Assembly: GCA_018175075.1 (NCBI GenBank)
Contig: GCA_018175075.1_4100.1
Strand: one strand, 5' to 3'
From: a phage
Length of the DNA stretch: 64,000 nt
In this document: piece after piece, positions 1 through 64,000 of the stretch
How the letters are laid out: each line of letters opens with the position of its first letter
How positions within the stretch are numbered: the stretch's first letter is position 1
Position numbers and translations under genes: made by a program
The notes under the pieces: model-generated
Database searches by the model: none
Told to the model about the DNA's origin: nothing
The model's input: only the letters and a program-made list of their open reading frames with translations

Positions 1-165
1 CCTATTAGGAGTGGCAGTGTGAATAACAAAGAGTGGGAAGATTACCGCAAGAAGTGCCGAGAGTTTGATAAAGAACTCACAGGTGCAGTGAACGGGGTAA
101 TGTGGGTATCTGCAATTATTGCAGTACTTGGTTTGGGTGCTATTATTATTAATAAATTATTGTAA
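1..165 (+). CDS. hypothetical protein, 3' fragment entering window (hydrophobic C-terminus)
   Basis: open frame from position 1, stop TAA 163-165. Confidence 0.35.
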   Translation, partial: PIRSGSVNNKEWEDYRKKCREFDKELTGAVNGVMWVSAIIAVLGLGAIIINKLL

Positions 166-173
166 GGACTAAT

Positions 174-374
174 ATGTTTACTTTATATCTTGCAGTAGTA
201 CTAACTAATGGTGAAATCACTCGCACCGTTGGTGAAGGTGTATATAAAACACCTGATCAGTGTTACTCTGTAACTCATTGGCCTCGTGATGCTGGTGATG
301 AATCTCGCACTGAATACAAATGTATGAAGGTTAAAGGTGACTTTGTAAATCTAAAGGTTATTGAGACTAAGTAA
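174..374 (+). CDS. hypothetical protein, 66 aa
   Basis: ATG with AAGGA RBS about 7 nt upstream. Confidence 0.5.
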   Translation: MFTLYLAVVLTNGEITRTVGEGVYKTPDQCYSVTHWPRDAGDESRTEYKCMKVKGDFVNLKVIETK

Positions 375-892
375 TGGATATTAATGAGTTGTTGAAATTA
401 GTGTTTAATCGTGAACGCCGCGATACAAGACCAATTGAATATCAAGATGTGATACGCATTGAAACTGATTTCTGTTATGGTAAAACAACTCATGACCTTT
501 TGAATCTCTCTGGAAAACGCTATGCTGATGTTTGTTTTTCAGAGAGAAGTGATGGTTCGGAAATAACGAGTACTGATATTGTTTGTTACGCACGCAGTGC
601 TGATAAATCTTATGAAATAGAACTTATATATTCCCCTAGTTCTAAAACAAATCATCACCGCCATATTTTATATGATGTTTACACACCACCTGGTATTGCT
701 GAATATTTTGTTATTGATTATAGTACTGAAGAAAATGTGTTTCAACAAAGTTTGATTCATAACTTTGAGGTGAATGATCCATTAGTACCAAAGTTGTTCA
801 AACTACTTGACACCATAGATGTTGATTTTGAATTTGTTATGTGCATTAGAACTTCTTTATTCAATGAATTCATGGAACTTTTTAATATATGA
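374..892 (+). CDS. hypothetical protein, 172 aa
   Basis: ORF; start overlaps upstream stop (TAATG). Confidence 0.55.
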   Translation: MDINELLKLVFNRERRDTRPIEYQDVIRIETDFCYGKTTHDLLNLSGKRYADVCFSERSDGSEITSTDIVCYARSADKSYEIELIYSPSSKTNHHRHILYDVYTPPGIAEYFVIDYSTEENVFQQSLIHNFEVNDPLVPKLFKLLDTIDVDFEFVMCIRTSLFNEFMELFNI

Positions 893-1110
893 ATAGATAC
901 TATGTTGTGTATGAACACGTCTCTGAATTTAATAACATACGCGGGTTTTCCAGAGTAGTCACCAAGATGGATGTATTCATTCGTGCTCTTAGTGAAGTAG
1001 ATGCACTGTTTAAATTGTTTGATGAAATTACAAAGTATAACACACCTAAAACACACCGCTATGTGGAAACTGTACATAGCATTATGCTAACTGAAAGTGA
1101 TGAGGAATGA
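889..1110 (+). CDS. hypothetical protein, 73 aa
   Basis: ATGA start/stop overlap with upstream gene. Confidence 0.5.
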   Translation: MNRYYVVYEHVSEFNNIRGFSRVVTKMDVFIRALSEVDALFKLFDEITKYNTPKTHRYVETVHSIMLTESDEE

Positions 1111-1113
1111 TAA

Positions 1114-1332
1114 ATGAATTTATATCTAGTTGAAGGTTTAGTACAAGTCTATAAACCAGAAGGTGAAGGTCAACGTTTTTCACACGTAGAAGAATTTAAG
1201 TACGTTGTACAGGCTGATGGTCAGTACGATGCGGAAATTCAAGTAGATGAATCATTCCGTAAGAAAAATGAAATTGGTAAATTTCAATACCAGAACTTAC
1301 AATATAAAGTATGGCCTAGTATAAATGACTAA
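1114..1332 (+). CDS. hypothetical protein, 72 aa
   Basis: ATG with GAGGAA RBS. Confidence 0.5.
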   Translation: MNLYLVEGLVQVYKPEGEGQRFSHVEEFKYVVQADGQYDAEIQVDESFRKKNEIGKFQYQNLQYKVWPSIND

Positions 1333-1540
1333 GATGTGGTGGTGTCATGGTGTATATAACGTGTATGTAAATGGTAGATATAAAATGTCTAGTACCTATG
1401 CAAGACGTGTTAATGCGAACAACCAAGTTGATGCTGCTTGTGAGATCATTGAGTGGTATGCTGAGTTCAATGCACCTGACTATATGTACGAAATAGTTAC
1501 AATAAATGTTGTACAAATCGATACATCTTTGATACAATAA
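1325..1540 (+). CDS. hypothetical protein, 71 aa
   Basis: ORF overlapping upstream 3' end; start uncertain (alternative ATG at 1334). Confidence 0.4.
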   Translation: MTKMWWCHGVYNVYVNGRYKMSSTYARRVNANNQVDAACEIIEWYAEFNAPDYMYEIVTINVVQIDTSLIQ

Positions 1541-1572
1541 CCACATCAAAAAAATTGCATCTGAGGATACTT

Positions 1573-2235
1573 ATGTTAGTTAATCTTAATTTCATCACTT
1601 CACCTGACTGGGCATTACGTGGAGTTTCTTTAAACTTCAAGGAAACTATGTTTGACTACATTGGTGAGTGTACATTGGTAAATGCAACTTTTGATCCAAA
1701 TCATCCGTTTTGGGCTGAAATTCATGATCCAAATGTAAACAACAATACATCTGTTATGACTATTGTCCAGACTAAACATGCAGGTATCCTTGCAGGTTAT
1801 CGACCTGCACATGCAATTGAACACTTCACTGATTACGATGTCGTGGATGAATACCCAATGATCCATGAAGATGGAAGTCTATACACATCTGAAGACTTCC
1901 GTGCTATCTTTAATAGTACTGATGATATTCTACCAAGTGGACGTCCACGTCCTGAGTCTTATCTTATGCATCCATCTTATGGTGTAGCAGATACGCTTGA
2001 ACAGATTATGAATAAGTACAAGAACCTAATTGAAGGTCCAGAAGAAATTGTCCTGTGCTATCACCCAGTACTGAAGTCTGAACAACCAAAGGATGGTGGA
2101 TGGCGTTGGCATAAGAATGGTGATTATATTGGTACTAAACGAAGTAAAGAACGTTTTGAGTACTTGTATGATGAACCAGATGTTGATGTGGTTTTGTGTT
2201 ATAATTTTATTAAGGTGAAAAAGAAATGTATCTAG
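1573..2235 (+). CDS. hypothetical protein, 220 aa
   Basis: ATG with GAGGA RBS; the track ORF at 1555 begins on TTG. Confidence 0.55.
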   Translation: MLVNLNFITSPDWALRGVSLNFKETMFDYIGECTLVNATFDPNHPFWAEIHDPNVNNNTSVMTIVQTKHAGILAGYRPAHAIEHFTDYDVVDEYPMIHEDGSLYTSEDFRAIFNSTDDILPSGRPRPESYLMHPSYGVADTLEQIMNKYKNLIEGPEEIVLCYHPVLKSEQPKDGGWRWHKNGDYIGTKRSKERFEYLYDEPDVDVVLCYNFIKVKKKCI

Positions 2236-2465
2236 TACTAAGTTTTGTTGTTGCACTATTGTTTATGTTTTATCCTACACTAGTAGCATTAGCCACTAAA
2301 CGACCGATTGTAGATATCACTACTGTATTCTTGCTAAACGTGGCATTAGTACTGGTTTCTATTATCATTCCCGTGAGCTTTACTGTTATTGATATTATTT
2401 CGGTATTACTCTTCGTAATCAGTTATCTTATGCTTATTGAAGAAAAACCAGTTGACAACCATTAG
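2226..2465 (+). CDS. small membrane protein, 79 aa
   Basis: hydrophobic throughout; overlaps upstream stop. Confidence 0.5.
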   Translation: MYLVLSFVVALLFMFYPTLVALATKRPIVDITTVFLLNVALVLVSIIIPVSFTVIDIISVLLFVISYLMLIEEKPVDNH

Positions 2466-2525
2466 TAGTACTGTATAATGGTTCCTGTAGTCTGAAACTT
2501 AACACTTAAACTTGAGGTAAAAAAT

Positions 2526-2852
2526 ATGCTATCAGTACTAATTTCAATTCCGTCTTTAATTCTGATTTGGCTTCTGGTTTACGAATGCTTTATTACTGAT
2601 GATAATGATAAAAAAGAGTTCTCTGAGTTGTTTATGCTTGATTCACCGATTGTGCGTATTTTCTATACAGTCGTTGTGGTTTCAGTAATTGTATGGGTTT
2701 TGAGTTTTATCTTCCCACTCGGTGCAGTAGTTAAAACTTTGGATTTAGTTGAGAACTTTGTTGCAATTATGTGGCTAATCAAAGCACTATTTGCAGGAAA
2801 TGTTAAAATTTGGATTGATATTATCAAATTCAAGTTCACGAATAAGATGTAA
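2526..2852 (+). CDS. membrane protein, 108 aa
   Basis: GAGGT RBS; multiple hydrophobic segments. Confidence 0.5.
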   Translation: MLSVLISIPSLILIWLLVYECFITDDNDKKEFSELFMLDSPIVRIFYTVVVVSVIVWVLSFIFPLGAVVKTLDLVENFVAIMWLIKALFAGNVKIWIDIIKFKFTNKM

Positions 2853-2876
2853 CAGTCAAAATACCTCTATAGTATT

Positions 2877-2913
2877 AAATACTTCTGTACATATATATAG
2901 TACAGAAGTATTT
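2877..2913 (+). terminator. long perfect palindrome (14 bp arms around ATATATAT), probable terminator
   Basis: AAATACTTCTGTAC...GTACAGAAGTATTT immediately after gene 2526-2852. Confidence 0.45.
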
Positions 2914-2930
2914 CTCGTTAGAGGTTTGTT

Positions 2931-3290
2931 ATGAAAAGTTATATAAAATTAATAGCACTTGTGTGTGCATTATTTTCATGTTTTAGTTATGGTGCAGCAG
3001 CAGAAACATATTGTCGTAGTACTAAGGGAACGTGGCATGTATTGACTAACGACCCTAGAAATGGTAAAAATATAGTTGTTGATGGCGTGATTTATCGTTT
3101 TAAAGTAGAAAGTATTATTGGTAATAAAAAAATCTCGACTTATAGAGATGATTCTGGTACATTAGCAAACGTAATATTAATTGTAGACCCAAGAACTGGT
3201 AATGGTGATATCTATATAGTAATTTACTTGGACTCATCGGTACGCCGTGACCTAGATATAGATAAATTGAACTTACACTGTGAAATATAG
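2931..3290 (+). CDS. secreted small protein (signal peptide), 119 aa
   Basis: N-terminal hydrophobic signal ending AAA/E; AGAGG RBS. Confidence 0.55.
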   Translation: MKSYIKLIALVCALFSCFSYGAAAETYCRSTKGTWHVLTNDPRNGKNIVVDGVIYRFKVESIIGNKKISTYRDDSGTLANVILIVDPRTGNGDIYIVIYLDSSVRRDLDIDKLNLHCEI

Positions 3291-3301
3291 GACTTAAAAA
3301 A

Positions 3302-3679
3302 ATGGTAAACACTATTTTACTTTTGTTGTTGAATATTCCAATTATTCTGTCTTTTTTAATTTCTATTTTTATGGCAGGATATTGTTTAGTTGCAGTAATT
3401 CATTTTATTTTAACAAACAAATATGTCCTAATTTCTAAGCTTGATTCTATTTTTGCTTGCGATTCAATGGCTTATAACTTATGGTTAATTTGTTCTTGCA
3501 TTATGGGAGTAACTTTCCTTCTGCATGTATTTGATGTCCTTGACCAAAAGTTCGTATACATCAGTACTGGATTGGCTCTTTATCCTGCTACGTGGTACTT
3601 GATTTACGTTGGTGATATATGGTATAGTACTTATAAAGAATATCAGTACAAGAAATCACTTAACGTTGGAGGAAAATAA
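3302..3679 (+). CDS. membrane protein, 125 aa
   Basis: ORF with several hydrophobic helices. Confidence 0.5.
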   Translation: MVNTILLLLLNIPIILSFLISIFMAGYCLVAVIHFILTNKYVLISKLDSIFACDSMAYNLWLICSCIMGVTFLLHVFDVLDQKFVYISTGLALYPATWYLIYVGDIWYSTYKEYQYKKSLNVGGK

Positions 3680-3681
3680 TC

Positions 3682-4032
3682 ATGAAAATTATTTTATTTT
3701 TTGTATGTATGTTAATGTGTGGATTGTCATATGCTGAACCATTGGAAGGTTTAGTTTGTACAGATGGTAATATTAAACATATCTATCAAGGTGATAGTGA
3801 CGATCGAGATATTGTATATATTGATGGACAATCATATACGTTTGTTAAAGAGCATACAGTAGGCGACATTAGCTTCACTGAGTTTTCTAACGACACAGAC
3901 CCTAACTTCTTAGCGTTTATTGAAGTAGATGTATATGAAGATAGTAATGGCACACAATATGCTAAATTAGTTATGATGCGTCGTGGTGCTAAAGAAACTA
4001 GTTTTGGTGGCTTGTGTAAATATAAGGATTGA
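3682..4032 (+). CDS. secreted small protein (signal peptide), 116 aa
   Basis: GGAGGA RBS; signal peptide; similar architecture to 2931-3290. Confidence 0.55.
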   Translation: MKIILFFVCMLMCGLSYAEPLEGLVCTDGNIKHIYQGDSDDRDIVYIDGQSYTFVKEHTVGDISFTEFSNDTDPNFLAFIEVDVYEDSNGTQYAKLVMMRRGAKETSFGGLCKYKD

Positions 4033-4036
4033 TATT

Positions 4037-4228
4037 ATGTTGATTTATCAAAGTGATAATATTCGTGTTATGCAGCATCCCTACTTACAAATCTTTGATG
4101 TGCAGCAGTATATGGAAGGTGATGACCCAAGAACCTATGGTCGTAAGTATGATTACTTCACTGTAAAGCAGTGTAATAATATTAACGAAGTACGACAATT
4201 AGTTCAAGAACTTCAAAACAAAGGTTGA
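4037..4228 (+). CDS. hypothetical protein, 63 aa
   Basis: ATG with AAGGA RBS; stop lies inside terminator stem. Confidence 0.45.
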   Translation: MLIYQSDNIRVMQHPYLQIFDVQQYMEGDDPRTYGRKYDYFTVKQCNNINEVRQLVQELQNKG

Positions 4229-4246
4229 CTTCGGTCAGCCTTTTTT
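4223..4246 (+). terminator. rho-independent terminator
   Basis: GGTTGAC-TTCG-GTCAGCC hairpin followed by TTTTTT. Confidence 0.7.
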
Positions 4247-4282
4247 GTTATAATTCTCTTAATAAATTAGAGGATTTTAATT

Positions 4283-4723
4283 ATGTATGTATATCGTTTT
4301 GAACTTAAATTTAGTTACATTGAACCTAACTTAGATCCTGCACGAACTGTAGGTCCGTTTGCACGGTATTCAACCAGATACAGTACTAAAAATGGATTTG
4401 ACCGTTTGCTCATGACTACACCTTCTCAATTCCAACCTGAACCAACTGAGGATGGGATCTATTCAATCAAAAGTGGATGGGTATTTGGCTGTCAAAGTTT
4501 GAAAGATTTGTTCAGATTCTTCACTATGGACTTAGGTAAATTGCATCGTGCTGGGTTTGCTATATCTGTATATGAAGTTCCAGACCACCATGTAGACATT
4601 GGTCGTAATCAGGTTCAGTACTATTGCGGTAGTGCTAAATTAGTTCGTATCATGTCAGTTAAGGAAGCAAAGGATGAGTTCCGACAAAGTAAAAGAGAAA
4701 CACATGAGGTAATATATGGATAA
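4283..4723 (+). CDS. hypothetical protein, 146 aa
   Basis: ATG with AGAGGA RBS. Confidence 0.55.
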   Translation: MYVYRFELKFSYIEPNLDPARTVGPFARYSTRYSTKNGFDRLLMTTPSQFQPEPTEDGIYSIKSGWVFGCQSLKDLFRFFTMDLGKLHRAGFAISVYEVPDHHVDIGRNQVQYYCGSAKLVRIMSVKEAKDEFRQSKRETHEVIYG

Positions 4724-5060
4724 AACTCAAATAGAATTAAAGAAATTTGTTTCATTCTATCTTCCTGATGACCCACGTAATTCACAAAAAGATATTGAAT
4801 ATTATAATATCCTATCTAAACAGTTAATGAGAAAGTTTCAACAGTGTTTAACTATATTCAATACAGATGGAAGACGTAGATACCGAATCGTTTCAATGAA
4901 TGATGAAAACGCAAATTTCTTTGATTACGATGTGGTTTTTAGAGCATATAATGATGATCGTATAAAATTAAATTATGATCAAATTATACTTGACCTGAAT
5001 GTTATATGTGTTATAATCACTCACGTAGCCGAACTTAATGGTTTTAAAGAATGGTATTGA
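4716..5060 (+). CDS. hypothetical protein, 114 aa
   Basis: ORF overlapping upstream stop. Confidence 0.5.
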   Translation: MDKTQIELKKFVSFYLPDDPRNSQKDIEYYNILSKQLMRKFQQCLTIFNTDGRRRYRIVSMNDENANFFDYDVVFRAYNDDRIKLNYDQIILDLNVICVIITHVAELNGFKEWY

Positions 5061-5074
5061 ATAGAGGATAACAT

Positions 5075-5341
5075 ATGAAGCTTAAATTACAATATAATGG
5101 ATTTACTTTACGTAATGATACTGAATTTATTAATCGTTCTCCTGGTGCTGAACTGTTTTTACGAGAGATGAACATTCCTTTCATCATTACTACAGTGGGC
5201 GACCGTGAAGTTCTACAATACGCAGAGCATCCGATCATTGATGTTCCTTGGTACTCTGAGCATATGTACATGGATATGGCACGTCGCTACAACTGTAAGT
5301 TCGTAGTTGAAGGTGATAAAATTACAGTCGAATTTAAATAA
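5075..5341 (+). CDS. hypothetical protein, 88 aa
   Basis: ATG with GAGGA RBS. Confidence 0.5.
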   Translation: MKLKLQYNGFTLRNDTEFINRSPGAELFLREMNIPFIITTVGDREVLQYAEHPIIDVPWYSEHMYMDMARRYNCKFVVEGDKITVEFK

Positions 5342-5352
5342 GGTAAATTAAA

Positions 5353-5646
5353 ATGATCAGTACTTCAGTTAATGAAAGCATCGTCGCTGACGTAGAAATG
5401 GTTAAAGAATGTGCAGATGAAACTCTTCGTGATATGTACATTAATGATTTAATTACTGAATACGGTAGTCGTGGTGTACACGAATTTATTCGTTTAAGTG
5501 GAGAGTTGATGAAAAATCGAATTCGTATGAAGCTTAACGTACATCCAAAAGCATGGGCATTTACATTAAAATACGCAGAAGATATTGTTAATTTGCGTCG
5601 AACTGAAGTATATGAACGTTTGCACAATGGTATGTTAGATAAATGA
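5353..5646 (+). CDS. hypothetical protein, 97 aa
   Basis: ATG with AAGG RBS. Confidence 0.5.
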   Translation: MISTSVNESIVADVEMVKECADETLRDMYINDLITEYGSRGVHEFIRLSGELMKNRIRMKLNVHPKAWAFTLKYAEDIVNLRRTEVYERLHNGMLDK

Positions 5647-5655
5647 TTGTAAAAT

Positions 5656-5682
5656 AGGAATTCTTAAATGAATTCCTTTTTG
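5656..5682 (+). terminator. rho-independent terminator
   Basis: AGGAATTC...GAATTCCT hairpin followed by TTTTT. Confidence 0.6.
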
Positions 5683-5698
5683 TTTATAAGGTATAGTA

Positions 5699-5920
5699 AT
5701 GAAATATATAGTACTTGTACTGATATTATTCAGTACTGTTGTAAGTGCTAAACAAAAAGAATATGTTAAATGTATAAATTATGAAGAGAAATATGTTGAA
5801 ACATATAAAAAAAGTATAATTAAAAACGTTTCGATTACTAACAGAGCAACAATCATTGTACTTAAAAATGGGTTAATTATGCTATATAAACCACACGTTA
5901 AATGTGAAATTATTAATTGA
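5699..5920 (+). CDS. secreted small protein (signal peptide), 73 aa
   Basis: AT-rich ORF with N-terminal signal peptide. Confidence 0.45.
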   Translation: MKYIVLVLILFSTVVSAKQKEYVKCINYEEKYVETYKKSIIKNVSITNRATIIVLKNGLIMLYKPHVKCEIIN

Positions 5921-5927
5921 GGAAATT

Positions 5928-6500
5928 ATGAATCGTAAAGGTCGTTTTAAAGTATCAAAAAAGAACAAAAGTTCTAGGTTTAAACCTATTGTTTTAACAG
6001 TTAAATCTAACAAAGATTTAACTGCACTTAGTAAAAAGATAATTTCATCTAAGATTGAAGTATCATACGTAAATTCATTAAAATATATGAATGTCAAACC
6101 ACTGGACCAACTCATTTCACTTATATTTGAACGTAATGATTTTGAGATATCAGTAGATGATTATAGAGCCTATAATGCTGGTTTCATTAATGTTACTTGT
6201 AATAAAAAACTAACTGAGTTGGAAAATTTGTCATGTATAATAAATCTAGATAAAGGTGTTGTGAAGTACCATTTTGTACATTTCACTAATATCAATAATG
6301 GAATGGGTGTACAATCCAGACCTATAGTGCCTACGTGTGATGTTACTAAATTAGCAAAGCTCAATGATGAAGAATATTTTCAAGAAAGCATTGTAACTGA
6401 GCATTTAGATGATATAATAGCTACTTACAAAGAATGCATATGGGTGTTGAATGCTATAAAACCTAAATTGTGTTTAATGAATATTGTTCGTGATTTATGA
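5928..6500 (+). CDS. hypothetical protein, 190 aa
   Basis: ATG with GAGGAA RBS; track ORF at 5904 begins on GTG. Confidence 0.45.
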   Translation: MNRKGRFKVSKKNKSSRFKPIVLTVKSNKDLTALSKKIISSKIEVSYVNSLKYMNVKPLDQLISLIFERNDFEISVDDYRAYNAGFINVTCNKKLTELENLSCIINLDKGVVKYHFVHFTNINNGMGVQSRPIVPTCDVTKLAKLNDEEYFQESIVTEHLDDIIATYKECIWVLNAIKPKLCLMNIVRDL

Positions 6501-6513
6501 ATGGGGAATCGTA

Positions 6514-6957
6514 ATGAGTTGGGTAAATGTTAATAGTATTGAACTTAACGAACAAGATATTTTTGCATTTGTAAATTTAACTAATAACACAGTACTAAAA
6601 GGGCGTTTGTTCAGTGCTAGTGATGGGTACAAATGGATCTCTTTGATGGATGATAGTGGTGTGATTTATAATGTAATGCAATTACCCCAATGGGTATATA
6701 GTAACACTGCTGACGATGTTCTTACCGCAGTTATGCGTGAGTTTGAAAAACTCCCAGGTGGTGATATCAAAAACAAAGTTTTTAATGCAGAACGTAAAAA
6801 TTATACAGCACAGCAATTGGAATCCCTTGCCATTGCTGCTTATCAAGCTGCTATTAAGAAGCCAGAGTGCGTTATTCTTAAGTATGTACCAGACTTAAAA
6901 CTTACGTTGGAAAACATGGATGCATTCATTTTTACATCTGAACTTGATCAGTACTAA
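6514..6957 (+). CDS. hypothetical protein, 147 aa
   Basis: ATG with GGGGA RBS; track ORF at 6484 begins on TTG. Confidence 0.5.
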   Translation: MSWVNVNSIELNEQDIFAFVNLTNNTVLKGRLFSASDGYKWISLMDDSGVIYNVMQLPQWVYSNTADDVLTAVMREFEKLPGGDIKNKVFNAERKNYTAQQLESLAIAAYQAAIKKPECVILKYVPDLKLTLENMDAFIFTSELDQY

Positions 6958-6964
6958 TTTAACT

Positions 6965-6994
6965 TTGGGACAACCATTCTTATTATGATATAAT
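6965..6994 (+). promoter_or_regulatory. sigma70-like promoter
   Basis: TTGGGA, 18 nt, TATAAT followed by GTTTTA. Confidence 0.45.
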
Positions 6995-7072
6995 GTTTTA
7001 TGTCATTCGATATAAATGACAACGGAACTATAAATATTATAGTAAAATTTATCTCTTATAGGAGTTATAAAA

Positions 7073-7456
7073 ATGGTTGATAAATGGAATAAGAAAGATC
7101 CATCACATGATGTTGATATTTCTGGTCTAGACAATGCACATAAGCACAAGTATCTAGATTCACTAGGTCTTCTAAAACCAGACCAAAGTCTTGCACATGA
7201 TCGTCCATCCCGTGAAAAAGCATTTAGCCTAGAATCACTAGGTCATGAGCTTAATCGTGTGTTTGAGGATCACCCAATCTATGTACGTGATATTATCGAG
7301 AAACTTAAAGTAACTCCTAAAGAGCACTTTAAAGCAACTGTACACTCTGCATTCCGTGCATTACATGAATCTCTAAAGAAAACTCACAATCTTCGTAAAA
7401 TTCATGATGAAATCGTGAATGCAATCGAAAGTGAAAAACATAAGTTCAAGAAGTAA
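7073..7456 (+). CDS. hypothetical protein, 127 aa
   Basis: ATG with AGGAG RBS; shares SLGLL motif with 8800-10059 product. Confidence 0.55.
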   Translation: MVDKWNKKDPSHDVDISGLDNAHKHKYLDSLGLLKPDQSLAHDRPSREKAFSLESLGHELNRVFEDHPIYVRDIIEKLKVTPKEHFKATVHSAFRALHESLKKTHNLRKIHDEIVNAIESEKHKFKK

Positions 7457-7460
7457 TAAA

Positions 7461-7487
7461 AGGGTTGACTAAGGTCAGCCCTTTGTT
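7461..7487 (+). terminator. rho-independent terminator
   Basis: AGGGTTGACT-AAG-GTCAGCCCT hairpin then T-rich. Confidence 0.65.
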
Positions 7488-7523
7488 GTATCATAACTTC
7501 TCAATATAACTGAGGTATCATAT

Positions 7524-7637
7524 ATGCAAGGTTTGAAATTTGTAGTTGCTGCACTCATCGCTGCTGTTGTAGTGGGTACAGTATGTTATTCAATTGACAC
7601 CTATATCAATACACCTAGTGTTGAACAAACCAAATAA
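7524..7637 (+). CDS. small membrane peptide, 37 aa
   Basis: short ORF with GAGGT RBS and hydrophobic core; below the track size cutoff. Confidence 0.3.
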   Translation: MQGLKFVVAALIAAVVVGTVCYSIDTYINTPSVEQTK

Positions 7638-7645
7638 GGGATATC

Positions 7646-7909
7646 ATGGCTGAAACATTATCACTATATGCGTTAGTACTGTTATTTGTCGGATTTCTTC
7701 CCGCACTCATTACAGCCATTCGTGTTGTTAAACATGAAGCTGCATTGATTGTATGTAGTATTGGGTCGAACATTCTATTGTATTTCTTTTTGACAAATAC
7801 TATTGTACTGTTTGCTTTCTTTATCATGATTCTGTGGGTACTTGTAATTCTCGGATTCTTCATTTGGTCATTGGTTGATCCTAAGAAAAAATCAGGAGAA
7901 GTGAAATGA
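7646..7909 (+). CDS. membrane protein, 87 aa
   Basis: ATG with AAGGGA RBS; two hydrophobic helices. Confidence 0.5.
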   Translation: MAETLSLYALVLLFVGFLPALITAIRVVKHEAALIVCSIGSNILLYFFLTNTIVLFAFFIMILWVLVILGFFIWSLVDPKKKSGEVK

Positions 7910-8202
7910 AATTAATTATAGCAATGATAATGTGTTTGGCTTTCCCTGTACTGGCTACTCCTAATCTGGACTGCACACTGTTGCGTTCAGATGGTGACAC
8001 ACTTGAAATCAACACATATGAACTCTTTGGTCCAAGTGTAGTGGAGAATGAAACCACCTACAATTTCAAAGCTATTGACTTTGAAGGTAATGTTCCAGTA
8101 CTAACTACAATGACTATTGACAAAACTACTTTACTCGGACGAATCACCACACAACGCGGAGAAAGTAAAACATTCACAGCGAAAGCTGACTGTAACTACT
8201 AA
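7906..8202 (+). CDS. secreted small protein (signal peptide), 98 aa
   Basis: ATGA overlap with upstream gene; signal peptide; two Cys. Confidence 0.5.
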   Translation: MKLIIAMIMCLAFPVLATPNLDCTLLRSDGDTLEINTYELFGPSVVENETTYNFKAIDFEGNVPVLTTMTIDKTTLLGRITTQRGESKTFTAKADCNY

Positions 8203-8223
8203 TGGTATAGTACAGTGAAAATA

Positions 8224-8246
8224 GGGTTGACTTCGGTCAACCTTTA
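8224..8246 (+). terminator. rho-independent terminator
   Basis: GGGTTGAC-TTCG-GTCAACC hairpin then TTTATATA. Confidence 0.6.
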
Positions 8247-8252
8247 TATATA

Positions 8253-8795
8253 ATGGAAGAAATAAACATGGAACGTTGGAAATTAATTCCTGATTATGAC
8301 TATTCAATTTCTGATCATGGAAGAGTAAGAAACGAACAAACTGGATATATAAGTTGTGGATTTAAAAATAAAGATGGGTATGTGAAGGTCGATTTGTATC
8401 GCAATTCTGTGAAAAATAGAAAGGCGATTCATCGACTAGTAGCTGAAGCATTTTTACCACCACCCACACAGAAACAGTTACAGTGGGCGAGTAGAACAAA
8501 GAAAAAAGTTGTTCACATAAACCATAAAGATTGTAATAGAAGTAACAATCACTATTTGAATTTGGAATGGAACACAGCATCTGAAAACGTACTATATTCT
8601 TATTCACATGGTAACGCAACAACTAATCGTGGTGCTGCTGTGTTGACATGGGAAATTGTAAGAGAAATAAGAAAAGATTATAATGATAATTATAATGATG
8701 TGATAGAATATGCACGAGAAAATTGTAATAAATACCGTGTATGTAAAAAAACAATACGTCGTATTTTATACAATCAAACATGGATAGAGGATTAA
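8253..8795 (+). CDS. HNH homing endonuclease (NUMOD4-like N-terminus plus HNH motif)
   Basis: N-terminal WKLIPDYDYSISDHGRVRN and HNH-type INHKDCNRSNNHYLNLEW; free-standing between a terminator and the next gene; start may be the ATG at 8268. Confidence 0.75.
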   Translation: MEEINMERWKLIPDYDYSISDHGRVRNEQTGYISCGFKNKDGYVKVDLYRNSVKNRKAIHRLVAEAFLPPPTQKQLQWASRTKKKVVHINHKDCNRSNNHYLNLEWNTASENVLYSYSHGNATTNRGAAVLTWEIVREIRKDYNDNYNDVIEYARENCNKYRVCKKTIRRILYNQTWIED

Positions 8796-8799
8796 AAAT

Positions 8800-10059
8800 A
8801 TGCCACAAGATAATGGGGATATGAAACATCGTAATGGTGGACTAGTACAACACTCGGATAAATGGGCCGACCGAAATCGTCGCAAAAATAGTTATCAAGC
8901 AGGACAAGGTTCACGTGGTTCCAGAAACCAAGGAACGGGACTTGCTGGTAAGGCAAACGCAGAAGCAGGTGAAGTTAAGAGTACTGAGAACATGACTGAG
9001 CTAGAAAAGCTACGTTATGTTAATTCATTGGGACTTCTTAATGCTACACAAAAACAACGTCTAGCTGATATGGAACGTGAAGAAAAAGAAAAGTCTGCTC
9101 CTGCGAAAGAAGAACCAAAACAAGAAGCACCAAAGGCGGTTAACCCTGTCAAAGAACTGTCTGATAAGTTAGGTAAGATTTTTGCTAATAAACCACAACT
9201 TATCCAAGGTATTGTGAAAGAATTGCAATCTGTACCTAAAGAAGAATTAAAAGTCAAAGCACAAGCTGTACTTGATGCAATGAGTGGAAATACCAGTACT
9301 GAACCAACTGAAGTATTCAGTACTATAATGCGTGCACTTGAAGGTACGCAACAAGGTGATGTGCCTGCACAAGAGGAAGTAAGTCTTGAAAGCGTACTTA
9401 AAACATTTGATAGTATTGGTAAAGAAGACCGTGCTAATGCTCAACAAGTTAAGAATGTACTAGCTAAGTTAGAAAACCGTCTGGAAGGTAAAGACGATAA
9501 GATTAAATTAGTATCTGATGCAGTTAACGATGCACTTAAATCTTATGTACAAGGTGAAAAGAGTCGTTTTGTAACTGCAATGGATGCTGCATTCAATACT
9601 ATGAAAAAGTATGAAGCTGATCATGGTGAGAAGGTTACACGAGATGGTTATCTGATGCGTGATGATGAAGAAGGTGCAGTAGAACAGAATGATGTTCATT
9701 CAGACGAAGAAATTGATGACATGGAAGCTGAACTGTCACAAGACCGCCAAATGACTGAAAAATCCCATAACGAACTACAGAAATTAATGCAATGGGTTGC
9801 AGATGTTGGTGAAAAAGCTGGTGCTGATAAGAAGAGTATAAACCGAAATCTTAGTTGGATTAAAGATAAAGTTGGTAACAACGCTCGTAAACTACAAAAA
9901 GCGTGGACTGATGTAGTGAATGGTGCTGTTGACATTGATGTTGAATCCGGTGAGGCATATGATTATGCATTGACTACACTTGATGACTCTTTCCGTGATT
10001 ACGAAAATGGAAATGTAACTCCTTGGGAAAAGGATATCATGAGCAAATACGGTAAATGA
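8800..10059 (+). CDS. hypothetical acidic protein, 419 aa
   Basis: long ORF with AGAGGA RBS; Glu/Lys-rich. Confidence 0.55.
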   Translation: MPQDNGDMKHRNGGLVQHSDKWADRNRRKNSYQAGQGSRGSRNQGTGLAGKANAEAGEVKSTENMTELEKLRYVNSLGLLNATQKQRLADMEREEKEKSAPAKEEPKQEAPKAVNPVKELSDKLGKIFANKPQLIQGIVKELQSVPKEELKVKAQAVLDAMSGNTSTEPTEVFSTIMRALEGTQQGDVPAQEEVSLESVLKTFDSIGKEDRANAQQVKNVLAKLENRLEGKDDKIKLVSDAVNDALKSYVQGEKSRFVTAMDAAFNTMKKYEADHGEKVTRDGYLMRDDEEGAVEQNDVHSDEEIDDMEAELSQDRQMTEKSHNELQKLMQWVADVGEKAGADKKSINRNLSWIKDKVGNNARKLQKAWTDVVNGAVDIDVESGEAYDYALTTLDDSFRDYENGNVTPWEKDIMSKYGK

Positions 10060-10069
10060 TAAAACAAAA

Positions 10070-10096
10070 GGTTGACTTCGGTCAGCCTTTTTTTTG
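10070..10096 (+). terminator. rho-independent terminator
   Basis: GGTTGAC-TTCG-GTCAGCC hairpin then T9. Confidence 0.7.
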
Positions 10097-10131
10097 TAAA
10101 TACAAAAGAGGAATTAAGAAGAGGGATTACA

Positions 10132-10383
10132 ATGAAAAAATATATTATATTTGGAATTGTATTATTTTCCAGTACTGCTTATGGTGCAGATTATCATTGC
10201 TCCGTAGCAAGGCAGGATTTCAGAAATGGGGAGTTCTATACTACCTCATACACAAAAGGAATAATACACGACACCGACAGAACTATTGGATTTAATGTGT
10301 TTGACAACAAAGATTCATATACTTCAGGTATACTATCTGAGCATAAGACTGATGTAATGGGAATAGAAAAAGAGTTCCGGTGA
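10132..10383 (+). CDS. secreted small protein (signal peptide), 83 aa
   Basis: ATG with AGAGGGA RBS; signal peptide. Confidence 0.5.
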   Translation: MKKYIIFGIVLFSSTAYGADYHCSVARQDFRNGEFYTTSYTKGIIHDTDRTIGFNVFDNKDSYTSGILSEHKTDVMGIEKEFR

Positions 10384-10393
10384 TTCAGTAGTA

Positions 10394-10717
10394 ATGTGCA
10401 ATGACATTGAAAGTACTAAAACAATTTATTATAATAATGAACGTAACTATCGTTTTCATAATTTAACCACAAATAAAAGTTTACTATTTTACAATTGTAA
10501 AGAAGTAATACTCCCATCAGACAATAGCTGTACTCCAACTAATCAACCCCCAGCACAATGTAATACTCCCTCTGAACCTGATAAAAATAAAAAAGACAAA
10601 GATAAAGATAAAAAAGAAGACAAAAAACCTTTAAAAGATAAAAAGAAAGATAAAAAACCTAATCCGTTTAAAAATAATAAACCAGCACAACCCGATATGA
10701 CATGTAAAATAAAATAA
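10394..10717 (+). CDS. hypothetical protein with KDK-repeat low-complexity tail, 107 aa
   Basis: ORF with weak RBS; Lys/Asp repeats. Confidence 0.35.
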   Translation: MCNDIESTKTIYYNNERNYRFHNLTTNKSLLFYNCKEVILPSDNSCTPTNQPPAQCNTPSEPDKNKKDKDKDKKEDKKPLKDKKKDKKPNPFKNNKPAQPDMTCKIK

Positions 10718-10726
10718 GGATATATA

Positions 10727-11146
10727 ATGAAAAAGATTTTTTTAAGTATTATTTTAGTACTTTTTAGTTTTAATGTATATGCAGCAGATGCTAAACAGGT
10801 TGCAAATACAGTAAAAGATGTTATAGTAGATAATGCTCCTACATTAGAGGAAATTGGGGTAAAAACTTGTGATATAGTAATATATAATTTAGTTAATGAT
10901 GAACGAGTTATGTTGAATACGTATGAACAAGTAGTCCCATTGGTTGAATCTGGTGATGCTTTTAGCTTTACATATAAAGTTAAATTAACAGGAGGGGTTG
11001 AAGTTAATCTTGACATTGATACCGCTTCAGTACTAAAAGATAAACTAGGATATGTGTTCAATCGTATTCGTGAAGAAGGTCATCTTAAGTATGTTTATGA
11101 AAGTAAAATACTAAAACGTGCAATAGTTATAGAAAACTGTAAATGA
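10727..11146 (+). CDS. secreted protein (signal peptide), 139 aa
   Basis: ATG with AAGGA RBS; signal peptide ending VYA/AD. Confidence 0.55.
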   Translation: MKKIFLSIILVLFSFNVYAADAKQVANTVKDVIVDNAPTLEEIGVKTCDIVIYNLVNDERVMLNTYEQVVPLVESGDAFSFTYKVKLTGGVEVNLDIDTASVLKDKLGYVFNRIREEGHLKYVYESKILKRAIVIENCK

Positions 11147-11154
11147 TAATAAAA

Positions 11155-11179
11155 GGGTTGACTTCGGTCAGCCTTTTTT
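11155..11179 (+). terminator. rho-independent terminator
   Basis: GGGTTGAC-TTCG-GTCAGCC hairpin then TTTTTT. Confidence 0.7.
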
Positions 11180-11215
11180 GTTATGATGTTGGTATTAACT
11201 ACAGAGGATAAAGTA

Positions 11216-11857
11216 ATGACTAAGCAAGACATATTCAAAACTTTAATTGACATTTTGCGTCCATCAAAAACTCGTTGTGCGATGGAGTTTGATATTCCTT
11301 ATGCTGAACGCGTAATCTTTCCACAAGTTAAAGCTGCTGGACTTACTTTGCTTGGAATGGGGATGTACTCTGTAGTAGTTGAACATAAAAACTATCATGG
11401 ACGTGCATTTAAAGTAACCACTTCACGCTGGGATGGTTTTCGTGCTTATGCAAAGTACTGCATTGAAAACGCAGGAACCAAGTTTCTTCCAGTGATCTAC
11501 AGTGCCAACGAACAAGGAAACTTTGGATGGTATGAGATGGACAAGTACTATCCTATAATTAAACAAAAAAATAATTATGATGACTTTGTTAGTACTAAAA
11601 TTGGAGATTTATATTCTTATGCACATGCTGGTCAGTACGCTACTTCAGTGAATGATATGCGTGGAAATTCTGAAGAGATTGCTATTGCAACGGTCGCTGC
11701 TAACATCATGAAAGAGTTTCACGGGCGTTTTGTACCAGACATTCATTCAAGTAATGTGATGATGGATAAAGATGGCAATGTATTCATTACTGATCCTCTT
11801 TCGTGTGATGTACGTAGAGAAATACCAGTTACTGAAGAAGATCCAGTTTTTTATTGA
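11216..11857 (+). CDS. putative atypical protein-kinase-like protein, 213 aa
   Basis: GAGGA RBS; catalytic-loop-like DIHSSNVMMDKDGNVFITD shared in pattern with products of 14993 and 56147. Confidence 0.4.
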   Translation: MTKQDIFKTLIDILRPSKTRCAMEFDIPYAERVIFPQVKAAGLTLLGMGMYSVVVEHKNYHGRAFKVTTSRWDGFRAYAKYCIENAGTKFLPVIYSANEQGNFGWYEMDKYYPIIKQKNNYDDFVSTKIGDLYSYAHAGQYATSVNDMRGNSEEIAIATVAANIMKEFHGRFVPDIHSSNVMMDKDGNVFITDPLSCDVRREIPVTEEDPVFY

Positions 11858-11918
11858 CAGAACTGATGTTCTGGTGTATTCTTAATAAACCATAAAAATT
11901 GCGGTAAAGGATAAAATC

Positions 11919-12200
11919 ATGCGTTCATTTGAAAACTTAATAGGTAAGCATCTTTTATCTGAAATTGATGCAGACGTTAAAGAATTATCCAAATCAAAAA
12001 GTTACATTCATTTGGATGAACTGTTTATTAAGTACGGTGAGATTGGTTTTAAGTCATTATTTGTTTTTACTATGAAAGTACATAGTTTAAAGTACTTCGA
12101 TTTGAGTTCTAAAGATGGTGAACCGAATCTATATTACATGTATTACCTTAAGAACAAAGATGAAGCTAATACATTACTCTCTGAATATATATTGGGGTAA
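11919..12200 (+). CDS. hypothetical protein, 93 aa
   Basis: ATG with AAAGGA RBS. Confidence 0.5.
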   Translation: MRSFENLIGKHLLSEIDADVKELSKSKSYIHLDELFIKYGEIGFKSLFVFTMKVHSLKYFDLSSKDGEPNLYYMYYLKNKDEANTLLSEYILG

Positions 12201-12202
12201 AA

Positions 12203-12541
12203 ATGGAACAATATTTTGAATTAATAAACAAAGTATCATTTTATGTAGTATCTTTGGTTTGGGTGTATTATATGTTTTGCTATATTATTGCATTCTTCCG
12301 ATATACTACTTTATATGAACGTATCTACTATGATGCCCCAATTTCATTCTTGATGTTTTGTGCATGTACGTGGGGAATATTAGAAGTACTGATATGTGGG
12401 TATAGTACTGATGAATTAAATCTGGTATCGGTGTTGACTGGGTTTTCATTTGTTGTTATGATAGCTGCCGTTCCAGTATGGTTGTTCTTTGGACTAGTTC
12501 ATCGCATTGATATATGGCGTTCTAATATCCCTGAAAAGTAA
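12203..12541 (+). CDS. small membrane protein, family A paralog
   Basis: hydrophobic; C-terminal R.N.PE(K/R) tail shared with next two genes. Confidence 0.55.
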   Translation: MEQYFELINKVSFYVVSLVWVYYMFCYIIAFFRYTTLYERIYYDAPISFLMFCACTWGILEVLICGYSTDELNLVSVLTGFSFVVMIAAVPVWLFFGLVHRIDIWRSNIPEK

Positions 12542-12544
12542 GGA

Positions 12545-12892
12545 TTGGAAATGATTTATTACACTAACATGTTTGCCTATGCTGTTGCTTGCATTTACAT
12601 TGTTTACTTCTTATTCGGTGGAGTACTGTGCTTCTTTAAGTACAAAACGTTGTTCAACCGAATGTACCCAAATCATCCAATTGTAGTTGTACTTTTGATT
12701 CTTTCAGTTTCTCAAATAATCGTTGAAACTACAATGGGTATCAGTAGTGTACATTATAGTTTTGGCACTATAGTAATTATTACTATGCTTATTGCATACA
12801 TTTTAGTACTTGGATATGGTATCTTTGGTAATATTGGTATGAAAATGTATCATCGAATTAAAACATTACGTGATAATCTACCGGAGCGTTGA
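12545..12892 (+). CDS. small membrane protein, family A paralog
   Basis: paralog of 12203 gene. Confidence 0.55.
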   Translation: MEMIYYTNMFAYAVACIYIVYFLFGGVLCFFKYKTLFNRMYPNHPIVVVLLILSVSQIIVETTMGISSVHYSFGTIVIITMLIAYILVLGYGIFGNIGMKMYHRIKTLRDNLPER

Positions 12893-12893
12893 T

Positions 12894-13238
12894 ATGTATA
12901 ATTTGAACCTAATCTCATATATTATAACAACACTGTTTACATTCTATGCCTTTGTTGGTATAATCCTACTGTACTTTAAATTTTATAAAGTGTTTAACCG
13001 TTTCTATCCTTCAATGGAGAATGAGTTTTTCTTTGTGTTGTACGTAGGTTACACATTAATGGCTACATGTTTCACTGTAGCCGATGGTGTCATCGGCATT
13101 AAAACTGATTCCCCAAATGGTAGTACGCTGGTTGCATTTATTCTTACTGGATTCCTTGCAACTTATATTGCCTTCATTACAACATGGTCAGTGGTTGAAT
13201 TTCTCTTGCGACTACGAAAGAATATGCCGAATCGATAG
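12894..13238 (+). CDS. small membrane protein, family A paralog
   Basis: paralog; ATG 1 nt after upstream stop. Confidence 0.5.
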   Translation: MYNLNLISYIITTLFTFYAFVGIILLYFKFYKVFNRFYPSMENEFFFVLYVGYTLMATCFTVADGVIGIKTDSPNGSTLVAFILTGFLATYIAFITTWSVVEFLLRLRKNMPNR

Positions 13239-13247
13239 GAGACATAT

Positions 13248-13502
13248 ATGTTTGCGTTGCGTAATAAAAACACTAAAGAATTATTATGTATTGATACCGT
13301 ATGGGATTGTGCGGGATCAACTACAGTTCTTGAAGAAGGAACTGGATATTGCGTGTTTGTTGTTCATGATAGGAATGAACTCGAATTATTACTTGCTGAG
13401 TTCAATGCTGGTGGTAATCCTAACAGTACTGAATACCCTGAGATTATCAATCCAGCACCACCAGGCTCTTATGAAATTCTACAACTGTGGGAGTTGAAGT
13501 AA
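13248..13502 (+). CDS. hypothetical protein, 84 aa
   Basis: ATG with AGGAGA RBS. Confidence 0.5.
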   Translation: MFALRNKNTKELLCIDTVWDCAGSTTVLEEGTGYCVFVVHDRNELELLLAEFNAGGNPNSTEYPEIINPAPPGSYEILQLWELK

Positions 13503-13882
13503 TGCGTCAAATGCACAAAGTAACCGAGCTAAACAAGCGTCTGGTTAAACAATCAATGTTCGAGGATAAAGAGTCTTATTATAACTTTAAACGTGCTGTA
13601 GAGGCTGCTATCCACATTCAGAAGCTTAAAGAACGTGGTTGTATTATTCTGGAAAATGGGTCGGAAGTTGTAACGGATGACTTTAGTGTAGCGTTTGATG
13701 TTTCACCTGACGGGACGCTATCAATGCCCCGCTTAGGAACTGGAAACATGACTGTTTGGGTTGGCTTCACTATGGGGAATGTACCTGGTACTGTGTACGT
13801 AGATGATGCGGAATTGAAAGACAGTTTCAAAAACTTATCTTATCTTGAACCACAATACGCACATGAAATGAATTTATTTTGA
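13502..13882 (+). CDS. hypothetical protein, 126 aa
   Basis: ATG overlapping upstream stop (TAATG). Confidence 0.5.
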   Translation: MRQMHKVTELNKRLVKQSMFEDKESYYNFKRAVEAAIHIQKLKERGCIILENGSEVVTDDFSVAFDVSPDGTLSMPRLGTGNMTVWVGFTMGNVPGTVYVDDAELKDSFKNLSYLEPQYAHEMNLF

Positions 13883-13883
13883 G

Positions 13884-13940
13884 TTGACAAACACATTCAG
13901 TACTGTATAATGCTTATCAAGGGGATGAACTTCTCATCCC
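13884..13940 (+). promoter_or_regulatory. sigma70-like promoter plus leader hairpin
   Basis: TTGACA, 16 nt, TATAAT, then GGGGATGA...TCATCCC hairpin. Confidence 0.55.
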
Positions 13941-13958
13941 TACAATCGAGGAACTACC

Positions 13959-14513
13959 ATGATTACTTTTAAGAAAACTGCTAACCACATCCATGAAATC
14001 TACATTAACGGTCACAAAGCTGGCCTTCTTCGTTTACTCGCCCATCATCCTGATGTTACCGTATCTGATAATGAACCTAAAGATTGGCGTGTATTTTTCT
14101 TTGGAAAGTACAGTGATTTTCAAGTATCAAACCTGAAGAACATTCGTTCAGTATGCACGTTAACTGAAATTAAAGAAAAGTTAGAAAAAGCATTGAAAAC
14201 TAATCCAGATGGTGTTCTTCCACCTGATAACTTTGTAGAGAAAGGTTATGCATTAGCTCATTTCAAAGATGGTACTATTCAATCTATCAGTACTGAATAT
14301 GAATATCAATGGACTGAGTACTTCACTTATGGATCGCGTAATACATTGATGGCTTCACGTAGTAAATTGGAAGAAGTACTGACTCGTATGAATGAACGCG
14401 AACGTCAATTTTATGACAAACCAGAAATGTGGAGTTCAACTTACATTGACCGTATTGACTATGTTATTATGACTCCAATCTTTGACACTGCTTACTATGA
14501 TTCTTTGAAATAA
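13959..14513 (+). CDS. hypothetical protein, 184 aa
   Basis: ATG with GAGGAA RBS. Confidence 0.55.
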   Translation: MITFKKTANHIHEIYINGHKAGLLRLLAHHPDVTVSDNEPKDWRVFFFGKYSDFQVSNLKNIRSVCTLTEIKEKLEKALKTNPDGVLPPDNFVEKGYALAHFKDGTIQSISTEYEYQWTEYFTYGSRNTLMASRSKLEEVLTRMNERERQFYDKPEMWSSTYIDRIDYVIMTPIFDTAYYDSLK

Positions 14514-14524
14514 GGATAACTTAT

Positions 14525-14701
14525 ATGAAACTACGTACTCGTAATCGACTGATGGATGCACTGTACCATGAACAGCTTTCACTGAATGAAGTGAAGCGAC
14601 AGTTAATGTACACATATCTGTTACCCGCTCGCATTGCAAAACAACGTGCTAAAGAATTGCTGAAAGAAGCAATCGAGTACTGGGAATCTGATTCGTACTA
14701 A
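14525..14701 (+). CDS. hypothetical small protein, 58 aa
   Basis: ATG with AAGGA RBS; below track size cutoff. Confidence 0.4.
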   Translation: MKLRTRNRLMDALYHEQLSLNEVKRQLMYTYLLPARIAKQRAKELLKEAIEYWESDSY

Positions 14702-14729
14702 TTGTCACGTTAATTAAGTGAGGCGATAA

Positions 14730-14981
14730 ATGAAAATTTTATTAGTTCTAATACTACTAATTGTTTTACCATTTACGTTAGTATCCCCTGAACTTGCATG
14801 GAATGTGTTTGTGTACTTACTATGTACTATTGTAGTAAATGGTATCTTGTTCTTAGTTCTATTCATAAATGGAATAGGACACGGTGGAGGATGGACCAGT
14901 ACTGCTGATATTGTACATAAAACCACTATGTCTTTATTTGTAGTGTGGAATTTATTCTGGACTTGGTTTGTGTTCTTCTAA
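14730..14981 (+). CDS. membrane protein, 83 aa
   Basis: GAGG RBS; hydrophobic. Confidence 0.5.
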   Translation: MKILLVLILLIVLPFTLVSPELAWNVFVYLLCTIVVNGILFLVLFINGIGHGGGWTSTADIVHKTTMSLFVVWNLFWTWFVFF

Positions 14982-14992
14982 TTAAAAAAAAT

Positions 14993-15364
14993 ATGAATAT
15001 AGATTTGAAAGGTGCAACACGAACTGTCATACTCATTGGGGAATATGCTATCAAGATTCCAACCTTTAAAAGTTGGAAGCTATTCTTAACAGGGATGATA
15101 GCTAACCTCAATGAATGTTCGTGGATGCAGTACTCCAAGCGTAGTAATAGTGGTATCTGCCCTACGTTGTGGTCATCATGTACTGGACTAGTAACTGTAC
15201 AGAAACGTTGTAAGCCAGTACAACATAGGGGTTTATTTTGGGTGGAGTTGTGTGCTTTAGCATTGGATTCAGAGTTAAGTACTGACTTCTTCTATTCAGA
15301 TGCGAAGCCAGAAAACTTTGGGTATCTGTGTGGTAAGTTGGTTAAACTTGATTATGGAGATTAA
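14993..15364 (+). CDS. putative small protein-kinase-like protein, 123 aa
   Basis: AIKIP (VAIK-like) and DAKPENFG...KLDYG (catalytic loop plus DFG-like); weak RBS. Confidence 0.4.
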   Translation: MNIDLKGATRTVILIGEYAIKIPTFKSWKLFLTGMIANLNECSWMQYSKRSNSGICPTLWSSCTGLVTVQKRCKPVQHRGLFWVELCALALDSELSTDFFYSDAKPENFGYLCGKLVKLDYGD

Positions 15365-15365
15365 T

Positions 15366-15635
15366 ATGTACGCACTGTATAATAAAGAAAAGAAACGATT
15401 TGCTAAGGTTGAAATTTCGATTGATACATTTGACATGTTGGAGTACTGTATTGTAACGGACTTATATGCTAACTTGTATTACGTTCTTGATGACGTATCA
15501 GTACTGCAACGATTGCTTGAGAATTCCAAAAGTCAATGCCAGGACATCCATGATGGTTCATCTTATGAAACACCTGAGTGTCCCCACGGGCAACTCGATG
15601 GGTATGAGATTGTTAAGTTGGGAATTGTTGAGTAA
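15366..15635 (+). CDS. hypothetical protein, 89 aa
   Basis: ATG with GGAGA RBS right after upstream stop. Confidence 0.45.
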   Translation: MYALYNKEKKRFAKVEISIDTFDMLEYCIVTDLYANLYYVLDDVSVLQRLLENSKSQCQDIHDGSSYETPECPHGQLDGYEIVKLGIVE

Positions 15636-15641
15636 AAGGTA

Positions 15642-15670
15642 TTGACACCGTACTCATTTAACTGTATTAT
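15642..15670 (+). promoter_or_regulatory. sigma70-like promoter
   Basis: TTGACA, 17 nt, TATTAT. Confidence 0.5.
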
Positions 15671-15700
15671 GTATGTACACCAACTAATGAGGAATCGGAA

Positions 15701-16060
15701 ATGGCATCTTTATCTGAAATCACTGAACTGAATCCACTGGTAATTAGTACTGTTCAACGCACCAAGACGTTTTACTTCCGTCCTGCTGATGGATGGAAAC
15801 GTGGAATGAATGGTGACTATCGAGTACTGGAAGATTCGCTCATCGAGCGTATCAACTCTGAACTACAGAAGTATGAAGGTGTTAAAGTTGTCCGTTCAAC
15901 TTCTCGTTATTTTGAGTACTACATTGAGTCTTCAACTGTAAATGAAAACTCATCATTCTCGGTGGATAACACTGATATTCTTCGCAATGCAGTTGGTTTG
16001 CTATGCAACATTGCAGAAGAAATGGGATTAACTATCACCACAATGAGTGAGTTAGAATAG
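15701..16060 (+). CDS. hypothetical protein, 119 aa
   Basis: ATG with GAGGAA RBS. Confidence 0.55.
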   Translation: MASLSEITELNPLVISTVQRTKTFYFRPADGWKRGMNGDYRVLEDSLIERINSELQKYEGVKVVRSTSRYFEYYIESSTVNENSSFSVDNTDILRNAVGLLCNIAEEMGLTITTMSELE

Positions 16061-16070
16061 AATAAAAAAA

Positions 16071-16095
16071 GGGTTGACTTAGGTCGGCCCTTTTG
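16071..16095 (+). terminator. rho-independent terminator
   Basis: GGGTTGAC...GTCGGCCC hairpin then TTTT. Confidence 0.65.
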
Positions 16096-16130
16096 CTATT
16101 ATATCTATATCGAAACGAAGGAGACAAACC

Positions 16131-16904
16131 ATGACCCGTCAAGAGAAAGCAATCCAAATCGAAAAAAACTTCAATAGCATGATGGCTGCACTGGAATGCC
16201 TTCTTGATACACAAGCTAACTCTATCAACTCTCTGATCGTATCAGGTAAAGGTGGTGTTGGTAAAACTTATAACGTTGACCAACGGTTGCAGAAAGCTGA
16301 TGATAACTTTGAAATCGACTACAAGAAAATCAGTGGTAAAGTAACTACTTTGGGTCTGTACGAAGCACTGTATCGTTCACGTCATGCCGCATCAGTACTG
16401 TTACTTGATGACGTTGATATCTTCTCTGACGAGACTAACATTGATTTGCTTAAAGCTGTGTTGGATACGTCAGAGAAGCGTGTAGTTTCTTACGCGACTT
16501 CTGCTAAGTACCTGGAACAGCAGGGTATCCCTAAGCAGTTTGAATTCCGTGGTAAAGTAATCTTTCTGACTAACAAAAACCTGTCACAGATTGCTAAAGG
16601 TAAAAGCAGCTTAGCACCACACATCGATGCACTGATCACTCGTAGTATCTTTGTTGACCTGCAACTGTTCACCAACGAAGAAGTGATGATTCACATTGAG
16701 AACATCATGAACAAAACTAACATCCTTGAAAACAATGGTGTTAACAAAAATGGTTGTAAAGCAATCCTGAATTGGATGCTGAACAACGAAGAACGTTTGC
16801 GTAGTCCATCACTGCGTATGCCAGTACTGATCGCTGGTTTGTATAATAAATTCCCATACGATTGGGAATCAATGGCAGAGAATATGTTCCTTGAGAAAAT
16901 TTAA
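16131..16904 (+). CDS. P-loop NTPase (Walker A/B ATPase), 257 aa
   Basis: Walker A SGKGGVGKT, Walker B VLLLDDVD; AAGGAG RBS; codon usage unlike neighbours. Confidence 0.65.
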   Translation: MTRQEKAIQIEKNFNSMMAALECLLDTQANSINSLIVSGKGGVGKTYNVDQRLQKADDNFEIDYKKISGKVTTLGLYEALYRSRHAASVLLLDDVDIFSDETNIDLLKAVLDTSEKRVVSYATSAKYLEQQGIPKQFEFRGKVIFLTNKNLSQIAKGKSSLAPHIDALITRSIFVDLQLFTNEEVMIHIENIMNKTNILENNGVNKNGCKAILNWMLNNEERLRSPSLRMPVLIAGLYNKFPYDWESMAENMFLEKI

Positions 16905-16913
16905 TTACATGTA

Positions 16914-16942
16914 TTGACAGTACTACACTATGGTAGTACTAT
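16914..16942 (+). promoter_or_regulatory. sigma70-like promoter
   Basis: TTGACA, 17 nt, TACTAT. Confidence 0.5.
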
Positions 16943-16971
16943 AACTTAATATTCACCACCGGAGATACGAT

Positions 16972-17310
16972 ATGCTTGAGTTTTTTAATTCAGATACAAT
17001 GATTAGTATTACTTTGATTTATCTGTTTGGTTTTTTCTTTTATCATGCACTGGTTGTAGTACTGTGGTATTTTAAAAAGAAAATTGTTTTTAAACTGTAT
17101 CCAGTAAGGAATTCATCACTAGTTCTTTACACACTAGTTCAAGGTTTGTTTGCAATTGTTGGTCTTATGGCACACTTAATTTATTGTGCCAATCCTCACT
17201 TGAACTCAATCTCACAATATATTGTATTCTTTGGGTTGTTCATTTGGTTAGTTGTATACTTAATCCATCTCATTATTCATGGTAGAGATAAAATTCGCGG
17301 AGACTTCTAA
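16972..17310 (+). CDS. small membrane protein, family B paralog
   Basis: first of seven coupled hydrophobic ORFs with basic C-termini. Confidence 0.5.
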   Translation: MLEFFNSDTMISITLIYLFGFFFYHALVVVLWYFKKKIVFKLYPVRNSSLVLYTLVQGLFAIVGLMAHLIYCANPHLNSISQYIVFFGLFIWLVVYLIHLIIHGRDKIRGDF

Positions 17311-17657
17311 TGTTTGAAGCTTATCTTGAGTTTTTAAGGAGTAGTTCAGTTGCACATTCACTTGCAGGGATTATTCTAACAACTTATGTATCATTTTGGG
17401 TAGTTATGTTTCTAGGATGGTATTTTAAACGACAATTCTATAAACGTAATGGTGAAGATTTTATGAATTCTGCCATTAATCAATCGTTGTTTGCATCAAC
17501 ATTGATTGCATGTATTGTAGCAACACTCACAGGAAAGGTACTACCAGCTTTTTCCGCAGTTTACGGCACACTTGGGATGATATGTTTAACTTTTATATTG
17601 ACCATTAAAATTTGTTGTGTTATGATTGAACTTCGAAATAAGATACCGGAGGAATGA
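17310..17657 (+). CDS. small membrane protein, family B paralog
   Basis: start overlaps upstream stop. Confidence 0.5.
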   Translation: MFEAYLEFLRSSSVAHSLAGIILTTYVSFWVVMFLGWYFKRQFYKRNGEDFMNSAINQSLFASTLIACIVATLTGKVLPAFSAVYGTLGMICLTFILTIKICCVMIELRNKIPEE

Positions 17658-17992
17658 TGGAGTACTTTATTGATTTACTGCCGTGGTATATGAAAGTTAG
17701 TACCATGTACTATATTATTAGTGCTGGATTCTACTTTCTGATGTGGTTCTTTAAACGACCAATTTCAGTATTCATCGCTGATAACATGCTGCAATTAAAA
17801 TTACACGCATGGTTTGGTATGGCGATGATTATGCCTATTATTCACTACTCAATGATTAGTAGAGGTTTCCGTTCTAATGGTGAACCAATTGTATTAGTAT
17901 TCTATTGGGGTTCAACTATTGCATATGTAAGTTTGTTGTTGTTCCCAGTCGTTCATAAGTTACGTGCTAAAGTTCCTGATGCGAGGTACTAA
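17654..17992 (+). CDS. small membrane protein, family B paralog
   Basis: ATGA overlap. Confidence 0.5.
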   Translation: MMEYFIDLLPWYMKVSTMYYIISAGFYFLMWFFKRPISVFIADNMLQLKLHAWFGMAMIMPIIHYSMISRGFRSNGEPIVLVFYWGSTIAYVSLLLFPVVHKLRAKVPDARY

Positions 17993-18306
17993 TGGATATA
18001 GTAACATTGATTTACACGTTGTATTCATTCTATTTCATTATGTGTTGGGTTGGATTTTTATTTGTACTCAAGATGTTTGATTATGTTGAAAAACAGATAA
18101 AAGAATTTTGTATTCCTTTTATCGGTTCAACCATTATTAGTGTTTCTTGTGTGTATTTTTTGGTTTTTGATCCACCAGATAACACTGCAATGATTGACTT
18201 GATGTTACTACCAACAACTGTTACTTTTTTATGTAGTCTGATGCCGCCGATTAGCCGTGGACTAACAGAATTTAGACGCAATCAAAAGCGTAAACGAGGG
18301 ATGTAA
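17992..18306 (+). CDS. small membrane protein, family B paralog
   Basis: start overlaps upstream stop. Confidence 0.5.
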   Translation: MDIVTLIYTLYSFYFIMCWVGFLFVLKMFDYVEKQIKEFCIPFIGSTIISVSCVYFLVFDPPDNTAMIDLMLLPTTVTFLCSLMPPISRGLTEFRRNQKRKRGM

Positions 18307-28210: not shown

Positions 28211-29401
28211 TTACAATTGTCTAGGTGTATCCAGTACATATCTATTTGTACGAGGACCACCATCATCATGCGTTCCGGTTGAATATATATTTTTCATATC
28301 AGCAGTTAGGAAAGTACGATACGAACCGCGATATATTTTAATTTTATCATACATAGAATATGTTATTCCTGACGGCAATGGACATGCAGTAAATTTACCA
28401 ATGGTAACATTAGAACCAACACCTAATGTACCAGCATAACCACTCGCATTTAAACCAGTTGCATATACACCTGTACTCGTAACTAGTATACTAGATTGTG
28501 ATGCATATCCAGTATGGATTGAATAATAAGTTCCTGATGGTAATGTAGTACTATTATTCCCTAATACTGCTAGTGCTGTACTATTCGTAGTGTTATTACC
28601 CCATGCCCCATTATTAGCTAATCCACCAACTAGAAACTGACGTGCTCCTGTATTTGGATTCTCCACTAAAGCACTGACAGCACCAAATGAACAAACAGTA
28701 TATTGTAATGTTTTTGTATATGTGGTACTTGGCTTATACAAAGTATATTCATTAAATGGTGTCCATGTGGTACTAGTACTTATGCCAGATGTACTACCAC
28801 CAATATATAAATTATTTTGTGTATCAAAAAACATTGCACAGTAATTTGTTGACTGTATTTGTGCAATATCTACATCTGGTGTTACCGCTTTAACAAATGA
28901 ACCATCTGATATTTGATAAGTAGTTCCTGTACCATCTGCGAATTGTCTAGCACTATTCCACCCTGTACTCCATATTGTATTATTATCCATTAAGAAAGTA
29001 AACCACGTAGTACCTGCATACATCTGTTTAATTGAAGTACTTGAACTTTGTGTGTACAAATTTTCAATATATTGGTTATAACTTAAAAATGATGTAGTAC
29101 TAGTTTCTAAACCAATATGACTACCATATCCACAATAAAAATAATTTAAGTCATTATCTTGTACTAACAAAGTTCCTTGTGTCATCCAGCAATCTTTGAC
29201 ATTTTCTCTAATTAATGTCCACGACCTTACTGCATTATTATTTCCTCTACCAAACTTCCCATAACTATTACTGCCTCGTGCGTATAGTTGACCGTCGGTA
29301 TAAAGTACAACAACCTCAGTATCAGTTGGTATTATTTTCTTAATTTGTAGTGGTACAGGCACAATATTCCCATAATTCATCATTCTTGCAAAAGGTAACA
29401 T
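28211..29401 (-). CDS. RCC1-like repeat protein paralog H, 396 aa
   Basis: MLPFARMMNYGNI; repeats SNSYGKFGRG, GYAGTLGVG. Confidence 0.7.
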   Translation of the reverse strand: MLPFARMMNYGNIVPVPLQIKKIIPTDTEVVVLYTDGQLYARGSNSYGKFGRGNNNAVRSWTLIRENVKDCWMTQGTLLVQDNDLNYFYCGYGSHIGLETSTTSFLSYNQYIENLYTQSSSTSIKQMYAGTTWFTFLMDNNTIWSTGWNSARQFADGTGTTYQISDGSFVKAVTPDVDIAQIQSTNYCAMFFDTQNNLYIGGSTSGISTSTTWTPFNEYTLYKPSTTYTKTLQYTVCSFGAVSALVENPNTGARQFLVGGLANNGAWGNNTTNSTALAVLGNNSTTLPSGTYYSIHTGYASQSSILVTSTGVYATGLNASGYAGTLGVGSNVTIGKFTACPLPSGITYSMYDKIKIYRGSYRTFLTADMKNIYSTGTHDDGGPRTNRYVLDTPRQL

Positions 29402-29472
29402 AATTCCCCTCCTTATTCATTATACTATATTTAATACAAATAAGAAAGCCAGTATCAAGTACTGGCCTATAT
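29402..29472 (-). promoter_or_regulatory. late-type cassette: terminator hairpin, TATAAT, GGAGG RBS
   Basis: GCCAGTA-TCAA-GTACTGGC hairpin plus TATAAT/RBS. Confidence 0.55.
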
Positions 29473-30642
29473 TTAAACTGGCGAATCTAATATAAATTCT
29501 AAACTACTAATGCCACCATATGTGACATCTGTTCCCGTGCTATATACAAAATTACCATCAGTTATATAAGTTCGGTTATAACTACCTGCCATCTGTGACT
29601 TACTATAATCAAACCCATCAGGTACGATTGCTTTGGTATATACTAATGCATTAGTAGATGTACCAATACCTAACATACCAGCTTGTGTAGATTGATTGTA
29701 GCCGCAACAATATATACCATCTGTTGTAGCAATAACTTGGTTATAATATGAAGTATTGTTAGCAATGCTTACTACATCACCAGGTGGCATTAGTGATGCT
29801 GTTTGTACCTCAAATGCTCTATAATCTTTGAGAGAACCATCTTTCCCATCTGCTTGTGCACCAAATATTCTTGAACCACCATTTGCGATGATAGTTTTAC
29901 CAGTGGGATCAGTGCCTATTGCCATTGCCATTGAAGTACCATTATTCACATAGTACTTTATATTAATTGTATTACTTAAGCTGGTAGGAGCACCATAATA
30001 TATATTATATAACTTACTTCCTGAACTTGTAACTGCATTGACTCTTCCTGTATAAAATAACCATCCTTGGTTTGTAACATAACCGTGCATTAAATTACTT
30101 GCAAACAATTTAACAGGTAATTGATTTGCTGCGGTAGGAACAGTACTTTTGACGAATCTACCAGAAACATGGTTAATTGTTGTCCCATCACCCAACTGAC
30201 CATCCGACCCTACTCCAGTACTCCATATTGTTTGGTCTGATAGTAACACACTTGTAGTCTGATAACTAACGGCTATATCTAATATTGGTAATGTTAATGT
30301 ATTGAATATAGGCATAGCAGATGTCCATATTGATACTCCTGACCCTTTCATACCAACAGTTGTTGAACTTCCACTGTACCATATTTCATTATTGCTTTTC
30401 TTAACAACTATCGACGTGGCACCCATCCAAAAATCTTCAACACCAGAAGTACTAAAAGTCCATGTAGTAACAGTATTTTTGTGACCTAAACCCAAAATAC
30501 CATATGCATTATCACCACGCACATATAAATCACCACTGTTTGTTAAAACAGCAACATTATAGTTGTTAGCAAGTATTTTTTTAATATTTGGTTTATCAGG
30601 TGCAATATTCCCGTACTTAAACATCCTCGCAAAAGGTAACAT
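29473..30642 (-). CDS. RCC1-like repeat protein paralog I, 389 aa
   Basis: MLPFARMFKYGNIAP; repeats DNAYGILGLG, SDGQLGDG, TQAGMLGIG. Confidence 0.7.
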   Translation of the reverse strand: MLPFARMFKYGNIAPDKPNIKKILANNYNVAVLTNSGDLYVRGDNAYGILGLGHKNTVTTWTFSTSGVEDFWMGATSIVVKKSNNEIWYSGSSTTVGMKGSGVSIWTSAMPIFNTLTLPILDIAVSYQTTSVLLSDQTIWSTGVGSDGQLGDGTTINHVSGRFVKSTVPTAANQLPVKLFASNLMHGYVTNQGWLFYTGRVNAVTSSGSKLYNIYYGAPTSLSNTINIKYYVNNGTSMAMAIGTDPTGKTIIANGGSRIFGAQADGKDGSLKDYRAFEVQTASLMPPGDVVSIANNTSYYNQVIATTDGIYCCGYNQSTQAGMLGIGTSTNALVYTKAIVPDGFDYSKSQMAGSYNRTYITDGNFVYSTGTDVTYGGISSLEFILDSPV

Positions 30643-30711
30643 ATTTCCTCCTTATTCATTATACTATATTTAATACAAATAAGAATGCCAGTATCAAGTA
30701 CTGGCATTATG
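30643..30711 (-). promoter_or_regulatory. late-type cassette: terminator hairpin, TATAAT, GGAGG RBS
   Basis: GCCAGTATCAAGTACTGGC hairpin plus TATAAT/RBS. Confidence 0.55.
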
Positions 30712-31821
30712 TTATTTTGGTAAATCAATTTTAGTAAAGACTGCAACATCTGCACTTGCACCTGGAATGGCGTAATACGATCCAGTACTATATACATTCC
30801 CGTCTTTGGTTAATAATGATGTTAATCCGTCACTAAAAGCAACATCACTAATCTCACTAACTTCTACAGGTAATTGTAAATTAGCAGCACTATAGATAGC
30901 ACCCGTTTGAGAATTGTTTAATCCCAAACCACGGTTTCCCCCAATACCTTTCTGATATGCACTAGTTAATATAATTTGCGTAGCCGTGCTTGTTGCCTCT
31001 GAATTTGTCATAAACAAAGGTGAATTATTAGGTAAAGTACTTACAGGAACTGCTTTGAATGTAGTTGAATCTGAACTAAGAAAGTTTGGAGTTGTACCAC
31101 ATGTGAAATATGATGTACCATTATAGTAATTGAGTGTATGTCCACCAATAGCTGCATCTATTACACCAGAACTACGCAGTCCCCAAATGTTAACTTGTGT
31201 TCTGTTCCCTGTGCCATGTAATCCACGGTCATTCCACCCTGAACTATATAACTTATTATCTATGCTAATATACATACTATCATTAGGAGTAGACATAACT
31301 TTACGCACATTAGAAGCACATAGTGTTAATGTATATATTGATGAAGAACCAATCCCCAATACACCACGGTATCCATTAGCCCCAGCACCATAGAGTACTG
31401 AACTTGAACTTAGTACAAATATTACACCACTATTGCATACAATATTAGCAATTTGATTCACTGGTATTGTATTTGTAAACCACTCGGTTCTATCAACTAA
31501 TGTAGTACTGTAAGAAGTAGTTGTAGAAGATGTGAACCAGTACGTTTGACCTGATGTCCATATCGTATTATCATTTTTAATAATAACAAGTGTTCGTCCT
31601 CCAGTGAAAAAATTAGAAACATCTGCACTTACTAATATCCATGAAGATACCGTGTTGGTATTACCATTTCCAGATTCACCACCTTGATTTCTGCCTATGT
31701 AATACAATTCATGTGAATCAGTCAATACGAATTGACCTTGAGTAGAAGCACCAACTTTAATTATATTTTTAGGACCAGAGGTAATATTCCCATAATCAAA
31801 TAGTCTTACAAAAGGTAACAT
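30712..31821 (-). CDS. RCC1-like repeat protein paralog J, 369 aa
   Basis: start at MLPFVRLFDYGNI; RBS overlaps stop of K (TAGGAGGGAATATG). Confidence 0.65.
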   Translation of the reverse strand: MLPFVRLFDYGNITSGPKNIIKVGASTQGQFVLTDSHELYYIGRNQGGESGNGNTNTVSSWILVSADVSNFFTGGRTLVIIKNDNTIWTSGQTYWFTSSTTTSYSTTLVDRTEWFTNTIPVNQIANIVCNSGVIFVLSSSSVLYGAGANGYRGVLGIGSSSIYTLTLCASNVRKVMSTPNDSMYISIDNKLYSSGWNDRGLHGTGNRTQVNIWGLRSSGVIDAAIGGHTLNYYNGTSYFTCGTTPNFLSSDSTTFKAVPVSTLPNNSPLFMTNSEATSTATQIILTSAYQKGIGGNRGLGLNNSQTGAIYSAANLQLPVEVSEISDVAFSDGLTSLLTKDGNVYSTGSYYAIPGASADVAVFTKIDLPK

Positions 31822-31829
31822 ATTCCCTC

Positions 31830-33032
31830 CTATTGTTGCCATAACTGCGTTGGCATTAATGTTAGTGTAGTAATACTATAAGTGCCATCAGGCAATCTAC
31901 CACCATTACCATTCCAGCCACCACATGCATATAATTTATAATCTTTAGTAATTATTATGGTTCTGCTCCAATCTTTAGATGCCATAAGAACATTGTCATA
32001 ACCACCACTTATTGCACTAAGATTAAAAATAGCCCAAGTCTTAACTAATGTATTAGTTCCATTACCTTCTTGACCATATGAGTTAGGACCACTACTTCTA
32101 ACATATGGTGCGTATTGTGCCATAGGTGAACCAATTGATGCATTTCCCATATTACTTGGACAAATAAAATTACTGTACTTACTTACATCAACCGTGACCG
32201 ATGTATTCCTAATTGGTGTTAGCTGATTTACTGATGTAGTCGTACCATTACCAGCTTGTCCAGTATTGTTAGACCCACTATAATATACAGGCCCACCAGT
32301 AGTAAACCACCAAGTAACATTGTATGTAGTACTAATATGTTCTACATTACTAATCACGAATTTGTTCAAATATACAACAGAACTACCACCACATCCACTT
32401 TCACCAAAGTTATCCTTACCACAAAACCATGCATCTTTATTTGATTTAATATAGTGCGTTCCTTGTAATGAACATGCCATATCTATAACTTCACCCATAT
32501 TAGTCATAACTGTTAGTGTAGGGATTGAATTTTGATTACCCGACCCACATTCACCATTAGTATTTTTTCCACACGCAATTACTCTACCATCTGTTAATAA
32601 TATTCTAGTACTTTCACCTATATATACACTCTTGATCATATTAGCCATTACGCCAATTTTATTAAATGAAGCAGTAACATCAGTCCATGTTCTCAAATAA
32701 CCACTAACAGGTGTTGCATCTCCATAATCAGAAAATGCACCCACCGACCCAGTGTAGTATATTTTATTATCCAAATCAACCATCAATGAACCATGAACAC
32801 CCAGCCAATAGGCTGCACAGTTACGTGCAAGTACAGTAAATGACGGAACTGCTGCTGAATTCCCAAGACCAAATTGAGACATGTTATTACTACCATAACC
32901 ATATAAAGTATTAGTTGGGCTATGTAGATACATACAGTTTGTATAATGTTGTTGTAAAACATCTGAGAACTCTATAGGTTCTGGCCCTGGTGCAATATTA
33001 CCGTACTTAACCATTCTAGCAAAAGGTAACAT
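31830..33032 (-). CDS. RCC1-like repeat protein paralog K, 400 aa
   Basis: MLPFARMVKYGNIAP; repeats NNMSQFGLG, SYGQEGNG. Confidence 0.7.
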   Translation of the reverse strand: MLPFARMVKYGNIAPGPEPIEFSDVLQQHYTNCMYLHSPTNTLYGYGSNNMSQFGLGNSAAVPSFTVLARNCAAYWLGVHGSLMVDLDNKIYYTGSVGAFSDYGDATPVSGYLRTWTDVTASFNKIGVMANMIKSVYIGESTRILLTDGRVIACGKNTNGECGSGNQNSIPTLTVMTNMGEVIDMACSLQGTHYIKSNKDAWFCGKDNFGESGCGGSSVVYLNKFVISNVEHISTTYNVTWWFTTGGPVYYSGSNNTGQAGNGTTTSVNQLTPIRNTSVTVDVSKYSNFICPSNMGNASIGSPMAQYAPYVRSSGPNSYGQEGNGTNTLVKTWAIFNLSAISGGYDNVLMASKDWSRTIIITKDYKLYACGGWNGNGGRLPDGTYSITTLTLMPTQLWQQ

Positions 33033-33104
33033 ATTTCCCTCCTTTATTCATTATATTATATTTAATCAAAAATAAAAGCCAGTACTTGAGTACTGGCATA
33101 TCAA
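33033..33104 (-). promoter_or_regulatory. late-type cassette: terminator hairpin, TATAAT, GGAGG RBS
   Basis: perfect palindrome GCCAGTACT-TGA-AGTACTGGC plus TATAAT/RBS. Confidence 0.55.
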
Positions 33105-34271
33105 TTACGAAAAACGTGGATCATCAAGAACAAACACGGTACTACTTGGACCACCTTGTGTGGTGACAGCACTAGTACTGTAAAGAAAGTTACCATCTGT
33201 CATATAAGTTCTACGATTCGTACAAATAACTCTTACTTTATTCATATCGATATCAGGATTAGGTAATGGACATGAAGTATACACTGATACATCAGTACTT
33301 GTTCCTATTCCCAGCGTACCTTCATTTGTGGTTGAACCGCTATTCAACCCACTAGCATATATACCACTGCTTGTAATAACAAAAGTGGCGTAGAATGGAG
33401 AACCTTCACCTATATTTAATTTAGTTCCAGGTGGTTGTCTTGCCGCAGCAACCGCACCATATGCTTTCCCACCAGATGTGGCAAGATTACCAAGAGCACC
33501 ATACTGTTGTTGTCCACCATTATACACTGTGTTAGTGCCATCACTGTTAGTGTGGATACCAATAGAATTATAGTTACTGTTGCTATATACTAAAGCGGCA
33601 TTAGAAGTAACTGTATTTCGTGTATATACTTTATATTGTTGGGTAAAATTACCACTAGTGGACGTACCCTGTACAGTTCCAGTGTAGTATATATATCCGT
33701 CTGTACCAATGAATGAGTGCATAACACTACCTGCAAAAATTTTTTCTGGAGTAACACCTGACGGTATTGTTGATTGTACAAATCTACCCACTACATTTGT
33801 TGTTGTATTATTTCCCAATTGACCGGAGTCACCATAACCACTTGACCATATGGTATTGTTCTCAAGAAGAACACTAATTGATAATCTTGATAAAGCTATT
33901 TCTTTAACATCACTTTCTAATGTATCAAAAAATGAAGTACAATTTGTCCAAGTGTTCACTACGCTAGAACTAACACCAATTTGTTTATTATCACCAGAAC
34001 TATAATAATTCCCATCATATGTTTGTATAAGTATAACAGAACCACCAACCCATACTTTATCAACTGAACCAAACGTTCTTGTCCATGTGGTAACTATATC
34101 CCCGCTATTATTACCCAATCCAAAGCAACCACTACTATCTACGCCTCGTACATATAAATCTCCTGAAGTCATCAGAACTGCACAGAATGATTGTGCACCT
34201 TTAACATCTTTAATTGGCTCTGGTTCAGGTGCAACATTTCCATAATCAAACATTCTAACAAAAGGTAACAT
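33105..34271 (-). CDS. RCC1-like repeat protein paralog L, 388 aa
   Basis: start at MLPFVRMFDYGNV; repeats DSGQLGNN, NEGTLGIG; first gene of the cluster. Confidence 0.7.
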   Translation of the reverse strand: MLPFVRMFDYGNVAPEPEPIKDVKGAQSFCAVLMTSGDLYVRGVDSSGCFGLGNNSGDIVTTWTRTFGSVDKVWVGGSVILIQTYDGNYYSSGDNKQIGVSSSVVNTWTNCTSFFDTLESDVKEIALSRLSISVLLENNTIWSSGYGDSGQLGNNTTTNVVGRFVQSTIPSGVTPEKIFAGSVMHSFIGTDGYIYYTGTVQGTSTSGNFTQQYKVYTRNTVTSNAALVYSNSNYNSIGIHTNSDGTNTVYNGGQQQYGALGNLATSGGKAYGAVAAARQPPGTKLNIGEGSPFYATFVITSSGIYASGLNSGSTTNEGTLGIGTSTDVSVYTSCPLPNPDIDMNKVRVICTNRRTYMTDGNFLYSTSAVTTQGGPSSTVFVLDDPRFS

Positions 34272-34373
34272 ATTTCCTCCTTTATTCATTATATCATATT
34301 TACCCCATAAACAAAACCCTTGACAACCTTCCAGTACTGGTGTACTATAGAAGGAATATAAGGAGAACTACAC
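34272..34373. promoter_or_regulatory. divergent promoter region
   Basis: plus strand TTGACA (34320), 17 nt, TACTAT; minus strand TATAAT plus AGGAGG for paralog L. Confidence 0.5.
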
Positions 34374-34601
34374 ATGACAAATACTCTTAAGTACTACATT
34401 AATACTCTAAATGAACTAGAGTACGCGAAGTTTCTCGCGGATAGTTCGTGGCTAATTGAGCTAAAAAATTATAATAGTCCAGGATGCACCCTTATGATGA
34501 ACAATGCAATTGATACCCTCATTGTGAGTATTTTACACAGCAACATCTGCGGGGATAGAAACAAACAATTATCAAAAATCTTAGTACTGCTATCTATATG
34601 A
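34374..34601 (+). CDS. tandem family 1 small protein
   Basis: AAGGAG RBS; YYINTL N-terminal motif, hydrophobic C-terminus. Confidence 0.5.
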   Translation: MTNTLKYYINTLNELEYAKFLADSSWLIELKNYNSPGCTLMMNNAIDTLIVSILHSNICGDRNKQLSKILVLLSI

Positions 34602-34801
34602 ATATCGAACAGTACTACATCGATGCACTACCAACAAAAGGTCTACGTGAAAGCCTACTGCATACACAAACTAATTTCAAACACCTCAAACGTAGCCCTA
34701 AACTCCTGAACTCGTACAGGAATAATAACATAAGAAATGCTTTACAAGGGGTAGAATGTATGCAATACTATTACATCCTTACCCTATTAATCGAGTACTA
34801 A
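34598..34801 (+). CDS. tandem family 1 small protein
   Basis: ATGA overlap; family motifs. Confidence 0.5.
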   Translation: MNIEQYYIDALPTKGLRESLLHTQTNFKHLKRSPKLLNSYRNNNIRNALQGVECMQYYYILTLLIEY

Positions 34802-34802
34802 T

Positions 34803-35012
34803 ATGAATACTGAACATAAAGAATTCTACACCAAATACCTTAGCAACGAAGAACAATTGTTTCTAAGGAGTGTATCACCTGTAAGTACCAATACTCAATT
34901 CGGTAGAGATTGCTTTAATAATTGTATACGTAGTACTCTAGAAGCAATCGAATGCAATAACAAAAATATTATGTACTCAGGTTTAATAGGACTAATATAT
35001 TTCTATGAATAA
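34803..35012 (+). CDS. tandem family 1 small protein
   Basis: near-duplicate of 38188 gene (MNTEHKEFY...). Confidence 0.55.
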   Translation: MNTEHKEFYTKYLSNEEQLFLRSVSPVSTNTQFGRDCFNNCIRSTLEAIECNNKNIMYSGLIGLIYFYE

Positions 35013-35199
35013 TCATAAAGATTTCTATTGTAGTAAACTACCCAAACAAGAACAGCTATCATTCTCTTTAGCACCACCTATGAGAAAGGATAATCTGTAT
35101 TATAATTACGATTTCAGGATGGTGACACGTTATGCAATAGAACATCAGTTCCCTGAAACTAAGTACCGCTCTATCCTGAACCTCATCTTTAAGTTCTAA
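35005..35199 (+). CDS. tandem family 1 small protein
   Basis: related to 38390 gene (MNNHKDFY...). Confidence 0.55.
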   Translation: MNNHKDFYCSKLPKQEQLSFSLAPPMRKDNLYYNYDFRMVTRYAIEHQFPETKYRSILNLIFKF

Positions 35200-35251
35200 A
35201 AGGTACACCAGGGACCGAGTACTTTAATATAGTAAGGCTAATTACATTATA

Positions 35252-35437
35252 ATGAATCATATAAGCTACTACTACCAACAACTATCCGACAGAGACAAGT
35301 ACAGTCACAACTCCCATGTGTGGTACTACAAACGCGGCAGTATAAGAGACAAACAACATTACTTCTGTATTTCTATTAAAGAAGCACTGACAACTAAGTA
35401 CACGTACCGAGCAGTACTTAAACTTATTGAAATGTAA
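35252..35437 (+). CDS. tandem family 1 small protein
   Basis: C-terminal YTYRAVLKLIEM motif. Confidence 0.5.
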   Translation: MNHISYYYQQLSDRDKYSHNSHVWYYKRGSIRDKQHYFCISIKEALTTKYTYRAVLKLIEM

Positions 35438-35447
35438 AGAGAATACT

Positions 35448-35630
35448 ATGAACATTGAATTGTACTTAAGTAAATTACAGCCTGGCGATAGATTCATCTA
35501 CAATAAGTTCGAATTCAACTACAAGAACGGGAGCAACAAATATCGTCGAGGATACCTATATACAAGCACAAGAGATGCACAAAACGAAAAGTACACATAC
35601 AGAGAAGTACTTAAACTAATCTCTATTTGA
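35448..35630 (+). CDS. tandem family 1 small protein
   Basis: start at internal ATG (MNIELY); C-terminal YTYREVLKLISI. Confidence 0.5.
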   Translation: MNIELYLSKLQPGDRFIYNKFEFNYKNGSNKYRRGYLYTSTRDAQNEKYTYREVLKLISI

Positions 35631-35638
35631 GGTAATAT

Positions 35639-35824
35639 ATGAATACATTTGAGTACTATACCAATAAACTATCTATGCCTGAAAGATCTCATCTCTATGT
35701 GTGGAGAAATGCGTATAAAAGCGGCAATAAACTTATACAAAGAAATTCCCTTACAGTGTGTACAAATTTAATTAAAGCAGAGTACCGCACATATATTGAA
35801 GTACTGAAACTAATCTCTATCTAA
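35639..35824 (+). CDS. tandem family 1 small protein
   Basis: MNTFEYY...EVLKLISI. Confidence 0.5.
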   Translation: MNTFEYYTNKLSMPERSHLYVWRNAYKSGNKLIQRNSLTVCTNLIKAEYRTYIEVLKLISI

Positions 35825-35832
35825 GGTACTCT

Positions 35833-36012
35833 ATGCAAGAATTCTATATCTATAAACTTCAGCACAAAGATAGATACAACTATAATAAATTCCAAAGGTA
35901 CTACACAGTCGGGAACAAAAGAGATAAAAAACGATACTTTCTATCATGTACAGTAGAAGCACAAAACGAAAAGTACACGTACAGAGAAGTACTGAAACTC
36001 ATCTCTATGTAA
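35833..36012 (+). CDS. tandem family 1 small protein, 59 aa
   Basis: MQEFYIYKL...YTYREVLKLISM; below track size cutoff. Confidence 0.45.
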   Translation: MQEFYIYKLQHKDRYNYNKFQRYYTVGNKRDKKRYFLSCTVEAQNEKYTYREVLKLISM

Positions 36013-36020
36013 GGAATAAT

Positions 36021-36200
36021 ATGCAAGAATACTATATAGAACACATAAGCATTAAAGACCGTTTCATGTACGACACCTTCGTGAAGTACTACAACCTGGC
36101 AACTAACAGTACTAAAAATATTAATCTCAATAGCTGCATTCATCACGCACTAACAAAAGATAATCCCTTCAGGGAAATCCTCGCACTAGCATCTGTATAA
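36021..36200 (+). CDS. tandem family 1 small protein, 59 aa
   Basis: MQEYYIEH with AAGGA RBS; track ORF 35946 has spurious upstream extension. Confidence 0.45.
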   Translation: MQEYYIEHISIKDRFMYDTFVKYYNLATNSTKNINLNSCIHHALTKDNPFREILALASV

Positions 36201-36210
36201 AGGAAACCAA

Positions 36211-36870
36211 ATGAAACTTAATGCACACAGCAAACAATACCTTAAGCACTTTAAGTACCTCAACAGTATTCAAGCAGAATCTTTTACACCAGCATATACG
36301 TATCACCCAAATGTACTAAAGAAACGAAATAAAAAGAAAAAATCCAGAAATGTTCTCGTATCTAAGAACCTCAAATCGTACTTGAAGAAAAATAATATAG
36401 CTCTTGCTTTTATTAATATCTATAATACTGATTTAAAAGTATTGAGTACTAATACCAGCACAAAAGCACTAAAGAATGCATCTATCTATATACACATGGA
36501 TAATATCCCGTGCACTATAATTCTATCTTTCGGGAATGTATACTTCTTCGGGAATTGTAATAGCACCCATGATATCAGTACTGCACAATTCCAAATCGGC
36601 GATATGTACTGCATGGGTTCAGAAAAAATACACGATAACATGCACTTCTTCCAAAAGCAACGTACTAACGAAACTGATACAGTACTGCAATTCCTCAAAG
36701 AACTAGAACACAAAGAATTATCCGAGGAAGAAGAATTCATGTACAGTACTGTAATCGATAATCCAGAACTCTATAAAAACGCGTACAAACTAACAAAACA
36801 TGTACAGGAACTTATCAGTACTGATAAGAAATTTCATCACCTCATTACGTATATTTCAAACTATGTATAA
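36211..36870 (+). CDS. hypothetical protein, 219 aa, embedded in tandem array
   Basis: AAGGAAA RBS; unrelated larger ORF. Confidence 0.5.
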   Translation: MKLNAHSKQYLKHFKYLNSIQAESFTPAYTYHPNVLKKRNKKKKSRNVLVSKNLKSYLKKNNIALAFINIYNTDLKVLSTNTSTKALKNASIYIHMDNIPCTIILSFGNVYFFGNCNSTHDISTAQFQIGDMYCMGSEKIHDNMHFFQKQRTNETDTVLQFLKELEHKELSEEEEFMYSTVIDNPELYKNAYKLTKHVQELISTDKKFHHLITYISNYV

Positions 36871-37045
36871 AGAATACTACAAAGATAAAATCCCAATGCA
36901 TCTACAACACCATATACCAAACGTTGCATTGGGTATCAAAGATCACGCAAAGATAATGTTCCAACAATGTACTAAGTACACGCTCATATACGATGATAAT
37001 CCATATATGCTGTACTACGTAGTAATGCTAACATTCAGGTACTAA
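36863..37045 (+). CDS. tandem family 1 small protein
   Basis: MYKEYYKDKIP...MLTFRY; start overlaps upstream stop. Confidence 0.5.
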   Translation: MYKEYYKDKIPMHLQHHIPNVALGIKDHAKIMFQQCTKYTLIYDDNPYMLYYVVMLTFRY

Positions 37046-37046
37046 T

Positions 37047-37226
37047 ATGAATACTTATAAAGAATTCTACCTCTCGTACCTTAATTCCGATATAGTAACA
37101 TCCAATACATTCAGTACTAAAATTATCTATAATGAATTAATGAAAGAATGTATTAAAGGTGCTATTAACCCTAAAGATACGTATGACTTGTACTATGCAG
37201 TACTAACCCTTGTTTTCACGAAATAA
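37047..37226 (+). CDS. tandem family 1 small protein, 59 aa
   Basis: MNTYKEFYLSYL...LTLVFTK; below track size cutoff. Confidence 0.45.
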   Translation: MNTYKEFYLSYLNSDIVTSNTFSTKIIYNELMKECIKGAINPKDTYDLYYAVLTLVFTK

Positions 37227-37234
37227 CACATAAT

Positions 37235-37426
37235 ATGAATAACCACAAAGAATACTACATAGAGAAACTCCCAATGTATCTCCAACACCTTGTACCAACA
37301 GAACCATTGGGTATAGAAAAAAACTACGAAAAAGACTACTTCATTCAGTGCACTAAATCCTCGATATATATTGAAGACTATAATCGAGTACTGTATCACA
37401 TCCTTTTACTAATATATAGGTACTAA
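37235..37426 (+). CDS. tandem family 1 small protein
   Basis: MNNHKEYYIEKLP...LLLIYRY. Confidence 0.55.
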   Translation: MNNHKEYYIEKLPMYLQHLVPTEPLGIEKNYEKDYFIQCTKSSIYIEDYNRVLYHILLLIYRY

Positions 37427-37427
37427 T

Positions 37428-37610
37428 ATGCACAAAGAATACTACACACAATTTCTCCCCAGCATTTTTGAACACTACGCCAGATACAAAGTCCCTATGG
37501 ATAACGATTTGGCAGTACTGGGATTCAATAACTGCATAGAACGAAGTATAGAAAATAGTAGTAGTTATGACCAGCTATATAACACTATCCTACTTATATT
37601 CAGGTACTAA
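37428..37610 (+). CDS. tandem family 1 small protein
   Basis: MHKEYYTQFLP...LLIFRY. Confidence 0.55.
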   Translation: MHKEYYTQFLPSIFEHYARYKVPMDNDLAVLGFNNCIERSIENSSSYDQLYNTILLIFRY

Positions 37611-37611
37611 T

Positions 37612-37800
37612 ATGCATAAAGAATACTACACAAAATATTTCCCAATGTACCTCAGTACTAATCTATTAGATAAACCTCGCGGTATCAATGCACAAAACGA
37701 TAAAGTGTATTTTACTATGTGTACTAAAGCATGTATACTAGATTTTGACAGCTACCATCGAGTACTGTATCATACCCTGTACCTAGCTTTCGTATTCTAA
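37612..37800 (+). CDS. tandem family 1 small protein
   Basis: start at MHKEYYTKYF right after upstream stop. Confidence 0.5.
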   Translation: MHKEYYTKYFPMYLSTNLLDKPRGINAQNDKVYFTMCTKACILDFDSYHRVLYHTLYLAFVF

Positions 37801-37809
37801 AAGAACAAT

Positions 37810-37995
37810 ATGCATAAAGAATTCTACTTAAGCCATCTCGATCTAAACTCCCAAATGCTTATACCACTAATCCCAATAGATATCAAGGATAAGAAAAATA
37901 CCGAACAATTCATTTACCATACACAGTGTGCGATCACCCCAAATTACATTCCATATGAATTGTACTACATTATCGCCCTAATATATAGGTACTAA
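37810..37995 (+). CDS. tandem family 1 small protein
   Basis: MHKEFYLSHL...ALIYRY. Confidence 0.55.
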   Translation: MHKEFYLSHLDLNSQMLIPLIPIDIKDKKNTEQFIYHTQCAITPNYIPYELYYIIALIYRY

Positions 37996-37996
37996 T

Positions 37997-38182
37997 ATGC
38001 ATAGAGAATACTACACACAATTTGTTAAAGGGAACTACAAACATGCCGTACCCAGAACCCCTTTAAATTCTCATGACCCAAGTACTATATTCTTGTTTAA
38101 TGACGCAATACGTACAGTACTCAATACTAAAGATGAAGATGTGCAGTACGTATTCTTACTATTACTTATATACAGACACTAA
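37997..38182 (+). CDS. tandem family 1 small protein
   Basis: MHREYYTQFV...LLLIYRH. Confidence 0.55.
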   Translation: MHREYYTQFVKGNYKHAVPRTPLNSHDPSTIFLFNDAIRTVLNTKDEDVQYVFLLLLIYRH

Positions 38183-38187
38183 CTAAT

Positions 38188-38397
38188 ATGAATAAAGAAC
38201 ATAAAGAATTCTACTCCAAATACATAAGCCCCTCAGAACAAATGTTTCTAAGAACTACTCCACCTTTAAGTACTAATACATTTTTCGGCAGAGTATGCTA
38301 CAATAATTGTATTCAAATGACTTTAAACGCAAACGAAGATGGTAACAGTACTAACCTGTACTCAGGTATCATAGGTATACTATTCCTGTATGAATAA
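38188..38397 (+). CDS. tandem family 1 small protein
   Basis: near-duplicate of 34803 gene. Confidence 0.55.
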   Translation: MNKEHKEFYSKYISPSEQMFLRTTPPLSTNTFFGRVCYNNCIQMTLNANEDGNSTNLYSGIIGILFLYE

Positions 38398-38581
38398 TTA
38401 CAAAGACTTCTATTTGAATACACTACCTACTGTACTTTCTCTAAGTGCTCAATGTAAAATCCCGCTGGATAATGCTTACGCCAGATATAGCTATTCCATA
38501 ACTGTTAATCGATGTATAGAGAATCATTGCAGTACTAACACTAGTACTATCATATTAATTAATAGAGAATACTATGTATAA
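38390..38581 (+). CDS. tandem family 1 small protein
   Basis: MNNYKDFYLNTLP; related to 35005 gene. Confidence 0.5.
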   Translation: MNNYKDFYLNTLPTVLSLSAQCKIPLDNAYARYSYSITVNRCIENHCSTNTSTIILINREYYV

Positions 38582-38765
38582 AAACTTCTATATAAGTAAA
38601 CTAAAAGAAAATGAACAAGTATGGATTAGATCTATAATTCCACTGGCATTTAATAGATATGCATTTAACAGATGTACCGAGATTGCTATAGACCCTTATA
38701 ATATTAAAGAGAATGTACAGTATAATCAGTACTACTATATCTTAATGCTTATATATAGAAAGTAA
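38574..38765 (+). CDS. tandem family 1 small protein
   Basis: MYKNFYISKL...LMLIYRK; last member. Confidence 0.5.
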   Translation: MYKNFYISKLKENEQVWIRSIIPLAFNRYAFNRCTEIAIDPYNIKENVQYNQYYYILMLIYRK

Positions 38766-39403
38766 TTAAACACATAGAGACAGGGGAAGCTCCTAGTGAA
38801 CAACCTTTATGTACAGGCGAATTGTTAAAATTCAGCCTGGACAAATGCGATCACTAGGATTCTCCCCAGGCTAAACCCCGTAATCATAGGTAGTCATAAG
38901 TAATCATATATAAACATTTATATGAGCACCGTAGAATCACAGAATGATTATATATGATTCAGTACTGATTAGTATAGACAAGATTGCTCAAGAATGCACG
39001 GAAATGTGTGTGAATGATTCAGTACTGATATCCCACTAAGTAGGCAGAGGAAGTCTGCCGTACTTTGTAGTTTCCAAGCTCCTTTTCCATTTTGCAAATT
39101 ACATCAAATGTAATCAAAAGTAATCACACAATGATTAGTACTGAATTATTACTTTCACCTTAATTACAATTACCCTTTTACCCTTCGGGGTAAAATTCCA
39201 TTACCCCTTGAGGCTCCAGCAAAAAGTTGGTTAGTACTCCATCCTAAATCTCGATCCTAAAAATTTTGGAGTACCTATGAAATAAAAGTTGGATCTTCGA
39301 AAGTTGAAATTTACGTTGGGACGTTTATGATTTGTGGGATATAATGATGTTTGTAGTCGGGTAGTTCTCAAGAATATCAGTACTGAATGATGAAAGAAAG
39401 CTA

Positions 39404-39431
39404 TTGACTTTATGATTCAGTACTGTATAAT
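39404..39431 (+). promoter_or_regulatory. sigma70-like promoter with no ORF downstream (possible ncRNA promoter)
   Basis: TTGACT, 16 nt, TATAAT then GTTTTACAT; followed by about 110 nt non-coding and a T-tract. Confidence 0.4.
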
Positions 39432-39756
39432 GTTTTACATAGAGAGATGAGTTGCCGCAAACAATTCATTCACTCTACTTCCTGTCGTGAGACAGTACAG
39501 AAAGATAGTTCCTCCTATGGGTGGTACATCTTTTAGAACCTCTTTTTTCGTAATATGAACAGTACTGATATTAACAGAATGGTGTCAGTACTGATTTTAA
39601 TTTAATGCATTATGCCACCAGCACAAGCTGGTGGATTCCCTCTAACAGTATTCAGTACTACATGATGGTCTTCATCCTCCTAGGGTAACATAGTGAGGGC
39701 TATGATGGCAGTACTGAATACTCCCTTTCAAAAGATAGATCTATGGTATAGTACTG

Positions 39757-39950
39757 ACGGATTTTGGGCGTAGTTACCCTGGATGGATTTTGGGCGTAGA
39801 TATGTCTAGCCCTCCAGAAGTCTGGAAGTAAAGATGGCTATCCATCTAGACGGCTAAACGGCTAGATTTCTGGATGGCTGGATGGCTAGACGTTTGGACG
39901 GCTAAACGGCTAGATGGTTACACGTCTGGAAGTATAGACGGCTAAATCAA
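39757..39950. repeat. iteron-like short repeat cluster
   Basis: GGATTTTGGGCGTAG twice; at least 7 copies of (A/G)ACGGCTA/GATGGCTA within about 110 bp; TCTGGAAG three times. Confidence 0.55.
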
Positions 39951-40127
39951 AATTTTATTTTGTTTTTTCCAATAGTTCCCCTACCGCGTGGGGATAGTTT
40001 CCCCGCAGTATCTGGTGTTAGATTTTTCTGAATCTGGAATCATTATCTTATAAACTGGGGGCAATGTCAACGGCCTGGACGGATATTTTTAAAAATTTTT
40101 TCAGTACTGAATTTTGGGCGTAACTAT

Positions 40128-40141
40128 GCACCCGGTGGGCT
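40128..40141 (-). repeat. AGCCCACCGGGTGC element, inverted copy
   Basis: GCACCCGGTGGGCT is the reverse complement of the intergenic element found in forward orientation at 49540, 53530, 59062. Confidence 0.45.
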
Positions 40142-40561
40142 GGAGTCTTTCTCGACTTGATGGAACTATTATACAGTACTGGAAAAATAAAGCAATACCC
40201 TGGATGAAAAAAGTTTTAATTAATTTGCTTGCCATCCTGGGCCGGACTATGGTACTATAATTCAGTACTGAGAAAGTGCGTTAACCTGCTAGGGTGCGGG
40301 AGTGTATCCTTTTTTTATATCTTGAATTTTGGGCGTAATTCCGCACCCTCTGGGGTTTCCGCTTTCTCGCGTCTATGTAGTAATTATACGCTTTTTCAGG
40401 ATCAAGTCAATACCTAAAAACAAATAATTGAAAATAATTTAACGCGTTTAAACGGCCCGTAACGCCCTGGAATGATTAGAATGGTGCAAATGTATAGCTT
40501 AGGTGTATTAATGCGTTAGAATGCGTCTGAGGCCGTTTTATGGGGTGTAGTAGTGATTTGG

Positions 40562-40653
40562 TTGATTCAGTACTGAATAATAGTACTCCTATATAGAAAG
40601 ATAGTTCCCCTGGATTGATTCAGTACTGAATAATAGTACTCCTATATAGAAAG
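40562..40653. repeat. 37 bp direct repeat, two copies
   Basis: GATTCAGTACTGAATAATAGTACTCCTATATAGAAAG at 40564-40600 and 40617-40653. Confidence 0.6.
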
Positions 40654-40685
40654 AAAACTATTTTAAAAGTACATGTAGAAAGTAC

Positions 40686-40745
40686 TTGCACCGTACTGAT
40701 AAAAGCGTATAATGTTTTACATCGAGAGCGGGAACACTTCCCGCT
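40686..40745 (+). promoter_or_regulatory. class-I early promoter plus leader hairpin
   Basis: TTGCAC, 16 nt, TATAAT, GTTTTACATC, then AGCGGGAA-CAC-TTCCCGCT. Confidence 0.6.
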
Positions 40746-40768
40746 ACACTTTAAAAGAGATGAAAACG

Positions 40769-41131
40769 ATGGCGACTCAAATCAATAAAATCATGCTTAA
40801 CCTGGTAAACTTCCGCGATGAGATGAAAGGTCTTCCGGCTGAAACTGTAAAAATTCACATTGCAGCTTATCGGGAACTTATTGCAATGTTGCCGCTTAAG
40901 CGTGAACAATACGCCGCTACTTTGATGCTGGATTCAATGATCCATGTAATGATCTCAAATGATTTAACGATGGTTTATCAGTACATGGGAGAAAATTTCG
41001 CGGTGTGTAGTAAGCCAGTACCAGGGATGGCAACTACTGAGGAATTGCACGGTTTAAATTTAAAGCAAGATGCATGGGATAATATGCCTCGTTTCCTGGT
41101 ATGGGCTGACAGTGGCAAAATTTACAAATAA
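40769..41131 (+). CDS. hypothetical protein, 120 aa
   Basis: ATG after leader hairpin with AAAGAG RBS; alternative start 40760; track start 40712 lies in the -10 box. Confidence 0.55.
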   Translation: MATQINKIMLNLVNFRDEMKGLPAETVKIHIAAYRELIAMLPLKREQYAATLMLDSMIHVMISNDLTMVYQYMGENFAVCSKPVPGMATTEELHGLNLKQDAWDNMPRFLVWADSGKIYK

Positions 41132-41145
41132 GTTTAATAAAGTAC

Positions 41146-41202
41146 TTGCAAACTATGTTTAATGGCGTATAATGTTTTACATCAGGTGGGGAATAGTTCC
41201 CC
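41146..41202 (+). promoter_or_regulatory. class-I early promoter plus leader hairpin
   Basis: TTGCAA, 16 nt, TATAAT, then GGGGAA-TAG-TTCCCC. Confidence 0.6.
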
Positions 41203-41224
41203 ACTATATAAGAGGATTAAAAAA

Positions 41225-41464
41225 ATGGCTAAATCAAAAATGTTCTTAGGTCACAAAAACAAAACTCATTGGAATGTAAGCCTGTGGATTAATAACGATG
41301 AGGGATTGTATCGGTTGGCCCTGGATTTTATTAACGACAACACTAATCGCAATGATGCGGCCCGTCATATGATGTTATTTTTAGAACAGACTGGACAAGA
41401 TAAAACACCGGACGGATTCAAATATAGCACTACTGCGATCCGTGCGGCGATGGTTGGAATGTAA
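41225..41464 (+). CDS. hypothetical protein, 79 aa (paralog of 43265 gene)
   Basis: AAGAGGA RBS; shares GHKNKTHWNVSLWINN...PDGFKYSTTAIRAAMVGM. Confidence 0.65.
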   Translation: MAKSKMFLGHKNKTHWNVSLWINNDEGLYRLALDFINDNTNRNDAARHMMLFLEQTGQDKTPDGFKYSTTAIRAAMVGM

Positions 41465-41511
41465 TAGAATAGAATTTATTTAAAGTACTATCGCAAAAAA
41501 TGATAGTACTT

Positions 41512-41517
41512 TATAAT
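41512..41517 (+). promoter_or_regulatory. possible -10 element (weak -35)
   Basis: TATAAT 37 nt upstream of ATG 41555. Confidence 0.3.
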
Positions 41518-41554
41518 AGTGTTTTATTCATACACCAACGATAAGGGCAACAGC

Positions 41555-41818
41555 ATGAATATTAAGTATTTTGCGACGCGTGAACAAGCTCGGATCGCTG
41601 CACGCCAGGACGGGGCAACGTTTAAAGATATGGGCGTACAATCGGAACGTGGTAAACGTTGGGCCATTGTAAAGCGTAGTACCGCCAGATCATTACAGTA
41701 CTGGTTAGCGGCCTTAAAAAGTCCCGATAGTGTATCGCGTCGAGTGGTAGAAATAAAGCTCGACCGAAAGGGCAACCGCGTGACCGTGTACCGTACTAAA
41801 AAGATTGCAGTACTATAA
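41555..41818 (+). CDS. hypothetical protein, 87 aa (paralog of 54831 gene)
   Basis: AAGGG RBS; shares FATREQARIAARQDGA and DRKGNRVTVY. Confidence 0.6.
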   Translation: MNIKYFATREQARIAARQDGATFKDMGVQSERGKRWAIVKRSTARSLQYWLAALKSPDSVSRRVVEIKLDRKGNRVTVYRTKKIAVL

Positions 41819-41826
41819 AAAAGTAC

Positions 41827-41886
41827 TTGCAAACTCTGTTTAATGGCGTATAATGTTTTACATCGAGAGCGGGAACACTTCCCGCC
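41827..41886 (+). promoter_or_regulatory. class-I early promoter plus leader hairpin
   Basis: TTGCAA, 16 nt, TATAAT, then AGCGGGAACACTTCCCGC. Confidence 0.6.
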
Positions 41887-41906
41887 TATAACCTGGAGTA
41901 ATAAAA

Positions 41907-42137
41907 ATGACTAATATGTATATGACTGAAGTTAAAACCGTAAAAGATACTACCACAAATAAAGTTACTTACTTACAGCGGATCTGTGGTGTATGGCAAC
42001 GTATCAGCAAATCAAAGTACTATAAATTAACATCATATGCAAACCGTTCTGATTCATTCAGTACTGAAATAAAAGGTAATAAAGTACACCAATACGGCAC
42101 TTATTATTATTACAGCCTGGACGCGATTGCAGTATAA
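41907..42137 (+). CDS. hypothetical protein, 76 aa
   Basis: ATG with GGAG RBS. Confidence 0.55.
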   Translation: MTNMYMTEVKTVKDTTTNKVTYLQRICGVWQRISKSKYYKLTSYANRSDSFSTEIKGNKVHQYGTYYYYSLDAIAV

Positions 42138-42167
42138 GCAGTTTACAAATCTTTACAATTGCCGGTA

Positions 42168-42196
42168 TTGACTTATTTTGTCAGTACTGGCATAAT
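42168..42196 (+). promoter_or_regulatory. sigma70-like promoter with no ORF downstream
   Basis: TTGACT, 17 nt, CATAAT; downstream is repeat element, not coding. Confidence 0.4.
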
Positions 42197-42219
42197 GTAT
42201 TCATTGGCAGATAAGCCGT

Positions 42220-42247
42220 AGCCCATAGGGTGCGGGAGTGTATCTAT
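42220..42247 (+). repeat. AGCCCA(N)AGGGTGC element, forward copy
   Basis: AGCCCATAGGGTGCGGGAGTGTATCTAT; inverted partner GCACCCGGTGGG at 42279-42290. Confidence 0.45.
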
Positions 42248-42384
42248 AGAAAAATTAGTTTAGTATAGTTACAATTGTGCACCCGGTGGGTTAGCTGTTG
42301 TCATGGGGTATATTATGCCAGTACTGGATAGTGCTGTCAATACTTTTTTAATATTCAGTACTGAAAACTATTTTTAAAAAGTAC

Positions 42385-42412
42385 TTGCAAACTATGTTTA
42401 AAGGCGTATAAT
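42385..42412 (+). promoter_or_regulatory. class-I early promoter driving candidate ncRNA
   Basis: TTGCAA, 16 nt, TATAAT, GTTTTACATC. Confidence 0.55.
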
Positions 42413-42418
42413 GTTTTA

Positions 42419-42502
42419 CATCAGGACGGGGAACGAAATAAGTAACTTCCCGTTAAGTAGCCCAGGAGTAAGGCACACGAAAAACTCCCCTGATAAAATA
42501 GT
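42419..42502 (+). ncRNA. candidate structured RNA, copy 1
   Basis: about 80 nt without ATG; internal hairpin CGGGGAA...TTCCCG and terminal ATCAGG...CCTGAT pairing; near-identical copy at 53635. Confidence 0.4.
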
Positions 42503-42530
42503 TTGACAATTGTTTTTAAAAGCGTATAAT
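42503..42530 (+). promoter_or_regulatory. sigma70-like promoter
   Basis: TTGACA, 16 nt, TATAAT. Confidence 0.55.
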
Positions 42531-42562
42531 ACTTACATCAACTACTGAATGAGGGTTACAAA

Positions 42563-43174
42563 ATGAAAACTATCACTACTACTACTTTCGTTATGGATTT
42601 TTCTGAATTGAACGCAGAACAAAAAACGTCAGCTATCGAACTGGTTCGGGAACGTGAAAAAAACTCAAACGACAATTATTTTTCTGAAAGTGAAATTGAA
42701 TACTATAAAGAAACAGTACTACCGGAATATGGCATTAATGACGCTGAAATACAATTCAGTGGCTTTTGGTCCCAGGGTGACGGTGCATCAATCAGTACTG
42801 ACCACGTTGACGCAGTGAAGTTTTTACGCAAGGTAAGAGCATTAACTAAGTATCGCTCAATCCGTCACCTGCTGAATGAAGATGATTTGGCGATGAGTGT
42901 AAAGCGTTCGCACTCCCACTACTCGCATGAGAATACTGTAAGCGGGTACATTGAATCGGCTTACACTGATTTAACCGCAAAACAAGAAACGTTAGTTAAT
43001 GAGCTTGAGGAACTACTCACTGAAACTATTCGTGAATTGTCCCGCAAGTTGTACCGTGATTTAGAGAATGCATATGAGGATCAATTCACCACTGAAAACA
43101 TTACGGCACTGATTGAGGGTAACGAATATCAATTCAATGTTATTGATGGCGTAGTAGAATCAATCGAATATTAA
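42563..43174 (+). CDS. hypothetical acidic protein, 203 aa
   Basis: GAGGG RBS; acidic; WSQGDGASI and HSHYSHEN motifs. Confidence 0.55.
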   Translation: MKTITTTTFVMDFSELNAEQKTSAIELVREREKNSNDNYFSESEIEYYKETVLPEYGINDAEIQFSGFWSQGDGASISTDHVDAVKFLRKVRALTKYRSIRHLLNEDDLAMSVKRSHSHYSHENTVSGYIESAYTDLTAKQETLVNELEELLTETIRELSRKLYRDLENAYEDQFTTENITALIEGNEYQFNVIDGVVESIEY

Positions 43175-43186
43175 TTTAAAAAGTAC

Positions 43187-43246
43187 TTGCAAACTAAGTT
43201 TAAAAGCGTATAATACTTTATATCGAGGCGGGGAATGGTTCCCCGC
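43187..43246 (+). promoter_or_regulatory. class-I early promoter plus leader hairpin
   Basis: TTGCAA, 16 nt, TATAAT, then GCGGGGAATGGTTCCCCGC. Confidence 0.6.
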
Positions 43247-43264
43247 TCAAACGAGGATTTAAAA

Positions 43265-43504
43265 ATGGCTAGTACTAAAACTTACAACGGTCACAAAAAC
43301 AAAACTCATTGGAATGTAAGCCTTTGGATTAATAACGGTGAGTCATTGTATCGGCTTGCTCAAAGTTGCATCGCACAAAGTAGAACTAAAGATATTGCTG
43401 CGGAATGTATGTACCGCAGATTAAAAGCCAACGGTACTACTACAACGCCGGACGGCTTTAAGTATAGCACTACTGCGATCCGTGCTGCAATGGTTGGAAT
43501 GTAA
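43265..43504 (+). CDS. hypothetical protein, 79 aa (paralog of 41225 gene)
   Basis: GAGGA RBS; conserved C-terminus. Confidence 0.65.
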   Translation: MASTKTYNGHKNKTHWNVSLWINNGESLYRLAQSCIAQSRTKDIAAECMYRRLKANGTTTTPDGFKYSTTAIRAAMVGM

Positions 43505-43517
43505 TATTCAGTACTGA

Positions 43518-43546
43518 GATAATGGCGGGGAATGGTTCCCGCCTTT
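43518..43546 (+). promoter_or_regulatory. degenerate promoter/leader hairpin, may act as terminator
   Basis: GATAAT then GGCGGGGAATGGTTCCCGCC hairpin and TTT. Confidence 0.4.
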
Positions 43547-43561
43547 ACTGAGGGTTATCTA

Positions 43562-43849
43562 ATGAGTAAAGTAATAAAGTACAATGTGTTAAGTAAATCA
43601 TTGTCTATCAGTGAATGCACCGATGGTTTTTGGATGTACGATGAAACGCGTGGCATGAATTTAGCTATGCGTGCAAAAACTGCTGAGGCGGCGTATATTC
43701 AAGCACTGGAATACTACCAGGAACGTTTAAAGGAAGTAGAAGAAGATTATAAAAGCCTCAAAGCGAAAGTAGATCATTTCGTCGGTCAATTCGTGGAAGA
43801 CAACGACGAGGACGGGCACTACTGCGACCGTTGCGGATCTTACAGTTAA
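43562..43849 (+). CDS. hypothetical protein, 95 aa
   Basis: ATG with GAGGG RBS; C-terminal CDRCG. Confidence 0.5.
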   Translation: MSKVIKYNVLSKSLSISECTDGFWMYDETRGMNLAMRAKTAEAAYIQALEYYQERLKEVEEDYKSLKAKVDHFVGQFVEDNDEDGHYCDRCGSYS

Positions 43850-43866
43850 GTACTAAGGATTATATA

Positions 43867-44079
43867 ATGAGTGATTTAATTGAACGTATCAAAGAGCTTG
43901 AAGAAAAAGAATTGCAGTTGATCGGGTTACGGAATAAAGTATTCCATGATTTAGGTGGCTTTATTAATGCCTGGGATAGTGGCGATCCTGATGCGTTACC
44001 TGCTAACCGCCAGGCGATGATCAATGATGTGCGTGGTGTCTTTGAGTATGTTTTAAAAGTACTAGACACTAAGCAATAA
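43867..44079 (+). CDS. hypothetical protein, 70 aa
   Basis: ATG with AAGGA RBS. Confidence 0.5.
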   Translation: MSDLIERIKELEEKELQLIGLRNKVFHDLGGFINAWDSGDPDALPANRQAMINDVRGVFEYVLKVLDTKQ

Positions 44080-44090
44080 AGGCGTATAAT
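44063..44090 (+). promoter_or_regulatory. possible promoter
   Basis: TAGACA, 16 nt, TATAAT overlapping 3' end of upstream gene. Confidence 0.3.
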
Positions 44091-44140
44091 ACTTTATATT
44101 GGTACTGACAAACATTATAAGCGATTCAGGAGCTTTAATC

Positions 44141-44326
44141 ATGACAACATTATCTGAGGTTATCCGCGTTCAAGCTGCAAAGGCTGGAATGACTGTTATC
44201 AATGTAGGGATCAAGATTGAGATCTCCCCTAACGAGTTGCAAGGGATTCCCGATCCTACTAGCTGGGATCGTGCTGGGCGAATGATGCGTAATGCTTCAT
44301 TACTGGACGGTACAAAATTTAATTAA
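44141..44326 (+). CDS. hypothetical protein, 61 aa
   Basis: ATG with AGGAG RBS. Confidence 0.5.
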   Translation: MTTLSEVIRVQAAKAGMTVINVGIKIEISPNELQGIPDPTSWDRAGRMMRNASLLDGTKFN

Positions 44327-44333
44327 AAAGTAC

Positions 44334-44392
44334 TTGCAATTAGTTTTTAGTACTGTATAATGGTTTACATCAAAGGGAGAAATGGTTCTCCC
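44334..44392 (+). promoter_or_regulatory. class-I early promoter plus leader hairpin
   Basis: TTGCAA, 16 nt, TATAAT, then GGGAGAAATGGTTCTCCC. Confidence 0.6.
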
Positions 44393-44411
44393 TGGTAATG
44401 AGGAAAATAAA

Positions 44412-44633
44412 ATGGCTAATATCACTACTCTTTCCCAACTGGAAGCACTGGTTAAATCTATGCGGGAACATGCCGACAAAATCGGCGTACAAGATCCAGC
44501 CGTTTGCTTCTGCGACGAAATGAATGATGATACACTGGTAATAGCAGAAGTCCAGGACGTTTCTAACTATTCCTCGCGTTACACTGGCGGCGTAGCAAAT
44601 AAAGGTGACTTCTGTTTATACCTTACAAAATAA
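44412..44633 (+). CDS. hypothetical protein, 73 aa
   Basis: ATG with GAGGAAA RBS. Confidence 0.55.
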   Translation: MANITTLSQLEALVKSMREHADKIGVQDPAVCFCDEMNDDTLVIAEVQDVSNYSSRYTGGVANKGDFCLYLTK

Positions 44634-44637
44634 CAAC

Positions 44638-44668
44638 GCGGGGAGATAATAACTCCCCGTTACTTTTT
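44638..44668 (+). terminator. rho-independent terminator
   Basis: CGCGGGGAG...CTCCCCG hairpin then TTTTT. Confidence 0.6.
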
Positions 44669-44699
44669 CAGTACTGAATCATTTAATAGACGGATCTCG

Positions 44700-44711
44700 G
44701 CACCCGGTGGG
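44700..44711 (-). repeat. AGCCCACCGGGTGC element, inverted copy
   Basis: GCACCCGGTGGG. Confidence 0.4.
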
Positions 44712-44801
44712 TTAGTGACTGTTTCGTCTTGATGTAGTAATTATGCCAGTACTGGATGCACTTGTCAACAACTATTTTTCAAATACTTTTTATTAAAATA
44801 C

Positions 44802-44856
44802 TTGCAATTAGTTTTTAAACGCGTATAATGTTTTGCATAGGGGGAGCGGTTCCCCT
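44802..44856 (+). promoter_or_regulatory. class-I early promoter plus leader hairpin
   Basis: TTGCAA, 16 nt, TATAAT, then GGGGAGCGGTTCCCC. Confidence 0.6.
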
Positions 44857-44876
44857 GGTAACTAAGGAATAATAAA

Positions 44877-45113
44877 ATGCTTGAACAAATCAAATCAACG
44901 TCTGCGAATGTAACGGGAACGGTAGCACACTTTACTAGTGATGAATCGCGGGGCGTTCCCTATTGTGCTGTACATGTAAACACTGAGGGTAACTACTGGT
45001 TTACGGTTTACGGATCATATTCATTTGGACGGCCTGGACATCAAAAAATTCTGGATAAAGTACAGCCAACGGGTAAAAATATCACTGCTGAAATGTTTTA
45101 TAAAAAATCATAA
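44877..45113 (+). CDS. hypothetical protein, 78 aa
   Basis: ATG with AAGGAA RBS. Confidence 0.55.
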   Translation: MLEQIKSTSANVTGTVAHFTSDESRGVPYCAVHVNTEGNYWFTVYGSYSFGRPGHQKILDKVQPTGKNITAEMFYKKS

Positions 45114-45118
45114 AGTAC

Positions 45119-45178
45119 TTGATAATAGTTTTTAGTACTGTATAATATTTTACATCGCAAGGGGGGAGCGGTTCCCCC
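45119..45178 (+). promoter_or_regulatory. class-I early promoter plus leader hairpin
   Basis: TTGATA, 16 nt, TATAAT, then GGGGGAGCGGTTCCCCC. Confidence 0.55.
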
Positions 45179-45198
45179 TGGTAACTAAGGATAATCAA

Positions 45199-45498
45199 AT
45201 GAAAATTGCAATCATCGCCCTGGCTTTATCTGTTTCCTCTTTCGCTGTTAATGCGTCGTTAGATGTAAGTAGTGAAAAATTCATTCAGTGCACTGTAGCG
45301 ATGACCAATGAAAGTACTGGCGAGATTGTTTTAAAGGATTTAGAGATCCAGCCAGAAGCATTTAAAAACGGGCCGTTCCATGAAGAAGACGAAAAAGGTA
45401 GCACGACAATTTATTACGATGCAAGTACTAAACGCGGTTCGGTCACTGTTATGGATACTGAGAAAGTAACGCATTCCGGCGTTATTAATTGCCGTTGA
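45199..45498 (+). CDS. secreted protein (signal peptide), 99 aa
   Basis: AAGGA RBS; signal peptide ending VNA/S. Confidence 0.55.
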   Translation: MKIAIIALALSVSSFAVNASLDVSSEKFIQCTVAMTNESTGEIVLKDLEIQPEAFKNGPFHEEDEKGSTTIYYDASTKRGSVTVMDTEKVTHSGVINCR

Positions 45499-45519
45499 TA
45501 GATACTACGGGGTAACATC

Positions 45520-45750
45520 ATGACTAAGCGAATTGTTTTACTTAACGAAAGCAGTACTACACAACTACTTAACGCCGTGCATTATGATATTGAAACGAGC
45601 GTTAATCTTATCAGTACTGTAGTACTGTTGGACACTGGAAAGGTCGCCAATGATAAAGCGATTGCAGGTATATTAACGGATCTTGAGCCTGGTAGCAGTG
45701 CACCAATAACGTTAAATGGTAAAGTGTTTAATATTTTACTCACTGATTAA
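45520..45750 (+). CDS. hypothetical protein, 76 aa
   Basis: ATG with GGGG RBS. Confidence 0.45.
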   Translation: MTKRIVLLNESSTTQLLNAVHYDIETSVNLISTVVLLDTGKVANDKAIAGILTDLEPGSSAPITLNGKVFNILLTD

Positions 45751-45756
45751 GTACAT

Positions 45757-45778
45757 AGCCCACCTGGTGGGCTTTTTT
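45757..45778 (+). terminator. rho-independent terminator
   Basis: AGCCCACC-TGGTGGGCT hairpin then TTTTTT. Confidence 0.65.
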
Positions 45779-45832
45779 GTTTTTGTAGTATCGTAGTACT
45801 GAGATACTTTGAAAATAGTTTTAAAAAAATAG

Positions 45833-45860
45833 TTGACATTACCGCAAAAAGGCGTAGAAT
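45833..45860 (+). promoter_or_regulatory. sigma70-like promoter
   Basis: TTGACA, 16 nt, TAGAAT. Confidence 0.5.
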
Positions 45861-45866
45861 ATATTA

Positions 45867-45945
45867 CATCAAGACGGGGAGCACTAAGTAGACCGCCAGT
45901 AAGTCGAACGAAAAACTGGACACGTCGAGAAAACTTTGATACACT
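45867..45945 (+). ncRNA. candidate structured RNA, divergent copy 3 (or long 5' leader of 45984 gene)
   Basis: shares CATCARGACGGGGA, AGTAAG and ACGAAAAACT blocks with copies at 42419 and 53635; no ORF. Confidence 0.3.
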
Positions 45946-45983
45946 AATAAACGTAAACTAAACTTTAATTGAGGATTTATAAA

Positions 45984-46466
45984 ATGGCTAATGTAAAATC
46001 ATTCATCAAAGCACTGGTAGCAAATGAAACTAACGTCGCGGCTGAGATCCTGGCTGAACTGGATAACGATACCATGAAAGCGGTACGCAATAATTTTAAC
46101 ATCGCTTACAGTACTGCGAAAGAACTACAAGCAAATAAAGCGGCAGAAATTGAAGCGGCAAAGGCGGCCCGTGAAGCAGAACTACAAGCAACAATTGAAA
46201 GTATTCAGGCGGCAGTAGTTGGATTGGATCTGGAAGTAGTTACAGAGATGGCACAAAAAGCCCTGGCGAAAAAGTACGGTGAAGATAAGCCAGAAGTAAA
46301 AGCTAAAAAATGGATTCAAGAACGTGTAGCGGTAGTACTTGATAACGGGGAAGAATATCTGATTCCGGTGCGTGGTAACTGCATTGCGGTAGTACTGGAT
46401 GCGATTAACTCCAGTGGTATGACTCGCGAGGAATGGATCGAAGCTCATCGCAAAGTTGAAGCATAA
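45984..46466 (+). CDS. hypothetical protein, 160 aa (Ala/Glu-rich)
   Basis: ATG with GAGGA RBS. Confidence 0.55.
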   Translation: MANVKSFIKALVANETNVAAEILAELDNDTMKAVRNNFNIAYSTAKELQANKAAEIEAAKAAREAELQATIESIQAAVVGLDLEVVTEMAQKALAKKYGEDKPEVKAKKWIQERVAVVLDNGEEYLIPVRGNCIAVVLDAINSSGMTREEWIEAHRKVEA

Positions 46467-46487
46467 CAATTAAAGTACTGAATCATT

Positions 46488-46513
46488 AGCCCACTTATAC
46501 AGTGGGCTTTTTT
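46488..46513 (+). terminator. rho-independent terminator
   Basis: AGCCCACT-TATAC-AGTGGGCT hairpin then TTTTTT. Confidence 0.7.
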
Positions 46514-46667
46514 GTGTTTATCGTTTACCAGGCCACCAGCACCGCCTAGAAACGATTCTAACGTATTAAACTGTTTATCTGATGCATTGCCCTAGCTGGT
46601 GGCGTTAAAGTCGTTAGAATGCGATTGAGTGCGTTTAAAGTATTTTGCAAAAAGTAATAAAAAGTAC

Positions 46668-46725
46668 TTGCACGATTAAGAGATTAGCGTATAATGTTTT
46701 ACATCGAGAGGGGGAAACGGTTCTC
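46668..46725 (+). promoter_or_regulatory. class-I early promoter plus leader hairpin
   Basis: TTGCAC, 16 nt, TATAAT, then GGGGGAAACGGTTCTCC. Confidence 0.55.
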
Positions 46726-46750
46726 CTTCCAAATCAAAGGAATCAAAACA

Positions 46751-46978
46751 ATGGCTATTATCATTACTCGCGTATCTGGTACTACTGGCAACGAACAAGT
46801 AGTTGCAGTCATTACCAACAAGGAAGGTGCGGAATTGCAAAATGCAATGAATACCTGGGCCGTTAATGAGTTCGGTCAGTGGGCAAGTGTAGCATACATT
46901 GAAACCTATCAAGTGCCGTCGATTAGTTTAACTGATTTGGGCGTTGAGCGTATCCTTTGCCTTGATGAATTAAATTAA
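46751..46978 (+). CDS. hypothetical protein, 75 aa
   Basis: ATG with AAAGGA RBS; track start 46694 lies in the -10 box. Confidence 0.55.
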   Translation: MAIIITRVSGTTGNEQVVAVITNKEGAELQNAMNTWAVNEFGQWASVAYIETYQVPSISLTDLGVERILCLDELN

Positions 46979-46986
46979 AAAAGTAC

Positions 46987-47047
46987 TTGCAAAGTAAATC
47001 GAATAAAGTATAATACATTACATCAAGGGGAGAAAATGGTTCTCCCC
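46987..47047 (+). promoter_or_regulatory. class-I early promoter plus leader hairpin
   Basis: TTGCAA, 16 nt, TATAAT, then GGGGAGAAAATGGTTCTCCCC. Confidence 0.6.
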
Positions 47048-47064
47048 ACTACAAGGAAACTAAA

Positions 47065-47208
47065 ATGAAAACTTGTCAATGTGGTCAGAAATCTATTACT
47101 GGTTTAAAGCGGGGCGTTGCTCTTTGCCAGTACCATTATAATTTACAAGTATGGGGTAAAGAATGGGCCGACCAGGTGGAAGCAGCAAAGAAAGCAAAAA
47201 GTAAGTAA
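47065..47208 (+). CDS. small Cys-containing protein, 47 aa
   Basis: ATG with AAGGAAA RBS after leader hairpin; CQCG...CQYH; below track size cutoff. Confidence 0.45.
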   Translation: MKTCQCGQKSITGLKRGVALCQYHYNLQVWGKEWADQVEAAKKAKSK

Positions 47209-47227
47209 AAATATTATCACAGTACTA

Positions 47228-47256
47228 TTGACATAGTTTGATAGTACTGGCATAAT
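47228..47256 (+). promoter_or_regulatory. class-II promoter
   Basis: TTGACA, 17 nt, CATAAT within repeated AGTACTATTGACATAGTTTGATAGTACTGGCATAAT module. Confidence 0.55.
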
Positions 47257-47287
47257 AGATTTTATCAAAACAACTGAGGAAAATAAA

Positions 47288-47500
47288 ATGGCTATCATCA
47301 CTAAAATCAAAGTTAACAAGACTATCGTTAAACTGGCAGAAGTGAAAGAAGGTTATAAAGTATCTTGGTGCGGTATGTATCGGACGTTCGCAGATATAGA
47401 TGATGCAATCAATTACTACACTGACACGGTTAAAAACTTTGTTCGTGCTGATGTGGTTATGGCAGTGGCAACATATAAAGCAGCGAAAGAAAGTAAGTAA
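47288..47500 (+). CDS. hypothetical protein, 70 aa (paralog of 50419 gene)
   Basis: GAGGAAA RBS; MAII..K N-terminus. Confidence 0.55.
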   Translation: MAIITKIKVNKTIVKLAEVKEGYKVSWCGMYRTFADIDDAINYYTDTVKNFVRADVVMAVATYKAAKESK

Positions 47501-47519
47501 AAATATTATCACAGTACTA

Positions 47520-47548
47520 TTGACATAGTTTGATAGTACTGGCATAAT
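47520..47548 (+). promoter_or_regulatory. class-II promoter (duplicate module)
   Basis: TTGACA, 17 nt, CATAAT. Confidence 0.55.
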
Positions 47549-47589
47549 AGATTTTATCAAGACAACATATTAATTTAAGGAATACAAAA

Positions 47590-47913
47590 ATGGCTAAAAC
47601 TATCATTAACACCGTTTCCCTGGCTGCAATCCGTGCAATCAATGTTGACGGTAAACGTTGGACTGATTCATATGGCAATACTTATCATTCTTGTCATGTA
47701 AGCGTTGAACTGGATAACGGTTTGAATGATCTGGCGGTTGAATCATTTACTTATGGCTATGAAGATGCATATCAACAAACGGCGTTATCTCTCTTAAAGG
47801 AATCAGTAGACGGGCTTAATACTGATGAAACCTCCCTTACTCGTTTGTGTAATGATTTGTCTATCCCGTTGCATTGTACTGTACAGAATGTTAAACGCAA
47901 AAAAGATCTTTAA
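47590..47913 (+). CDS. hypothetical protein, 107 aa (paralog of 54412 gene)
   Basis: AAGGAA RBS; shares RWTDSYGNTYHSC...FTYGY...NDVKRKKD. Confidence 0.6.
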   Translation: MAKTIINTVSLAAIRAINVDGKRWTDSYGNTYHSCHVSVELDNGLNDLAVESFTYGYEDAYQQTALSLLKESVDGLNTDETSLTRLCNDLSIPLHCTVQNVKRKKDL

Positions 47914-47993
47914 TTAGCTTTACTTTATGCAGATACTTTGATATAGTGTCTGCATAGGGGAAAGAAATTAAATTAACTTAAGAGGATCGTATA

Positions 47994-48263
47994 ATGAAAA
48001 ATATCAGTACTTTAATCGACGCAGGTACACATGTTCGGCGGTCTATGGTTGCAACCAGTACTACAAAACAAGTAGCGAGCGGTTATCTTGTATTTGTGCA
48101 CGATGGTAAACTCCTGGAACGTTCAATCAATTTTGATGTTAAAAACAATTGCCGTTTTATTATCTTTAAGCGTGAACAATATAAAATCGATTTGCCAGCA
48201 AAGCCCATTAGCGGGGCGTACAACGTGCAATCATTGTTTGAGCGTCAACCTTACACCTATTAA
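47994..48263 (+). CDS. hypothetical protein, 89 aa
   Basis: ATG with AAGAGGA RBS. Confidence 0.5.
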   Translation: MKNISTLIDAGTHVRRSMVATSTTKQVASGYLVFVHDGKLLERSINFDVKNNCRFIIFKREQYKIDLPAKPISGAYNVQSLFERQPYTY

Positions 48264-48314
48264 TCAAAACATCGTTAGCGGTCGTTTTAGGCCGCTTATA
48301 TTGGGGATTATACC

Positions 48315-48587
48315 ATGAACGTTAATCAAGTACTGAATGAGATCGAAAGCATCATTAAACCGATGAAGCGTACTGATGCTATGTTAACACCGGAAGAATG
48401 CCGCCTTTATGAGCGTTACAGCGTCGAACAAGTCCAGGCAATGGCTATGGCTACCCCAGCCGTTAAACCGCCTGAGAATGCGTTACAGGACGTTACAGGG
48501 GATTATATCATCAATCCAGTACTAGGGAAGATGGCTGCAATCACCGAAGATCAACAAGACTACTTAAGCCAGTACTTAAAAGGTTAA
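48315..48587 (+). CDS. hypothetical protein, 90 aa
   Basis: ATG with GGGGA RBS. Confidence 0.5.
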   Translation: MNVNQVLNEIESIIKPMKRTDAMLTPEECRLYERYSVEQVQAMAMATPAVKPPENALQDVTGDYIINPVLGKMAAITEDQQDYLSQYLKG

Positions 48588-48592
48588 TTAAT

Positions 48593-48802
48593 ATGCTTAC
48601 TGTACAGGATAAGATCGACATCTTAAAGGTTAATATGTATGTGATTGATGCAGTACCTGGTAAAGTATTTGCATACGATGACACCACTGTAAGCGATTTC
48701 TACTATAGCCAGGCCGTGGGGGATCTTTCTGTACAGTCGGTTATTGAAAACGTAGTTAATGCAGCGTATGAGCATTTACTTTCAAATAGTACTTGCAATT
48801 AG
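48593..48802 (+). CDS. hypothetical protein, 69 aa
   Basis: ATG with AAAGG RBS. Confidence 0.5.
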   Translation: MLTVQDKIDILKVNMYVIDAVPGKVFAYDDTTVSDFYYSQAVGDLSVQSVIENVVNAAYEHLLSNSTCN

Positions 48803-48852
48803 TTTTTAAACGCGTATAATGTTTTACATGAAGGGGAGAAATGATTCTCCCC
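48793..48852 (+). promoter_or_regulatory. class-I early promoter plus leader hairpin
   Basis: TTGCAA, 16 nt, TATAAT, then GGGGAGAAATGATTCTCCCC. Confidence 0.6.
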
Positions 48853-48871
48853 ACTAATTAAGGAATATGAA

Positions 48872-49018
48872 ATGAAAGCATCAAAAAAGAGTACTAACAA
48901 GAAAGCACGTTCAACCTTAGATGGGGTATTCCCTTTACGTTTCGTTGATGAAGTGGTTTCCTACCCGCCTGGCCTTACTCCTGAGATGGTAGAAAGTTTG
49001 CGTAAATCTAAAAAATAG
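48872..49018 (+). CDS. small basic protein, 48 aa
   Basis: ATG with AAGGAA RBS after leader hairpin; below track size cutoff. Confidence 0.45.
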   Translation: MKASKKSTNKKARSTLDGVFPLRFVDEVVSYPPGLTPEMVESLRKSKK

Positions 49019-49021
49019 TAC

Positions 49022-49081
49022 TTGCAATTAGTTTTTAGTACTGTATAATGTTTTACATGAAGGGGAGAAATGATTCTCCCC
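49022..49081 (+). promoter_or_regulatory. class-I early promoter plus leader hairpin
   Basis: TTGCAA, 16 nt, TATAAT, then GGGGAGAAATGATTCTCCCC. Confidence 0.6.
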
Positions 49082-49099
49082 AATAACAGGAGAAACAAA

Positions 49100-49252
49100 A
49101 TGAAACAATACAACGCTCGGTTTGATGTTACTATCGGTAACGGCAAAGGTCAATTCTCTTTCAGTACTCGCCGCAGTTATACAGAAAACTTCCTGCGTAA
49201 TTGTGCACTGACCGCCGCACAAATTAAACATTACTTTCAGGCTAAAAAATGA
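49100..49252 (+). CDS. hypothetical small protein, 50 aa
   Basis: ATG with AGGAGAAA RBS; track ORF 49070 starts inside hairpin loop. Confidence 0.5.
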   Translation: MKQYNARFDVTIGNGKGQFSFSTRRSYTENFLRNCALTAAQIKHYFQAKK

Positions 49253-49338
49253 AATCATTAGCTTATTACAGTTCGGCCCTGGTCGGTGCATTGATCGCGG
49301 CATTGTTAGTAACCTATCTATTCTTTATGGTGATTTAA
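49249..49338 (+). CDS. small membrane peptide, 29 aa
   Basis: ATGA overlap with upstream stop; hydrophobic. Confidence 0.3.
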   Translation: MKSLAYYSSALVGALIAALLVTYLFFMVI

Positions 49339-49473
49339 ATGAATCCTAACGGTATAATTTACAGTACTCCTAAAACGAAAGCAGACAAGGTAAACGCTAA
49401 AAAAGCGAAAGTAAAGGAGTACATCAAGCAAGGCATGACGCGAAAGGCCGCAGTACTTAAAGCTAAAAAATAA
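49339..49473 (+). CDS. small basic protein, 44 aa
   Basis: TAAATG coupling; Lys-rich. Confidence 0.35.
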   Translation: MNPNGIIYSTPKTKADKVNAKKAKVKEYIKQGMTRKAAVLKAKK

Positions 49474-49484
49474 ATGAAAAAAGT

Positions 49485-49507
49485 GGTTGACTTCGGTCAG
49501 CCATTTT
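49485..49507 (+). terminator. rho-independent terminator
   Basis: GGTTGAC-TTCG-GTCAGCC hairpin then ATTTTG. Confidence 0.65.
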
Positions 49508-49539
49508 GCTATTATATATTCATTGAGAGATAGCTCACT

Positions 49540-49567
49540 AGCCCACAGGGTGCGGAAGTGTATCTAT
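49540..49567 (+). repeat. AGCCCACAGGGTGC element, forward copy
   Basis: AGCCCACAGGGTGCGGAAGTGTATCTAT between terminator and promoter. Confidence 0.45.
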
Positions 49568-49608
49568 TATATAAGTATTGAGTACTGAAAACTATTTTTA
49601 AAAAGTAC

Positions 49609-49668
49609 TTGCAAACTATCTCAATAGGCGTATAATGTTTTACATCGAAAGGGGAAACGGTTTCCCCT
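49609..49668 (+). promoter_or_regulatory. class-I early promoter plus leader hairpin
   Basis: TTGCAA, 16 nt, TATAAT, then GGGGAAACGGTTTCCCC. Confidence 0.6.
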
Positions 49669-49687
49669 GGTAATAAGGAAACAAATC

Positions 49688-50029
49688 ATGACTATTGCAA
49701 TTGCTCAATCTAACTTTGAAAATGAAATCATCGCTCAGACACTGCGTTTAAGTGATGGTCGGGCCGAAATTAATTACGGTTTCAATTCAGGCGGTTGTGA
49801 AAAATATCAGTACTTTGTAACGGCTGATGGCGGTGTCCTGGGTATCAATACAGTTATTGTAAACATACAGAAAATTAATTTCAATGATCCAGACGATAGC
49901 CAGTTTTACATCACAGGCGTAGACGTGAACTATGAGGATGACTCACTAACTGATGATCACACTGGCGAGCGGTTAGAAAGTGCATACGGTGAAGATGATT
50001 ATCAGTCCGGTCCAGAAGATTTCGAATAA
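49688..50029 (+). CDS. hypothetical acidic protein, 113 aa
   Basis: ATG with AAGGAAA RBS. Confidence 0.55.
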   Translation: MTIAIAQSNFENEIIAQTLRLSDGRAEINYGFNSGGCEKYQYFVTADGGVLGINTVIVNIQKINFNDPDDSQFYITGVDVNYEDDSLTDDHTGERLESAYGEDDYQSGPEDFE

Positions 50030-50042
50030 TATAAAAAATAGT

Positions 50043-50102
50043 TTGACAATAGATTATAGTACTGTATAATAGTTTACATCAAGGGGAGAAATGATTCTCC
50101 CC
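50043..50102 (+). promoter_or_regulatory. early promoter plus leader hairpin
   Basis: TTGACA, 16 nt, TATAAT, then GGGGAGAAATGATTCTCCCC. Confidence 0.6.
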
Positions 50103-50122
50103 ACTAACAGAGAGAAAACAAA

Positions 50123-50335
50123 ATGGCTAATATCTGCACTGTACTGAAAAATGCAAAACAAGTTTTATTTTCTGATCACGATCATTTAAACAAGGATATT
50201 ACTGGCGTTCGGAATATCAAAGATGTAAAAAGTGTTATGGGTATCTATTGCAATATGAAACGTGTTGGAACGTTCGGCGACAAAGTACTATACCAGGCAG
50301 GGGATTACAATTTTACACTGACTATCATTAACTAA
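50123..50335 (+). CDS. hypothetical protein, 70 aa
   Basis: ATG with AGAGAG RBS. Confidence 0.55.
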   Translation: MANICTVLKNAKQVLFSDHDHLNKDITGVRNIKDVKSVMGIYCNMKRVGTFGDKVLYQAGDYNFTLTIIN

Positions 50336-50354
50336 AAATATTATCACAGTACTA

Positions 50355-50383
50355 TTGACATAGTTTGATAGTACTGACATAAT
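50355..50383 (+). promoter_or_regulatory. class-II promoter (third copy of module)
   Basis: TTGACA, 17 nt, CATAAT. Confidence 0.5.
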
Positions 50384-50418
50384 AACTTTTATCAACTACA
50401 CTACTAAGGAATTAAAAA

Positions 50419-50598
50419 ATGGCTATCATCGCAAAAACTGAAATCGTTGGTCTGGATTCTATCATCATGACGTTTGAAGATCAAAAAGGTATGTATGTAG
50501 TTTCATATGGTGATTATGTTCGGGAGTATGAAACGGTAGACGAAGCCTTTGAAAGTTATATTCGCCAGGTGAATAAAGCATACGACGACTACCGCTAA
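50419..50598 (+). CDS. hypothetical protein, 59 aa (paralog of 47288 gene)
   Basis: AAGGAA RBS; MAIIAK N-terminus; below track size cutoff. Confidence 0.5.
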   Translation: MAIIAKTEIVGLDSIIMTFEDQKGMYVVSYGDYVREYETVDEAFESYIRQVNKAYDDYR

Positions 50599-50616
50599 AA
50601 TATATTACCAGTACTA

Positions 50617-50644
50617 TTGACAACGTTTGATAGTACTGTATAAT
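50617..50644 (+). promoter_or_regulatory. class-II promoter variant
   Basis: TTGACA, 16 nt, TATAAT. Confidence 0.5.
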
Positions 50645-50688
50645 AAGTTTTATAAACAGTAGTTAACTTAACCTAAGAGAGAAATAAA

Positions 50689-50832
50689 ATGATCGCACTG
50701 GATTCATTCATCGACGCAGTACTGGCAAAAACTGGCGAGGATCTGACCGCAGAACAATACGCAATGATCGAGCAATGCCAGCAAGACGGTAAATCGGTGA
50801 AAGATACTGTTAAGATTATCCGCAAGATGTAA
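50689..50832 (+). CDS. hypothetical small protein, 47 aa
   Basis: ATG with AAGAGAG RBS; followed by terminator. Confidence 0.45.
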   Translation: MIALDSFIDAVLAKTGEDLTAEQYAMIEQCQQDGKSVKDTVKIIRKM

Positions 50833-50838
50833 TATTAT

Positions 50839-50866
50839 AGCCCACTGGTTAACGCTGGTGGGCTTT
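50839..50866 (+). terminator. terminator-like hairpin
   Basis: AGCCCAC...GTGGGCT hairpin then TTTAATT. Confidence 0.5.
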
Positions 50867-50937
50867 AATTCATTACCCTATACAATGCCAGTACTAAACC
50901 GTTTATCTCGTTAGAATGCATTACAGGACGTTTGACA

Positions 50938-51135
50938 ATGATTAGCATGAAATCAGTACAAAAACAAATAGAAACATTATCAAAAATTAAACGTAAACAG
51001 TACTCGTTAGAATATACAATCAATGGTAACTATCATCTAATGAAAGAAAATAATTTTATAGTCATTGATGAATCATTGCAAATCATTAGTATAGTACTGA
51101 AAGCATTAATTAATGATAGAAAAAAATTAAAATAA
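50938..51135 (+). CDS. hypothetical protein, about 65 aa (AT-rich)
   Basis: ORF; start ambiguous (track start 50932 is TTG). Confidence 0.35.
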   Translation: MISMKSVQKQIETLSKIKRKQYSLEYTINGNYHLMKENNFIVIDESLQIISIVLKALINDRKKLK

Positions 51136-51139
51136 TCTA

Positions 51140-51168
51140 TTGACAATATCCTCCAGTACTGGCATAAT
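51140..51168 (+). promoter_or_regulatory. sigma70-like promoter
   Basis: TTGACA, 17 nt, CATAAT. Confidence 0.5.
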
Positions 51169-51228
51169 ACTTACATCAAGACGAGAACGTCACTAACCCA
51201 TAGGGTGCACAAATGTAACTATATAACA

Positions 51229-51305
51229 TCGATCAATAAATGATCAAAAAAGTACTGGATCAATTTAGCATAAGGCGTATAATTCTGATCAATTCTTGAT
51301 CAAAG
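51229..51305. repeat. cluster of five TGATCAA (GATC) sites
   Basis: GATC at about 51231, 51242, 51258, 51287, 51298 in a non-coding leader. Confidence 0.5.
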
Positions 51306-51464
51306 GCAATATACGCAGTTGAATTTATATAGACAGTACAAAGGCGTTACTATCCGTGGTAATGCTGGTGGATATGTAGTATCATGTGGTTTGAATAAGA
51401 TTAGCACTAGTAGTATTATTGTAGCATTACAGTACTATAGTATTTTTATAATGAGGTTAAAATA

Positions 51465-51722
51465 ATGGCAGTAGGATACGCGAAAGACGGGGCCGAACAA
51501 GACGAGATTAACGCAGTGATTCAGGCCGCCGTTAACCACGCTAGAAAGCAAATTAACGCACAAAGAGAATCACTAGTACATTGCCTCGACTGCGGCGATA
51601 AAATCCCTGAGAATCGACGCCAGGCCGTTATAGGGTGCATGTATTGTATTACTTGCCAGGCGGATCATGATAGTACTTTTAAAAGAGATCCGCGTAATTG
51701 TTGGCATAGATCTATGAGATAA
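51465..51722 (+). CDS. TraR/DksA-family C4 zinc-finger protein, 85 aa
   Basis: C-x2-C-x17-C-x2-C (CLDCGDKIPENRR...CMYCITC) with RKQINAQR upstream, typical of TraR/DksA. Confidence 0.7.
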   Translation: MAVGYAKDGAEQDEINAVIQAAVNHARKQINAQRESLVHCLDCGDKIPENRRQAVIGCMYCITCQADHDSTFKRDPRNCWHRSMR

Positions 51723-51729
51723 AAAGTAA

Positions 51730-51757
51730 TTGACAGTACTGAAAGATAGTGTATAAT
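51730..51757 (+). promoter_or_regulatory. sigma70-like promoter
   Basis: TTGACA, 16 nt, TATAAT, GTTTTATATC. Confidence 0.55.
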
Positions 51758-51786
51758 GTTTTATATCTTAAATGAGGATAGAAATC

Positions 51787-52143
51787 ATGGGAATACAACA
51801 TATCACGCGTACTACTGACAATGGCGAGATCACTGGTTATCAGGTACAGGGCAAAGTAGCACAATTGCAGTACTGGTTTGTTAAACGTGGAATCATTGCA
51901 CCGGATCTTGATTATGACCGTGTTGCTTTCATTGATTCTCTTTATGTTGATCCTGATAGTCGGGGCAATGGTGAAGGTAACGAATTAATGAATGCCTTTA
52001 TCGATGCCGCCGATGATTCAGATTGTATCATCTTAGAATGCGATACGGGAGAAGATAACGCCTTTAATCTTAAAGAATGGTACGAAGGTTTCGGATTCGA
52101 GGTATTGATAGATAGTGAATATCCTATCATGATTTTATCATAG
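51787..52143 (+). CDS. putative GNAT-family acetyltransferase-like protein, 118 aa
   Basis: GAGGA RBS; SRGNGEGNELMNAFIDAA and WYEGFGFE resemble GNAT motifs. Confidence 0.45.
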   Translation: MGIQHITRTTDNGEITGYQVQGKVAQLQYWFVKRGIIAPDLDYDRVAFIDSLYVDPDSRGNGEGNELMNAFIDAADDSDCIILECDTGEDNAFNLKEWYEGFGFEVLIDSEYPIMILS

Positions 52144-52146
52144 TAC

Positions 52147-52203
52147 TTGCATTTAGTTTTCAGTACTGTTATAGTACTTACATCAAGGGGAAACATCTTC
52201 CCC
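52147..52203 (+). promoter_or_regulatory. class-I early promoter plus leader hairpin
   Basis: TTGCAT, 17 nt, TATAGT, then GGGGAAACATCTTCCCC. Confidence 0.55.
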
Positions 52204-52221
52204 TACTAAGAGGAAATGAAA

Positions 52222-52410
52222 ATGGAAAACTTATCAAGTATTTTAGTACAAGATGATTTCGGTAATCCTGGAAGTGCTATCATAGTTCGGGGCAATAAAG
52301 CAACGTTTGTTATTGCTGGTGGACCCGTACAGCGTAGCATTAAAAATAATGCTGTTACCATTAATAATGTACGCTATCGCTTAGATAAAGAATTAATTCA
52401 TAAACTGTAA
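52222..52410 (+). CDS. hypothetical protein, 62 aa
   Basis: ATG with AAGAGGAAA RBS (alternative start 52216). Confidence 0.5.
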   Translation: MENLSSILVQDDFGNPGSAIIVRGNKATFVIAGGPVQRSIKNNAVTINNVRYRLDKELIHKL

Positions 52411-52437
52411 TATTAATTTAATAGAGGATAACAATAA

Positions 52438-52761
52438 ATGTACATTCATACTACTATCACAAAGGAAGTCCGTTGCCAGTTCGAAAGTATTCCGGGCGTA
52501 TGTTTCATCACTGGTACGTTTTCCCCTGGTGATCGTGATAATCCAGTACTGTTACAATTACGCCATCCATCATGGGATAAAGCATTTGATCTACCGTTGA
52601 ATGAATTCGCAACTACTGCTGAAAAGTACATTAAAAATATTCGCGAGAATGATCGACTATTCATTAATGCTTTTAGTGATTCCGCGTTAAGCGAGATCCA
52701 CGGTGTATTGGTTGCAATCATGGAATCAATGGAGAAAACTAAATTCAAACAAGGTGAATAA
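52438..52761 (+). CDS. hypothetical protein, 107 aa
   Basis: ATG with AGAGGA RBS. Confidence 0.55.
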   Translation: MYIHTTITKEVRCQFESIPGVCFITGTFSPGDRDNPVLLQLRHPSWDKAFDLPLNEFATTAEKYIKNIRENDRLFINAFSDSALSEIHGVLVAIMESMEKTKFKQGE

Positions 52762-52767
52762 AAACTA

Positions 52768-52827
52768 TTGACAAGATAATCTAGTACTGTATAATAAGTT
52801 ACATGAAGGGGAGAAATGATTCTCCCC
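52768..52827 (+). promoter_or_regulatory. early promoter plus leader hairpin
   Basis: TTGACA, 16 nt, TATAAT, then GGGGAGAAATGATTCTCCCC. Confidence 0.6.
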
Positions 52828-52844
52828 ACTGAGAGGAAAGAAAA

Positions 52845-53057
52845 ATGCAAGGTCAACTAATCGTTCGTAAATGGTCTGATACTAACGCTAAACCGTGGGA
52901 TGTACAATACATCGGCCCCAATGGTGAATCCAGATATCAACCAGGTGTAACGCATAGTACTGAGCAATTCGCCGCCGCTCATCGTGAACGTCTGTTACAA
53001 TCAATGCAGCAAGGTTCCGGTGAAAAATTCATTCAGGATCATTGGCTGAAAGATTAA
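52845..53057 (+). CDS. hypothetical protein, 70 aa
   Basis: ATG with GAGAGGAAA RBS. Confidence 0.55.
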   Translation: MQGQLIVRKWSDTNAKPWDVQYIGPNGESRYQPGVTHSTEQFAAAHRERLLQSMQQGSGEKFIQDHWLKD

Positions 53058-53064
53058 AAAGTAC

Positions 53065-53121
53065 TTGCACAGTACTGAATAAAGTGTATAATGTTTTATA
53101 TCGGAAGGGGAATAGTTCCCC
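53065..53121 (+). promoter_or_regulatory. class-I early promoter plus leader hairpin
   Basis: TTGCAC, 16 nt, TATAAT, then GGGGAATAGTTCCCC. Confidence 0.6.
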
Positions 53122-53143
53122 TCCCAACAAAGAGGAAAGTATA

Positions 53144-53317
53144 ATGATCCAAGTAGAATTATCAGTACTGAAAGATCTGTTTTATCGGTTAGGTACTAAT
53201 GGCGAGTATCCTAAAAGTGATACCGCAAAACTTTTTGTATCACTCGACTTATGGCAACGCGAACAATTAGTAATGTCCTGGCGTAAAGGTAAAGCAGATC
53301 GCGAGGTGAAAGCATGA
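53144..53317 (+). CDS. hypothetical protein, 57 aa
   Basis: ATG with AGAGGAAA RBS; track ORF 53042 extends into the promoter. Confidence 0.5.
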   Translation: MIQVELSVLKDLFYRLGTNGEYPKSDTAKLFVSLDLWQREQLVMSWRKGKADREVKA

Positions 53318-53463
53318 AAGAATTCTTATTCGAAGTAGTGTTTCAAGGTGTCGGTAGTAACCAACTGATTCGATCAAGTGGTTACAATGTCAACCAGGCA
53401 TGGAATAACATTAAACAAATGTACCCGAACGCTATCACCTATCGCAACCCGAAAGAAGTTTAA
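53314..53463 (+). CDS. hypothetical small protein, 49 aa
   Basis: ATGA overlap with upstream stop; followed by terminator. Confidence 0.4.
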   Translation: MKEFLFEVVFQGVGSNQLIRSSGYNVNQAWNNIKQMYPNAITYRNPKEV

Positions 53464-53477
53464 AAATAATTGAAAAA

Positions 53478-53502
53478 GGGATTGACTCCGGTCAGTCCCT
53501 TT
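53478..53502 (+). terminator. rho-independent terminator
   Basis: GGGATTGACTCCGGTCAGTCCC hairpin then TTT. Confidence 0.65.
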
Positions 53503-53529
53503 GCTATTATATACGCATAGAAACAAATC

Positions 53530-53557
53530 AGCCCACCGGGTGCATAAATGTATCTAT
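53530..53557 (+). repeat. AGCCCACCGGGTGC element, forward copy
   Basis: AGCCCACCGGGTGCATAAATGTATCTAT, followed by GCTGGTGG. Confidence 0.45.
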
Positions 53558-53600
53558 TGTTTGCTGGTGGCTAGTACTGAAAACTATTTTAAAAAAGTAC

Positions 53601-53628
53601 TTGCATTGTACTTAGAATAAAGTATAAT
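53601..53628 (+). promoter_or_regulatory. class-I early promoter driving candidate ncRNA
   Basis: TTGCAT, 16 nt, TATAAT, GTTTTACATC. Confidence 0.55.
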
Positions 53629-53634
53629 GTTTTA

Positions 53635-53715
53635 CATCAGGACGGGGAACGAAACAAGTAACCCCGTTAAGTAGTCCAGGAGTAAGACATACGAAAAACT
53701 CCCCTGATAAAATAG
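53635..53715 (+). ncRNA. candidate structured RNA, copy 2
   Basis: near-identical to 42419-42502 with stem changes that keep pairing (CGGGG...CCCCG); no ORF. Confidence 0.4.
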
Positions 53716-53716
53716 T

Positions 53717-53744
53717 TTGACAATAGAAAGTAAACGAGTATAAT
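53717..53744 (+). promoter_or_regulatory. sigma70-like promoter
   Basis: TTGACA, 16 nt, TATAAT. Confidence 0.55.
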
Positions 53745-53777
53745 ACTCACATCAACCACTGATAAGGAAACATAAAA

Positions 53778-54053
53778 ATGCGGATTCTACTGACAGCTAA
53801 CGAAATCGAACAAGTACTGACTACTAACCTGGAAGACTGGAAACGTGAAGCAGATATCCAGGCGGTTCAACAGCTTAACGATGAGTTAACGCCGGATGAC
53901 TTAAGCAAGATTGTAGATCCTCAATTCTACGAAGATATCCACGACACCGCGTTAAGCGTCGAGGATGTACTAGATAAGCACTACATTGATATTGATTTGC
54001 AGGTTTACGGTCGTAAAAACTTTATCACTATTCACGACATTTACAATAATTAA
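53778..54053 (+). CDS. hypothetical acidic protein, 91 aa
   Basis: ATG with AAGGAAA RBS. Confidence 0.55.
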   Translation: MRILLTANEIEQVLTTNLEDWKREADIQAVQQLNDELTPDDLSKIVDPQFYEDIHDTALSVEDVLDKHYIDIDLQVYGRKNFITIHDIYNN

Positions 54054-54056
54054 GTA

Positions 54057-54118
54057 TTGACAAAGTATCTTAGTACTGTATAATAGTTTACATCGAGTGA
54101 GGGGAAACGGTTCCCCTC
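54057..54118 (+). promoter_or_regulatory. early promoter plus leader hairpin (about 90 bp module, copy 1)
   Basis: TTGACA, 16 nt, TATAAT, then GAGGGGAAACGGTTCCCCTC. Confidence 0.6.
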
Positions 54119-54141
54119 CTAACAAAGAGAGAGAAATAAAA

Positions 54142-54324
54142 ATGGCTAAGTGCACTATCTGCAAGAAAGAAATAGTATTAGTTCCAAGTGCCCGTGAACG
54201 TGCCGCTCGGTTCGGTGGCAAAGCGTCAGACTATACAAAAATGTTTACTACCCATGCAGCTTGCCAGGTAGCAAAACGTTCACAAGAAAGCGTAGAATTA
54301 ATGCGTAAACTTTCCAAAAAATAA
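54142..54324 (+). CDS. small Cys-containing protein, 60 aa
   Basis: AGAGAGA RBS; CTIC...HAAC. Confidence 0.5.
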   Translation: MAKCTICKKEIVLVPSARERAARFGGKASDYTKMFTTHAACQVAKRSQESVELMRKLSKK

Positions 54325-54327
54325 GTA

Positions 54328-54388
54328 TTGACAAAGTATCTTAGTACTGTATAATAGTTTACATCAAGTGAGGGGAATGGTTCCCCTC
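54328..54388 (+). promoter_or_regulatory. early promoter plus leader hairpin (module copy 2)
   Basis: TTGACA, 16 nt, TATAAT, then GAGGGGAATGGTTCCCCTC. Confidence 0.6.
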
Positions 54389-54411
54389 CTAACTAAAAGA
54401 GAGAAATAAAA

Positions 54412-54735
54412 ATGGCTATGATCCTTGCCCAGAAAGTAGAATTGAAAATTGTAACCTCATTTGACATTAACGTTAATCGGTGGACTGATTCACACGGCAA
54501 TACTTACCACTCTTGCTACGTGTCTGCGTTAATTGGCGACCGCTGGGAAGACCTGGGACATGAAACCTTTACATACGGTTACGGCACACAAGGCGAATAC
54601 ACGGGCTTGGAGATCATTAAAGAAACCGTTATAGGTTTCAACCCGAAAGAAAAAGTTATTCACCAAATCGAAAAAGAGATTAACAAAGAAATAACAGTTC
54701 GATACAACGATGTAAAACGTAAGAAAGACATGTAA
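54412..54735 (+). CDS. hypothetical protein, 107 aa (paralog of 47590 gene)
   Basis: AGAGAGAAA RBS; conserved motifs. Confidence 0.6.
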   Translation: MAMILAQKVELKIVTSFDINVNRWTDSHGNTYHSCYVSALIGDRWEDLGHETFTYGYGTQGEYTGLEIIKETVIGFNPKEKVIHQIEKEINKEITVRYNDVKRKKDM

Positions 54736-54757
54736 TAGAATCCATTTAAAGTACTAT

Positions 54758-54786
54758 TTGACATTGCCCAGATAGTACTTTATAAT
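54758..54786 (+). promoter_or_regulatory. sigma70-like promoter
   Basis: TTGACA, 17 nt, TATAAT. Confidence 0.55.
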
Positions 54787-54830
54787 AGACTCTAACTTGT
54801 AGTACTAACTTAACTAATAGGATGTATACC

Positions 54831-55226
54831 ATGATTACTAAATTCTACGCTACCCGTGAAGCTGCCCGTATTGTTGCACGCGAGGAAGGAGCAGCATTTA
54901 AAGACATGGGCAAAGATGCACCGAAAGGCCAACGCTGGGCCGTACAGTTCAAAGAGATCTCTGATATTGTGAATTCACCTGAGCCAGTACTAACAGCAGC
55001 AGAACTAAAACGAGCGGATATGCTGGCGGCAATACTTGACGCACAAGATGAGTTTATCGCTGGTTCTGATATCAAAGTACAGGTAAACCACACCGCATGG
55101 ACTCACGCGGATCACCTGGCAAACCTTAAGCGTCCAAGTGAACTGATTCGCAACCAGAAAGAGATCCGACATGATCGTAAGGGTAATCGTGTAACAGTAT
55201 ACAGTAAACGCCGCCAGGTTATCTAA
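54831..55226 (+). CDS. hypothetical protein, 131 aa (paralog of 41555 gene)
   Basis: AGGA RBS; conserved N- and C-terminal blocks. Confidence 0.6.
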   Translation: MITKFYATREAARIVAREEGAAFKDMGKDAPKGQRWAVQFKEISDIVNSPEPVLTAAELKRADMLAAILDAQDEFIAGSDIKVQVNHTAWTHADHLANLKRPSELIRNQKEIRHDRKGNRVTVYSKRRQVI

Positions 55227-55248
55227 TAACTTGCAGTACTAACAACAC

Positions 55249-55273
55249 GGCGGGATCAGTTCCCGCCTTTTTT
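55249..55273 (+). terminator. rho-independent terminator
   Basis: GGCGGGA-TCAGT-TCCCGCC hairpin then TTTTTT. Confidence 0.7.
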
Positions 55274-55287
55274 ATAGGACAAACAAA

Positions 55288-55542
55288 ATGATTAAGGTTC
55301 AACTATATAAAGATAACATCTTACGGGTACACTATAAAGCACCTCAGAGAATCATCACAAAGGCCGTACAGCTTGCTAATGAGTTTATTAATGGTAACCT
55401 ATTACCTAGGAAGTTAAGCAACGGGAAACTGCGTGTAATCGACGTGGACACTAACAACAGGATAGTAATCGAGAACACAGGAAAGATAAACCTTTATGAG
55501 CATCAACAATACAATAAGAAAATAAAACTAATATCACGTTGA
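55288..55542 (+). CDS. hypothetical protein, 84 aa
   Basis: ATG with AGGA RBS. Confidence 0.5.
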   Translation: MIKVQLYKDNILRVHYKAPQRIITKAVQLANEFINGNLLPRKLSNGKLRVIDVDTNNRIVIENTGKINLYEHQQYNKKIKLISR

Positions 55543-55567
55543 CAGTACTCAAATGTTTTAGTACTAT
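55539..55567 (+). promoter_or_regulatory. sigma70-like promoter (module copy 1)
   Basis: TTGACA, 17 nt, TACTAT. Confidence 0.5.
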
Positions 55568-55595
55568 GTACACATACCAACACGGGAGAAACAAA

Positions 55596-55814
55596 ATGAA
55601 ATTATCTAAAATCGAAAAGAAAACTATTGATGAAGCAGTTAAGCACGGTTATACCTTTCGTAATGATTCACATTTTACCAATTTTCAACAAGGGTATCGT
55701 ACTATTAAAAAACTAATTGACAAAGGTTTATTAGTTGAAGTCAATAACGGTAACGGTATCGAGTATCAACCAACACAAGACGCATTTTATTTTAAGAAAT
55801 ATAATATTATCTAA
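55596..55814 (+). CDS. hypothetical protein, 72 aa
   Basis: ATG with GGGAGAAA RBS. Confidence 0.5.
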   Translation: MKLSKIEKKTIDEAVKHGYTFRNDSHFTNFQQGYRTIKKLIDKGLLVEVNNGNGIEYQPTQDAFYFKKYNII

Positions 55815-55843
55815 TTGACAGTACTCAAATGTTTTAGTACTAT
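55815..55843 (+). promoter_or_regulatory. sigma70-like promoter (module copy 2)
   Basis: TTGACA, 17 nt, TACTAT; about 60 bp direct repeat of 55539 module. Confidence 0.5.
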
Positions 55844-55872
55844 ATGTACATACCAACACGGGGAGAAACAAA

Positions 55873-56115
55873 ATGATTACTTTAGAAAAACGTATCAAAG
55901 AAACTACATCGCTGGTGGAACTGTTAACAGTACTGAAATGTAAAACAACACCATTCAGCACGCCGGACTTTATTAATATGGTTGATGTTAATGGTCGCTA
56001 TCGTATCACGGTCGTGAATGGTGCGGCGAAAGTATTCAGTACTAAAAACACTAAGGAAGTGATCCACGCCGTTAATGTTAAAAAAGTAGTTGCCATTGAT
56101 AGTAAAGTACTGTAA
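55873..56115 (+). CDS. hypothetical protein, 80 aa
   Basis: ATG with GGGGAGAAA RBS. Confidence 0.5.
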   Translation: MITLEKRIKETTSLVELLTVLKCKTTPFSTPDFINMVDVNGRYRITVVNGAAKVFSTKNTKEVIHAVNVKKVVAIDSKVL

Positions 56116-56146
56116 GATAGTTTCATTAACTCAAGGAGTAAATGCA

Positions 56147-56731
56147 ATGCGTAATTATACTAAATTCATCCGTACACTGTCAGAAATGGAAACCAACAAA
56201 GAGATCCTTTCAGCTTGTCGGTTAGCTGGCCTGGAGATCATCGGGGCGGGATCTTCCCGTATAGTTTTCGCTTTAAATGATCGGTTAGTGATTAAGGTCG
56301 CGAATTGTGATGCGGGTGTAGAACAAAATGAAACTGAATGTAAGGTATGGAATTTTTTAGACTATGACCGCCCTCAGTTGAAACAGTACTTTGCAAAGGT
56401 GCATATGCATTTATGCGATCCTGATAATATGTTTATCGTTATGGATCGGTTGAGTACTGCAAGCAAAGGCAGTGTGAAGCACGTTAACGCGTGCAATGAA
56501 TTAAAGTACAATATTAAACGTAATGCAATCGAACGCCAGCACCGCTTTGCTGATGCACTACAACACGTTGATGATACATTATCAACACTAACGATAAGAG
56601 ATATCAGAAAACAGAATATCGGCCAGGATCGTAATGGACTTATTAAAGTACTTGATTACGGTTTAACCCGCAATATCTGGAATCAGTACTATAAAAAGCG
56701 TGATGTAGCAGCAAGTAAGGTAACACGATAA
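56147..56731 (+). CDS. putative protein-kinase-like protein, 194 aa
   Basis: AAGGAG RBS; Gly-loop-like IIGAGSSRIV, VIKVA, catalytic-loop-like RDIRKQNIG and LDYG (DFG-like). Confidence 0.5.
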   Translation: MRNYTKFIRTLSEMETNKEILSACRLAGLEIIGAGSSRIVFALNDRLVIKVANCDAGVEQNETECKVWNFLDYDRPQLKQYFAKVHMHLCDPDNMFIVMDRLSTASKGSVKHVNACNELKYNIKRNAIERQHRFADALQHVDDTLSTLTIRDIRKQNIGQDRNGLIKVLDYGLTRNIWNQYYKKRDVAASKVTR

Positions 56732-56746
56732 AAAAGATTAAAAAAG

Positions 56747-56771
56747 GGATTGACTCCGGTCAGTCCCTTTG
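56747..56771 (+). terminator. rho-independent terminator
   Basis: GGGATTGACTCCGGTCAGTCCC hairpin then TTT. Confidence 0.65.
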
Positions 56772-56802
56772 CTATTATATATTCATTGAGAGATAACTCA
56801 CT

Positions 56803-56830
56803 GACCCATAGGGTGCATAAGTGTATCTAT
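56803..56830 (+). repeat. AGCCCA(N)AGGGTGC element, forward copy
   Basis: GACCCATAGGGTGCATAAGTGTATCTAT. Confidence 0.45.
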
Positions 56831-56871
56831 TATATAAGTATTCAGTACTGGAAACTATTTTTAAAAAGTAC

Positions 56872-56931
56872 TTGCATTGTACTTAGAATCAAGTATAATG
56901 TTTTATATCGAGAGGGGGAAATGGTTCTCCC
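56872..56931 (+). promoter_or_regulatory. class-I early promoter plus leader hairpin
   Basis: TTGCAT, 16 nt, TATAAT, then GGGGGAAATGGTTCTCCC. Confidence 0.6.
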
Positions 56932-56953
56932 TGGTACATTAAGGAATAAAATC

Positions 56954-57175
56954 ATGACTACAATGACTTGCATTCACGCTTCAAACCTGCTTAATGATGC
57001 GGCCTTTAATGTTGATTCAGAATATCAATGTTATCGGGATGAAAATAAAAAAGTTTTTGTAGTTGATAATAATGGTTTCCATATTGAATTACAATCCGGC
57101 TTCACTGGTGTTGATGGTAAATCAGTATGGGGCGTACAGGATGATAAAGGTACATATCATTTTAAACGTAATTAA
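56954..57175 (+). CDS. hypothetical protein, 73 aa
   Basis: ATG with AAGGAA RBS; track ORF 56750 runs through terminator and promoter. Confidence 0.55.
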   Translation: MTTMTCIHASNLLNDAAFNVDSEYQCYRDENKKVFVVDNNGFHIELQSGFTGVDGKSVWGVQDDKGTYHFKRN

Positions 57176-57178
57176 GTA

Positions 57179-57237
57179 TTGACAAAGTATATCAGTACTG
57201 TATAATAGTTTACATCAAGGGGAGAATAGTTCTCCCC
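57179..57237 (+). promoter_or_regulatory. early promoter plus leader hairpin
   Basis: TTGACA, 16 nt, TATAAT, then GGGGAGAATAGTTCTCCCC. Confidence 0.6.
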
Positions 57238-57261
57238 ACACCAATAAAAGGAAACAAAATT

Positions 57262-57534
57262 ATGTCCAGCTACTCCGCTACTATGATCATTAAAGATATG
57301 AACGGTAATCCTACTTCTGCTGGTGGATCATTTGGAAACATTAATTTAGATGGTCGGTTATCCATGCAATCAGCCATTGATGCAGCTAAAGAAGTTTTTA
57401 AGAATGAATGTACTGTAAGCAAGCTGGATTATATGGGATTCGCTATCGAGAAAACTAATCGTTTTGTGAACTACAAAAAGCCTATGATGATTGATACTAA
57501 CCTGAAAGCTAACGAAGTGGAATACTTATTATGA
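57262..57534 (+). CDS. hypothetical protein, 90 aa
   Basis: ATG with AAAGGAAA RBS. Confidence 0.55.
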   Translation: MSSYSATMIIKDMNGNPTSAGGSFGNINLDGRLSMQSAIDAAKEVFKNECTVSKLDYMGFAIEKTNRFVNYKKPMMIDTNLKANEVEYLL

Positions 57535-57722
57535 CAGTAGAAGAAGTTAAAAAAGTACTGGCAGTACTACGCTATCATAATCATTGTAAGGTGAAGAATG
57601 ATCCTGATTATCTTGATTCATCCCTGGAGGAAGACACCTTAAACGCGATAAGCTATATGCAAACATTAGCAAAGCGTATGACCGAAAAGAATAGGCCGGA
57701 CTATATAGGAAATAAAATTTAA
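57531..57722 (+). CDS. hypothetical protein, 63 aa
   Basis: ATGA overlap with upstream stop. Confidence 0.5.
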   Translation: MTVEEVKKVLAVLRYHNHCKVKNDPDYLDSSLEEDTLNAISYMQTLAKRMTEKNRPDYIGNKI

Positions 57723-57729
57723 AAAGTAC

Positions 57730-57790
57730 TTGCATTGTAGTTAGATTAACGTATAATGTTTTATATCGAGAGGGGGAAATGGTTTCCCCT
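57730..57790 (+). promoter_or_regulatory. class-I early promoter plus leader hairpin
   Basis: TTGCAT, 16 nt, TATAAT, then GGGGGAAATGGTTTCCCC. Confidence 0.6.
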
Positions 57791-57809
57791 CAAGTCCAGG
57801 AGATACACC

Positions 57810-58073
57810 ATGAACACTATCGAAATCACTATCAATGCACACGTATACGACAACGTAGTACTGCAAACTACTATGACCGCTAATGATACCAGTACTTTGC
57901 GGAATACTGTTATTAGTGCCGTATGTGCTGCAATCGGTGATGTCGCCCTGGAAAATGCAAAACACGTAAACGATGGTTTCACTATGTGCAAACGTGATAA
58001 CGCAAAACATATCATCGTGGAAGGTTACGGCGGTGTAGAATTTAATGTTTATATGAAAAAAGTACTTGCATAA
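57810..58073 (+). CDS. hypothetical protein, 87 aa
   Basis: ATG with AGGAGA RBS; track start 57756 lies in the -10 box. Confidence 0.55.
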   Translation: MNTIEITINAHVYDNVVLQTTMTANDTSTLRNTVISAVCAAIGDVALENAKHVNDGFTMCKRDNAKHIIVEGYGGVEFNVYMKKVLA

Positions 58074-58122
58074 TAACTAAAACAAAGTATAATGTTTTGC
58101 ATAGGGGGAGATATCCTCCCCC
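58066..58122 (+). promoter_or_regulatory. class-I early promoter plus leader hairpin
   Basis: TTGCAT, 16 nt, TATAAT, then GGGGGAGATATCCTCCCCC; -35 overlaps upstream stop. Confidence 0.6.
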
Positions 58123-58140
58123 ACTAAAAGGAGTAATAAA

Positions 58141-58365
58141 ATGGCTAACTTTGATGAACTGATGCGGGAAGTAGCTACCCTGGCAGAAGAGAAGAAATCA
58201 TTCGATTCTATCTATAACACCGCTCACCGTGATTCAGTACTGGCATGTACTCAGGATCAAAAAGATGAACTAATCGCCACCTATCATGAAGCATGGAAGT
58301 ACTACCGCCAATGGGAGAAAGAAGAAAGCGAGTCTACCATCAACGGCATCAATAATCTAATCTAA
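58141..58365 (+). CDS. hypothetical protein, 74 aa
   Basis: ATG with AAGGAG RBS. Confidence 0.55.
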   Translation: MANFDELMREVATLAEEKKSFDSIYNTAHRDSVLACTQDQKDELIATYHEAWKYYRQWEKEESESTINGINNLI

Positions 58366-58384
58366 AAGTTTTATTTCAGTACTA

Positions 58385-58413
58385 TTGACATAGCTTGATA
58401 GTACTGATGTAAT
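58385..58413 (+). promoter_or_regulatory. class-II promoter variant
   Basis: TTGACA, 17 nt, TGTAAT. Confidence 0.45.
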
Positions 58414-58441
58414 AACTTTACTAACTACAAGGGGAAACATC

Positions 58442-58699
58442 ATGGAACAATTCACACAATATCGGGTAAATCCTCAAGCTATGGCCTACGTAGAAGACCA
58501 TAAAACGTTACCAGTACTGCAACCAGTTAAAGGCCATATCTATCGTGGCCTTGCCTGGGATACGGCCCAGGATGGATATAAAACCGTCGCAGTGGGGATG
58601 TATTGCGGGAATGGTGAATGGTTTGATCCTAACAATCCGATTGCACTTGACAGTACTGAAAAAATGAAATGGGCCGACTACATCGAAGATATTTCATAA
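58442..58699 (+). CDS. hypothetical protein, 85 aa
   Basis: ATG with AAGGGGAAA RBS. Confidence 0.55.
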   Translation: MEQFTQYRVNPQAMAYVEDHKTLPVLQPVKGHIYRGLAWDTAQDGYKTVAVGMYCGNGEWFDPNNPIALDSTEKMKWADYIEDIS

Positions 58700-58706
58700 A
58701 AACTAT

Positions 58707-58767
58707 TTGACAGTACTAACCAGTAATGTATAATGTTTTACATAGAGCGGGGGAATAGTTCTCCCGC
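58707..58767 (+). promoter_or_regulatory. early promoter plus leader hairpin
   Basis: TTGACA, 16 nt, TATAAT, then GCGGGGGAATAGTTCTCCCGC. Confidence 0.6.
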
Positions 58768-58789
58768 CAATAGTTTGGAGTAAAACATT

Positions 58790-58990
58790 ATGTCTATCGC
58801 TATCGCCCTGGTTGAAGTACTGAAAGAAGCTAAAGCCAACCTTATCGATGTACAGATTAAGGAATTGCAAAACGGCTTAATCGGCTGTACTTGTACCGCT
58901 GGCGGTGCGGCAGACTATCGAGAACACGAATCACTCGAATCACTGGTTCGGTATCTTACCATGATCGTTGATGATTGGAGAATCATCTAA
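58790..58990 (+). CDS. hypothetical protein, 66 aa
   Basis: ATG with GGAG RBS. Confidence 0.55.
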   Translation: MSIAIALVEVLKEAKANLIDVQIKELQNGLIGCTCTAGGAADYREHESLESLVRYLTMIVDDWRII

Positions 58991-59009
58991 CAAAAAAAGA
59001 ATAAAAAAA

Positions 59010-59034
59010 GGGATTGACTCCGGTCAGTCCCTTT
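59010..59034 (+). terminator. rho-independent terminator
   Basis: GGGATTGACTCCGGTCAGTCCC hairpin then TTT. Confidence 0.65.
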
Positions 59035-59061
59035 GCTATTATATACGCATAGACAAAAACT

Positions 59062-59087
59062 AGCCCACAGGGTGCATAAGTGTATCC
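59062..59087 (+). repeat. AGCCCACAGGGTGC element, forward copy
   Basis: AGCCCACAGGGTGCATAAGTGTATCC, followed by GCTGGTGG at 59122. Confidence 0.45.
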
Positions 59088-59156
59088 AAAATATATAGTT
59101 AATAACGGTGAGTAACTATCTGCTGGTGGAGTGAAAACTATTAATAAAAAAAAGTA

Positions 59157-59185
59157 TTGACAAAGTATATCAGTACTGCAATAAT
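59157..59185 (+). promoter_or_regulatory. sigma70-like promoter
   Basis: TTGACA, 17 nt, AATAAT. Confidence 0.45.
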
Positions 59186-59238
59186 GTATCTCGTAGGGCG
59201 GCAATGGTGCGACGGCCCACAAAGTTAGGAGATTCAAA

Positions 59239-59571
59239 ATGACTACTTCAATCGCTATCGTTAAAGCTTTCATCCGTACTAATGTTTCCTCTGTATTCAT
59301 CGACGGCCTCGACCGTAACGTAGAATACTCAATCATTATCGCACAAACGGCAAACGGTTCTCGGTACATCCTGAATGATAGTGAAGCAAATCACTACTAC
59401 TTCACTAAAGCCACTGGCTTTAAACGCATCGATGCTGATGTAGTATACGCTAAGATGAATAAGCTGGTAGACAAGATTAACGCGAAAGGTACTATCGATT
59501 TACAGTACTGGACCGAAACCGATCCAGAATATGGATCTCACCGCTACCTGAATCCAGGTATTAAAATGTAA
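59239..59571 (+). CDS. hypothetical protein, 110 aa
   Basis: ATG with TAGGAGA RBS. Confidence 0.55.
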   Translation: MTTSIAIVKAFIRTNVSSVFIDGLDRNVEYSIIIAQTANGSRYILNDSEANHYYFTKATGFKRIDADVVYAKMNKLVDKINAKGTIDLQYWTETDPEYGSHRYLNPGIKM

Positions 59572-59578
59572 AAAGTAC

Positions 59579-59638
59579 TTGCATAGTACTTAGAATCAAG
59601 TATAATGTTTTACATAGAGAGGGGGAAATGGTTCTCCC
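59579..59638 (+). promoter_or_regulatory. class-I early promoter plus leader hairpin
   Basis: TTGCAT, 16 nt, TATAAT, then GGGGGAAATGGTTCTCCC. Confidence 0.6.
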
Positions 59639-59660
59639 TCCTACTTTAAGGAGTATTATC

Positions 59661-60062
59661 ATGACCTTCACTATCACTTCTTACGCTGACGTTTTAGTAC
59701 TGGCCCGGACTTTTGGTAAAGCTGGCCTTGAACACGCTGTAAGTAATGGTCATATGCACCCTGAATATTGCCGCATCATTGGAAGCTGTAAACGTTGGGC
59801 CGTGTCCCGTAACATTGAGATTGAAAACTTCAATGACGGTAACAACGAATATACAGTTGATGCAGTATTCGAATCCGTTGATCTCGGCGGTATCTATAAC
59901 ACTAACCTGAATGATGTGCGTATCGTTCGCACGGGGTTCGGTGCTTATGATGTATCTATCCGTGAAGCTATGGACAAGGGATACATTAGCAAGGACCAGT
60001 TAGCTTACATCATGCAGCAAACTAAGGAACGTAACGAAGCACGTACTATCTTAGGGCTGTAA
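59661..60062 (+). CDS. hypothetical protein, 133 aa
   Basis: ATG with AAGGAG RBS. Confidence 0.55.
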   Translation: MTFTITSYADVLVLARTFGKAGLEHAVSNGHMHPEYCRIIGSCKRWAVSRNIEIENFNDGNNEYTVDAVFESVDLGGIYNTNLNDVRIVRTGFGAYDVSIREAMDKGYISKDQLAYIMQQTKERNEARTILGL

Positions 60063-60086
60063 GCAATACACATCACCAAACATCAT

Positions 60087-60106
60087 AGGCCGCTCTCTAG
60101 CGGCCT
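60087..60106 (+). terminator. terminator-like hairpin (no T-tract)
   Basis: AGGCCGCT-CTCT-AGCGGCCT. Confidence 0.4.
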
Positions 60107-60130
60107 TAACTATATCAGGAGGGCATACAT

Positions 60131-60340
60131 ATGTTCTATACAGTATACAGCGTTCTAGGCACTATTGCAGGCGTACATGATAACGTCAATGATGCTATGC
60201 GTACAGTACTGCAACAGGTTCCACTAAAGCCTAAGACCATTAAGCAGATGACAGCACGACTAACCAGGGCGACCGATGGCGTGGAAGTATGGCAGGACTA
60301 CGGGGATACACAGATAATCGTTAGCGTAACGAAGGATTAA
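60131..60340 (+). CDS. hypothetical protein, 69 aa
   Basis: ATG with AGGAGGG RBS. Confidence 0.5.
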   Translation: MFYTVYSVLGTIAGVHDNVNDAMRTVLQQVPLKPKTIKQMTARLTRATDGVEVWQDYGDTQIIVSVTKD

Positions 60341-60531
60341 TGCGTAAAGGGATCTAGTACTGATTCAGAAAAAAGTCAAGGCGTTTTTAAAATTATGCGT
60401 TAAAAAAATGCATAGGTAATCCCTTGACTTTTTTGAAATAAAAGGGATTGGACTATGGCAAAATGCGTAGGGGGCTAAAGGGCGGGTAACCTTAGCGACT
60501 TCGATAAAGGGGTATTACGAATAAAATGTTA

Positions 60532-60559
60532 TTGACTTTTTATATGAATCGTATAAAAT
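60532..60559 (+). promoter_or_regulatory. possible promoter for tandem family 2 array
   Basis: TTGACT, 16 nt, TAAAAT; preceded by inverted repeat GAAAAAAGTCAAGG / CCTTGACTTTTTT. Confidence 0.35.
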
Positions 60560-60589
60560 ATGATTGATATTAATTTTAAGGGAGTCCCT

Positions 60590-60787
60590 ATGCGTATTTT
60601 AACTAAAGAACAGCACCACGAAAGACTTATCAATAACATGGCTATGATAATGTATAAGTCCCATGACCGTGGTATTGCCTATAAGCGTGAATTAATTATG
60701 GCACTATTCATTGGAACTAACTTTCAGGAAAGGTATGTCAACGATTGGATTTGGTATTTAATTGAAGATATAACGAGTAAACTATGA
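60590..60787 (+). CDS. tandem family 2 small protein
   Basis: AAGGGAG RBS; IGTNFQERY motif; first member. Confidence 0.55.
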   Translation: MRILTKEQHHERLINNMAMIMYKSHDRGIAYKRELIMALFIGTNFQERYVNDWIWYLIEDITSKL

Positions 60788-60984
60788 AAATGCGTATTTT
60801 AAATAAAGAAGAATATCAATCACTGTTACGTAAAAACTACGTAAAGATTTACAACACAGACACACATGTAGAACGAATGGAGTTATACCTTTTGATTACA
60901 TTGGGAACAAACTATCAGGGTAGATGGGTGTGGCAATATATGGATACATTGAAAAATAAAATATTGTCCACGAGGAAACAATGA
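60784..60984 (+). CDS. tandem family 2 small protein
   Basis: ATGA coupling; LGTNYQGRW motif. Confidence 0.55.
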   Translation: MKMRILNKEEYQSLLRKNYVKIYNTDTHVERMELYLLITLGTNYQGRWVWQYMDTLKNKILSTRKQ

Positions 60985-61190
60985 AAACTATAACACGAAC
61001 CCAATCATACGGTCTTATCTTGAAATACATGGACTTAATGGTGGATATCAGCAAAGACCTGCCTAAAACTGAAATTGAAGTTGCAAGAGCAGAGATCCGC
61101 ATGTTGGCTGTACTGAACACAAACCATCAGGAAGAGTATGTTCAAGATTGGATTCGATTTTTAATAGAAGATATTAAGAGTAAACTATGA
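60981..61190 (+). CDS. tandem family 2 small protein
   Basis: ATGA coupling; family motif. Confidence 0.55.
   Translation: MKTITRTQSYGLILKYMDLMVDISKDLPKTEIEVARAEIRMLAVLNTNHQEEYVQDWIRFLIEDIKSKL

Positions 61191-64000: not shown

Follow-up and report, generated by a model that had tools for sequence, protein, structure and literature searches.

Promoter modules as probable sites of single-gene exchange in the terminal repeat of an Asteriusvirus jumbo coliphage

Most genes in the direct terminal repeat (DTR) of this phage are self-contained cassettes, each with its own promoter module or 'expression adaptor', and these adaptors probably provide portable homology for gaining, losing and swapping genes one at a time and for sharing them across phages. 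Recombination at the modules is shown, at the level of sequence, by comparison with relatives: by event boundaries, direct-repeat signatures, chimeric junctions and scrambled sharing.

Sequence comparison identifies the source as an Asteriusvirus (PBECO4/121Q, RaK2-like) jumbo coliphage with E. coli as host, Asteriusvirus genomes being 92-97% identical to the region. The window (the whole 64,000-nucleotide stretch that was analysed) contains the DTR and its leader:
39039..60492 (+): DTR, 21,454 bp, present in the window as a single, collapsed copy
39039..40671 (no strand): left leader of the DTR, non-coding, containing TCAGTACTGA repeats

In the JP4 record, window position 39039 comes immediately after position 60492, and it is the first base of the records of fEgEco12 and vB_Ec-M-J. 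A DTR of 21,525 bp is annotated in vB_Ec-M-J; that of fEgEco12 was determined as 20,993 bp by PhageTerm and restriction digests (PMC13070987). Tandem 16/24/48-nt repeats lie at 39845-39944 in the leader, which also has promoter units in both orientations. The region under study is the coding part of this ~21.5-kb repeat, comprising ~55 small genes, all on the same strand and mostly of unknown function, with a largest protein of no more than 203 amino acids. It would represent an early, host-takeover region where host RNA polymerase acts on the promoters right after infection, a timing argued by analogy with the related jumbo phage PA5oct, whose 39-kb DTR holds 105 genes, many highly transcribed early (PMC7318152).

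Called as consensus matches, 46 predicted sigma70-type promoter modules have -35 positions from 40686 to 59579, with a start codon directly downstream in 37. A module of ~90-110 bp consists, in order, of an A-tract, AGTACT box, -35, 16-17-nt spacer, -10, initial transcribed sequence GTTTTACATC, a hairpin in about half, Shine-Dalgarno sequence (SD) and ATG. The GC-rich hairpin (consensus GGGRAA-loop-TTYCCC) begins 12-14 nt past the -10, ahead of the SD and ATG, and occurs in 25 of the 46 modules, 24 canonical and one degenerate (43494). The largest class has the form AAAGTACTTGCA-N17-TATAAT-GTTTTACATC followed by the hairpin. Neighbouring modules resemble one another only slightly more than randomly paired modules do (p = 0.027).
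40672..40768 (+): promoter module, -35 40686, -10 end 40713, hairpin 40727-40745, SD and ATG, gene 40769
41132..41224 (+): promoter module, -35 41146, 5' hairpin 41185-41205, gene 41225
41813..41906 (+): promoter module, -35 41827, 5' hairpin 41869-41887, gene 41907
42154..42241 (+): promoter module, -35 42168, then CCCATAGGGTGC motif, no ORF directly downstream
42371..42457 (+): promoter module, -35 42385, long structured leader, no ORF directly downstream
42489..42562 (+): promoter module, -35 42503, no hairpin, gene 42563
43173..43264 (+): promoter module, -35 43187, 5' hairpin 43227-43247, gene 43265
43480..43561 (+): degenerate module (43494), TTGGAA-18-GATAAT, hairpin 43524-43543, gene 43562
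44049..44140 (+): promoter module, -35 44063, no hairpin, gene 44141
44320..44411 (+): promoter module, -35 44334, 5' hairpin 44374-44393, gene 44412
44788..44876 (+): promoter module, -35 44802, 5' hairpin 44838-44859, gene 44877
45105..45198 (+): promoter module, -35 45119, 5' hairpin 45160-45179, gene 45199
45819..45905 (+): promoter module, -35 45833, no canonical hairpin, long leader, then gene 45984
46654..46750 (+): promoter module, -35 46668, 5' hairpin 46708-46729 (two G.U pairs), gene 46751
46973..47064 (+): promoter module, -35 46987, 5' hairpin 47027-47047, gene 47065
48779..48871 (+): promoter module, -35 48793, 5' hairpin 48833-48852, gene 48872
49008..49099 (+): promoter module, -35 49022, 5' hairpin 49062-49081, gene 49100
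49473..49560 (+): composite, terminator-like hairpin 49480-49507 around -35, TTGACT-17-TATTAT, then CCCACAGGGTGC motif
49595..49687 (+): promoter module, -35 49609, 5' hairpin 49650-49668, gene 49688
50029..50122 (+): promoter module, -35 50043, 5' hairpin 50083-50102, gene 50123
50603..50688 (+): promoter module, -35 50617, no hairpin, gene 50689
51126..51213 (+): promoter module, -35 51140, then CCCATAGGGTGC motif, no ORF directly downstream
51716..51786 (+): promoter module, -35 51730, no hairpin, GNAT gene 51787
52133..52221 (+): promoter module, -35 52147, 5' hairpin 52186-52204, gene 52222
52754..52844 (+): promoter module, -35 52768, 5' hairpin 52808-52827, gene 52845
53051..53143 (+): promoter module, -35 53065, 5' hairpin 53106-53122, gene 53144
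53468..53555 (+): composite, terminator-like hairpin 53475-53502 around -35, TTGACT-17-TATTAT, then CCCACCGGGTGC motif
53587..53673 (+): promoter module, -35 53601, long structured leader
53703..53777 (+): promoter module, -35 53717, no hairpin, gene 53778
54744..54830 (+): promoter module, -35 54758, no hairpin, gene 54831
56736..56823 (+): composite, terminator-like hairpin 56743-56770 around -35, TTGACT-17-TATTAT, then CCCATAGGGTGC motif
56858..56953 (+): promoter module, -35 56872, 5' hairpin 56913-56932, gene 56954
57165..57261 (+): promoter module, -35 57179, 5' hairpin 57219-57237, gene 57262
57716..57809 (+): promoter module, -35 57730, 5' hairpin 57770-57791, gene 57810
58052..58140 (+): promoter module, -35 58066, 5' hairpin 58104-58122, gene 58141
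58693..58789 (+): promoter module, -35 58707, 5' hairpin 58747-58767, gene 58790
59000..59087 (+): composite, terminator-like hairpin 59007-59034 around -35, TTGACT-17-TATTAT, then CCCACAGGGTGC motif
59143..59238 (+): promoter module, -35 59157, gene 59239
59565..59660 (+): final DTR module, -35 59579, 5' hairpin 59619-59643, gene 59661

The original prediction had listed three repeated promoter blocks. All are real, with similarity far above chance, and they are a small sample of the family of 46, whose largest class was missing from that list.
47198..47274 (+): 77-nt promoter block ('class-II'), repeat family, copy 1
47490..47566 (+): 77-nt promoter block, copy 2, 99% identical to copy 1
50325..50401 (+): 77-nt promoter block, copy 3, 86% identity
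54040..54148 (+): ~108-nt module, copy 1 (copies 89-91% identical)
54311..54418 (+): ~108-nt module, copy 2 (copies 89-91% identical)
55539..55600 (+): ~62-nt module, copy 1, TTGACA-17-TACTAT
55815..55876 (+): ~62-nt module, copy 2, repeat of the 55539 module

A fourth, weak copy of the 77-nt block (61%) lies at 50587. For all three blocks, at least one relative lacks the cassette that the block flanks. The 292-bp cassette between the 47198 and 47490 copies is missing in fEgEco12, JNE01, G17, CMSTMSU, ECO103 and EC22.5-2; that with gene 54142-54324, between the ~108-nt copies, in JP4, TH47 and L007 (an IMG/VR contig); and that with gene 55596-55814, between the ~62-nt copies, in TH47. JP4, TH47 and L007 have a single ~108-nt module that is a chimera of copies 1 and 2. 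Where relatives have one copy against two in the window, it resembles copy 1 on the left and copy 2 on the right, with one switch inside the promoter core; switch points differ, falling in the upstream flank, in the spacer or downstream of the -10. At the module 57165..57261 it is relatives that have an additional cassette, of ~395 bp, with a 101-bp repeat on its flanks.

Over the interval 40650-60492, 11 relatives yielded 38 distinct indels or replacements. With module windows set at -25 to +100 around the -35 hexamer, occupying 28% of the region, 62 of 76 event boundaries were located in modules against 28% expected (binomial p = 4e-22). Overlapping alignments of 43-108 bp, a direct-repeat signature, were found for 15 events, and 14 of these coincide with a promoter module: where one genome has a single copy of the module, the other has a copy on either flank. 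Some overlap at junctions would be expected under any insertion mechanism if every cassette has a similar promoter of its own. The repeats might instead be functionally constrained promoters only, with random illegitimate recombination or slippage from which selection keeps the between-gene events. Strong sigma70 promoters necessarily resemble one another, ~14 of the 76 boundaries lie outside module windows, and selection against disrupted genes shifts surviving breakpoints into intergenic DNA, 69% of non-coding DNA being module. However, when non-coding bases alone are counted, 53 of 55 boundaries still fall in modules against that 69% (p = 5e-7), and the junction modules are clean chimeras that switch within shared sequence. 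The 99% identity over 77 nt, spacer and upstream flank included, far exceeds what a promoter needs, and promoter spacers group into subfamilies, which indicates common descent and not convergence. Constraint alone is therefore an unlikely explanation.

Recombination at promoter repeats is thus supported by cassette order among the isolates, the comparison by which the original prediction was to be checked. In JP4, gene 47288 stands behind the 46987 promoter, a swapped promoter-gene combination, and in L007 the 43265 slot holds a homolog of 44877. Several cassettes have bimodal allele identities, ~65-70% vs ~95-100%.

The hairpin stems, of which 46 are distinct, show compensatory changes at five of seven consensus pairs. 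At internal stem positions, 31 cases of G.T stand against 8 of A.C (p = 3e-4; positions 2-6, a subset chosen post hoc, in related sequences), with p = 0.08 across all eight stem positions. This asymmetry argues for an RNA rather than a DNA role, and the hairpin most likely works at the RNA level, as a 5' mRNA stabiliser or insulator or as a read-through attenuator. The same observation counts against a dedicated site-specific system, either integron-like or based on a structure-specific nuclease, that would move cassettes by way of the GGGRAA/TTYCCC hairpin. Such a system would suit the conservation and fixed position of this inverted repeat and cassette arrays that are integron-like in outline, and the authors who described PeSLs raised the speculative idea of a protein that targets GGGG...CCCC stems (PMC2839356). 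Nevertheless, the switch points vary, the hairpin-less modules 47198/47490 and 55539/55815 recombine equally well, and no recombinase family match was obtained among 29 DTR proteins scanned, none longer than 203 amino acids, which makes this system very improbable.

Four paralog pairs had been proposed together with the repeat blocks, and three of them hold.
41225..41464 (+): gene of family DUF7249/phrog_871, paralogous to 43265
43265..43504 (+): gene of family DUF7249/phrog_871, paralogous to 41225
41555..41818 (+): gene of family phrog_8127, paralogous to 54831
54831..55226 (+): gene of family phrog_8127, paralogous to 41555
47590..47913 (+): gene of family phrog_6246, paralogous to 54412, predicted hairpin-less 'class-II' promoter
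54412..54735 (+): gene of family phrog_6246, paralogous to 47590, predicted TTGACA/TATAAT promoter with hairpin

By BLASTP, 41225/43265 share 63.8% identity over 80 amino acids (E = 5e-34), 41555/54831 35% (E = 1.6e-17) and 47590/54412 37% over 107 amino acids (E = 4e-26). The fourth pair, 47288/50419, gave no alignment even at E <= 100 and is not paralogous: all that the two genes share is the promoter block upstream of them and their first four codons, ATGGCTATCATC. The paralog pairs (35-64% identity) are old and occur in nearly all relatives, and so hold no record of recent duplication, while the cassettes gained or lost are mostly unrelated genes, not duplicates. The claim that recombination creates and moves cassettes therefore stands for their addition, deletion, replacement and relocation; creation by duplication is less well supported.

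Unrelated phages of the Stephanstirmvirinae, 145-150 kb in size, have nine of the cassettes in a scrambled order, with identities of up to 93% (amino acid) and 90% (nucleotide) for shared cassettes and module. Justusliebigvirus 'outra' has homologs of nine (31-93% amino acid identity; Spearman order correlation -0.27), and gene 41225 is 92% identical at the amino acid level to a gene in a Phapecoctavirus-like 150-kb phage. Many Stephanstirmvirinae phages carry the module between genes at 80-87% identity, and there the same hairpin, GAGAGCGGGAACACTTCCCGCC, also precedes the DUF7249 gene. These genomes bear on whether cassette presence and absence could be an artefact that 60-110-bp repeats caused when the relatives were assembled from short reads. 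Assemblies can collapse repeats, and several of the records carry the label 'UNVERIFIED' or consist of raw SPAdes nodes; yet 3-6 isolates that were sequenced independently share the same events, typical reads are longer than the repeats, the deleted cassettes have different genes and are not identical copies that collapsed, and unrelated Stephanstirmvirinae genomes carry the same cassettes in other orders. An assembly artefact is thus scarcely credible.

Adaptors would act as portable homology because they resemble one another. Homologous recombination may join non-allelic adaptors, or adaptors of co-infecting phages, and would thereby delete, insert, replace or relocate single genes with their neighbours undisturbed, converting two adaptors into one chimeric adaptor or the reverse. 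In the literature, no description was found of such shuffling for the Asteriusvirus lineage, for terminal repeats or across phage groups. The turnover of DTR cassettes matches the PeSL-type 'modular shuffling' of T4-like phages; small circles are a reported feature of T4-type PeSLs, and on that precedent excised DTR cassettes may likewise pass through small circles.

Megablast of positions 41000-56000 against GenBank phages matched 205 records, nearly all of them E. coli Asteriusvirus jumbo myophages of approximately 350-385 kb, including fEgEco12, Ecwhy_1, JP4, vB_Ec-M-J, G17, phAPEC6, 121Q and PBECO4. The top match exhibited 96.8% identity at 92% coverage and coverage fell to approximately 30% in other members, indicating that the region is a mosaic. 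The records of fEgEco12 and vB_Ec-M-J both begin at window position 39039, the latter with an annotated direct terminal repeat (DTR) of 21,525 bp beginning at base 1. In the JP4 record, which contains two tandem DTR copies, position 60492 is directly joined to position 39039. The DTR can therefore be placed at 39039-60492 (21,454 bp), present once in the window. The DTR of fEgEco12, of 20,993 bp, was confirmed by PhageTerm and restriction digests (PMC13070987). The interval 41225-55843, described in the original prediction as an early region of duplicated promoter-gene modules, lies entirely within the DTR. The JP4 record (L004, PQ330092) is permuted, with the two repeat copies arranged head to tail mid-record (134409-162571); it helps to define the repeat ends, yet is easily mistaken for a tandem duplication. 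The left end of the DTR (39039-40671) comprises 1.6 kb without ORFs, with eight copies of TCAGTACTGA, promoter units on both strands, tandem repeats of 16, 24 and 48 nt (39845-39944) and a duplicated 53-nt unit (40569/40622) that varies among relatives. This stretch is a candidate packaging or replication signal.

A total of 46 promoter modules were identified between 40686 and 59579, approximately one per 420 bp and all on the plus strand. These predicted promoters match TTGACA/TTGCAA-16/17-TATAAT at 10-12 of 12 positions and have an A-rich upstream tract. In 37 of the 46, an SD sequence and ATG follow within 75 nt of the -10 hexamer, placing the module directly upstream of a start codon. Several forms of module were distinguished.

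Forms of the promoter module (window positions, plus strand)
Commonest form: AAAAAGTAC-TTGCAA-N16-TATAAT-GTTTTACATC, GC hairpin (GGGRAA, 3-5-nt loop, TTYCCC), approximately 10-15 nt, SD and ATG
Second form: TTGACA-16-TATAAT with the same GC hairpin
Class-II block form: CAGTACTATTGACA-N17-(TG)GCATAAT, hairpin-less
55539 and 55815: TTGACA-17-TACTAT
49480, 53475, 56743 and 59007: four composite elements, a 12-bp terminator-like stem enclosing the -35 of TTGACT-17-TATTAT

The spacer sequence between -35 and -10 is not constrained for sigma70 function. The spacers of the modules still form clear sequence subfamilies, e.g. AACTATGTTTAAWGGCG, ATTAGTTTTTAGTACTG, TTGTACTTAGAATMAAG and AAAGTATCTTAGTACTG, with best matches that are often neighbours, which argues for descent of the modules rather than convergence. 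Adjacent modules exceeded random pairs in similarity only marginally (p=0.027), and local spread of modules is not relied upon. Both the repeat family and its terminal repeat context are established by sequence comparison. An interpretation of the modules as classical terminator and promoter units was rejected, as only approximately eight canonical terminator-like sites are present on the plus strand of the repeat. These include the four composite TTGACT elements, and most 5' hairpins lack a U-tract.

Five compound intergenic regions of 230-400 bp (42154-42562, 49458-49687, 53461-53777, 56721-56953 and 59000-59238), spaced 2.3-7.3 kb apart, each consist of a composite or class-II promoter, a copy of CCCAYNGGGTGC and a class-A promoter, sometimes with a third promoter. 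These regions may divide the repeat into larger units and could possibly represent small RNAs. Ten copies of CCCAYNGGGTGC were found, against 0.56 expected by chance, on both strands.

Positions of CCCAYNGGGTGC
Plus strand: 42222, 49542, 51197, 53532, 56805, 59064
Minus strand: 40128, 40343, 42279, 44700

The element is always located approximately 21-28 nt past the -10 of a sigma70-type promoter, at a distance kept within each sub-type, and is followed by RTGTAWCTAT. Approximately 70 variants occur in relatives, including other jumbo-phage genera. Several of the units have no downstream ORF and two pairs are convergent. No Rfam match or covarying RNA structure was obtained for CCCAYNGGGTGC. 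The idea that it caps a larger RNA stem with covariation was rejected; RNAalifold yielded only a 3-4-bp CCC/GGG stem with no covariation, and matched 5' and 3' flanks paired no better than mismatched flanks (-5.14 vs -5.09 kcal/mol, p=0.43).

The palindrome AGTACT, often as CAGTACTG, is present in 283 copies in the window, 10-20 times over-represented. It is the commonest hexamer of the terminal repeat (145 copies) and has zero copies in 60501-64000. It occurs in most promoters, frequently as a pair spaced 20-23 bp. The 27 large coding sequences of 1-34289 contain 59 copies, distributed over all three frames, compared with 11.8 ± 3.3 in codon-order shuffles. No literature pairing AGTACT with 'jumbo phage' was found. 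Just outside the DTR, at 60532-63791, one promoter (60532) is followed by a tandem array of approximately 14 mutually paralogous ORFs of 52-90 aa whose stop and start codons overlap, without AGTACT or internal promoters; the length of this array differs among relatives (61826/62156 in Ecwhy_1). A further tandem array, on the minus strand at 20097-34289, comprises 11 mutually paralogous ORFs of approximately 270-410 aa (25-46% identity, E down to 8e-82), and a twelfth ORF in the run (27400-28137) has no similarity to the other 11.

The DTR encodes approximately 55 genes with products of 30-203 aa; no ORF exceeds 203 aa. Pfam matches among the repeat proteins scanned were to a DksA/TraR zinc finger (51465), a GNAT acetyltransferase (51787), a ParE-like domain (55288) and three DUFs, and weakly to a kinase-like family (56147). 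Of the remaining proteins scanned, most had no Pfam match or only weak sub-threshold ones. None of the 29 repeat proteins scanned matched a recombinase family, and tRNA and Rfam searches of the window and the repeat yielded nothing above threshold. Seven starts from the automatic gene calls were corrected by hand against the sequence, six being ATGs in hairpin loops and one overlapping a -10 hexamer. Loops containing ATG (GAAATGGTT or GAAATGATT) behind a G-rich arm are found at 43235, 43532, 44382, 49070, 56921 and 59628, where ORF callers can be drawn to an in-frame ATG lying 30-33 nt before the true start, the one with an SD. Related records name very small proteins (window 45199, 49688, 50123 and 50689) 'protein spackle' (99 aa), 'DNA ligase' (113 aa), 'phosphoribosylpyrophosphate synthetase' (70 aa) and 'tail fiber protein' (47 aa). 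A Pfam scan of 45199 and 49688 did not support the functional names in the related records, and the names given to this gene set look like over-annotation. In vB_Ec-M-J the gene at 42563-43174 (203 aa) contains an in-frame tandem duplication of approximately 63 bp at its 5' end (42546-42612), outside the promoter modules.

Four pairs of scattered paralogs had been proposed in this region, and all-against-all BLASTP of the plus strand ORFs bore out three of them: 41225/43265 (63.8% identity, E=5e-34; both PHROG 871, equivalent to Pfam DUF7249), 41555/54831 (35%, E=1.6e-17; both PHROG 8127) and 47590/54412 (37%, E=4e-26; both PHROG 6246). The fourth, 47288/50419, gave no alignment at any E-value; the promoter block and first four codons are all that the two genes have in common, which explains why they were taken as paralogs. 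The recurring promoter blocks were recovered, with slightly greater lengths. The 70 bp class-II block, predicted three times, extends to 77 nt at 47198 and 47490 (99%) and 50325 (86%), with a weak further copy at 50587; the 90 bp block is approximately 108 nt at 54040 and 54311 (89-91%) and the 60 bp block approximately 62 nt at 55539 and 55815. These three blocks are a few members of the 46-module family.

The original prediction held that repeated recombination between promoter repeats creates and moves single-gene cassettes; a cassette is here taken as a gene together with its module. Positions 38001-61000 were aligned with the corresponding region of 11 relatives by chaining colinear megablast segments. 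The relatives were drawn from GenBank phage records, IMG/VR yielding only two related loci for a central gene. Within 40650-60492, 38 distinct indel or replacement events were identified, and 62 of their 76 boundaries fall between -25 and +100 of a -35 hexamer, a span that makes up 28% of the region (binomial p=4e-22). Since selection alone would enrich breakpoints in intergenic DNA, the test was repeated in non-coding DNA only, where 53 of 55 boundaries were located in modules against 69% expected (p=5e-7). For 15 events the alignments overlapped by 43-108 bp in one genome, and 14 of these overlaps coincide with a promoter module. In the events at modules, one phage has two flanking module copies and the other phage has one. 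Three-way alignments of events with two copies in the window showed that the single module of the relative resembles copy 1 on its left and copy 2 on its right, with a single switch in the shared promoter core. The exchange points are scattered within the homologous module segment.

Chimeric junctions in relatives (window positions of the two module copies)
54040/54311: chimeric in JP4, TH47 and L007 (an IMG/VR contig)
57763/58057: chimeric in L007
56931/57718: chimeric in TH47
47198/47490: chimeric in fEgEco12

All three of the predicted blocks are two-copy/one-copy exchange sites. The cassette 47198-47489 (292 bp) is absent from six relatives, that between 54040 and 54311 from three and that between 55539 and 55815 from one. 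A changed promoter-gene combination is seen in JP4, where 14 bp of SD/ATG microhomology join gene 47288 to the 46987 promoter, and in L007 the slot of 43265 is filled by a homolog of 44877 (81% aa identity). Allele identity is bimodal for several cassettes, at either approximately 65-70% or 95-100%, which fits replacement by diverged alleles between conserved linkers. Cassettes present in relatives and missing from the window mostly have no paralog in the window, indicating that the process chiefly gains and loses unrelated genes. The concentration of breakpoints and the direct-repeat and chimeric junctions, like the sharing between lineages considered below, are established by comparison between genomes. 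The original observation was thus largely correct, and its interpretation, the shifting of single-gene cassettes by recombination between promoter repeats, is supported by the comparison of cassette order among relatives. The creation of cassettes by duplication is the less well supported part; the three paralog pairs are old and nearly universal among the relatives. Exchange between flanking modules may involve circular intermediates.

A hairpin is present in 25 modules (24 canonical and a degenerate module at 43494), its stem beginning 12-14 nt after the -10 in most, at about +6 to +26 of the predicted transcript, and lacking a U-tract. The GGGRAA-loop-TTYCCC stems of these modules range from -10.6 to -18.5 kcal/mol in 48-nt folds. 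Across the window and relatives, 46 distinct stems were found, in all of which the 5' arm is rich in purines and the 3' arm in pyrimidines. RNAalifold recovered the stem from 24 window copies, with compensatory double changes in at least one copy at five of seven pairs. Mismatches were scored using a strand-neutral hairpin definition requiring at least six of eight Watson-Crick pairs. Over all eight stem positions G.T mismatches numbered 39 vs 24 A.C (p=0.08), and at internal positions 2-6, a subset chosen post hoc among related sequences, 31 vs 8 (p=3e-4). Because G.U is tolerated in sense-strand RNA and not in a symmetric DNA site, the excess of G.T lends limited support to a role at the RNA level. 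The hairpin may stabilise or insulate each cassette mRNA from a 5'-proximal position, or may attenuate read-through, as proposed for the stems of promoter-early stem-loop elements (PeSLs). Hairpin-less modules recombine equally well and the stem is therefore unnecessary for exchange.

Homologs of the DUF7249 gene with up to 92% aa identity were detected by tblastn in Stephanstirmvirinae coliphages of approximately 145-155 kb (Phapecoctavirus and Justusliebigvirus), which have only the class Caudoviricetes in common with Asteriusvirus. The Justusliebigvirus phage 'outra' (MN850645) carries homologs of nine window cassettes within 10 kb at 31-93% aa identity, in the order 57262, 40769, 50419, 47590, 41225, 46751, 50123, 47065 and 44877, which is unrelated to that of the window (Spearman -0.27). 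Nucleotide similarity to 'outra' is limited to single cassettes, e.g. 50109-50335 at 85%; in addition, a non-coding stretch of this phage matches the 140-nt non-coding leader 42400-42539 at 90% identity. The Stephanstirmvirinae module (TTGACA-N16/17, -10, approximately 7 nt, CAT, GGCGGGAAATGGTTTCCCGCC, AAAGAGA, ATGGCT) has the same architecture as that of the window, and approximately 12 modules of the TTGACA...GGCGGGAAATGGTTTCCCGCC...ATGGCT type are present at 101.9-111 kb of 'outra'. The hairpin GAGAGCGGGAACACTTCCCGCC upstream of the Stephanstirmvirinae DUF7249 gene is identical in window modules 40686 and 41827, and one 97-nt window module used as a query matched many Stephanstirmvirinae genomes in their intergenic DNA, at 80-87% identity. 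In IMG/VR, the exact class-A pattern was found almost only in jumbo-phage contigs of approximately 350 kb, plus one 109-kb contig. No literature linking Stephanstirmvirinae phages to promoter-stem-loop cassettes was found. These similarities are evidence that cassettes and their adaptors, i.e. the modules, have been swapped between unrelated coliphage groups.

One tentative reading, which taken as a whole we would give rather less than even weight, is that unrelated large virulent coliphages (the Asteriusvirus jumbo phages, Phapecoctavirus/Justusliebigvirus and perhaps the RB49 group) obtain their self-expressing single-gene cassettes from one shared pool. The common promoter/5'-hairpin/SD adaptor would supply both a standard expression signal and the homology for recombination during co-infection, allowing any cassette to enter any of these genomes. 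The terminal repeat of the jumbo phage would then serve as a recombinase-free, integron-like platform for the acquisition of early (anti-host or anti-defence) genes, with the (C)AGTACT(G) box and the promoter-proximal CCCAYNGGGTGC element as further, so far undescribed, regulatory signals.

The region reveals the sites and the manner in which a 350-kb phage renews its putative early accessory genes, the likeliest candidates for functions in host takeover and against host defences. The same adaptor and small genes circulate among phage groups with no other recognisable similarity. The 'modular shuffling' idea developed for PeSLs is extended from T4-type phages to jumbo phages and to exchange between lineages. 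The analysis yields a list of approximately 55 putative early genes, predicted to be independently expressed. It also provides a natural promoter-leader-RBS unit of compact size, and both are of use in functional screens and in engineering therapeutic coliphages. In annotation, it accounts for the terminal repeats being more variable than any other part of Asteriusvirus genomes.

Bacillus phage SPO1, with a host-takeover module in its terminal redundancy, and coliphage T5, with pre-early (first-step-transfer) genes in its terminal repeat, are systems known for host shut-off functions; neither is known for promoter-mediated cassette shuffling. As in these large virulent phages, many small early genes with strong host-type promoters, here predicted, are located in a long terminal repeat. 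The cassette genes lie within a long direct terminal repeat, as in early regions of the SPO1/T5/PA5oct type. PA5oct, a jumbo phage of a related clade, has a 39-kb terminal repeat of 105 genes, many highly transcribed early, together with non-coding RNAs (PMC7318152). RNA-seq data exist for PA5oct, and the passages on its repeat that were covered contain no promoter-hairpin cassette architecture or recombination analysis (PMC7318152). PA5oct supports, by analogy only, the DTR as the early region. The consensus sigma70 promoters together with this analogy suggest that the cassettes would be transcribed immediately after infection by unmodified host RNA polymerase. Papers on Asteriusvirus and RaK2-like phages (fEgEco12, phAPEC6, Sharanji and CBB) report repeats of approximately 21 kb or list RpoD-like promoters, and do not describe the module architecture or its recombination.

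Integron arrays resemble the region in having single-gene cassettes between short structured recombination sites and a gene content that differs between close relatives. Unlike integrons, the region has no integrase and no attC/attI, every cassette has its own promoter and exchange points are scattered in a homologous segment. This scatter, the 203 aa limit on ORF size and the lack of any recombinase hit in the 29 scanned repeat proteins speak against an integron cassette array.

The closest described system is the PeSLs of the T4-type phages RB49/phi1, T4/PST and KVP40/nt-1 (Arbiol et al. 2010, PMC2839356; Comeau et al. 2014, PMC4122927). In PeSLs, an AT-rich tract and a sigma70 promoter are combined with a GGGG...CCCC stem-loop, which takes one of five positions with respect to the promoter, and with an SD and ATG (PMC2839356). 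PeSLs lie mainly among ORFans, delimit the indels that separate close relatives and are able to form mini-circles (PMC2839356; PMC4122927). The modules are likewise composite intergenic elements of AT-rich tract, sigma70-like promoter, G-run/C-run stem-loop, SD and ATG, dense among small ORFan genes. They also bound indels and replacements, recombination between flanking elements gaining or losing one ORF, and in four elements (49480, 53475, 56743 and 59007) the stem overlaps the -35, as in one PeSL subclass. Unlike in the five published subclasses, most stems here are located after the predicted start site, at a fixed 12-14 nt past the -10 and with no U-tract, and hence would be transcribed from their own predicted promoter. 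The AGTACT box in the module and the approximately 40% of modules that are stemless are further differences, as is the occurrence of modules and cassettes in a second phage subfamily, compared with the PeSL reports (PMC2839356; PMC4122927). The host here is an Asteriusvirus jumbo phage and not a T4-type myovirus, and the elements are located in a long direct terminal repeat and not in internal hyperplastic regions; a T4-type host and a hyperplastic location describe where PeSLs were found rather than how they work. The modules possess the PeSL sequence features (promoter with AT-rich tract, stem-loop, SD and start codon) as well as the comparative feature, the bounding of indels. The mechanism is of a kind already known, the modular shuffling of PeSL type; what is new here is the lineage and the genomic setting.

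Follow-up and report, generated by a model that had tools for sequence, protein, structure and literature searches.

A putative pseudoknotted RNA domain in the early leaders of a jumbo coliphage and its relatives in T7-like phages

Introduction

During infection by T7 the left-end DNA enters the cell first, pulled in by host transcription, and the transcript that starts at the first early promoter, A1, continues past A2 and A3 as far as gene 0.3. Small pseudoknots are known from the preQ1-I aptamers, which combine short S1 and S2 helices with an A-rich L3, and a precedent for a pseudoknotted decoy is provided by the type III antitoxin ToxI and by phage escape through pseudo-ToxI. When CRISPRi is directed at A1 of T7 and A2 and A3 are left free, lysis is strongly delayed (PMC11863960). 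In the enterobacterial phage HK022 the put RNAs (putL and putR), ORF-less multi-helix RNAs of ~70 nt which lie directly after early sigma-70 promoters, modify the polymerase without protein factors (PMC9378689).

Here a short non-coding stretch of a jumbo coliphage is compared with these systems. Its core is the same as that of a stretch between A1 and A2 of T7, its size, multi-helix fold and promoter-proximal position resemble those of put, and its order of helices is that of the preQ1-I type. The full text of the literature yielded no description of the motif, with the older T7 papers in subscription journals falling outside the coverage, and it is apparently undescribed.

Promoters and the non-coding stretch of copy 1

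The window, i.e., the whole stretch of 64,000 nt that was analysed (contig GCA_018175075.1_4100.1), derives from an Asteriusvirus jumbo coliphage with 95–98% identity to PBECO4, 121Q, G17 and phAPEC6 (about 350 kb). The early-gene region, which occupies its second half, is built of near-identical cassettes in the order A-tract, AAAAAGTACTTGCAA, 16 nt, TATAAT, GTTTTAC-ATCGAGAG, a short GGGGAA..TTCCCC hairpin, a ribosome-binding site and a small gene. The first promoter of copy 1 belongs to a set of about 24 nearly identical promoter cassettes in the window, and the motif AAAAGTACTTGCAAACT has nine occurrences vs 0.03 expected. The initial annotation of the locus had described a promoter, a stretch devoid of ORFs and a second promoter driving the gene at 42563, an arrangement which was borne out in full:

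42376–42412, plus strand: first promoter of copy 1, sigma-70, with A-tract AAAAAGTAC, −35 TTGCAA at 42385–42390 and −10 TATAAT at 42407–42412
42420–42494, plus strand: structured RNA, probably a leader, about 75 nt from the inferred +1 at A42420, three-way junction in the folds
42503–42530, plus strand: second promoter of copy 1, TTGACA-16-TATAAT, 12/12 consensus match
42563–43174, plus strand: gene after copy 1, 203 aa, PHROG 5162

The first promoter, TTGCAA-16-TATAAT (42385–42412), matches the consensus at 10/12 positions and has AAAAAGTAC directly 5', whilst the second is the best promoter match in the 12 kb scanned and leads into a short, unstructured leader and the gene at 42563–43174. 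The +1 was placed at A42420 from the homologous T7 A1, which has an annotated +1 and an identical layout of −10, spacer and ATC; an element of about 75 nt results, slightly shorter than the ~80 nt first proposed, although the 80-nt string quoted at that time is indeed found at 42419–42501.

ATG, GTG and TTG are all absent from 42420 to 42502. The sole ATG (42411) falls within the −10 hexamer, and it is there that the 31-codon ORF called by the ORF finder opens; in relatives the corresponding frame encodes 31, 15, 26, 31, 14, 13 and 15 aa, and it is absent in copy 3. A small protein-coding gene was therefore rejected, given the position of this ATG inside the −10 and a reading frame that is not conserved. 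ARAGORN detected no tRNA or tmRNA genes in the window, and Rfam 15 produced no match in the window at gathering score; with E up to 10 there was one chance-level match (Methylobacterium-1, 14.6 bits, the gathering score being 40), and the T7 region had none.

Fold of the copy 1 RNA

Copy 1 folds, both as a single sequence and as an alignment, into a three-way junction of P1, P2 and P3. The terminal complementarity AUCAGG/CCUGAU and the internal hairpin ACGGGG...CCCGU (42426–42453), which had been noticed previously, were recovered by both procedures. The parts are as follows:

42420–42425, plus strand: P1 5' strand AUCAGG, pairs with CCUGAU at 42489–42494 in both folds
42489–42494, plus strand: P1 3' strand CCUGAU, in the single-sequence and alignment folds
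42426–42453, plus strand: P2 hairpin ACGGGG(AA)...(UU)CCCGU, variable loop with AAGUAAC, in both folds
42454–42488, plus strand: conserved core of UAAGUA, S1a, P3, UAA, S1b and A-rich loop, predicted H-type pseudoknot
42460–42462, plus strand: S1a GCC, pairs with S1b GGC at 42472–42474
42465–42468, plus strand: P3 5' strand GGAG, with the P3 3' strand CUCC at 42485–42488

The P3 loop is 16 nt in length, with the A-rich loop ACACGAAAAA placed between S1b and the P3 3' strand, and the core is matched by the covariance model at 42450–42496 with 58.8 bits. Taken alone, the folding energy of copy 1 is unremarkable (z = −1.75 and −2.99), and since these scores are modest the evidence for structure is the comparison with relatives. 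Indels in P2 of the relatives are confined to the loop and changes from G-C to G-U preserve the pairing; within the window-type subfamily the helices are invariant and the variation lies in the P2 loop. The best explanation for 42420–42494 is a predicted pseudoknotted RNA domain of ~75 nt at the extreme 5' end of the transcript that host sigma-70 RNA polymerase begins from 42385–42412.

Several other structures were considered and rejected. In a 148-nt fold of copy 1 the junction paired with the ribosome-binding site of the gene that follows, but this pairing was not conserved in copy 2. Comparisons made by eye with a hammerhead (CUGAU..GAAA in the wrong order), an HDV-like nested pseudoknot (strand order differs), a sarcin-ricin/loop-E motif (strand polarity wrong), RfaH ops and ToxI were all unconvincing.

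Two further copies in the window

The exact core pattern YAAGUAG-N8/9-UAAG-N4-A(C/A/U)GAAAA occurs at 42454, 45885 and 53668 of the window (three vs 0.00 expected), and the core covariance model R1 finds exactly three matches, at 42450–42496, 45881–45927 and 53664–53710, scoring 50–62 bits with E about 1e-9 to 1e-12, values which are rough for a short-calibrated model; nothing further falls below E=1. The three copies that had been counted at the outset are therefore the three matched by the model, copy 2 being alike and copy 3 divergent:

53601–53628, plus strand: copy 2 promoter, TTGCAT-16-TATAAT
53636–53708, plus strand: copy 2 element, covariance-model match 53664–53710, 61.6 bits
53717–53744, plus strand: copy 2 second promoter, TTGACA-16-TATAAT
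53778–54053, plus strand: gene after copy 2, follows the second promoter
45833–45860, plus strand: copy 3 promoter, TTGACA-16-TAGAAT
45868–45940, plus strand: copy 3 element, divergent, covariance-model match 45881–45927, 50.3 bits

Copy 2 has a layout nearly identical to that of copy 1, second consensus promoter included. Copy 3 is the leader of the gene at 45984–46466 and has only a weak 9/12 promoter-like site downstream; its closing helix is in two parts (AUCAAG-ACG / CGU...CUUUGAU) and the P2 hairpin is absent. The S1 pairing is GCC:GGC in copy 1, GUC:GAC in copy 2 and GAC:GUC in copy 3, and P3 in the window takes the forms GGAG/CUCC and, in copy 3, CCAG/CUGG. The genes which follow the three copies are mutually unrelated, and the element would thus serve the transcript or the cell and not a particular gene.

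For the gene after copy 2 (53778–54053), the first ~57 nt, which is the part that was compared, is identical in the unrelated Justusliebigvirus muut (L004 2643–2918), pointing to a probable recent transfer of the promoter-element-promoter-gene cassette as a whole.

Relatives in T7 and other phages

An 85-nt element 88–100% identical to that of the window is present in 45 phage records, which beyond Asteriusvirus comprise the unrelated Justusliebigvirus of 137–147 kb (muut, outra, EmilieFrey) and the Vequintavirinae (A73, W70, A7_1); the latter two groups carry the same promoter-element-promoter module with different genes behind it. Among jumbo phages, Justusliebigvirus and Vequintavirinae, about 60 records contain related sequence, with variants in the distant jumbo phages Munch, 7t3, K64-1, RaK2 and Erwinia phage Hallingskeid.

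The search with copy 3 returned an unexpected match to T7-like Yersinia phages near position 550. In T7 itself the core UAAGUAG-N8/9-UAAG-N4-ACGAAAA is the same at nt 551–581, and nt 551–587 (UAAGUAGACAGCCUGAUAAGUCGCACGAAAAACAGG) lies within the A1 transcript (+1 = 498), adjoining the −35 hexamer of A2. The T7 member of the motif extends over nt ~536–593 of NC_001604, between A1 and A2, where the annotation of that record has no RNA feature. The two regions are homologous: the core (UAAGUAG-N-UAAG-N4-ACGAAAAAC) is identical, the pseudoknot of S1 and P3 is shared, UAAGUAG is immediately preceded by a hairpin in both, and each has a strong sigma-70 early promoter 5' and a second promoter 3', and the initial transcribed ATCGAGAG of A1 is common to other window promoters. 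T7 differs in having an extra 5' hairpin, so that the motif starts at about +38, in a closing helix which is a P2 loop:tail pseudoknot overlapping the A2 −35 and not a helix with the 5' end, in carrying one copy per genome, and in a boxA further downstream.

A blastn search with the T7 stretch retrieved 488 phage records, including T7, T3, phiYeO3-12, K1F and the KP32-like phages of Klebsiella, with one copy each and typically about 0.5 kb from the left end; the total for the motif is ~550 phage records. A pattern scan of IMG/VR added about 30 T7-like contigs, in which the motif is 55–65 nt 3' of the first early promoter. Across the window and the relatives tested it is in the sense orientation and no more than about 100 nt 3' of a strong sigma-70 early promoter, and the promoter-element-promoter layout recurs in copy 2, muut, A73, EmilieFrey, T7 (A1 then A2) and Munch/L013/K64-1. 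In records with defined ends, i.e., the T7-likes, Asteriusvirus with terminal repeats, Munch and fENko-Kae01, the element is 0.5–6 kb from the left end and points inward. This distribution shows early promoter-leader cassettes to be, as far as sequence comparison goes, units of horizontal transfer between phage families.

The named hosts are all Enterobacterales with the exception of one Aeromonas phage. The motif was absent from bacterial genomes, one per species, of 185,579 species and from 5,426 E. coli genomes including their prophages, and on this ground a host-derived sequence or a host antisense target was rejected.

The upstream A-tract and the initial transcribed ATCGAGAG are common to the early promoters of the jumbo phage and T7 A1 (window promoters at, e.g., 40679, 41820, 46661, 56865 and 57723 compared with T7 nt 450–510, L015), and whole promoter-leader cassettes therefore appear, on sequence likeness, to have been exchanged between podoviruses and jumbo myoviruses.

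Covariation of the helices

Overall the motif consists of a closing helix, made by a 5' strand and the tail after P3, an optional P2, the invariant UAAGUA and an H-type pseudoknot. The pattern by which most loci were found prescribes part of the core but not the stems, and how conserved the core looks is to that extent built in.

S1 is formed by a GNC 5' of P3 and a GN'C within the loop of P3, so that an A-rich strand (ACGAAAAA) is left over. At its middle position S1 has A-U in 15 sequences, U-A in five and C-G in three, with one mismatch (23/24 paired), and because this pair covaries the core is taken to be an H-type pseudoknot with an A-rich third loop. P3, which flanks a loop of 16–17 nt, reads CCUG/CAGG, CUUG/CAAG, CCAG/CUGG or GGAG/CUCC across all groups (24 sequences), with 94% of the cells paired and both CG/GC and UA/AU swaps.

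In the T7-likes the 5' strand of the closing helix sits in the P2 loop, giving a second pseudoknot, and the model tested for this group comprised the P2 hairpin, the P2-loop:tail pseudoknot, S1 and P3. Among 20 T7-like sequences 93% of pair cells are paired, vs 11–35% when the partners are slid, and compensatory changes affect 11/18 pairs, a figure reached by 0/500 shuffles, counts which, as the sequences are related, should not be read as probabilities. The hairpin equivalent to P2 covaries as well. The P2-loop:tail pairing is GUCAA:UUGAC where the tail doubles as the A2 −35, and where the next promoter is further off both sides change (GAUUAG:CUAAUC, GUCGGU:ACCGAC, GUCAUC:GAUGAC, GUCAC:GUGAC); since this happens where there is no promoter overlap, the promoter is ruled out as the cause of the complementarity.

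As the closing helix is invariant in the window-type subfamily, its support comes from the other subfamilies, where it is CGGCG/UGYCG (Munch and L013), GCGAC/GUUGC (K64-1) or in two parts (copy 3, LTH01 and Hallingskeid). The tails of other subfamilies are poorer partners for a given 5' region than its own tail is, and in an own-vs-cross duplex permutation 0/20000 arrangements were as good as the true pairing. Covariation in these alignments supports four predicted pairings, namely S1 and P3 of the H-type pseudoknot, P2 and the closing helix. We hold with high confidence that the stretch at 42420–42494 is a real, non-coding, structured RNA.

Leader domain or separate RNA gene

The initial annotation had taken the element for a candidate ncRNA of its own. 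That it is transcribed, non-coding and structured stands, with helices that covary across hundreds of phages; what finds no support is a stand-alone gene of ~80 nt, as no terminator is present. A promoter of its own it does have (42385–42412), but neither a terminator nor a defined 3' end: no intrinsic terminator follows any of the three copies, and after copy 1, whose tail is AAAAUAGUUUGACA, there is no terminator-like site between 42494 and 44638, the position of the next.

A second strong promoter stands behind the element in most lineages. In the uncultured podovirus-like contigs L034 and L089 the early leader comes after terminase and lysis genes; the second promoter is absent from it, and only boxA and the first gene follow. 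Because the strong second promoter is missing in these two and in copy 3, the element there is the 5' leader of the next gene. In T7, going by its annotation, the homologous stretch is inside the A1 transcript. The missing terminator, the read-through from A1 and the loci that have no second promoter together argue for a leader domain and against an independent sRNA gene; leader status is strongly suggested, and we place moderate confidence in this assignment. A long 5' untranslated region, which was initially put forward as the outcome that would overturn the ncRNA reading, is consequently the more likely state of affairs. It is possible that a processed fragment of the leader acts in trans.

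In podoviruses the leaders contain a further signal. An exact rrn-type boxA (GCTCTTTAACA) lies 23–381 nt 3' of the motif in ~24 of ~38 podovirus loci from several subfamilies, and it is just 23–29 nt away, with no intervening promoter, in L034 and L089. T7-like early leaders commonly have an exact rrn-type boxA (CGCTCTTTAACA) 3' of the motif, as in these stretches:

L034, 4113–4180
L089, 5388–5460
T7 (L015), 806–818

This recurrence of boxA 3' of the motif suggests that the podovirus leaders are built for Nus-dependent elongation control. Here the element resembles the lambda nut and rrn leaders in that it shares an untranslated leader with an exact rrn-type boxA and precedes it, in the place that boxB has in rrn. 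It differs in being much larger than boxB and pseudoknotted, and the jumbo-phage copies have no boxA. We know of no N-like protein in the phages that bear the motif. The window's one exact rrn-type boxA (3842–3854, minus strand) was discarded, as it seems to lie antisense within a gene of the plus strand, and the three elements have none nearby.

Possible functions

The best explanation that we can offer is a leader-domain RNA with a put-like effect in cis on host elongation, a plausible reading to which we give somewhat less than an even chance. The element would fold on leaving the polymerase and would bind a component of the host elongation or termination machinery, either the polymerase itself or Nus/Rho factors. 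Polymerases from the first promoter of the early unit would in this way become less prone to pausing or termination, as with HK022 put, and transcription would pass the next promoter into the downstream genes, the element being part of that transcript. A host-specific partner fits with named hosts that are Enterobacterales save for the one Aeromonas phage.

The mechanism is nevertheless weakly supported, and several observations tell against it. The transcripts from the second promoters (T7 A2/A3; 42503–42530) are made without the element, so that the downstream genes can be expressed without it. Antitermination would seem to be little needed, in that most jumbo-phage genes 3' of terminators have their own promoters, and the three window copies lack boxA. 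The strongly conserved unpaired bases would suit a ligand or protein aptamer of any kind. To our knowledge a terminator-resistant polymerase has not been reported in decades of in-vitro work with T7 A1, in which many templates truncate the leader. HK022 put, finally, shows no sequence or covariance-model similarity (R1 against the whole HK022 genome, filters off, best match 9 bits, E=1), and homology with put was rejected on this basis. The put RNAs have two long stem-loops with a triplex in place of an H-type pseudoknot, and their activity has been demonstrated, so that the likeness should be considered one of functional analogy. HK022 is also temperate, whereas the phages bearing the motif are virulent.

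Taken against the alternatives, an effect in cis on the host elongation complex is tentatively favoured, and after it come, in order, a decoy acting in trans, protection of the 5' end and the sensing of a ligand. The main rival supposes that the first promoter serves to produce the pseudoknot in quantity within seconds of the onset of infection and that the excised RNA, cut by RNase III at R0.3 in T7 and here possibly within the A/U-rich tail by RNase E, sequesters a host protein, for which a defence nuclease or toxin, Hfq or an RNase has been proposed. A sponge of this kind would account for a module of own promoter and element that moves among unrelated virulent phages and stands before unrelated genes, for the higher dosage given by three copies in the jumbo phage, for a gene served by a separate strong promoter just behind, and for the absence of the motif from bacterial and E. 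coli genomes, prophages included. ToxI and pseudo-ToxI are likewise pseudoknotted, phage-borne and abundantly transcribed non-coding RNAs. They differ in that the element is single-copy and not tandem, with neither a toxin partner nor convincing sequence similarity; no toxin gene is nearby, the neighbouring genes giving no PADLOC or Pfam match above the curated cut-offs. The lack of a terminator or defined 3' end and the plain mRNA leaders of L034, L089 and copy 3 also weigh against such a decoy. Targets complementary to the element, which had been suggested as worth searching for, amounted in the window to chance-level 9–10-mers only, and antisense targets there were rejected. On balance we regard sequestration in trans as unlikely.

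Protection of the 5' end is a good deal less likely. It holds that the element is an elaborate form of the simple 5' hairpin found in this phage's other early leaders and that, with the first transcribed nucleotides paired, RppH and RNase E are kept from the triphosphate end and the early mRNA is stabilised, in keeping with a P1 that begins at the inferred +1 in copies 1, 2 and 3 and with ~20 other window promoters which have ACATCGAGAG and the GGGGAA..TTCCCC hairpin at the equivalent place. For this purpose a plain hairpin would suffice, and the invariant unpaired bases and two pseudoknots would be superfluous; moreover, the T7-like motif starts at about +38, behind another hairpin, and the second-promoter transcripts are devoid of it.

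Still more improbable is an aptamer in which the H-type pseudoknot, with its A-rich third loop, senses a small molecule reporting the state of the host and tunes read-through of the first transcript. The likeness to the preQ1-I type is real in the order S1a-S2a-S1b-(A-rich loop)-S2b, in short S1 and S2, an A-rich L3, invariant loop and junction bases and covarying stems. Yet even with E up to 10 no riboswitch or ribozyme model of Rfam matches the window region or that of T7, a link to queuosine genes is lacking, the genes that follow the element are unrelated, and no expression platform can be recognised (neither a terminator nor a sequestered ribosome-binding site and start codon).

A site acting at the level of DNA, such as a UP-like or architectural site of the second promoter, or else a leader cassette that lost its gene, is very improbable and largely refuted: T7 ACGAAAAACAGGTA does abut the A2 −35 and resemble the A-tract upstream of A1, and the window's promoter cassettes have clearly been duplicated and shuffled, but a UP element is rejected by a distance from core to next −35 that varies from 5 to more than 50 bp and by loci that have no next promoter, and a decayed cassette by compensatory changes in four helices, unexpected in duplex DNA or a relic, and by conservation in ~550 phage records, which is contrary to decay.

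To return to the put-like effect in cis, it may be extended into a broader proposal, of which we are doubtful: beside put, the motif would form an independent second class of RNAs that act without protein factors, and from within the leading ~80 nt of the earliest transcript it would reprogram the elongation complex of the host or some other host machine, having been spread by horizontal exchange of promoter-leader modules among T7-like podoviruses and jumbo and large myoviruses. Were this the case, it would explain why, in the entry of the genome and in timing, A1 of T7 matters more than A2/A3.

Provided that the structure has a function, the first transcript of T7 has carried an unrecognised double-pseudoknotted RNA, a module which virulent enterobacterial phages of very different kinds have passed among themselves. 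Whether polymerase modifier, decoy or sensor, it would add a layer of RNA to the first minute of infection, which today is explained almost wholly by proteins, e.g., Ocr and the T7 kinase. With its genetics, in-vitro A1 transcription and genome-entry assays, T7 offers a tractable test system for a motif of a poorly studied 350-kb phage.

Other features of the window

Some additional features of the window were recorded alongside the element. Just 5' of copy 1 are two convergent promoters with a TGn-extended −10 (plus strand 42168–42196; minus strand 42340–42312), each then followed by a short conserved (A)GCCCAYNGGGTGC motif, which appears again on the plus strand at 49542, 51197, 53532, 56805 and 59064. 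The arrangement at 42168–42340 may give rise to short convergent transcripts or to a bidirectional stop.

The hexamer AGTACT occurs 283 times in the whole window vs about 22 expected from base composition, most densely at 36000–60000, and CAGTACTG occurs 64 times. AGTACT is located in the upstream and spacer regions of promoters (AAAAAGTACTTGCAA; TAGTACTGTATAAT), which suggests a phage-specific regulatory or protein-binding word.

A G+C-rich hairpin, GGnTTGACTyCGGTCAGCC, followed by a T-run has ten plus-strand copies, at 4225, 7465, 8227, 10072, 11158, 16074, 49487, 53482, 56750 and 59014. A −35-like TTGACT lies within the stem and a −10-like sequence comes after it (GCTATTATAT at most sites), so these hairpins look like candidate terminator-promoter fusions bounding transcription units.

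Tandem 8-nt units (GGATGGCT, AGACGGCT and AAACGGCT) fill 39816–39943. On the minus strand, 22400–34300 holds about ten paralogous genes that recur every ~1.2 kb and have in common a conserved N-terminus (MLPFARMVKYGNI) and, upstream, a conserved TTATTCATTATACTATATTTAAT; a similar array of paralogues is present in Erwinia phage Hallingskeid, where it carries the annotation 'regulator of chromosome condensation'.

Follow-up and report, generated by a model that had tools for sequence, protein, structure and literature searches.

Coliphage T5 carries its pre-early genes in the terminal repeat, the first-step-transfer DNA. In T4-type phages, ORFans of the hyperplastic regions are found downstream of PeSL (promoter-early stem-loop) cassettes (Arbiol et al. 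2010, PMC2839356; Comeau et al. 2014, PMC4122927), and the relevant passages on the Rak2-like phage CBB describe RpoD-like promoters with UP elements ahead of short hypothetical early genes (Buttimer et al. 2017, PMC5259590). For the Asteriusvirus-type/Rak2-like clade, no description of PeSLs was found in the literature searched. Here we analyze a 64-kb window (the whole stretch of DNA examined, 64,000 nucleotides) from an Asteriusvirus-type (PBECO4/121Q-type) jumbo E. coli phage, with nucleotide identities of 94–97% to the Asteriusvirus genomes fEgEco12, G17, 121Q, and PBECO4. The genes of interest are six ORFs of under 50 codons, called m1 (47065–47208, 47 aa), m2 (48872–49018, 48 aa), m3 (49249–49338, 29 aa), m4 (49339–49473, 44 aa), m5 (50689–50832, 47 aa), and m6 (53314–53463, 49 aa). 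The six genes and their operon partners, promoters, leader hairpins, and terminators are all on the + strand. The region containing them matches 3.3–13.6 kb of the fEgEco12 genome, the direct terminal repeat of which is 20,993 bp (PMC13070987), and two copies of the genes are present in records containing both terminal repeats. As judged from these sequence matches, all six genes are within the stretch, at about 39.4–60.5 kb of the window, that corresponds to the ~21-kb direct terminal repeat. As a separate observation, the hexamer AGTACT is enriched 13–21-fold throughout this phage clade.

The putative terminal repeat is rich in promoter-like sequences with a strong strand bias. Between 39.3 and 60.5 kb, 42 promoter-pattern matches were found on the + strand versus 6 on the - strand and 1.4 in shuffled sequences. 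Of the 42, 28 have a hairpin at least as stable as -9 kcal/mol immediately 3' of them, and the 20 distinct stems are always paired. The resulting cassette consists of an A-rich stretch, a near-consensus host sigma-70 promoter, usually a G-rich/C-rich hairpin, a Shine-Dalgarno (SD) sequence, and a small ORF. The likeness to PeSLs is extensive: a strong sigma-70-like promoter follows an AT-rich upstream stretch, the associated stem-loop is a G-tract followed by a C-tract, the cassette ends, on its 3' side, with the SD and start codon of a small gene without assigned function, and dozens of copies are clustered in a variable region. In one subclass (after m4 and m6) the stem-loop overlaps the -35 box, as in PeSLs. 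On the other hand, the genome belongs to a Rak2-like jumbo phage rather than to one of the T4 type, the array takes up a long direct terminal repeat instead of internal hyperplastic regions, and the commonest hairpin, which begins 11–15 nt past the -10 hexamer, is without a T-run. Being 3' of the promoter and free of T-runs, hairpins of this type (type A) are perhaps non-terminating, unlike PeSL stem-loops as reported; they are probably inside the transcript, and a 5'-leader structure is more likely than a terminator.

With T5 the array shares a long direct terminal repeat and many small genes behind strong host-type promoters, although there is no sequence relationship. If, as we infer, the timing here is early, the likeness would extend to first expression and host-directed action of these genes. 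Asteriusvirus is not known to transfer its DNA in two steps. CBB belongs to the same clade and has the same kind of region, partly on its terminal repeat, and in the passages concerned its genes are likewise read as early host-takeover genes. Those passages count 18 such promoters genome-wide, versus about 40 in 21 kb here, and describe neither hairpins nor modular exchange, both of which are found here (PMC5259590).

All six predicted ORFs run from ATG to stop with exactly the coordinates and lengths originally given. Existence by itself means little, since 136 ORFs of at least 25 aa occur in 10.5 kb over all frames and short ORFs are thus abundant by chance; it is the pattern of conservation that sets the six above chance. 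Frame conservation in related phages, which had been suggested as a check, was clearly positive: no frame-breaking changes were found in 5–9 relatives per gene, and the gap-free alignments preserve the ATG start and contain zero internal stops. Variable sites summed over the six genes fall 17/10/74 on codon positions 1/2/3 (n = 101), a third-position excess with a binomial P of 2.8e-16 pooled and below 0.02 for every single gene. Each of the six shows purifying selection at the protein level: omega is 0.04–0.22 in their own frame compared with 2.6 and 1.6 in the shifted frames, and on this measure the six are indistinguishable from 18 longer neighboring genes (0.05–0.45). For m1 and m2 the selection signal comes from close genomes, because homologues below ~80% identity are absent, apart from one Aeromonas match for m1. 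Diverged protein homologues in other phage genera were found for four of the six (m1, m4, m5, and m6).

These observations bear on the view that the six frames are open by chance, within regulatory DNA rich in A and T, and that DNA or RNA constraint on promoters, leaders, or small RNAs accounts for their conservation. The abundance of short ORFs would fit such a view, as would the many conserved non-coding signals that crowd the region. Codon usage speaks for coding, with the annotated frame scoring above zero in all six cases and highest of the six possible frames in five, but the score separates real from spurious short ORFs only weakly, and codon statistics cannot tell the frames of m3 apart because of its shortness and hydrophobicity. 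However, the third-position excess and low omega are confined to the annotated frame, omega equals that of the longer neighbors, protein homologues at 34–67% identity persist where DNA similarity is gone, and confident compact folds are predicted for m5 and m6. We therefore regard chance frames as highly improbable. The comparisons instead support the conclusion that the six ORFs are probably genuine conserved protein-coding genes, each either with its own promoter or translationally coupled. Sequence searches of Pfam, NCBIfam, and PDB with the six proteins returned no match, a literature search for transcriptomes, ribosome profiling, or small proteomes of Asteriusvirus phages came up empty, and the six products are not among the proteins listed in the portion consulted of the phAPEC6 virion proteome.

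We favor the reading, with a probability of roughly 85%, that the six are bona fide Asteriusvirus-type genes forming the short end of a dense, cassette-built array of small accessory genes, with a median length of some 70 aa, in the terminal-repeat equivalent. According to this model, m1, m2, and m5 would be single-gene modules, each with its own promoter, while m3 and m4 would be cistrons two and three of g50-m3-m4 and m6 the second cistron of g57-m6. The array would be transcribed by host RNA polymerase immediately upon DNA entry, and the 5' hairpins may stabilize or attenuate its transcripts. The products could be dispensable, fast-turnover early proteins acting on host or competitor targets, their most likely role being that of early host-directed accessory proteins.

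The original prediction that each ORF has a proper ribosome-binding site or coupling held throughout. Pairing energies with the 3' end of 16S rRNA are -5.3 to -7.2 kcal/mol for the SD sequences of m1 (AAGGAAA, 47053–47059), m2 (AAGGAA), m5 (AAGAGAG), and m6 (GAGGTGA), which ranks these four within the best 4–16% among all 452 ATGs in 40–60 kb. Coupling junctions are present at m3, m4, and m6. In the sequence ATGA, the start codon of m3 overlaps the stop codon of g50, the 50-aa first cistron of its operon (49100–49252; phrog_7119; omega 0.13), which has homologues in RaK2, rV5-like, and Pectobacterium phages; m4 starts immediately after the m3 stop (TAAATG); and the m6 ATG overlaps, again as ATGA, the stop of the 57-aa first cistron g57 (53144–53317; phrog_10572; omega 0.28). 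SD pairing of m3 and m4 is weak (-2.5 and -2.8 kcal/mol, values close to the median for all ATGs), which makes their translation dependent on coupling; m3, m4, and m6 would thus be translated by coupling at these junctions. Overlaps of 1–4 nt between adjacent ORFs in different frames are also expected from a recent frameshift, so g57+m6 or g50+m3+m4 might be the pieces of once-longer genes split by frameshifts or stops, pseudogenes in the course of being lost. This seems scarcely credible given that the junctions and lengths are unchanged in 9 of 9 relatives examined and every piece has a low omega. In addition, both metagenomes and the Klebsiella RaK2-type lineage contain m6 homologues of 48–52 aa that stand alone as proteins, and in rV5-like and Pectobacterium phages the g50 homologues stop where g50 does, without an m3/m4-like extension.

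The weak SDs and the ATGA and TAAATG junctions are also what one would expect if m3 especially, and perhaps m4, were spacers or leaders that pass ribosomes on from g50 and encode functionless peptides. m3 is just 29 aa long, and the ORF found at its position in RaK2, an unannotated 38-aa hydrophobic frame TAATG-coupled to the g50 homologue, showed no detectable sequence similarity to m3. Nonetheless, nine relatives encode the m3 protein (single-span; omega 0.20) with 90–100% identity, third codon positions account for 8 of its 12 variable sites, and the RaK2 ORF has the same hydropathy (2.69). That both are equally hydrophobic and transmembrane points to selection on the product, and we infer that m3 is a membrane micropeptide. 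The C-terminal half of the Lys-rich m4 (phrog_29913; omega 0.15–0.17) is conserved down to a homologue of 34% identity (E = 2e-6) in an IMG/VR jumbo contig (L011). Functionless spacers are thus unlikely.

The remaining products differ in character. m1 (omega 0.14; variable sites 3/2/15 by codon position) has a CxCG...LCQxHYN motif and homologues at 84–89% identity in ~145-kb coliphages (the one inspected was ESCO8, a Justusliebigvirus) and at 63% in an Aeromonas Casjensviridae phage, with Cys4, Cys6, Cys21, and His24 retained. It is possible that m1 is a zinc-knuckle protein, an idea weakened by the variant in P0014, in which Tyr replaces Cys6. m2 is Lys-rich at both ends and has an omega of 0.22. 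m5 (phrog_34103; omega 0.05) has homologues at 67% identity in Salmonella Munch-type phages and Klebsiella fENko-Kae01, and its AlphaFold model is a confident compact three-helix bundle (pLDDT 89). For m6 (phrog_37188; omega 0.04), with homologues at 51–53% identity in Klebsiella RaK2, K64-1, and Muenster, the model is a confident compact beta-beta-alpha-beta fold (pLDDT 93.9). Both m5 and m6 may be compact folded binding modules. Characterized phage early proteins of ~26–64 aa include T7 Gp2, T7 Gp0.4, lambda Kil, and T4 Stp, all without sequence homology to any of the six. That m6 is an early inhibitor binding a host enzyme, as T7 Gp2 binds RNA polymerase, or like a small anti-CRISPR, is a long shot: there is a weak match to the T7 Gp2 structure, but it is better explained as a generic small alpha/beta fold.

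The ORFs had also been described as bracketed by promoters and terminators. The promoters, own or operon, were found as described, whereas terminators were found for m4, m5, and m6 only; the statement is true for half the set because m1 and m2 run directly into the next promoter. The original description did not mention the repeated cassettes, the 5' hairpins, or the position in the terminal repeat. The predicted m1 promoter (46987–47014; TTGCAA, 16-nt spacer, TATAAT; 10/12 consensus) has an A-rich AAAAAGTAC stretch upstream and is followed, 13 nt past the -10 hexamer, by a 5'-leader hairpin without a T-run (GGGGAGAA/TTCTCCCC, 47027–47047; -13.8 kcal/mol, z = -2.9). The m2 promoter, likewise sigma-70-type (48793–48820; 10/12), has a similar leader hairpin (GGGGAGAA-atga-TTCTCCCC, 48833–48852; -13.9 kcal/mol). 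A promoter-pattern match at 49022–49049 precedes the three-cistron g50-m3-m4 operon and its leader hairpin (49062–49081), and an ATG in the loop of that hairpin accounts for a spurious 60-aa ORF call at 49070. The m5 promoter is a perfect consensus (50617–50644; TTGACA, 16-nt spacer, TATAAT; 12/12) with an unstructured leader, and the g57-m6 operon promoter (53065–53092) has a leader hairpin at 53106–53122. The units ending in m4, m5, and m6 would each close at an intrinsic terminator, predicted as a hairpin plus T-run after m4 (49480–49515; -15.9 kcal/mol, z = -4.6), an 11-bp GC-rich stem and TTTAATT after m5 (50839–50871; -19.1 kcal/mol, z = -5.1), and a hairpin plus T-run after m6 (53475–53510; -19.5 kcal/mol, z = -5.9). 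The G17 record carries ARNold-predicted terminators at the same three places. Promoters are embedded in two of them: after m4, the -35 TTGACT (49487–49492) is inside the hairpin and the -10 TATTAT is at 49510–49515, and after m6 the two elements are at 53482–53487 and 53505–53510.

The idea that such genes fall below usual annotation thresholds proved mostly wrong, as they are annotated in most relatives and only sporadically missed. fEgEco12 annotates all six as CDSs (g015, g020, g022, g023, g027, and g036 for m1 to m6), most are annotated in G17, JNE01, 121Q, PBECO4, phAPEC6, and SD-2_S15, and three of them, m4, m5, and m6, belong to PHROG families (E-values 1e-29 to 1e-40). Annotation is missing for m4 in 7 of 30 listed records, for m6 in RaK2, K64-1 (AB897757), and RCIP0023, for m2 in phAPEC6 and CMSTMSU, and for m1 in Sharanji and EC.P1. 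The finding is therefore correct but ordinary, since relatives already annotate the six as hypothetical proteins.

As with PeSLs, insertions, deletions, and replacements between close relatives break inside the cassettes, and gene modules have been gained, lost, or replaced in this way. For example, the m2 slot is bounded by cassettes and differs in content between relatives: PBECO4 has an unrelated ORF of ~80 aa there, 121Q has nothing, and SD-2_S15 has an empty tandem cassette pair. The gene at 47288–47500, flanked by direct repeats of one cassette, is absent in fEgEco12, JNE01, G17, phAPEC6, and TH47, and a GNAT gene has been lost by a promoter-to-promoter deletion in G17, PBECO4, and SD-2_S15.

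All six micro-ORFs, m1 to m6, run from an ATG to a stop codon as originally proposed: m1 at 47065-47208 (47 aa), m2 at 48872-49018 (48 aa), m3 at 49249-49338 (29 aa), m4 at 49339-49473 (44 aa), m5 at 50689-50832 (47 aa), and m6 at 53314-53463 (49 aa). Predicted promoters lie upstream of m1 (46987-47014), m2 (48793-48820), and m5 (50617-50644, a 12/12 match), and m3/m4 and m6 would be served by operon promoters at 49022-49049 and 53065-53092, respectively; judged by sequence match, all five agree at 10-12 of 12 positions. The first cistron of the m3/m4 operon is a 50-aa gene (g50, 49100..49252) whose stop codon overlaps the m3 start as ATGA, and the ATG of m4 directly abuts the m3 stop (TAAATG). 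An ATGA overlap likewise joins m6 to the stop of g57, a 57-aa first cistron (53144..53317). The leaders of m1, m2, m5, and m6 pair with the 3' end of 16S rRNA at -5.3 to -7.2 kcal/mol, within the best 4-16% among all ATGs in 40-60 kb, and the pairing of m3 and m4 is weaker (-2.5 and -2.8 kcal/mol), which fits a reliance on translational coupling. The expectation that each ORF has a proper ribosome-binding site or coupling was therefore borne out. The additional claim that the ORFs are bracketed by promoters and terminators stood as far as promoters or coupling are concerned, and for terminators it applies to m4, m5, and m6 but not to m1-m3. A GC-rich hairpin with an immediate T-run, the signature of an intrinsic (Rho-independent) terminator, is predicted 3' of each of the former three genes (-15.9 to -19.5 kcal/mol, z = -4.6 to -5.9), coinciding with ARNold-predicted terminators annotated at the orthologous sites of phage G17; the T tail following the m5 hairpin is short (TTTAATT). 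Both m1 and m2 lead directly into the next promoter with no terminator between.

ORFs this short often arise by chance (136 ORFs of 25 aa or more in 10.5 kb), making conservation the test of whether they are genes. Frame conservation in related phages, the check suggested with the original prediction, gave a positive result: in alignments of five to nine related loci per gene, all six reading frames are ungapped, start with ATG throughout, and contain zero internal stops. Variable sites are concentrated at third codon positions, with counts by codon position of 3/2/15 for m1, 2/3/9 for m2, 3/1/8 for m3, 6/2/19 for m4, 2/1/10 for m5, and 1/1/13 for m6 (pooled 17/10/74, binomial P = 2.8e-16, with P < 0.02 for every single gene). 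Crude in-frame omega values are 0.14, 0.22, 0.20, 0.17, 0.05, and 0.04 for m1 through m6, and the same alignments read in the two shifted frames gave 2.6 and 1.6. The other 18 genes between 46.7 and 53.5 kb show omega values of 0.05-0.45, and the micro-genes thus behave as their neighbors do. Codon-usage log-odds trained on the window's long ORFs are positive in the annotated frame for all six, and this frame ranks at the top of the six possible frames for five of them, m3 being too short and hydrophobic to resolve. The six micro-ORFs are real genes. Literature searches for transcriptome or ribosome-profiling data from the genus Asteriusvirus found none. These six compact families of 29-49 aa, the reality of which is now solidly supported and two of which have confident predicted folds, are cheap to synthesize and to screen for host targets or anti-defense activity. 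A seventh micro-ORF of 48 aa (51319-51465) has a TTG start and ends at the ATG of a DksA-like gene. It is coding-like (variable sites 1/3/9, omega 0.20), has an internal stop in one relative, and is annotated in 121Q (gp293), fEgEco12 (g029), and PBECO4 and absent from G17 and phAPEC6.

The 47000-53600 region matches Escherichia phages Ecwhy_1, fEgEco12, JNE01, and CRJP21 with 94-97% identity over 96-100% of its length, and about 80 records match in all, G17, phAPEC6, 121Q, and PBECO4 among them. The matching records are from the genus Asteriusvirus, which are Rak2-like jumbo myoviruses of about 350 kb. In the fEgEco12 record, the match is located at 3.3-13.6 kb; the direct terminal repeat of this phage has been experimentally confirmed and measures 20,993 bp (PMC13070987). 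Each micro-gene is present in two copies where a record includes both repeats. By mapping the window flanks onto vB_Ec-M-J (repeat 21,525 bp) and E9.1, we infer that the terminal-repeat equivalent occupies roughly 39.4-60.5 kb of the window.

The micro-genes had been thought to fall below usual annotation thresholds, which turned out to be mostly wrong. All six are CDSs in fEgEco12, five or six of them are annotated in JNE01, G17, phAPEC6, and SD-2_S15, and in 121Q and PBECO4 every micro-gene that is present is annotated. Full-length PHROG matches were obtained for m4 (phrog_29913, 3e-29), m5 (phrog_34103, 8e-38), and m6 (phrog_37188, 3e-40), with no match for m1 or m2 and a weak one for m3 (phrog_32088, 5e-3). 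The genes are already in relatives' GenBank records and PHROGs, and their arrangement is of a well-known phage kind. The finding itself adds little, as phages commonly have small early genes driven by strong promoters. Annotation is nevertheless inconsistent across records, with the same gene called in one genome and omitted in the next. According to the tblastn tables, m4 is unannotated in 7 of the 30 listed records, m6 in RaK2, K64-1 (AB897757), and RCIP0023, m2 in phAPEC6 and CMSTMSU, and m1 in Sharanji and EC.P1. Some existing names are probably spurious: m5 is called a 'tail fiber protein' in fEgEco12 (g027) and in UniRef, and the homologue of the 70-aa gene at 50123-50335 (positions 374-589 of the fetched locus L016) is called a 'phosphoribosylpyrophosphate synthetase' in several ∼145-kb coliphages. 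The 99-aa product of 45199-45498, whose N-terminus resembles a signal peptide, is annotated in fEgEco12 (g10) as 'protein spackle', the T4 superinfection-exclusion protein, and its sole PHROG match is a family of unknown function.

Protein homologues keep the frame where DNA similarity is lost. Those of m6 in Klebsiella phages RaK2, K64-1, and Muenster are 51-53% identical with the frame kept, and those of m5 are 67% identical in Salmonella Munch-type phages and Klebsiella fENko-Kae01, where the gene likewise lies within the terminal repeat. A full-length m4 homologue (34%) was found in a 366-kb IMG/VR contig, and m1 has homologues of 84-89% in ∼145-kb coliphages (the one inspected was ESCO8, a Justusliebigvirus) and of 63% in an Aeromonas Casjensviridae phage. 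The m2 gene is restricted to 25 Escherichia jumbo phages, and m3 is 90-100% identical and traceable in the fetched loci only. At the exact position of m3, RaK2 (JQ513383) has an unannotated 38-aa hydrophobic ORF (12796-12912 of the fetched locus) that is coupled by TAATG to the g50 homologue (ORF338), overlaps the next start with its own stop, and equals m3 in maximal 19-residue hydropathy (2.69). A 48-aa m6 homologue in the same locus (17040-17186) is also unannotated, and both ORFs fall where the deposited annotation has gaps. In rV5-like and Pectobacterium phages, a promoter and not an m3-like ORF comes after the g50 homologue. A tblastn search with a joined g50+m3 query matched the g50 part alone, probably because of the low-complexity filter, and the evidence for m3 thus comes from nine fetched loci plus RaK2. 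When an m6 profile was run exhaustively with HMMER against 1.84 billion representatives, only two more short homologues and no functional lead were recovered; four long proteins that matched in several short stretches are presumably spurious. The m6 family is confined to Rak2-like phages. Word-indexed homologue searches returned close relatives only, and an IMG/VR scan with the central 113-aa protein returned just two loci. A possible paralogy of m5 to a 50-aa protein of the 121Q gp278 type (27% identity, E = 0.007) was not strong enough to be of use.

Together, the six genes make up the short end of a highly regular gene array. The promoter pattern TTGxxx, 16-17 nt, YATWRT occurs 42 times on the + strand and 6 times on the - strand of 39.3-60.5 kb, compared with 1.4 in mononucleotide shuffles, and most copies are preceded by an A-rich AAAAAGTAC stretch. 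A hairpin at least as strong as -9 kcal/mol follows within 45 nt of 28 of the 42 promoters (z = -2.5 to -3.9 versus shuffles). About 24 of these 28 hairpins are of the GGGGA(G)AA-loop-TT(C)TCCCC type and begin 11-15 nt past the -10 hexamer; 20 distinct stem sequences are found among the cassette hairpins, all of them paired. An SD sequence and then the ATG of a small ORF come 3' of the hairpin. These common 5'-leader hairpins have no T-run. The hairpin is absent at the m5 promoter and from a second cassette type with a TTGACA/CATAAT promoter (47228, 47520, 50355), and a third type consists of the terminator after m4 and m6, which has the -35 box of another promoter inside its hairpin. Scanning all 64 kb for Rfam families and tRNAs gave no hits, indicating that the conserved non-coding elements belong to no known RNA family. 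In many leader hairpins the loop contains an ATG, with GGAG before it in the stem (47036-47068, 48842-48862, 49070-49099). Gene callers sometimes start at this loop ATG, yielding 57-aa versions of m1 in public databases (P0012 and P0014) and a 60-aa ORF call at 49070. We considered the loop ATG as the start of a conserved upstream ORF. However, many cassettes lack it, and where present it is not in a constant frame with respect to the gene, so there is probably no such ORF.

The array matches the description published for the promoter-early stem-loops (PeSLs) of T4-type phages. These cassettes have strong sigma-70-like promoters, AT-rich upstream sequence, and a polyG/polyC stem-loop in variable positions, and they precede ORFans in plastic regions where recombination among PeSLs shuffles modules (PMC2839356; PMC4122927). 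By sequence match, the window array has near-consensus sigma-70 promoters with AT-rich upstream sequence. It also has stable G-tract/C-tract stem-loops, except at the m5 promoter and in the TTGACA/CATAAT type, and in the nine relatives compared, indel and replacement breakpoints fall inside cassettes. For example, the m2 slot lies between two nearly identical cassettes and holds m2 in the window, an unrelated ∼80-aa ORF in PBECO4, and two tandem cassettes only in SD-2_S15, and the slot is missing in 121Q. Direct repeats of a single cassette border the gene at 47288-47500, which is missing in fEgEco12, JNE01, G17, phAPEC6, and TH47. Deletion of a GNAT gene in G17, PBECO4, and SD-2_S15 spans from -35 region to -35 region, and in PBECO4, which is without m1, the m1 cassette drives the next gene. 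The key PeSL prediction of module shuffling with breaks in cassettes thus holds here at the level of sequence comparison. We found no description of PeSL-type cassettes in the Rak2-like clade in the searchable literature. For the related phage CBB, RpoD-like promoters with UP elements have been reported before short hypothetical early genes, partly on the terminal repeat (PMC5259590). In its organization, the terminal repeat of this jumbo-phage clade parallels the hyperplastic regions that PeSLs drive in T4-type phages, which offers a concrete recombination model for the turnover of hundreds of ORFans in jumbo phages. The cassette array and the sequence signatures of the region, such as AGTACT, are more interesting aspects of it than the micro-genes.

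Some array genes are common to unrelated coliphages. Both m1 and the 70-aa gene at 50123-50335 are found in Justusliebigvirus ESCO8 and Phapecoctavirus-type records (∼145 kb), and the order differs in ESCO8, with m1 directly after the 70-aa gene. The 59-aa gene at 50419-50598 and g50 are also found in rV5-like Vequintavirinae. It is this sharing of m1 and its neighbors with ∼145-kb coliphages, and of other neighbors with Vequintavirinae, that would reflect swapping across unrelated families.

None of the six proteins had a Pfam or NCBIfam match that passed the cut-offs, and PDB sequence-profile searches with m5 and m1 gave chance-level matches only (E above 0.4). The m5 protein is confidently predicted to form a three-helix bundle (pLDDT 89) with no specific structural neighbor. 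A first guess that it is a helix-turn-helix protein was unsupported, as no HTH-specific superposition or profile match was obtained. The m1 protein has a CxCG-x14-CxxH motif and is a candidate zinc-knuckle or zinc-ribbon micro-protein; C4, C6, C21, and H24 are kept in Asteriusvirus, Justusliebigvirus ESCO8, and the Aeromonas phage, and the second Cys (position 6) is Tyr in one cluster (P0014). Of the others, m3 is a single-span hydrophobic peptide, m4 is Lys-rich with a conserved C-terminal half, and m6 is predicted to adopt a beta-beta-alpha-beta fold. An inhibitor of RNA polymerase that binds the beta-prime jaw in the manner of T7 Gp2 was considered as a speculative role for m6. The promoter type, terminal-repeat position, gene turnover, and the precedent of T4 ORFans and T5 pre-early genes suggest that the micro-genes may be expressed early by the host polymerase and may have a host-directed accessory role. 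T7 Gp2 and Gp0.4 and lambda Kil are further precedents for early host-directed small proteins. The overall picture that we tentatively propose, with a probability of roughly 30%, is that the terminal repeat of Rak2-like jumbo phages is a PeSL-like exchange platform swapping micro-gene modules, also across coliphage families, and that at least one micro-protein (m6, m1, and m3 being the candidates) founds a new class of early host-takeover or anti-defense effectors.

The palindromic hexamer AGTACT occurs 283 times in the 64 kb versus 21.6 expected from base composition (13-fold). It is densest at 36000-60000, with a 21-fold enrichment in 39-60 kb, and none of the other 6-bp palindromes is above 2.3-fold. 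The sequence CAGTACTG has 64 copies in the whole window versus 0.7 expected. AGTACT sites are found in promoters and also in coding sequences in all three frames, and a 16-21-fold enrichment was also observed in fEgEco12, 121Q, PBECO4, the IMG/VR jumbo contig, Salmonella phage Munch, and Klebsiella phage RaK2. Two ∼1.5-kb fragments from rV5-like and Pectobacterium phages have 0 copies, but only ∼0.4 would be expected. A literature search found no description of this enrichment. The distribution suggests a DNA-level signal, which might be a protein-binding, modification, or recombination site. AGTACT density falls sharply at ∼60.1-60.5 kb, from 12-18 per 2 kb to 2 and then 0, and the drop coincides with the end of the vB_Ec-M-J terminal repeat. 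The 3.5 kb that follow (60500-64000) contain one ORF of at least 90 aa; relatives annotate 17-20 'hypothetical proteins' there.

The 12-mer CCCAYMGGGTGC is present in 9 copies versus 0.01 expected, all in the terminal-repeat equivalent: six on the + strand (42222, 49542, 51197, 53532, 56805, 59064) and three on the - strand (40128, 42279, 44700). All Rak2-like relatives have 3-9 copies per fetched locus, Munch and RaK2 included. A TTGACT or TTGACA promoter (-10 TATTAT or CATAAT), embedded in or beside a terminator hairpin, lies ∼30 nt upstream of five of the + strand copies, and no ORF follows. The element, which has no Rfam match, might correspond to a short non-coding RNA or to a site of protein binding. 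The element after m4 has blastn matches in GAP32, CBB, and Erwinia pEa_SNUABM_47 and _50, which are more distant jumbo phages.

Follow-up and report, generated by a model that had tools for sequence, protein, structure and literature searches.

In a jumbo coliphage of the 121Q/PBECO4 type (genus Asteriusvirus), five GATC sites are crowded into 71 bp over and upstream of a predicted promoter, P2. Their tight span, the low probability of such a span under random placement, the depletion of GATC in the genome and the bias toward one extended form of the site (GATCAA) together indicate that the cluster is real and unusual. Of the readings considered, the most likely one, though a possibility rather than an expectation, is that the cluster is a protein-binding control region of P2 that is sensitive to methylation. 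The DNA analysed, referred to as the window, is a single stretch of 64,000 nucleotides.

The ~1 kb around the cluster shares 98% identity with Escherichia phage vB_EcoM_JNE01 and 93% with 121Q, and matches 42 records of Asteriusvirus jumbo phages, whose listed hosts are E. coli and Salmonella. The cluster is located inside a direct terminal repeat of ~21 kb, corresponding approximately to 39-60.7 kb of the window, and the region is present twice in records that cover both genome ends. In vB_Ec-M-J it occupies 12.0-12.4 kb, within an annotated direct terminal repeat of 21,525 bp, and in fEgEco12 it occupies 11.1-11.5 kb of a 20,993-bp repeat that was confirmed by restriction digestion (PMC13070987). 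The terminal-repeat stretch is densely packed with sigma70 promoters of consensus type, alongside stem-loops and ORFs of small size. A tRNA scan found no tRNA. A host origin of the cluster sequence was sought in 5,426 E. coli genomes and gave no match. The record of phage EC.P1 (PQ657772.1) stops at window position 51222, 9 bp short of the first GATC, which is probably an arbitrary assembly break.

The five sites lie at 51231-34, 51242-45, 51258-61, 51287-90 and 51298-301, with spacings of 11, 16, 29 and 11 bp and a start-to-start span of 67 bp. The original prediction described five TGATCAA sites within about 75 bp. Five GATC do lie there, but the full heptamer occurs at only three of them (51241, 51286 and 51297), the other two reading CGATCAA and GGATCAA. 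The hexamer GATCAA is common to all five on the plus strand. Local density is far above the average, in agreement with the original prediction, with five sites in 71 bp against one per 562 bp in 121Q, whose complete genome (348.5 kb) was used for the genome-wide counts. The homologue of the cluster is the tightest group of five GATC in that 348.5-kb genome, and the next-tightest group spans 206 bp there and 208 bp in the window.

GATC is generally avoided by the phage: 121Q contains 620 sites vs. 1182 expected under a maximal-order Markov model (O/E 0.52). In the window the tetranucleotide is depleted outside the terminal repeat (O/E 0.49) and not depleted inside it (0.93). Random placement of an equal number of sites reaches the observed span with P = 0.002 for the window, 0.004 for 121Q and 0.017 when only the terminal-repeat part is considered; in order-3 Markov simulations the span was reached in 0 of 300 runs for the window and in 8 of 1000 for the repeat part. 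AA follows only 12% of the GATC in this genome, so that finding it after all five, in one orientation, also deviates strongly from random expectation. Two other clusters in the window, of four GATC each (44209 and 56203), fall within coding sequence and have unrelated flanks.

The features to which the sites belong are as follows.

51137-51466, plus strand: facultative cassette of 330 bp, holding P1, its leader, the GATC cluster, P2 and a 48-aa gene
51140-51168, plus strand: P1, TTGACA-17-CATAAT with a TG upstream of the -10; 11/12 in the promoter scan
51180-51222, plus strand: P1 leader element, consisting of the hairpin GACG-AGAA-CGTC (51180-51191), CCCATAGGGTGC (51197-51208) and TGTAACTAT
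51230-51246, no strand assigned: dyad A, CGATCAATAAATGATCA, GATC sites 1 and 2, 11 bp apart
51256-51283, plus strand: predicted P2 core promoter, -35 TGGATC, 16-bp spacer, -10 TATAAT (51278-51283)
51286-51302, no strand assigned: dyad B, TGATCAATTCTTGATCA, GATC sites 4 and 5, a perfect 7-3-7 palindrome
51319-51465, plus strand: 48-aa gene (gp293 of 121Q), with a TTG start here and a GTG start at the same column in PBECO4
51465-51722, plus strand: DksA/TraR C4 zinc-finger gene, 85 aa (Pfam PF01258, E 5.3e-9, above the cut-off; PHROG 54)

P1 is a strong sigma70-type promoter with a predicted start at ~51175, and it is unchanged in 10 relatives. It leads into the conserved CCCATAGGGTGC leader, with no gene immediately downstream, and no terminator was found between P1 and P2. 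What had been taken for one long leader between the promoter at 51140 and the gene at 51465 is not a plain leader, as the stretch holds both the predicted P2 and a real gene. For the same reason, the placement of the cluster upstream of the TraR/DksA-like gene is correct as to position, but the 48-aa gene and the second promoter intervene.

P2 has a perfect TATAAT as its -10 and a predicted start at ~51290. Positions 51247-51283 (AAAAAGTACTGGATCAATTTAGCATAAGGCGTATAAT) copy, at 73%, a recurrent promoter, AAAAAGTACTTGCA-N-TATAAT (family D4); here the GATC-bearing TGGATC takes the place of the -35 TTGCAA. Because this -35 matches the consensus at only 3/6 positions, P2 of the window was not called by the promoter scan; its PBECO4 counterpart, TTGATC-16-TATAAT, matches at 4/6 in the -35 and was called as a promoter at 10/12. 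Directly upstream of P2, AAAAAAGTA fits the consensus of the proximal subsite of UP elements. The earlier comparison with methylation-regulated promoters holds in so far as it concerns overlap, GATC being present at both the -35 and the +1 of the predicted P2.

The sites are arranged as dyads. Their 17-bp form is TGATCAA-N3-TTGATCA, which sets two GATC 11 bp apart, and GATC-N7-GATC occurs only four times in 121Q, two of these at the cluster. The center of dyad A falls ~52 bp before the predicted P2 start; the right end of the dyad shares one base with the AAAAAAGTA A-tract (51246-51254). Site 3 sits in the P2 -35, and dyad B overlies the predicted start. A second site resembling dyad A, TCGATCAAAAAATGATCTAT, is found at 215,900-215,925 of 121Q and is nearly identical to the PBECO4 version; it is intergenic, between the terminator that follows gp466 and gp467, and adjoins a TATATAAGCTAAATA stretch. 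A search for a wider TGATCA regulon in 121Q returned 60 occurrences of TGATCA, the others being mostly within coding sequence and having no common context. At 121Q 135,374-135,393 (about 39.9 kb of the window), two tandem copies of GTAGTGATCA are followed by GTGAGTACTAGAGTAC, within ~2 kb devoid of annotated genes (121Q 135.2-137.2 kb), toward the left end of the repeat.

The cassette is flanked by 10-bp direct repeats, TTAAAATAAT, at 51127-51136 and 51457-51466. It is missing as one unit in phAPEC6 and UE-S1, in which the DksA-like gene comes directly after the upstream gene; judging from these genomes, it is dispensable. The upstream gene and the 48-aa gene share an ...LK-stop ending and an overlap with the same ATG context. 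Ten isolates carry the cassette in two haplotypes, the 121Q type with five GATC and the PBECO4 type with four. The latter keeps sites 1-3, lacks sites 4 and 5, and has an extra GATC that completes a perfect TGATCAATACTTGATCA over the -35. From the leader to the -10, ~26% of columns differ between the haplotypes, vs. none within GATC 1-3. A third haplotype, found in two metagenome contigs (minus strand; OERM01000014.1, 380-800, and OERD01000139.1, 4450-4870), is of the 121Q type on the left and of the PBECO4 type on the right; the crossover lies just past GGATCAATTT, and sites 1-3 alone remain. These three are therefore invariant in the 10 isolates of two clades and in both contigs. Since they are shared by all haplotypes, the constant core consists of dyad A, retained in 3/3 haplotypes, and the -35 GATC. 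Beyond this core, the two parental haplotypes have one perfect dyad each, built from the same half-site and placed at +1 in the 121Q type, the only one with dyad B, and at the -35 in the PBECO4 type. The carriers effectively represent two independent lineages; a search for further haplotypes found only the 121Q one in IMG/VR and the single recombinant one in the metagenome scan.

Downstream of P2, the ORF at 51319-51465 is evidently a real gene. Between the clades its frame and length are preserved at 65% amino-acid identity, the differences are distributed as 11/7/19 over the three codon positions, and eight codons differ only synonymously. The gene ends in a stop codon that overlaps the DksA/TraR start codon, ATG. 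The product, gp293, forms a separate PHROG (38664), is an ORFan restricted to Asteriusvirus and has no detectable fold family; a search for distant homologues, intended for a test of co-occurrence with the dyads, yielded the two Asteriusvirus alleles only. The annotation of this region can thus be corrected by adding a predicted second promoter and the 48-aa gene between 51140 and the DksA-like gene, as several records miss one or both genes. The 48-aa gene is absent from the annotations of BF17, SP27 and vB_Ec-M-J, and appears in those of SHEFM2K and SD-2_S15 as a shortened 29-aa version accompanied by an antisense ORF. In the PBECO4 record (2068-2342) the DksA-like gene is uncalled.

Adenine methylation is available to these phages from two potential sources. 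Dam and SeqA are present in E. coli and Salmonella, and the listed hosts of the related phages, being E. coli and Salmonella, are Dam-bearing by established knowledge, in keeping with the original prediction. In addition, gp417 of 121Q, encoded outside the window, is an N6-adenine methyltransferase of the Dam family (PF05869, E 7e-32), conserved in the genus (~36 records at >=80% identity) and 32-38% identical to enzymes of Stx phages and T1-like phages. The characterised Dam-family enzymes of Stx and T1-like phages methylate GATC, and we assume the same specificity for gp417 from these ~32-38% identical relatives. A C5-cytosine methyltransferase (gp91, PF00145) is also encoded by 121Q. As regards other tetranucleotides, GCGC is wholly absent (0 vs. 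61 expected in the window, 0 vs. 153 in 121Q), and CCGG (O/E 0.56) and CATG (0.69) are also depleted.

We infer that P2 fires, that the dyads are bound and that binding depends on methylation, starting from the anatomy, the rarity, the partial conservation and the promoter and gene context of the sites as laid out above. In this reading, a small optional operon, encoding the 48-aa ORFan and then a DksA/TraR-like factor predicted to bind RNA polymerase, would have P2 as its gene-proximal early promoter. The dyads would be protein-binding sites that throttle P2 and possibly also read-through from P1. Because every half-site is a Dam target, their occupancy would depend on the state of adenine methylation. 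Entering DNA, fully methylated by host Dam and the Dam-family enzyme of the phage, would have an active P2. Copies made by replication would be hemimethylated and could be bound by SeqA, which requires paired hemimethylated GATC, turning P2 off; alternatively, hemimethylated copies may lose contacts with RNA polymerase. At dnaAp2, SeqA binds clustered hemimethylated GATC and represses ~10-fold (PMC2912659, PMC13337833), and P2 may be shut off in the same manner.

Dam-SeqA sequestration at dnaA P2 and oriC is among the closest known systems: GATC sites are crowded over and around a sigma70 promoter, here a predicted one, and paired at helical-turn distance, the hosts possess Dam and SeqA, and repression in the hemimethylated state would yield a replication-coupled switch (PMC2912659, PMC13337833). 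In contrast to those loci, the cluster belongs to a lytic jumbo phage, lacks DnaA boxes, and has conserved flanks and perfect palindromes. Involvement of Dam and SeqA would explain why GATC is present at every site despite being avoided by the genome, and also the helical-turn pairing and the coverage of -35 and +1. However, both proteins need GATC alone, which leaves the conserved T...AA flanks and the perfect palindromes unexplained. The poor -35 of P2 in the window (3/6), left uncalled by the scan, and the natural variation in site number (5, 4 or 3, the last in a simple recombinant) also count against a control region of this kind, as do the dispensability of the cassette, its effective restriction to two independent lineages and the assumed specificity of gp417.

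Competition between Dam and a regulator offers a second parallel (pap/Lrp, agn43, gtr, opvAB, Mu mom/OxyR, sci1/Fur). As in those switches, GATC lies within putative binding sites next to a promoter, and methylation and binding could be mutually exclusive. Unlike them, the cluster has no OxyR half-site and matches no known regulator motif, and a lytic cycle offers no obvious use for phase variation. Three specific candidates were rejected: an OxyR/Dam phase-variation switch (no ATAG-N7-CTAT half-site at <=1 mismatch in 51200-51310), IHF (WATCAANNNNTTR; a poor fit by eye, with G for W and TGA for TTR) and FNR (TTGAT-N4-ATCAA; by eye, half-site order and spacing are wrong). In terms of class, the element belongs to an already known, ordinary kind.

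A more ambitious version of methylation control, which appears rather unlikely, is that the paired Dam sites act as a replication-coupled timer by which a lytic jumbo phage would tell parental from replicated genomes. The DksA-like factor would then be made only before the onset of replication, and the Dam-family enzyme of the phage would set the mark; perfect 17-bp GATC dyads would have been gained at different positions of one promoter in two lineages. If the dyads are methylation-sensitive, a virulent phage would be reading the replication state of its own DNA and thereby timing an early gene whose product targets host RNA polymerase. If they are not, the region merely adds to the variable promoter cassettes, and its practical value lies mainly in the corrected annotation. 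For comparison, alleles with 5, 4, 3 and 0 GATC sites exist in nature.

The strongest competitor, somewhat doubtful in its own right, is that the cluster is a functionless by-product of mutation, produced in a hyperplastic early region by local duplication of a GATCAATT unit, quasi-palindrome (template-switch) correction that creates perfect inverted repeats, and recombination of haplotypes. Haplotypes with five, four and three sites do circulate, the three-site form being a clean recombinant, and differences between the clades fall in multi-nucleotide blocks. GATCAATT is common to sites 3 and 4, the cassette can be lost and independent lineages are few. The constant core taken alone, three GATC in 31 bp, is statistically ordinary (a tighter triple is found at 61085 of 121Q), and the region is made of recombining promoter/terminator cassettes that resemble promoter-early stem-loops (PeSLs; PMC2839356). 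Against a purely mutational origin, sites 1-3 have remained invariant amid varying neighbors although the genome selects against GATC (O/E 0.52), perfect palindromes with the same half-site arose at two promoter positions, and the clustering is improbable (P = 0.002-0.017) even without counting the flanks.

The likeness to T4-type PeSL cassettes concerns the neighborhood rather than the cluster. Strong sigma70 promoters are fused there to stem-loops or terminators beside small ORFans (PMC2839356, PMC4122927), whole cassettes are inserted or deleted between relatives, and the repeats of the neighborhood make up families D1-D8. The indel studied here differs in being bounded by the 10-bp TTAAAATAAT repeat instead of two PeSLs; the GATC dyads fall outside the PeSL definition, and the GATC cluster itself is no PeSL.

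It is also conceivable, if somewhat improbable, that the dyads are operators of a sequence-specific dimeric protein, from phage or host, that recognizes TGATCAA half-sites, the GATC core being incidental and methylation irrelevant or secondary. Such a protein would account for the flanks and the palindromes. A 7-3-7 palindrome with identical half-sites has the classic shape of an operator for a helix-turn-helix dimer; perfect copies lie over the -35 or the +1 in two haplotypes, and flanks beyond GATC are retained at 5/5 and 3/4 sites. The arrangement of 17-bp dyads overlapping -35 or +1, with an auxiliary site upstream, is likewise that of operator arrays for phage repressors or Cro-type proteins. 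Unlike in those arrays, no cognate repressor was found among the 59 ORFs of the terminal repeat, none of which has a regulator, HTH or DNA-binding Pfam domain, and there is a single locus in the genome. No other promoter-associated TGATCA cluster occurs in 348 kb, a single further site resembling dyad A (121Q 215,908) was found, and the neighboring 48-aa gene is an ORFan with no recognizable fold family.

Binding of the host nucleoid protein Fis to the dyads, which would couple expression of the DksA-like factor to the growth state of the host, is improbable. The Fis motif has a 15-bp core with G at -7 and C at +7, Y-R steps at +/-3-4 and an A/T center, G at +/-8 being inhibitory (PMC4784862). 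GATC-N7-GATC inherently yields the G at -7, the C at +7 and the Y-R steps at +/-3-4. Dyad A (GATCAATAAATGATC) additionally has an all-A/T center and T/A or C at +/-8, as the motif demands (PMC4784862), and strict matches number just five in the 64-kb window, two of them in the repeat part. However, the loose form of the consensus occurs about once per kb, and the match of dyad A is therefore weak evidence. Fis does not require identical GATCAA half-sites, a G/C pair lies at the center of dyad B and of the PBECO4 dyad (dyad B fits the 15-bp core except for this one central G/C), and Fis-like sites do not generally accompany the other early promoters here. As at Fis-regulated promoters, a match to the 15-bp Fis core, Y-R step and A/T center included, lies upstream of P2, in dyad A (PMC4784862); unlike in those promoters, the half-sites are identical and the position is ~-52 vs. 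the classical -71.

Two other explanations fare worse. That the palindromes act in RNA, as a 5' stem-loop stabilizing the P2 transcript or as a structure of the P1 leader, is very unlikely: dyad B would form a 7-bp hairpin at the extreme 5' end of the predicted P2 mRNA, and neighboring promoters do precede 5' stem-loops (family D1), but the predicted folds are not above those of shuffles (z -0.6 to -1.6), the dyad B hairpin is missing in the PBECO4 and recombinant haplotypes, and the P2 start is downstream of both dyad A and the PBECO4 dyad. The cluster is almost certainly not an oriC-like replication origin or a site of origin sequestration, an analogy that had been drawn from its GATC density: five GATC in 71 bp, A/T-rich flanks and a strong promoter upstream do recall oriC, but the nearest DnaA box (TTWTNCACA) is 1.4 kb away (13 in the window vs. 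13.3 expected), the GATC-initiated, A/T-rich 13-mer GATCTnTTnTTTT is absent from 51200-51310 at <=2 mismatches, the whole cassette is missing from the congeneric phAPEC6 and UE-S1, and the phage has a replication and recombination set of the T4 type.

Apart from the question of methylation control, the surroundings of P2 contain several recurrent elements. The window carries 10 copies of the P1 leader element, counting the one behind P1, each ~25 nt past a -10; they were found on both strands at 40128, 40343, 42222, 42279, 44700, 49542, 51197, 53532, 56805 and 59064. Members of this family are ~50 nt long, follow the -10 of a strong sigma70 promoter at a distance of ~7 nt and consist of a small hairpin with a purine-rich loop, the invariant CCCAYNGGGTGC and then TGTAWCTAT; 11 were counted vs. 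0.56 expected by chance. The hairpin stems vary by copy (GUC/GAC, CGC/GCG, GGC/GCC, GAG/CUC, GACG/CGUC). Covariation in this first hairpin is modest, with three pairs changed on both sides in 6/10 copies, a score matched by 8 of 500 shuffles. The element is kept in RaK2, K64-1 and Muenster, and Erwinia phage Hallingskeid retains only the stretch from CCCATAGGGTGC to GATC. Rfam gave no match for the P1 leader or the cluster, either with the whole window at the gathering threshold or with 51100-51500 at E up to 10. The family is possibly a leader RNA or a protein site. At 42194-42318, two promoter-leader units face each other (42222 on the plus strand, 42279 on the minus strand); their predicted transcripts overlap and no ORF lies between them.

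Composite terminator/promoters are found at 49480-49515 and 53475-53510, with similar ones near 56760 and 59020. Each consists of a 12-bp stem-loop followed by a T-run, one arm bearing the -35 TTGACT of a TTGACT-17-TATTAT promoter, an arrangement known as PeSL from T4-type phages. AGTACT is strongly over-represented (283 in the window vs. ~22 expected from base composition; 903 in 121Q); in the terminal repeat, almost all early promoters have it immediately next to the -35, the -10 or both. Outside the window, 121Q encodes a sigma70-family protein with regions 2, 3 and 4 (gp167) and a late sigma factor resembling T4 gp55 (gp591), at 89,267-90,232 and 321,985-322,824. As the phage encodes sigma factors of its own, a promoter class specific to the phage might include some of the AGTACTGAAA-type motifs that lie near early promoters.
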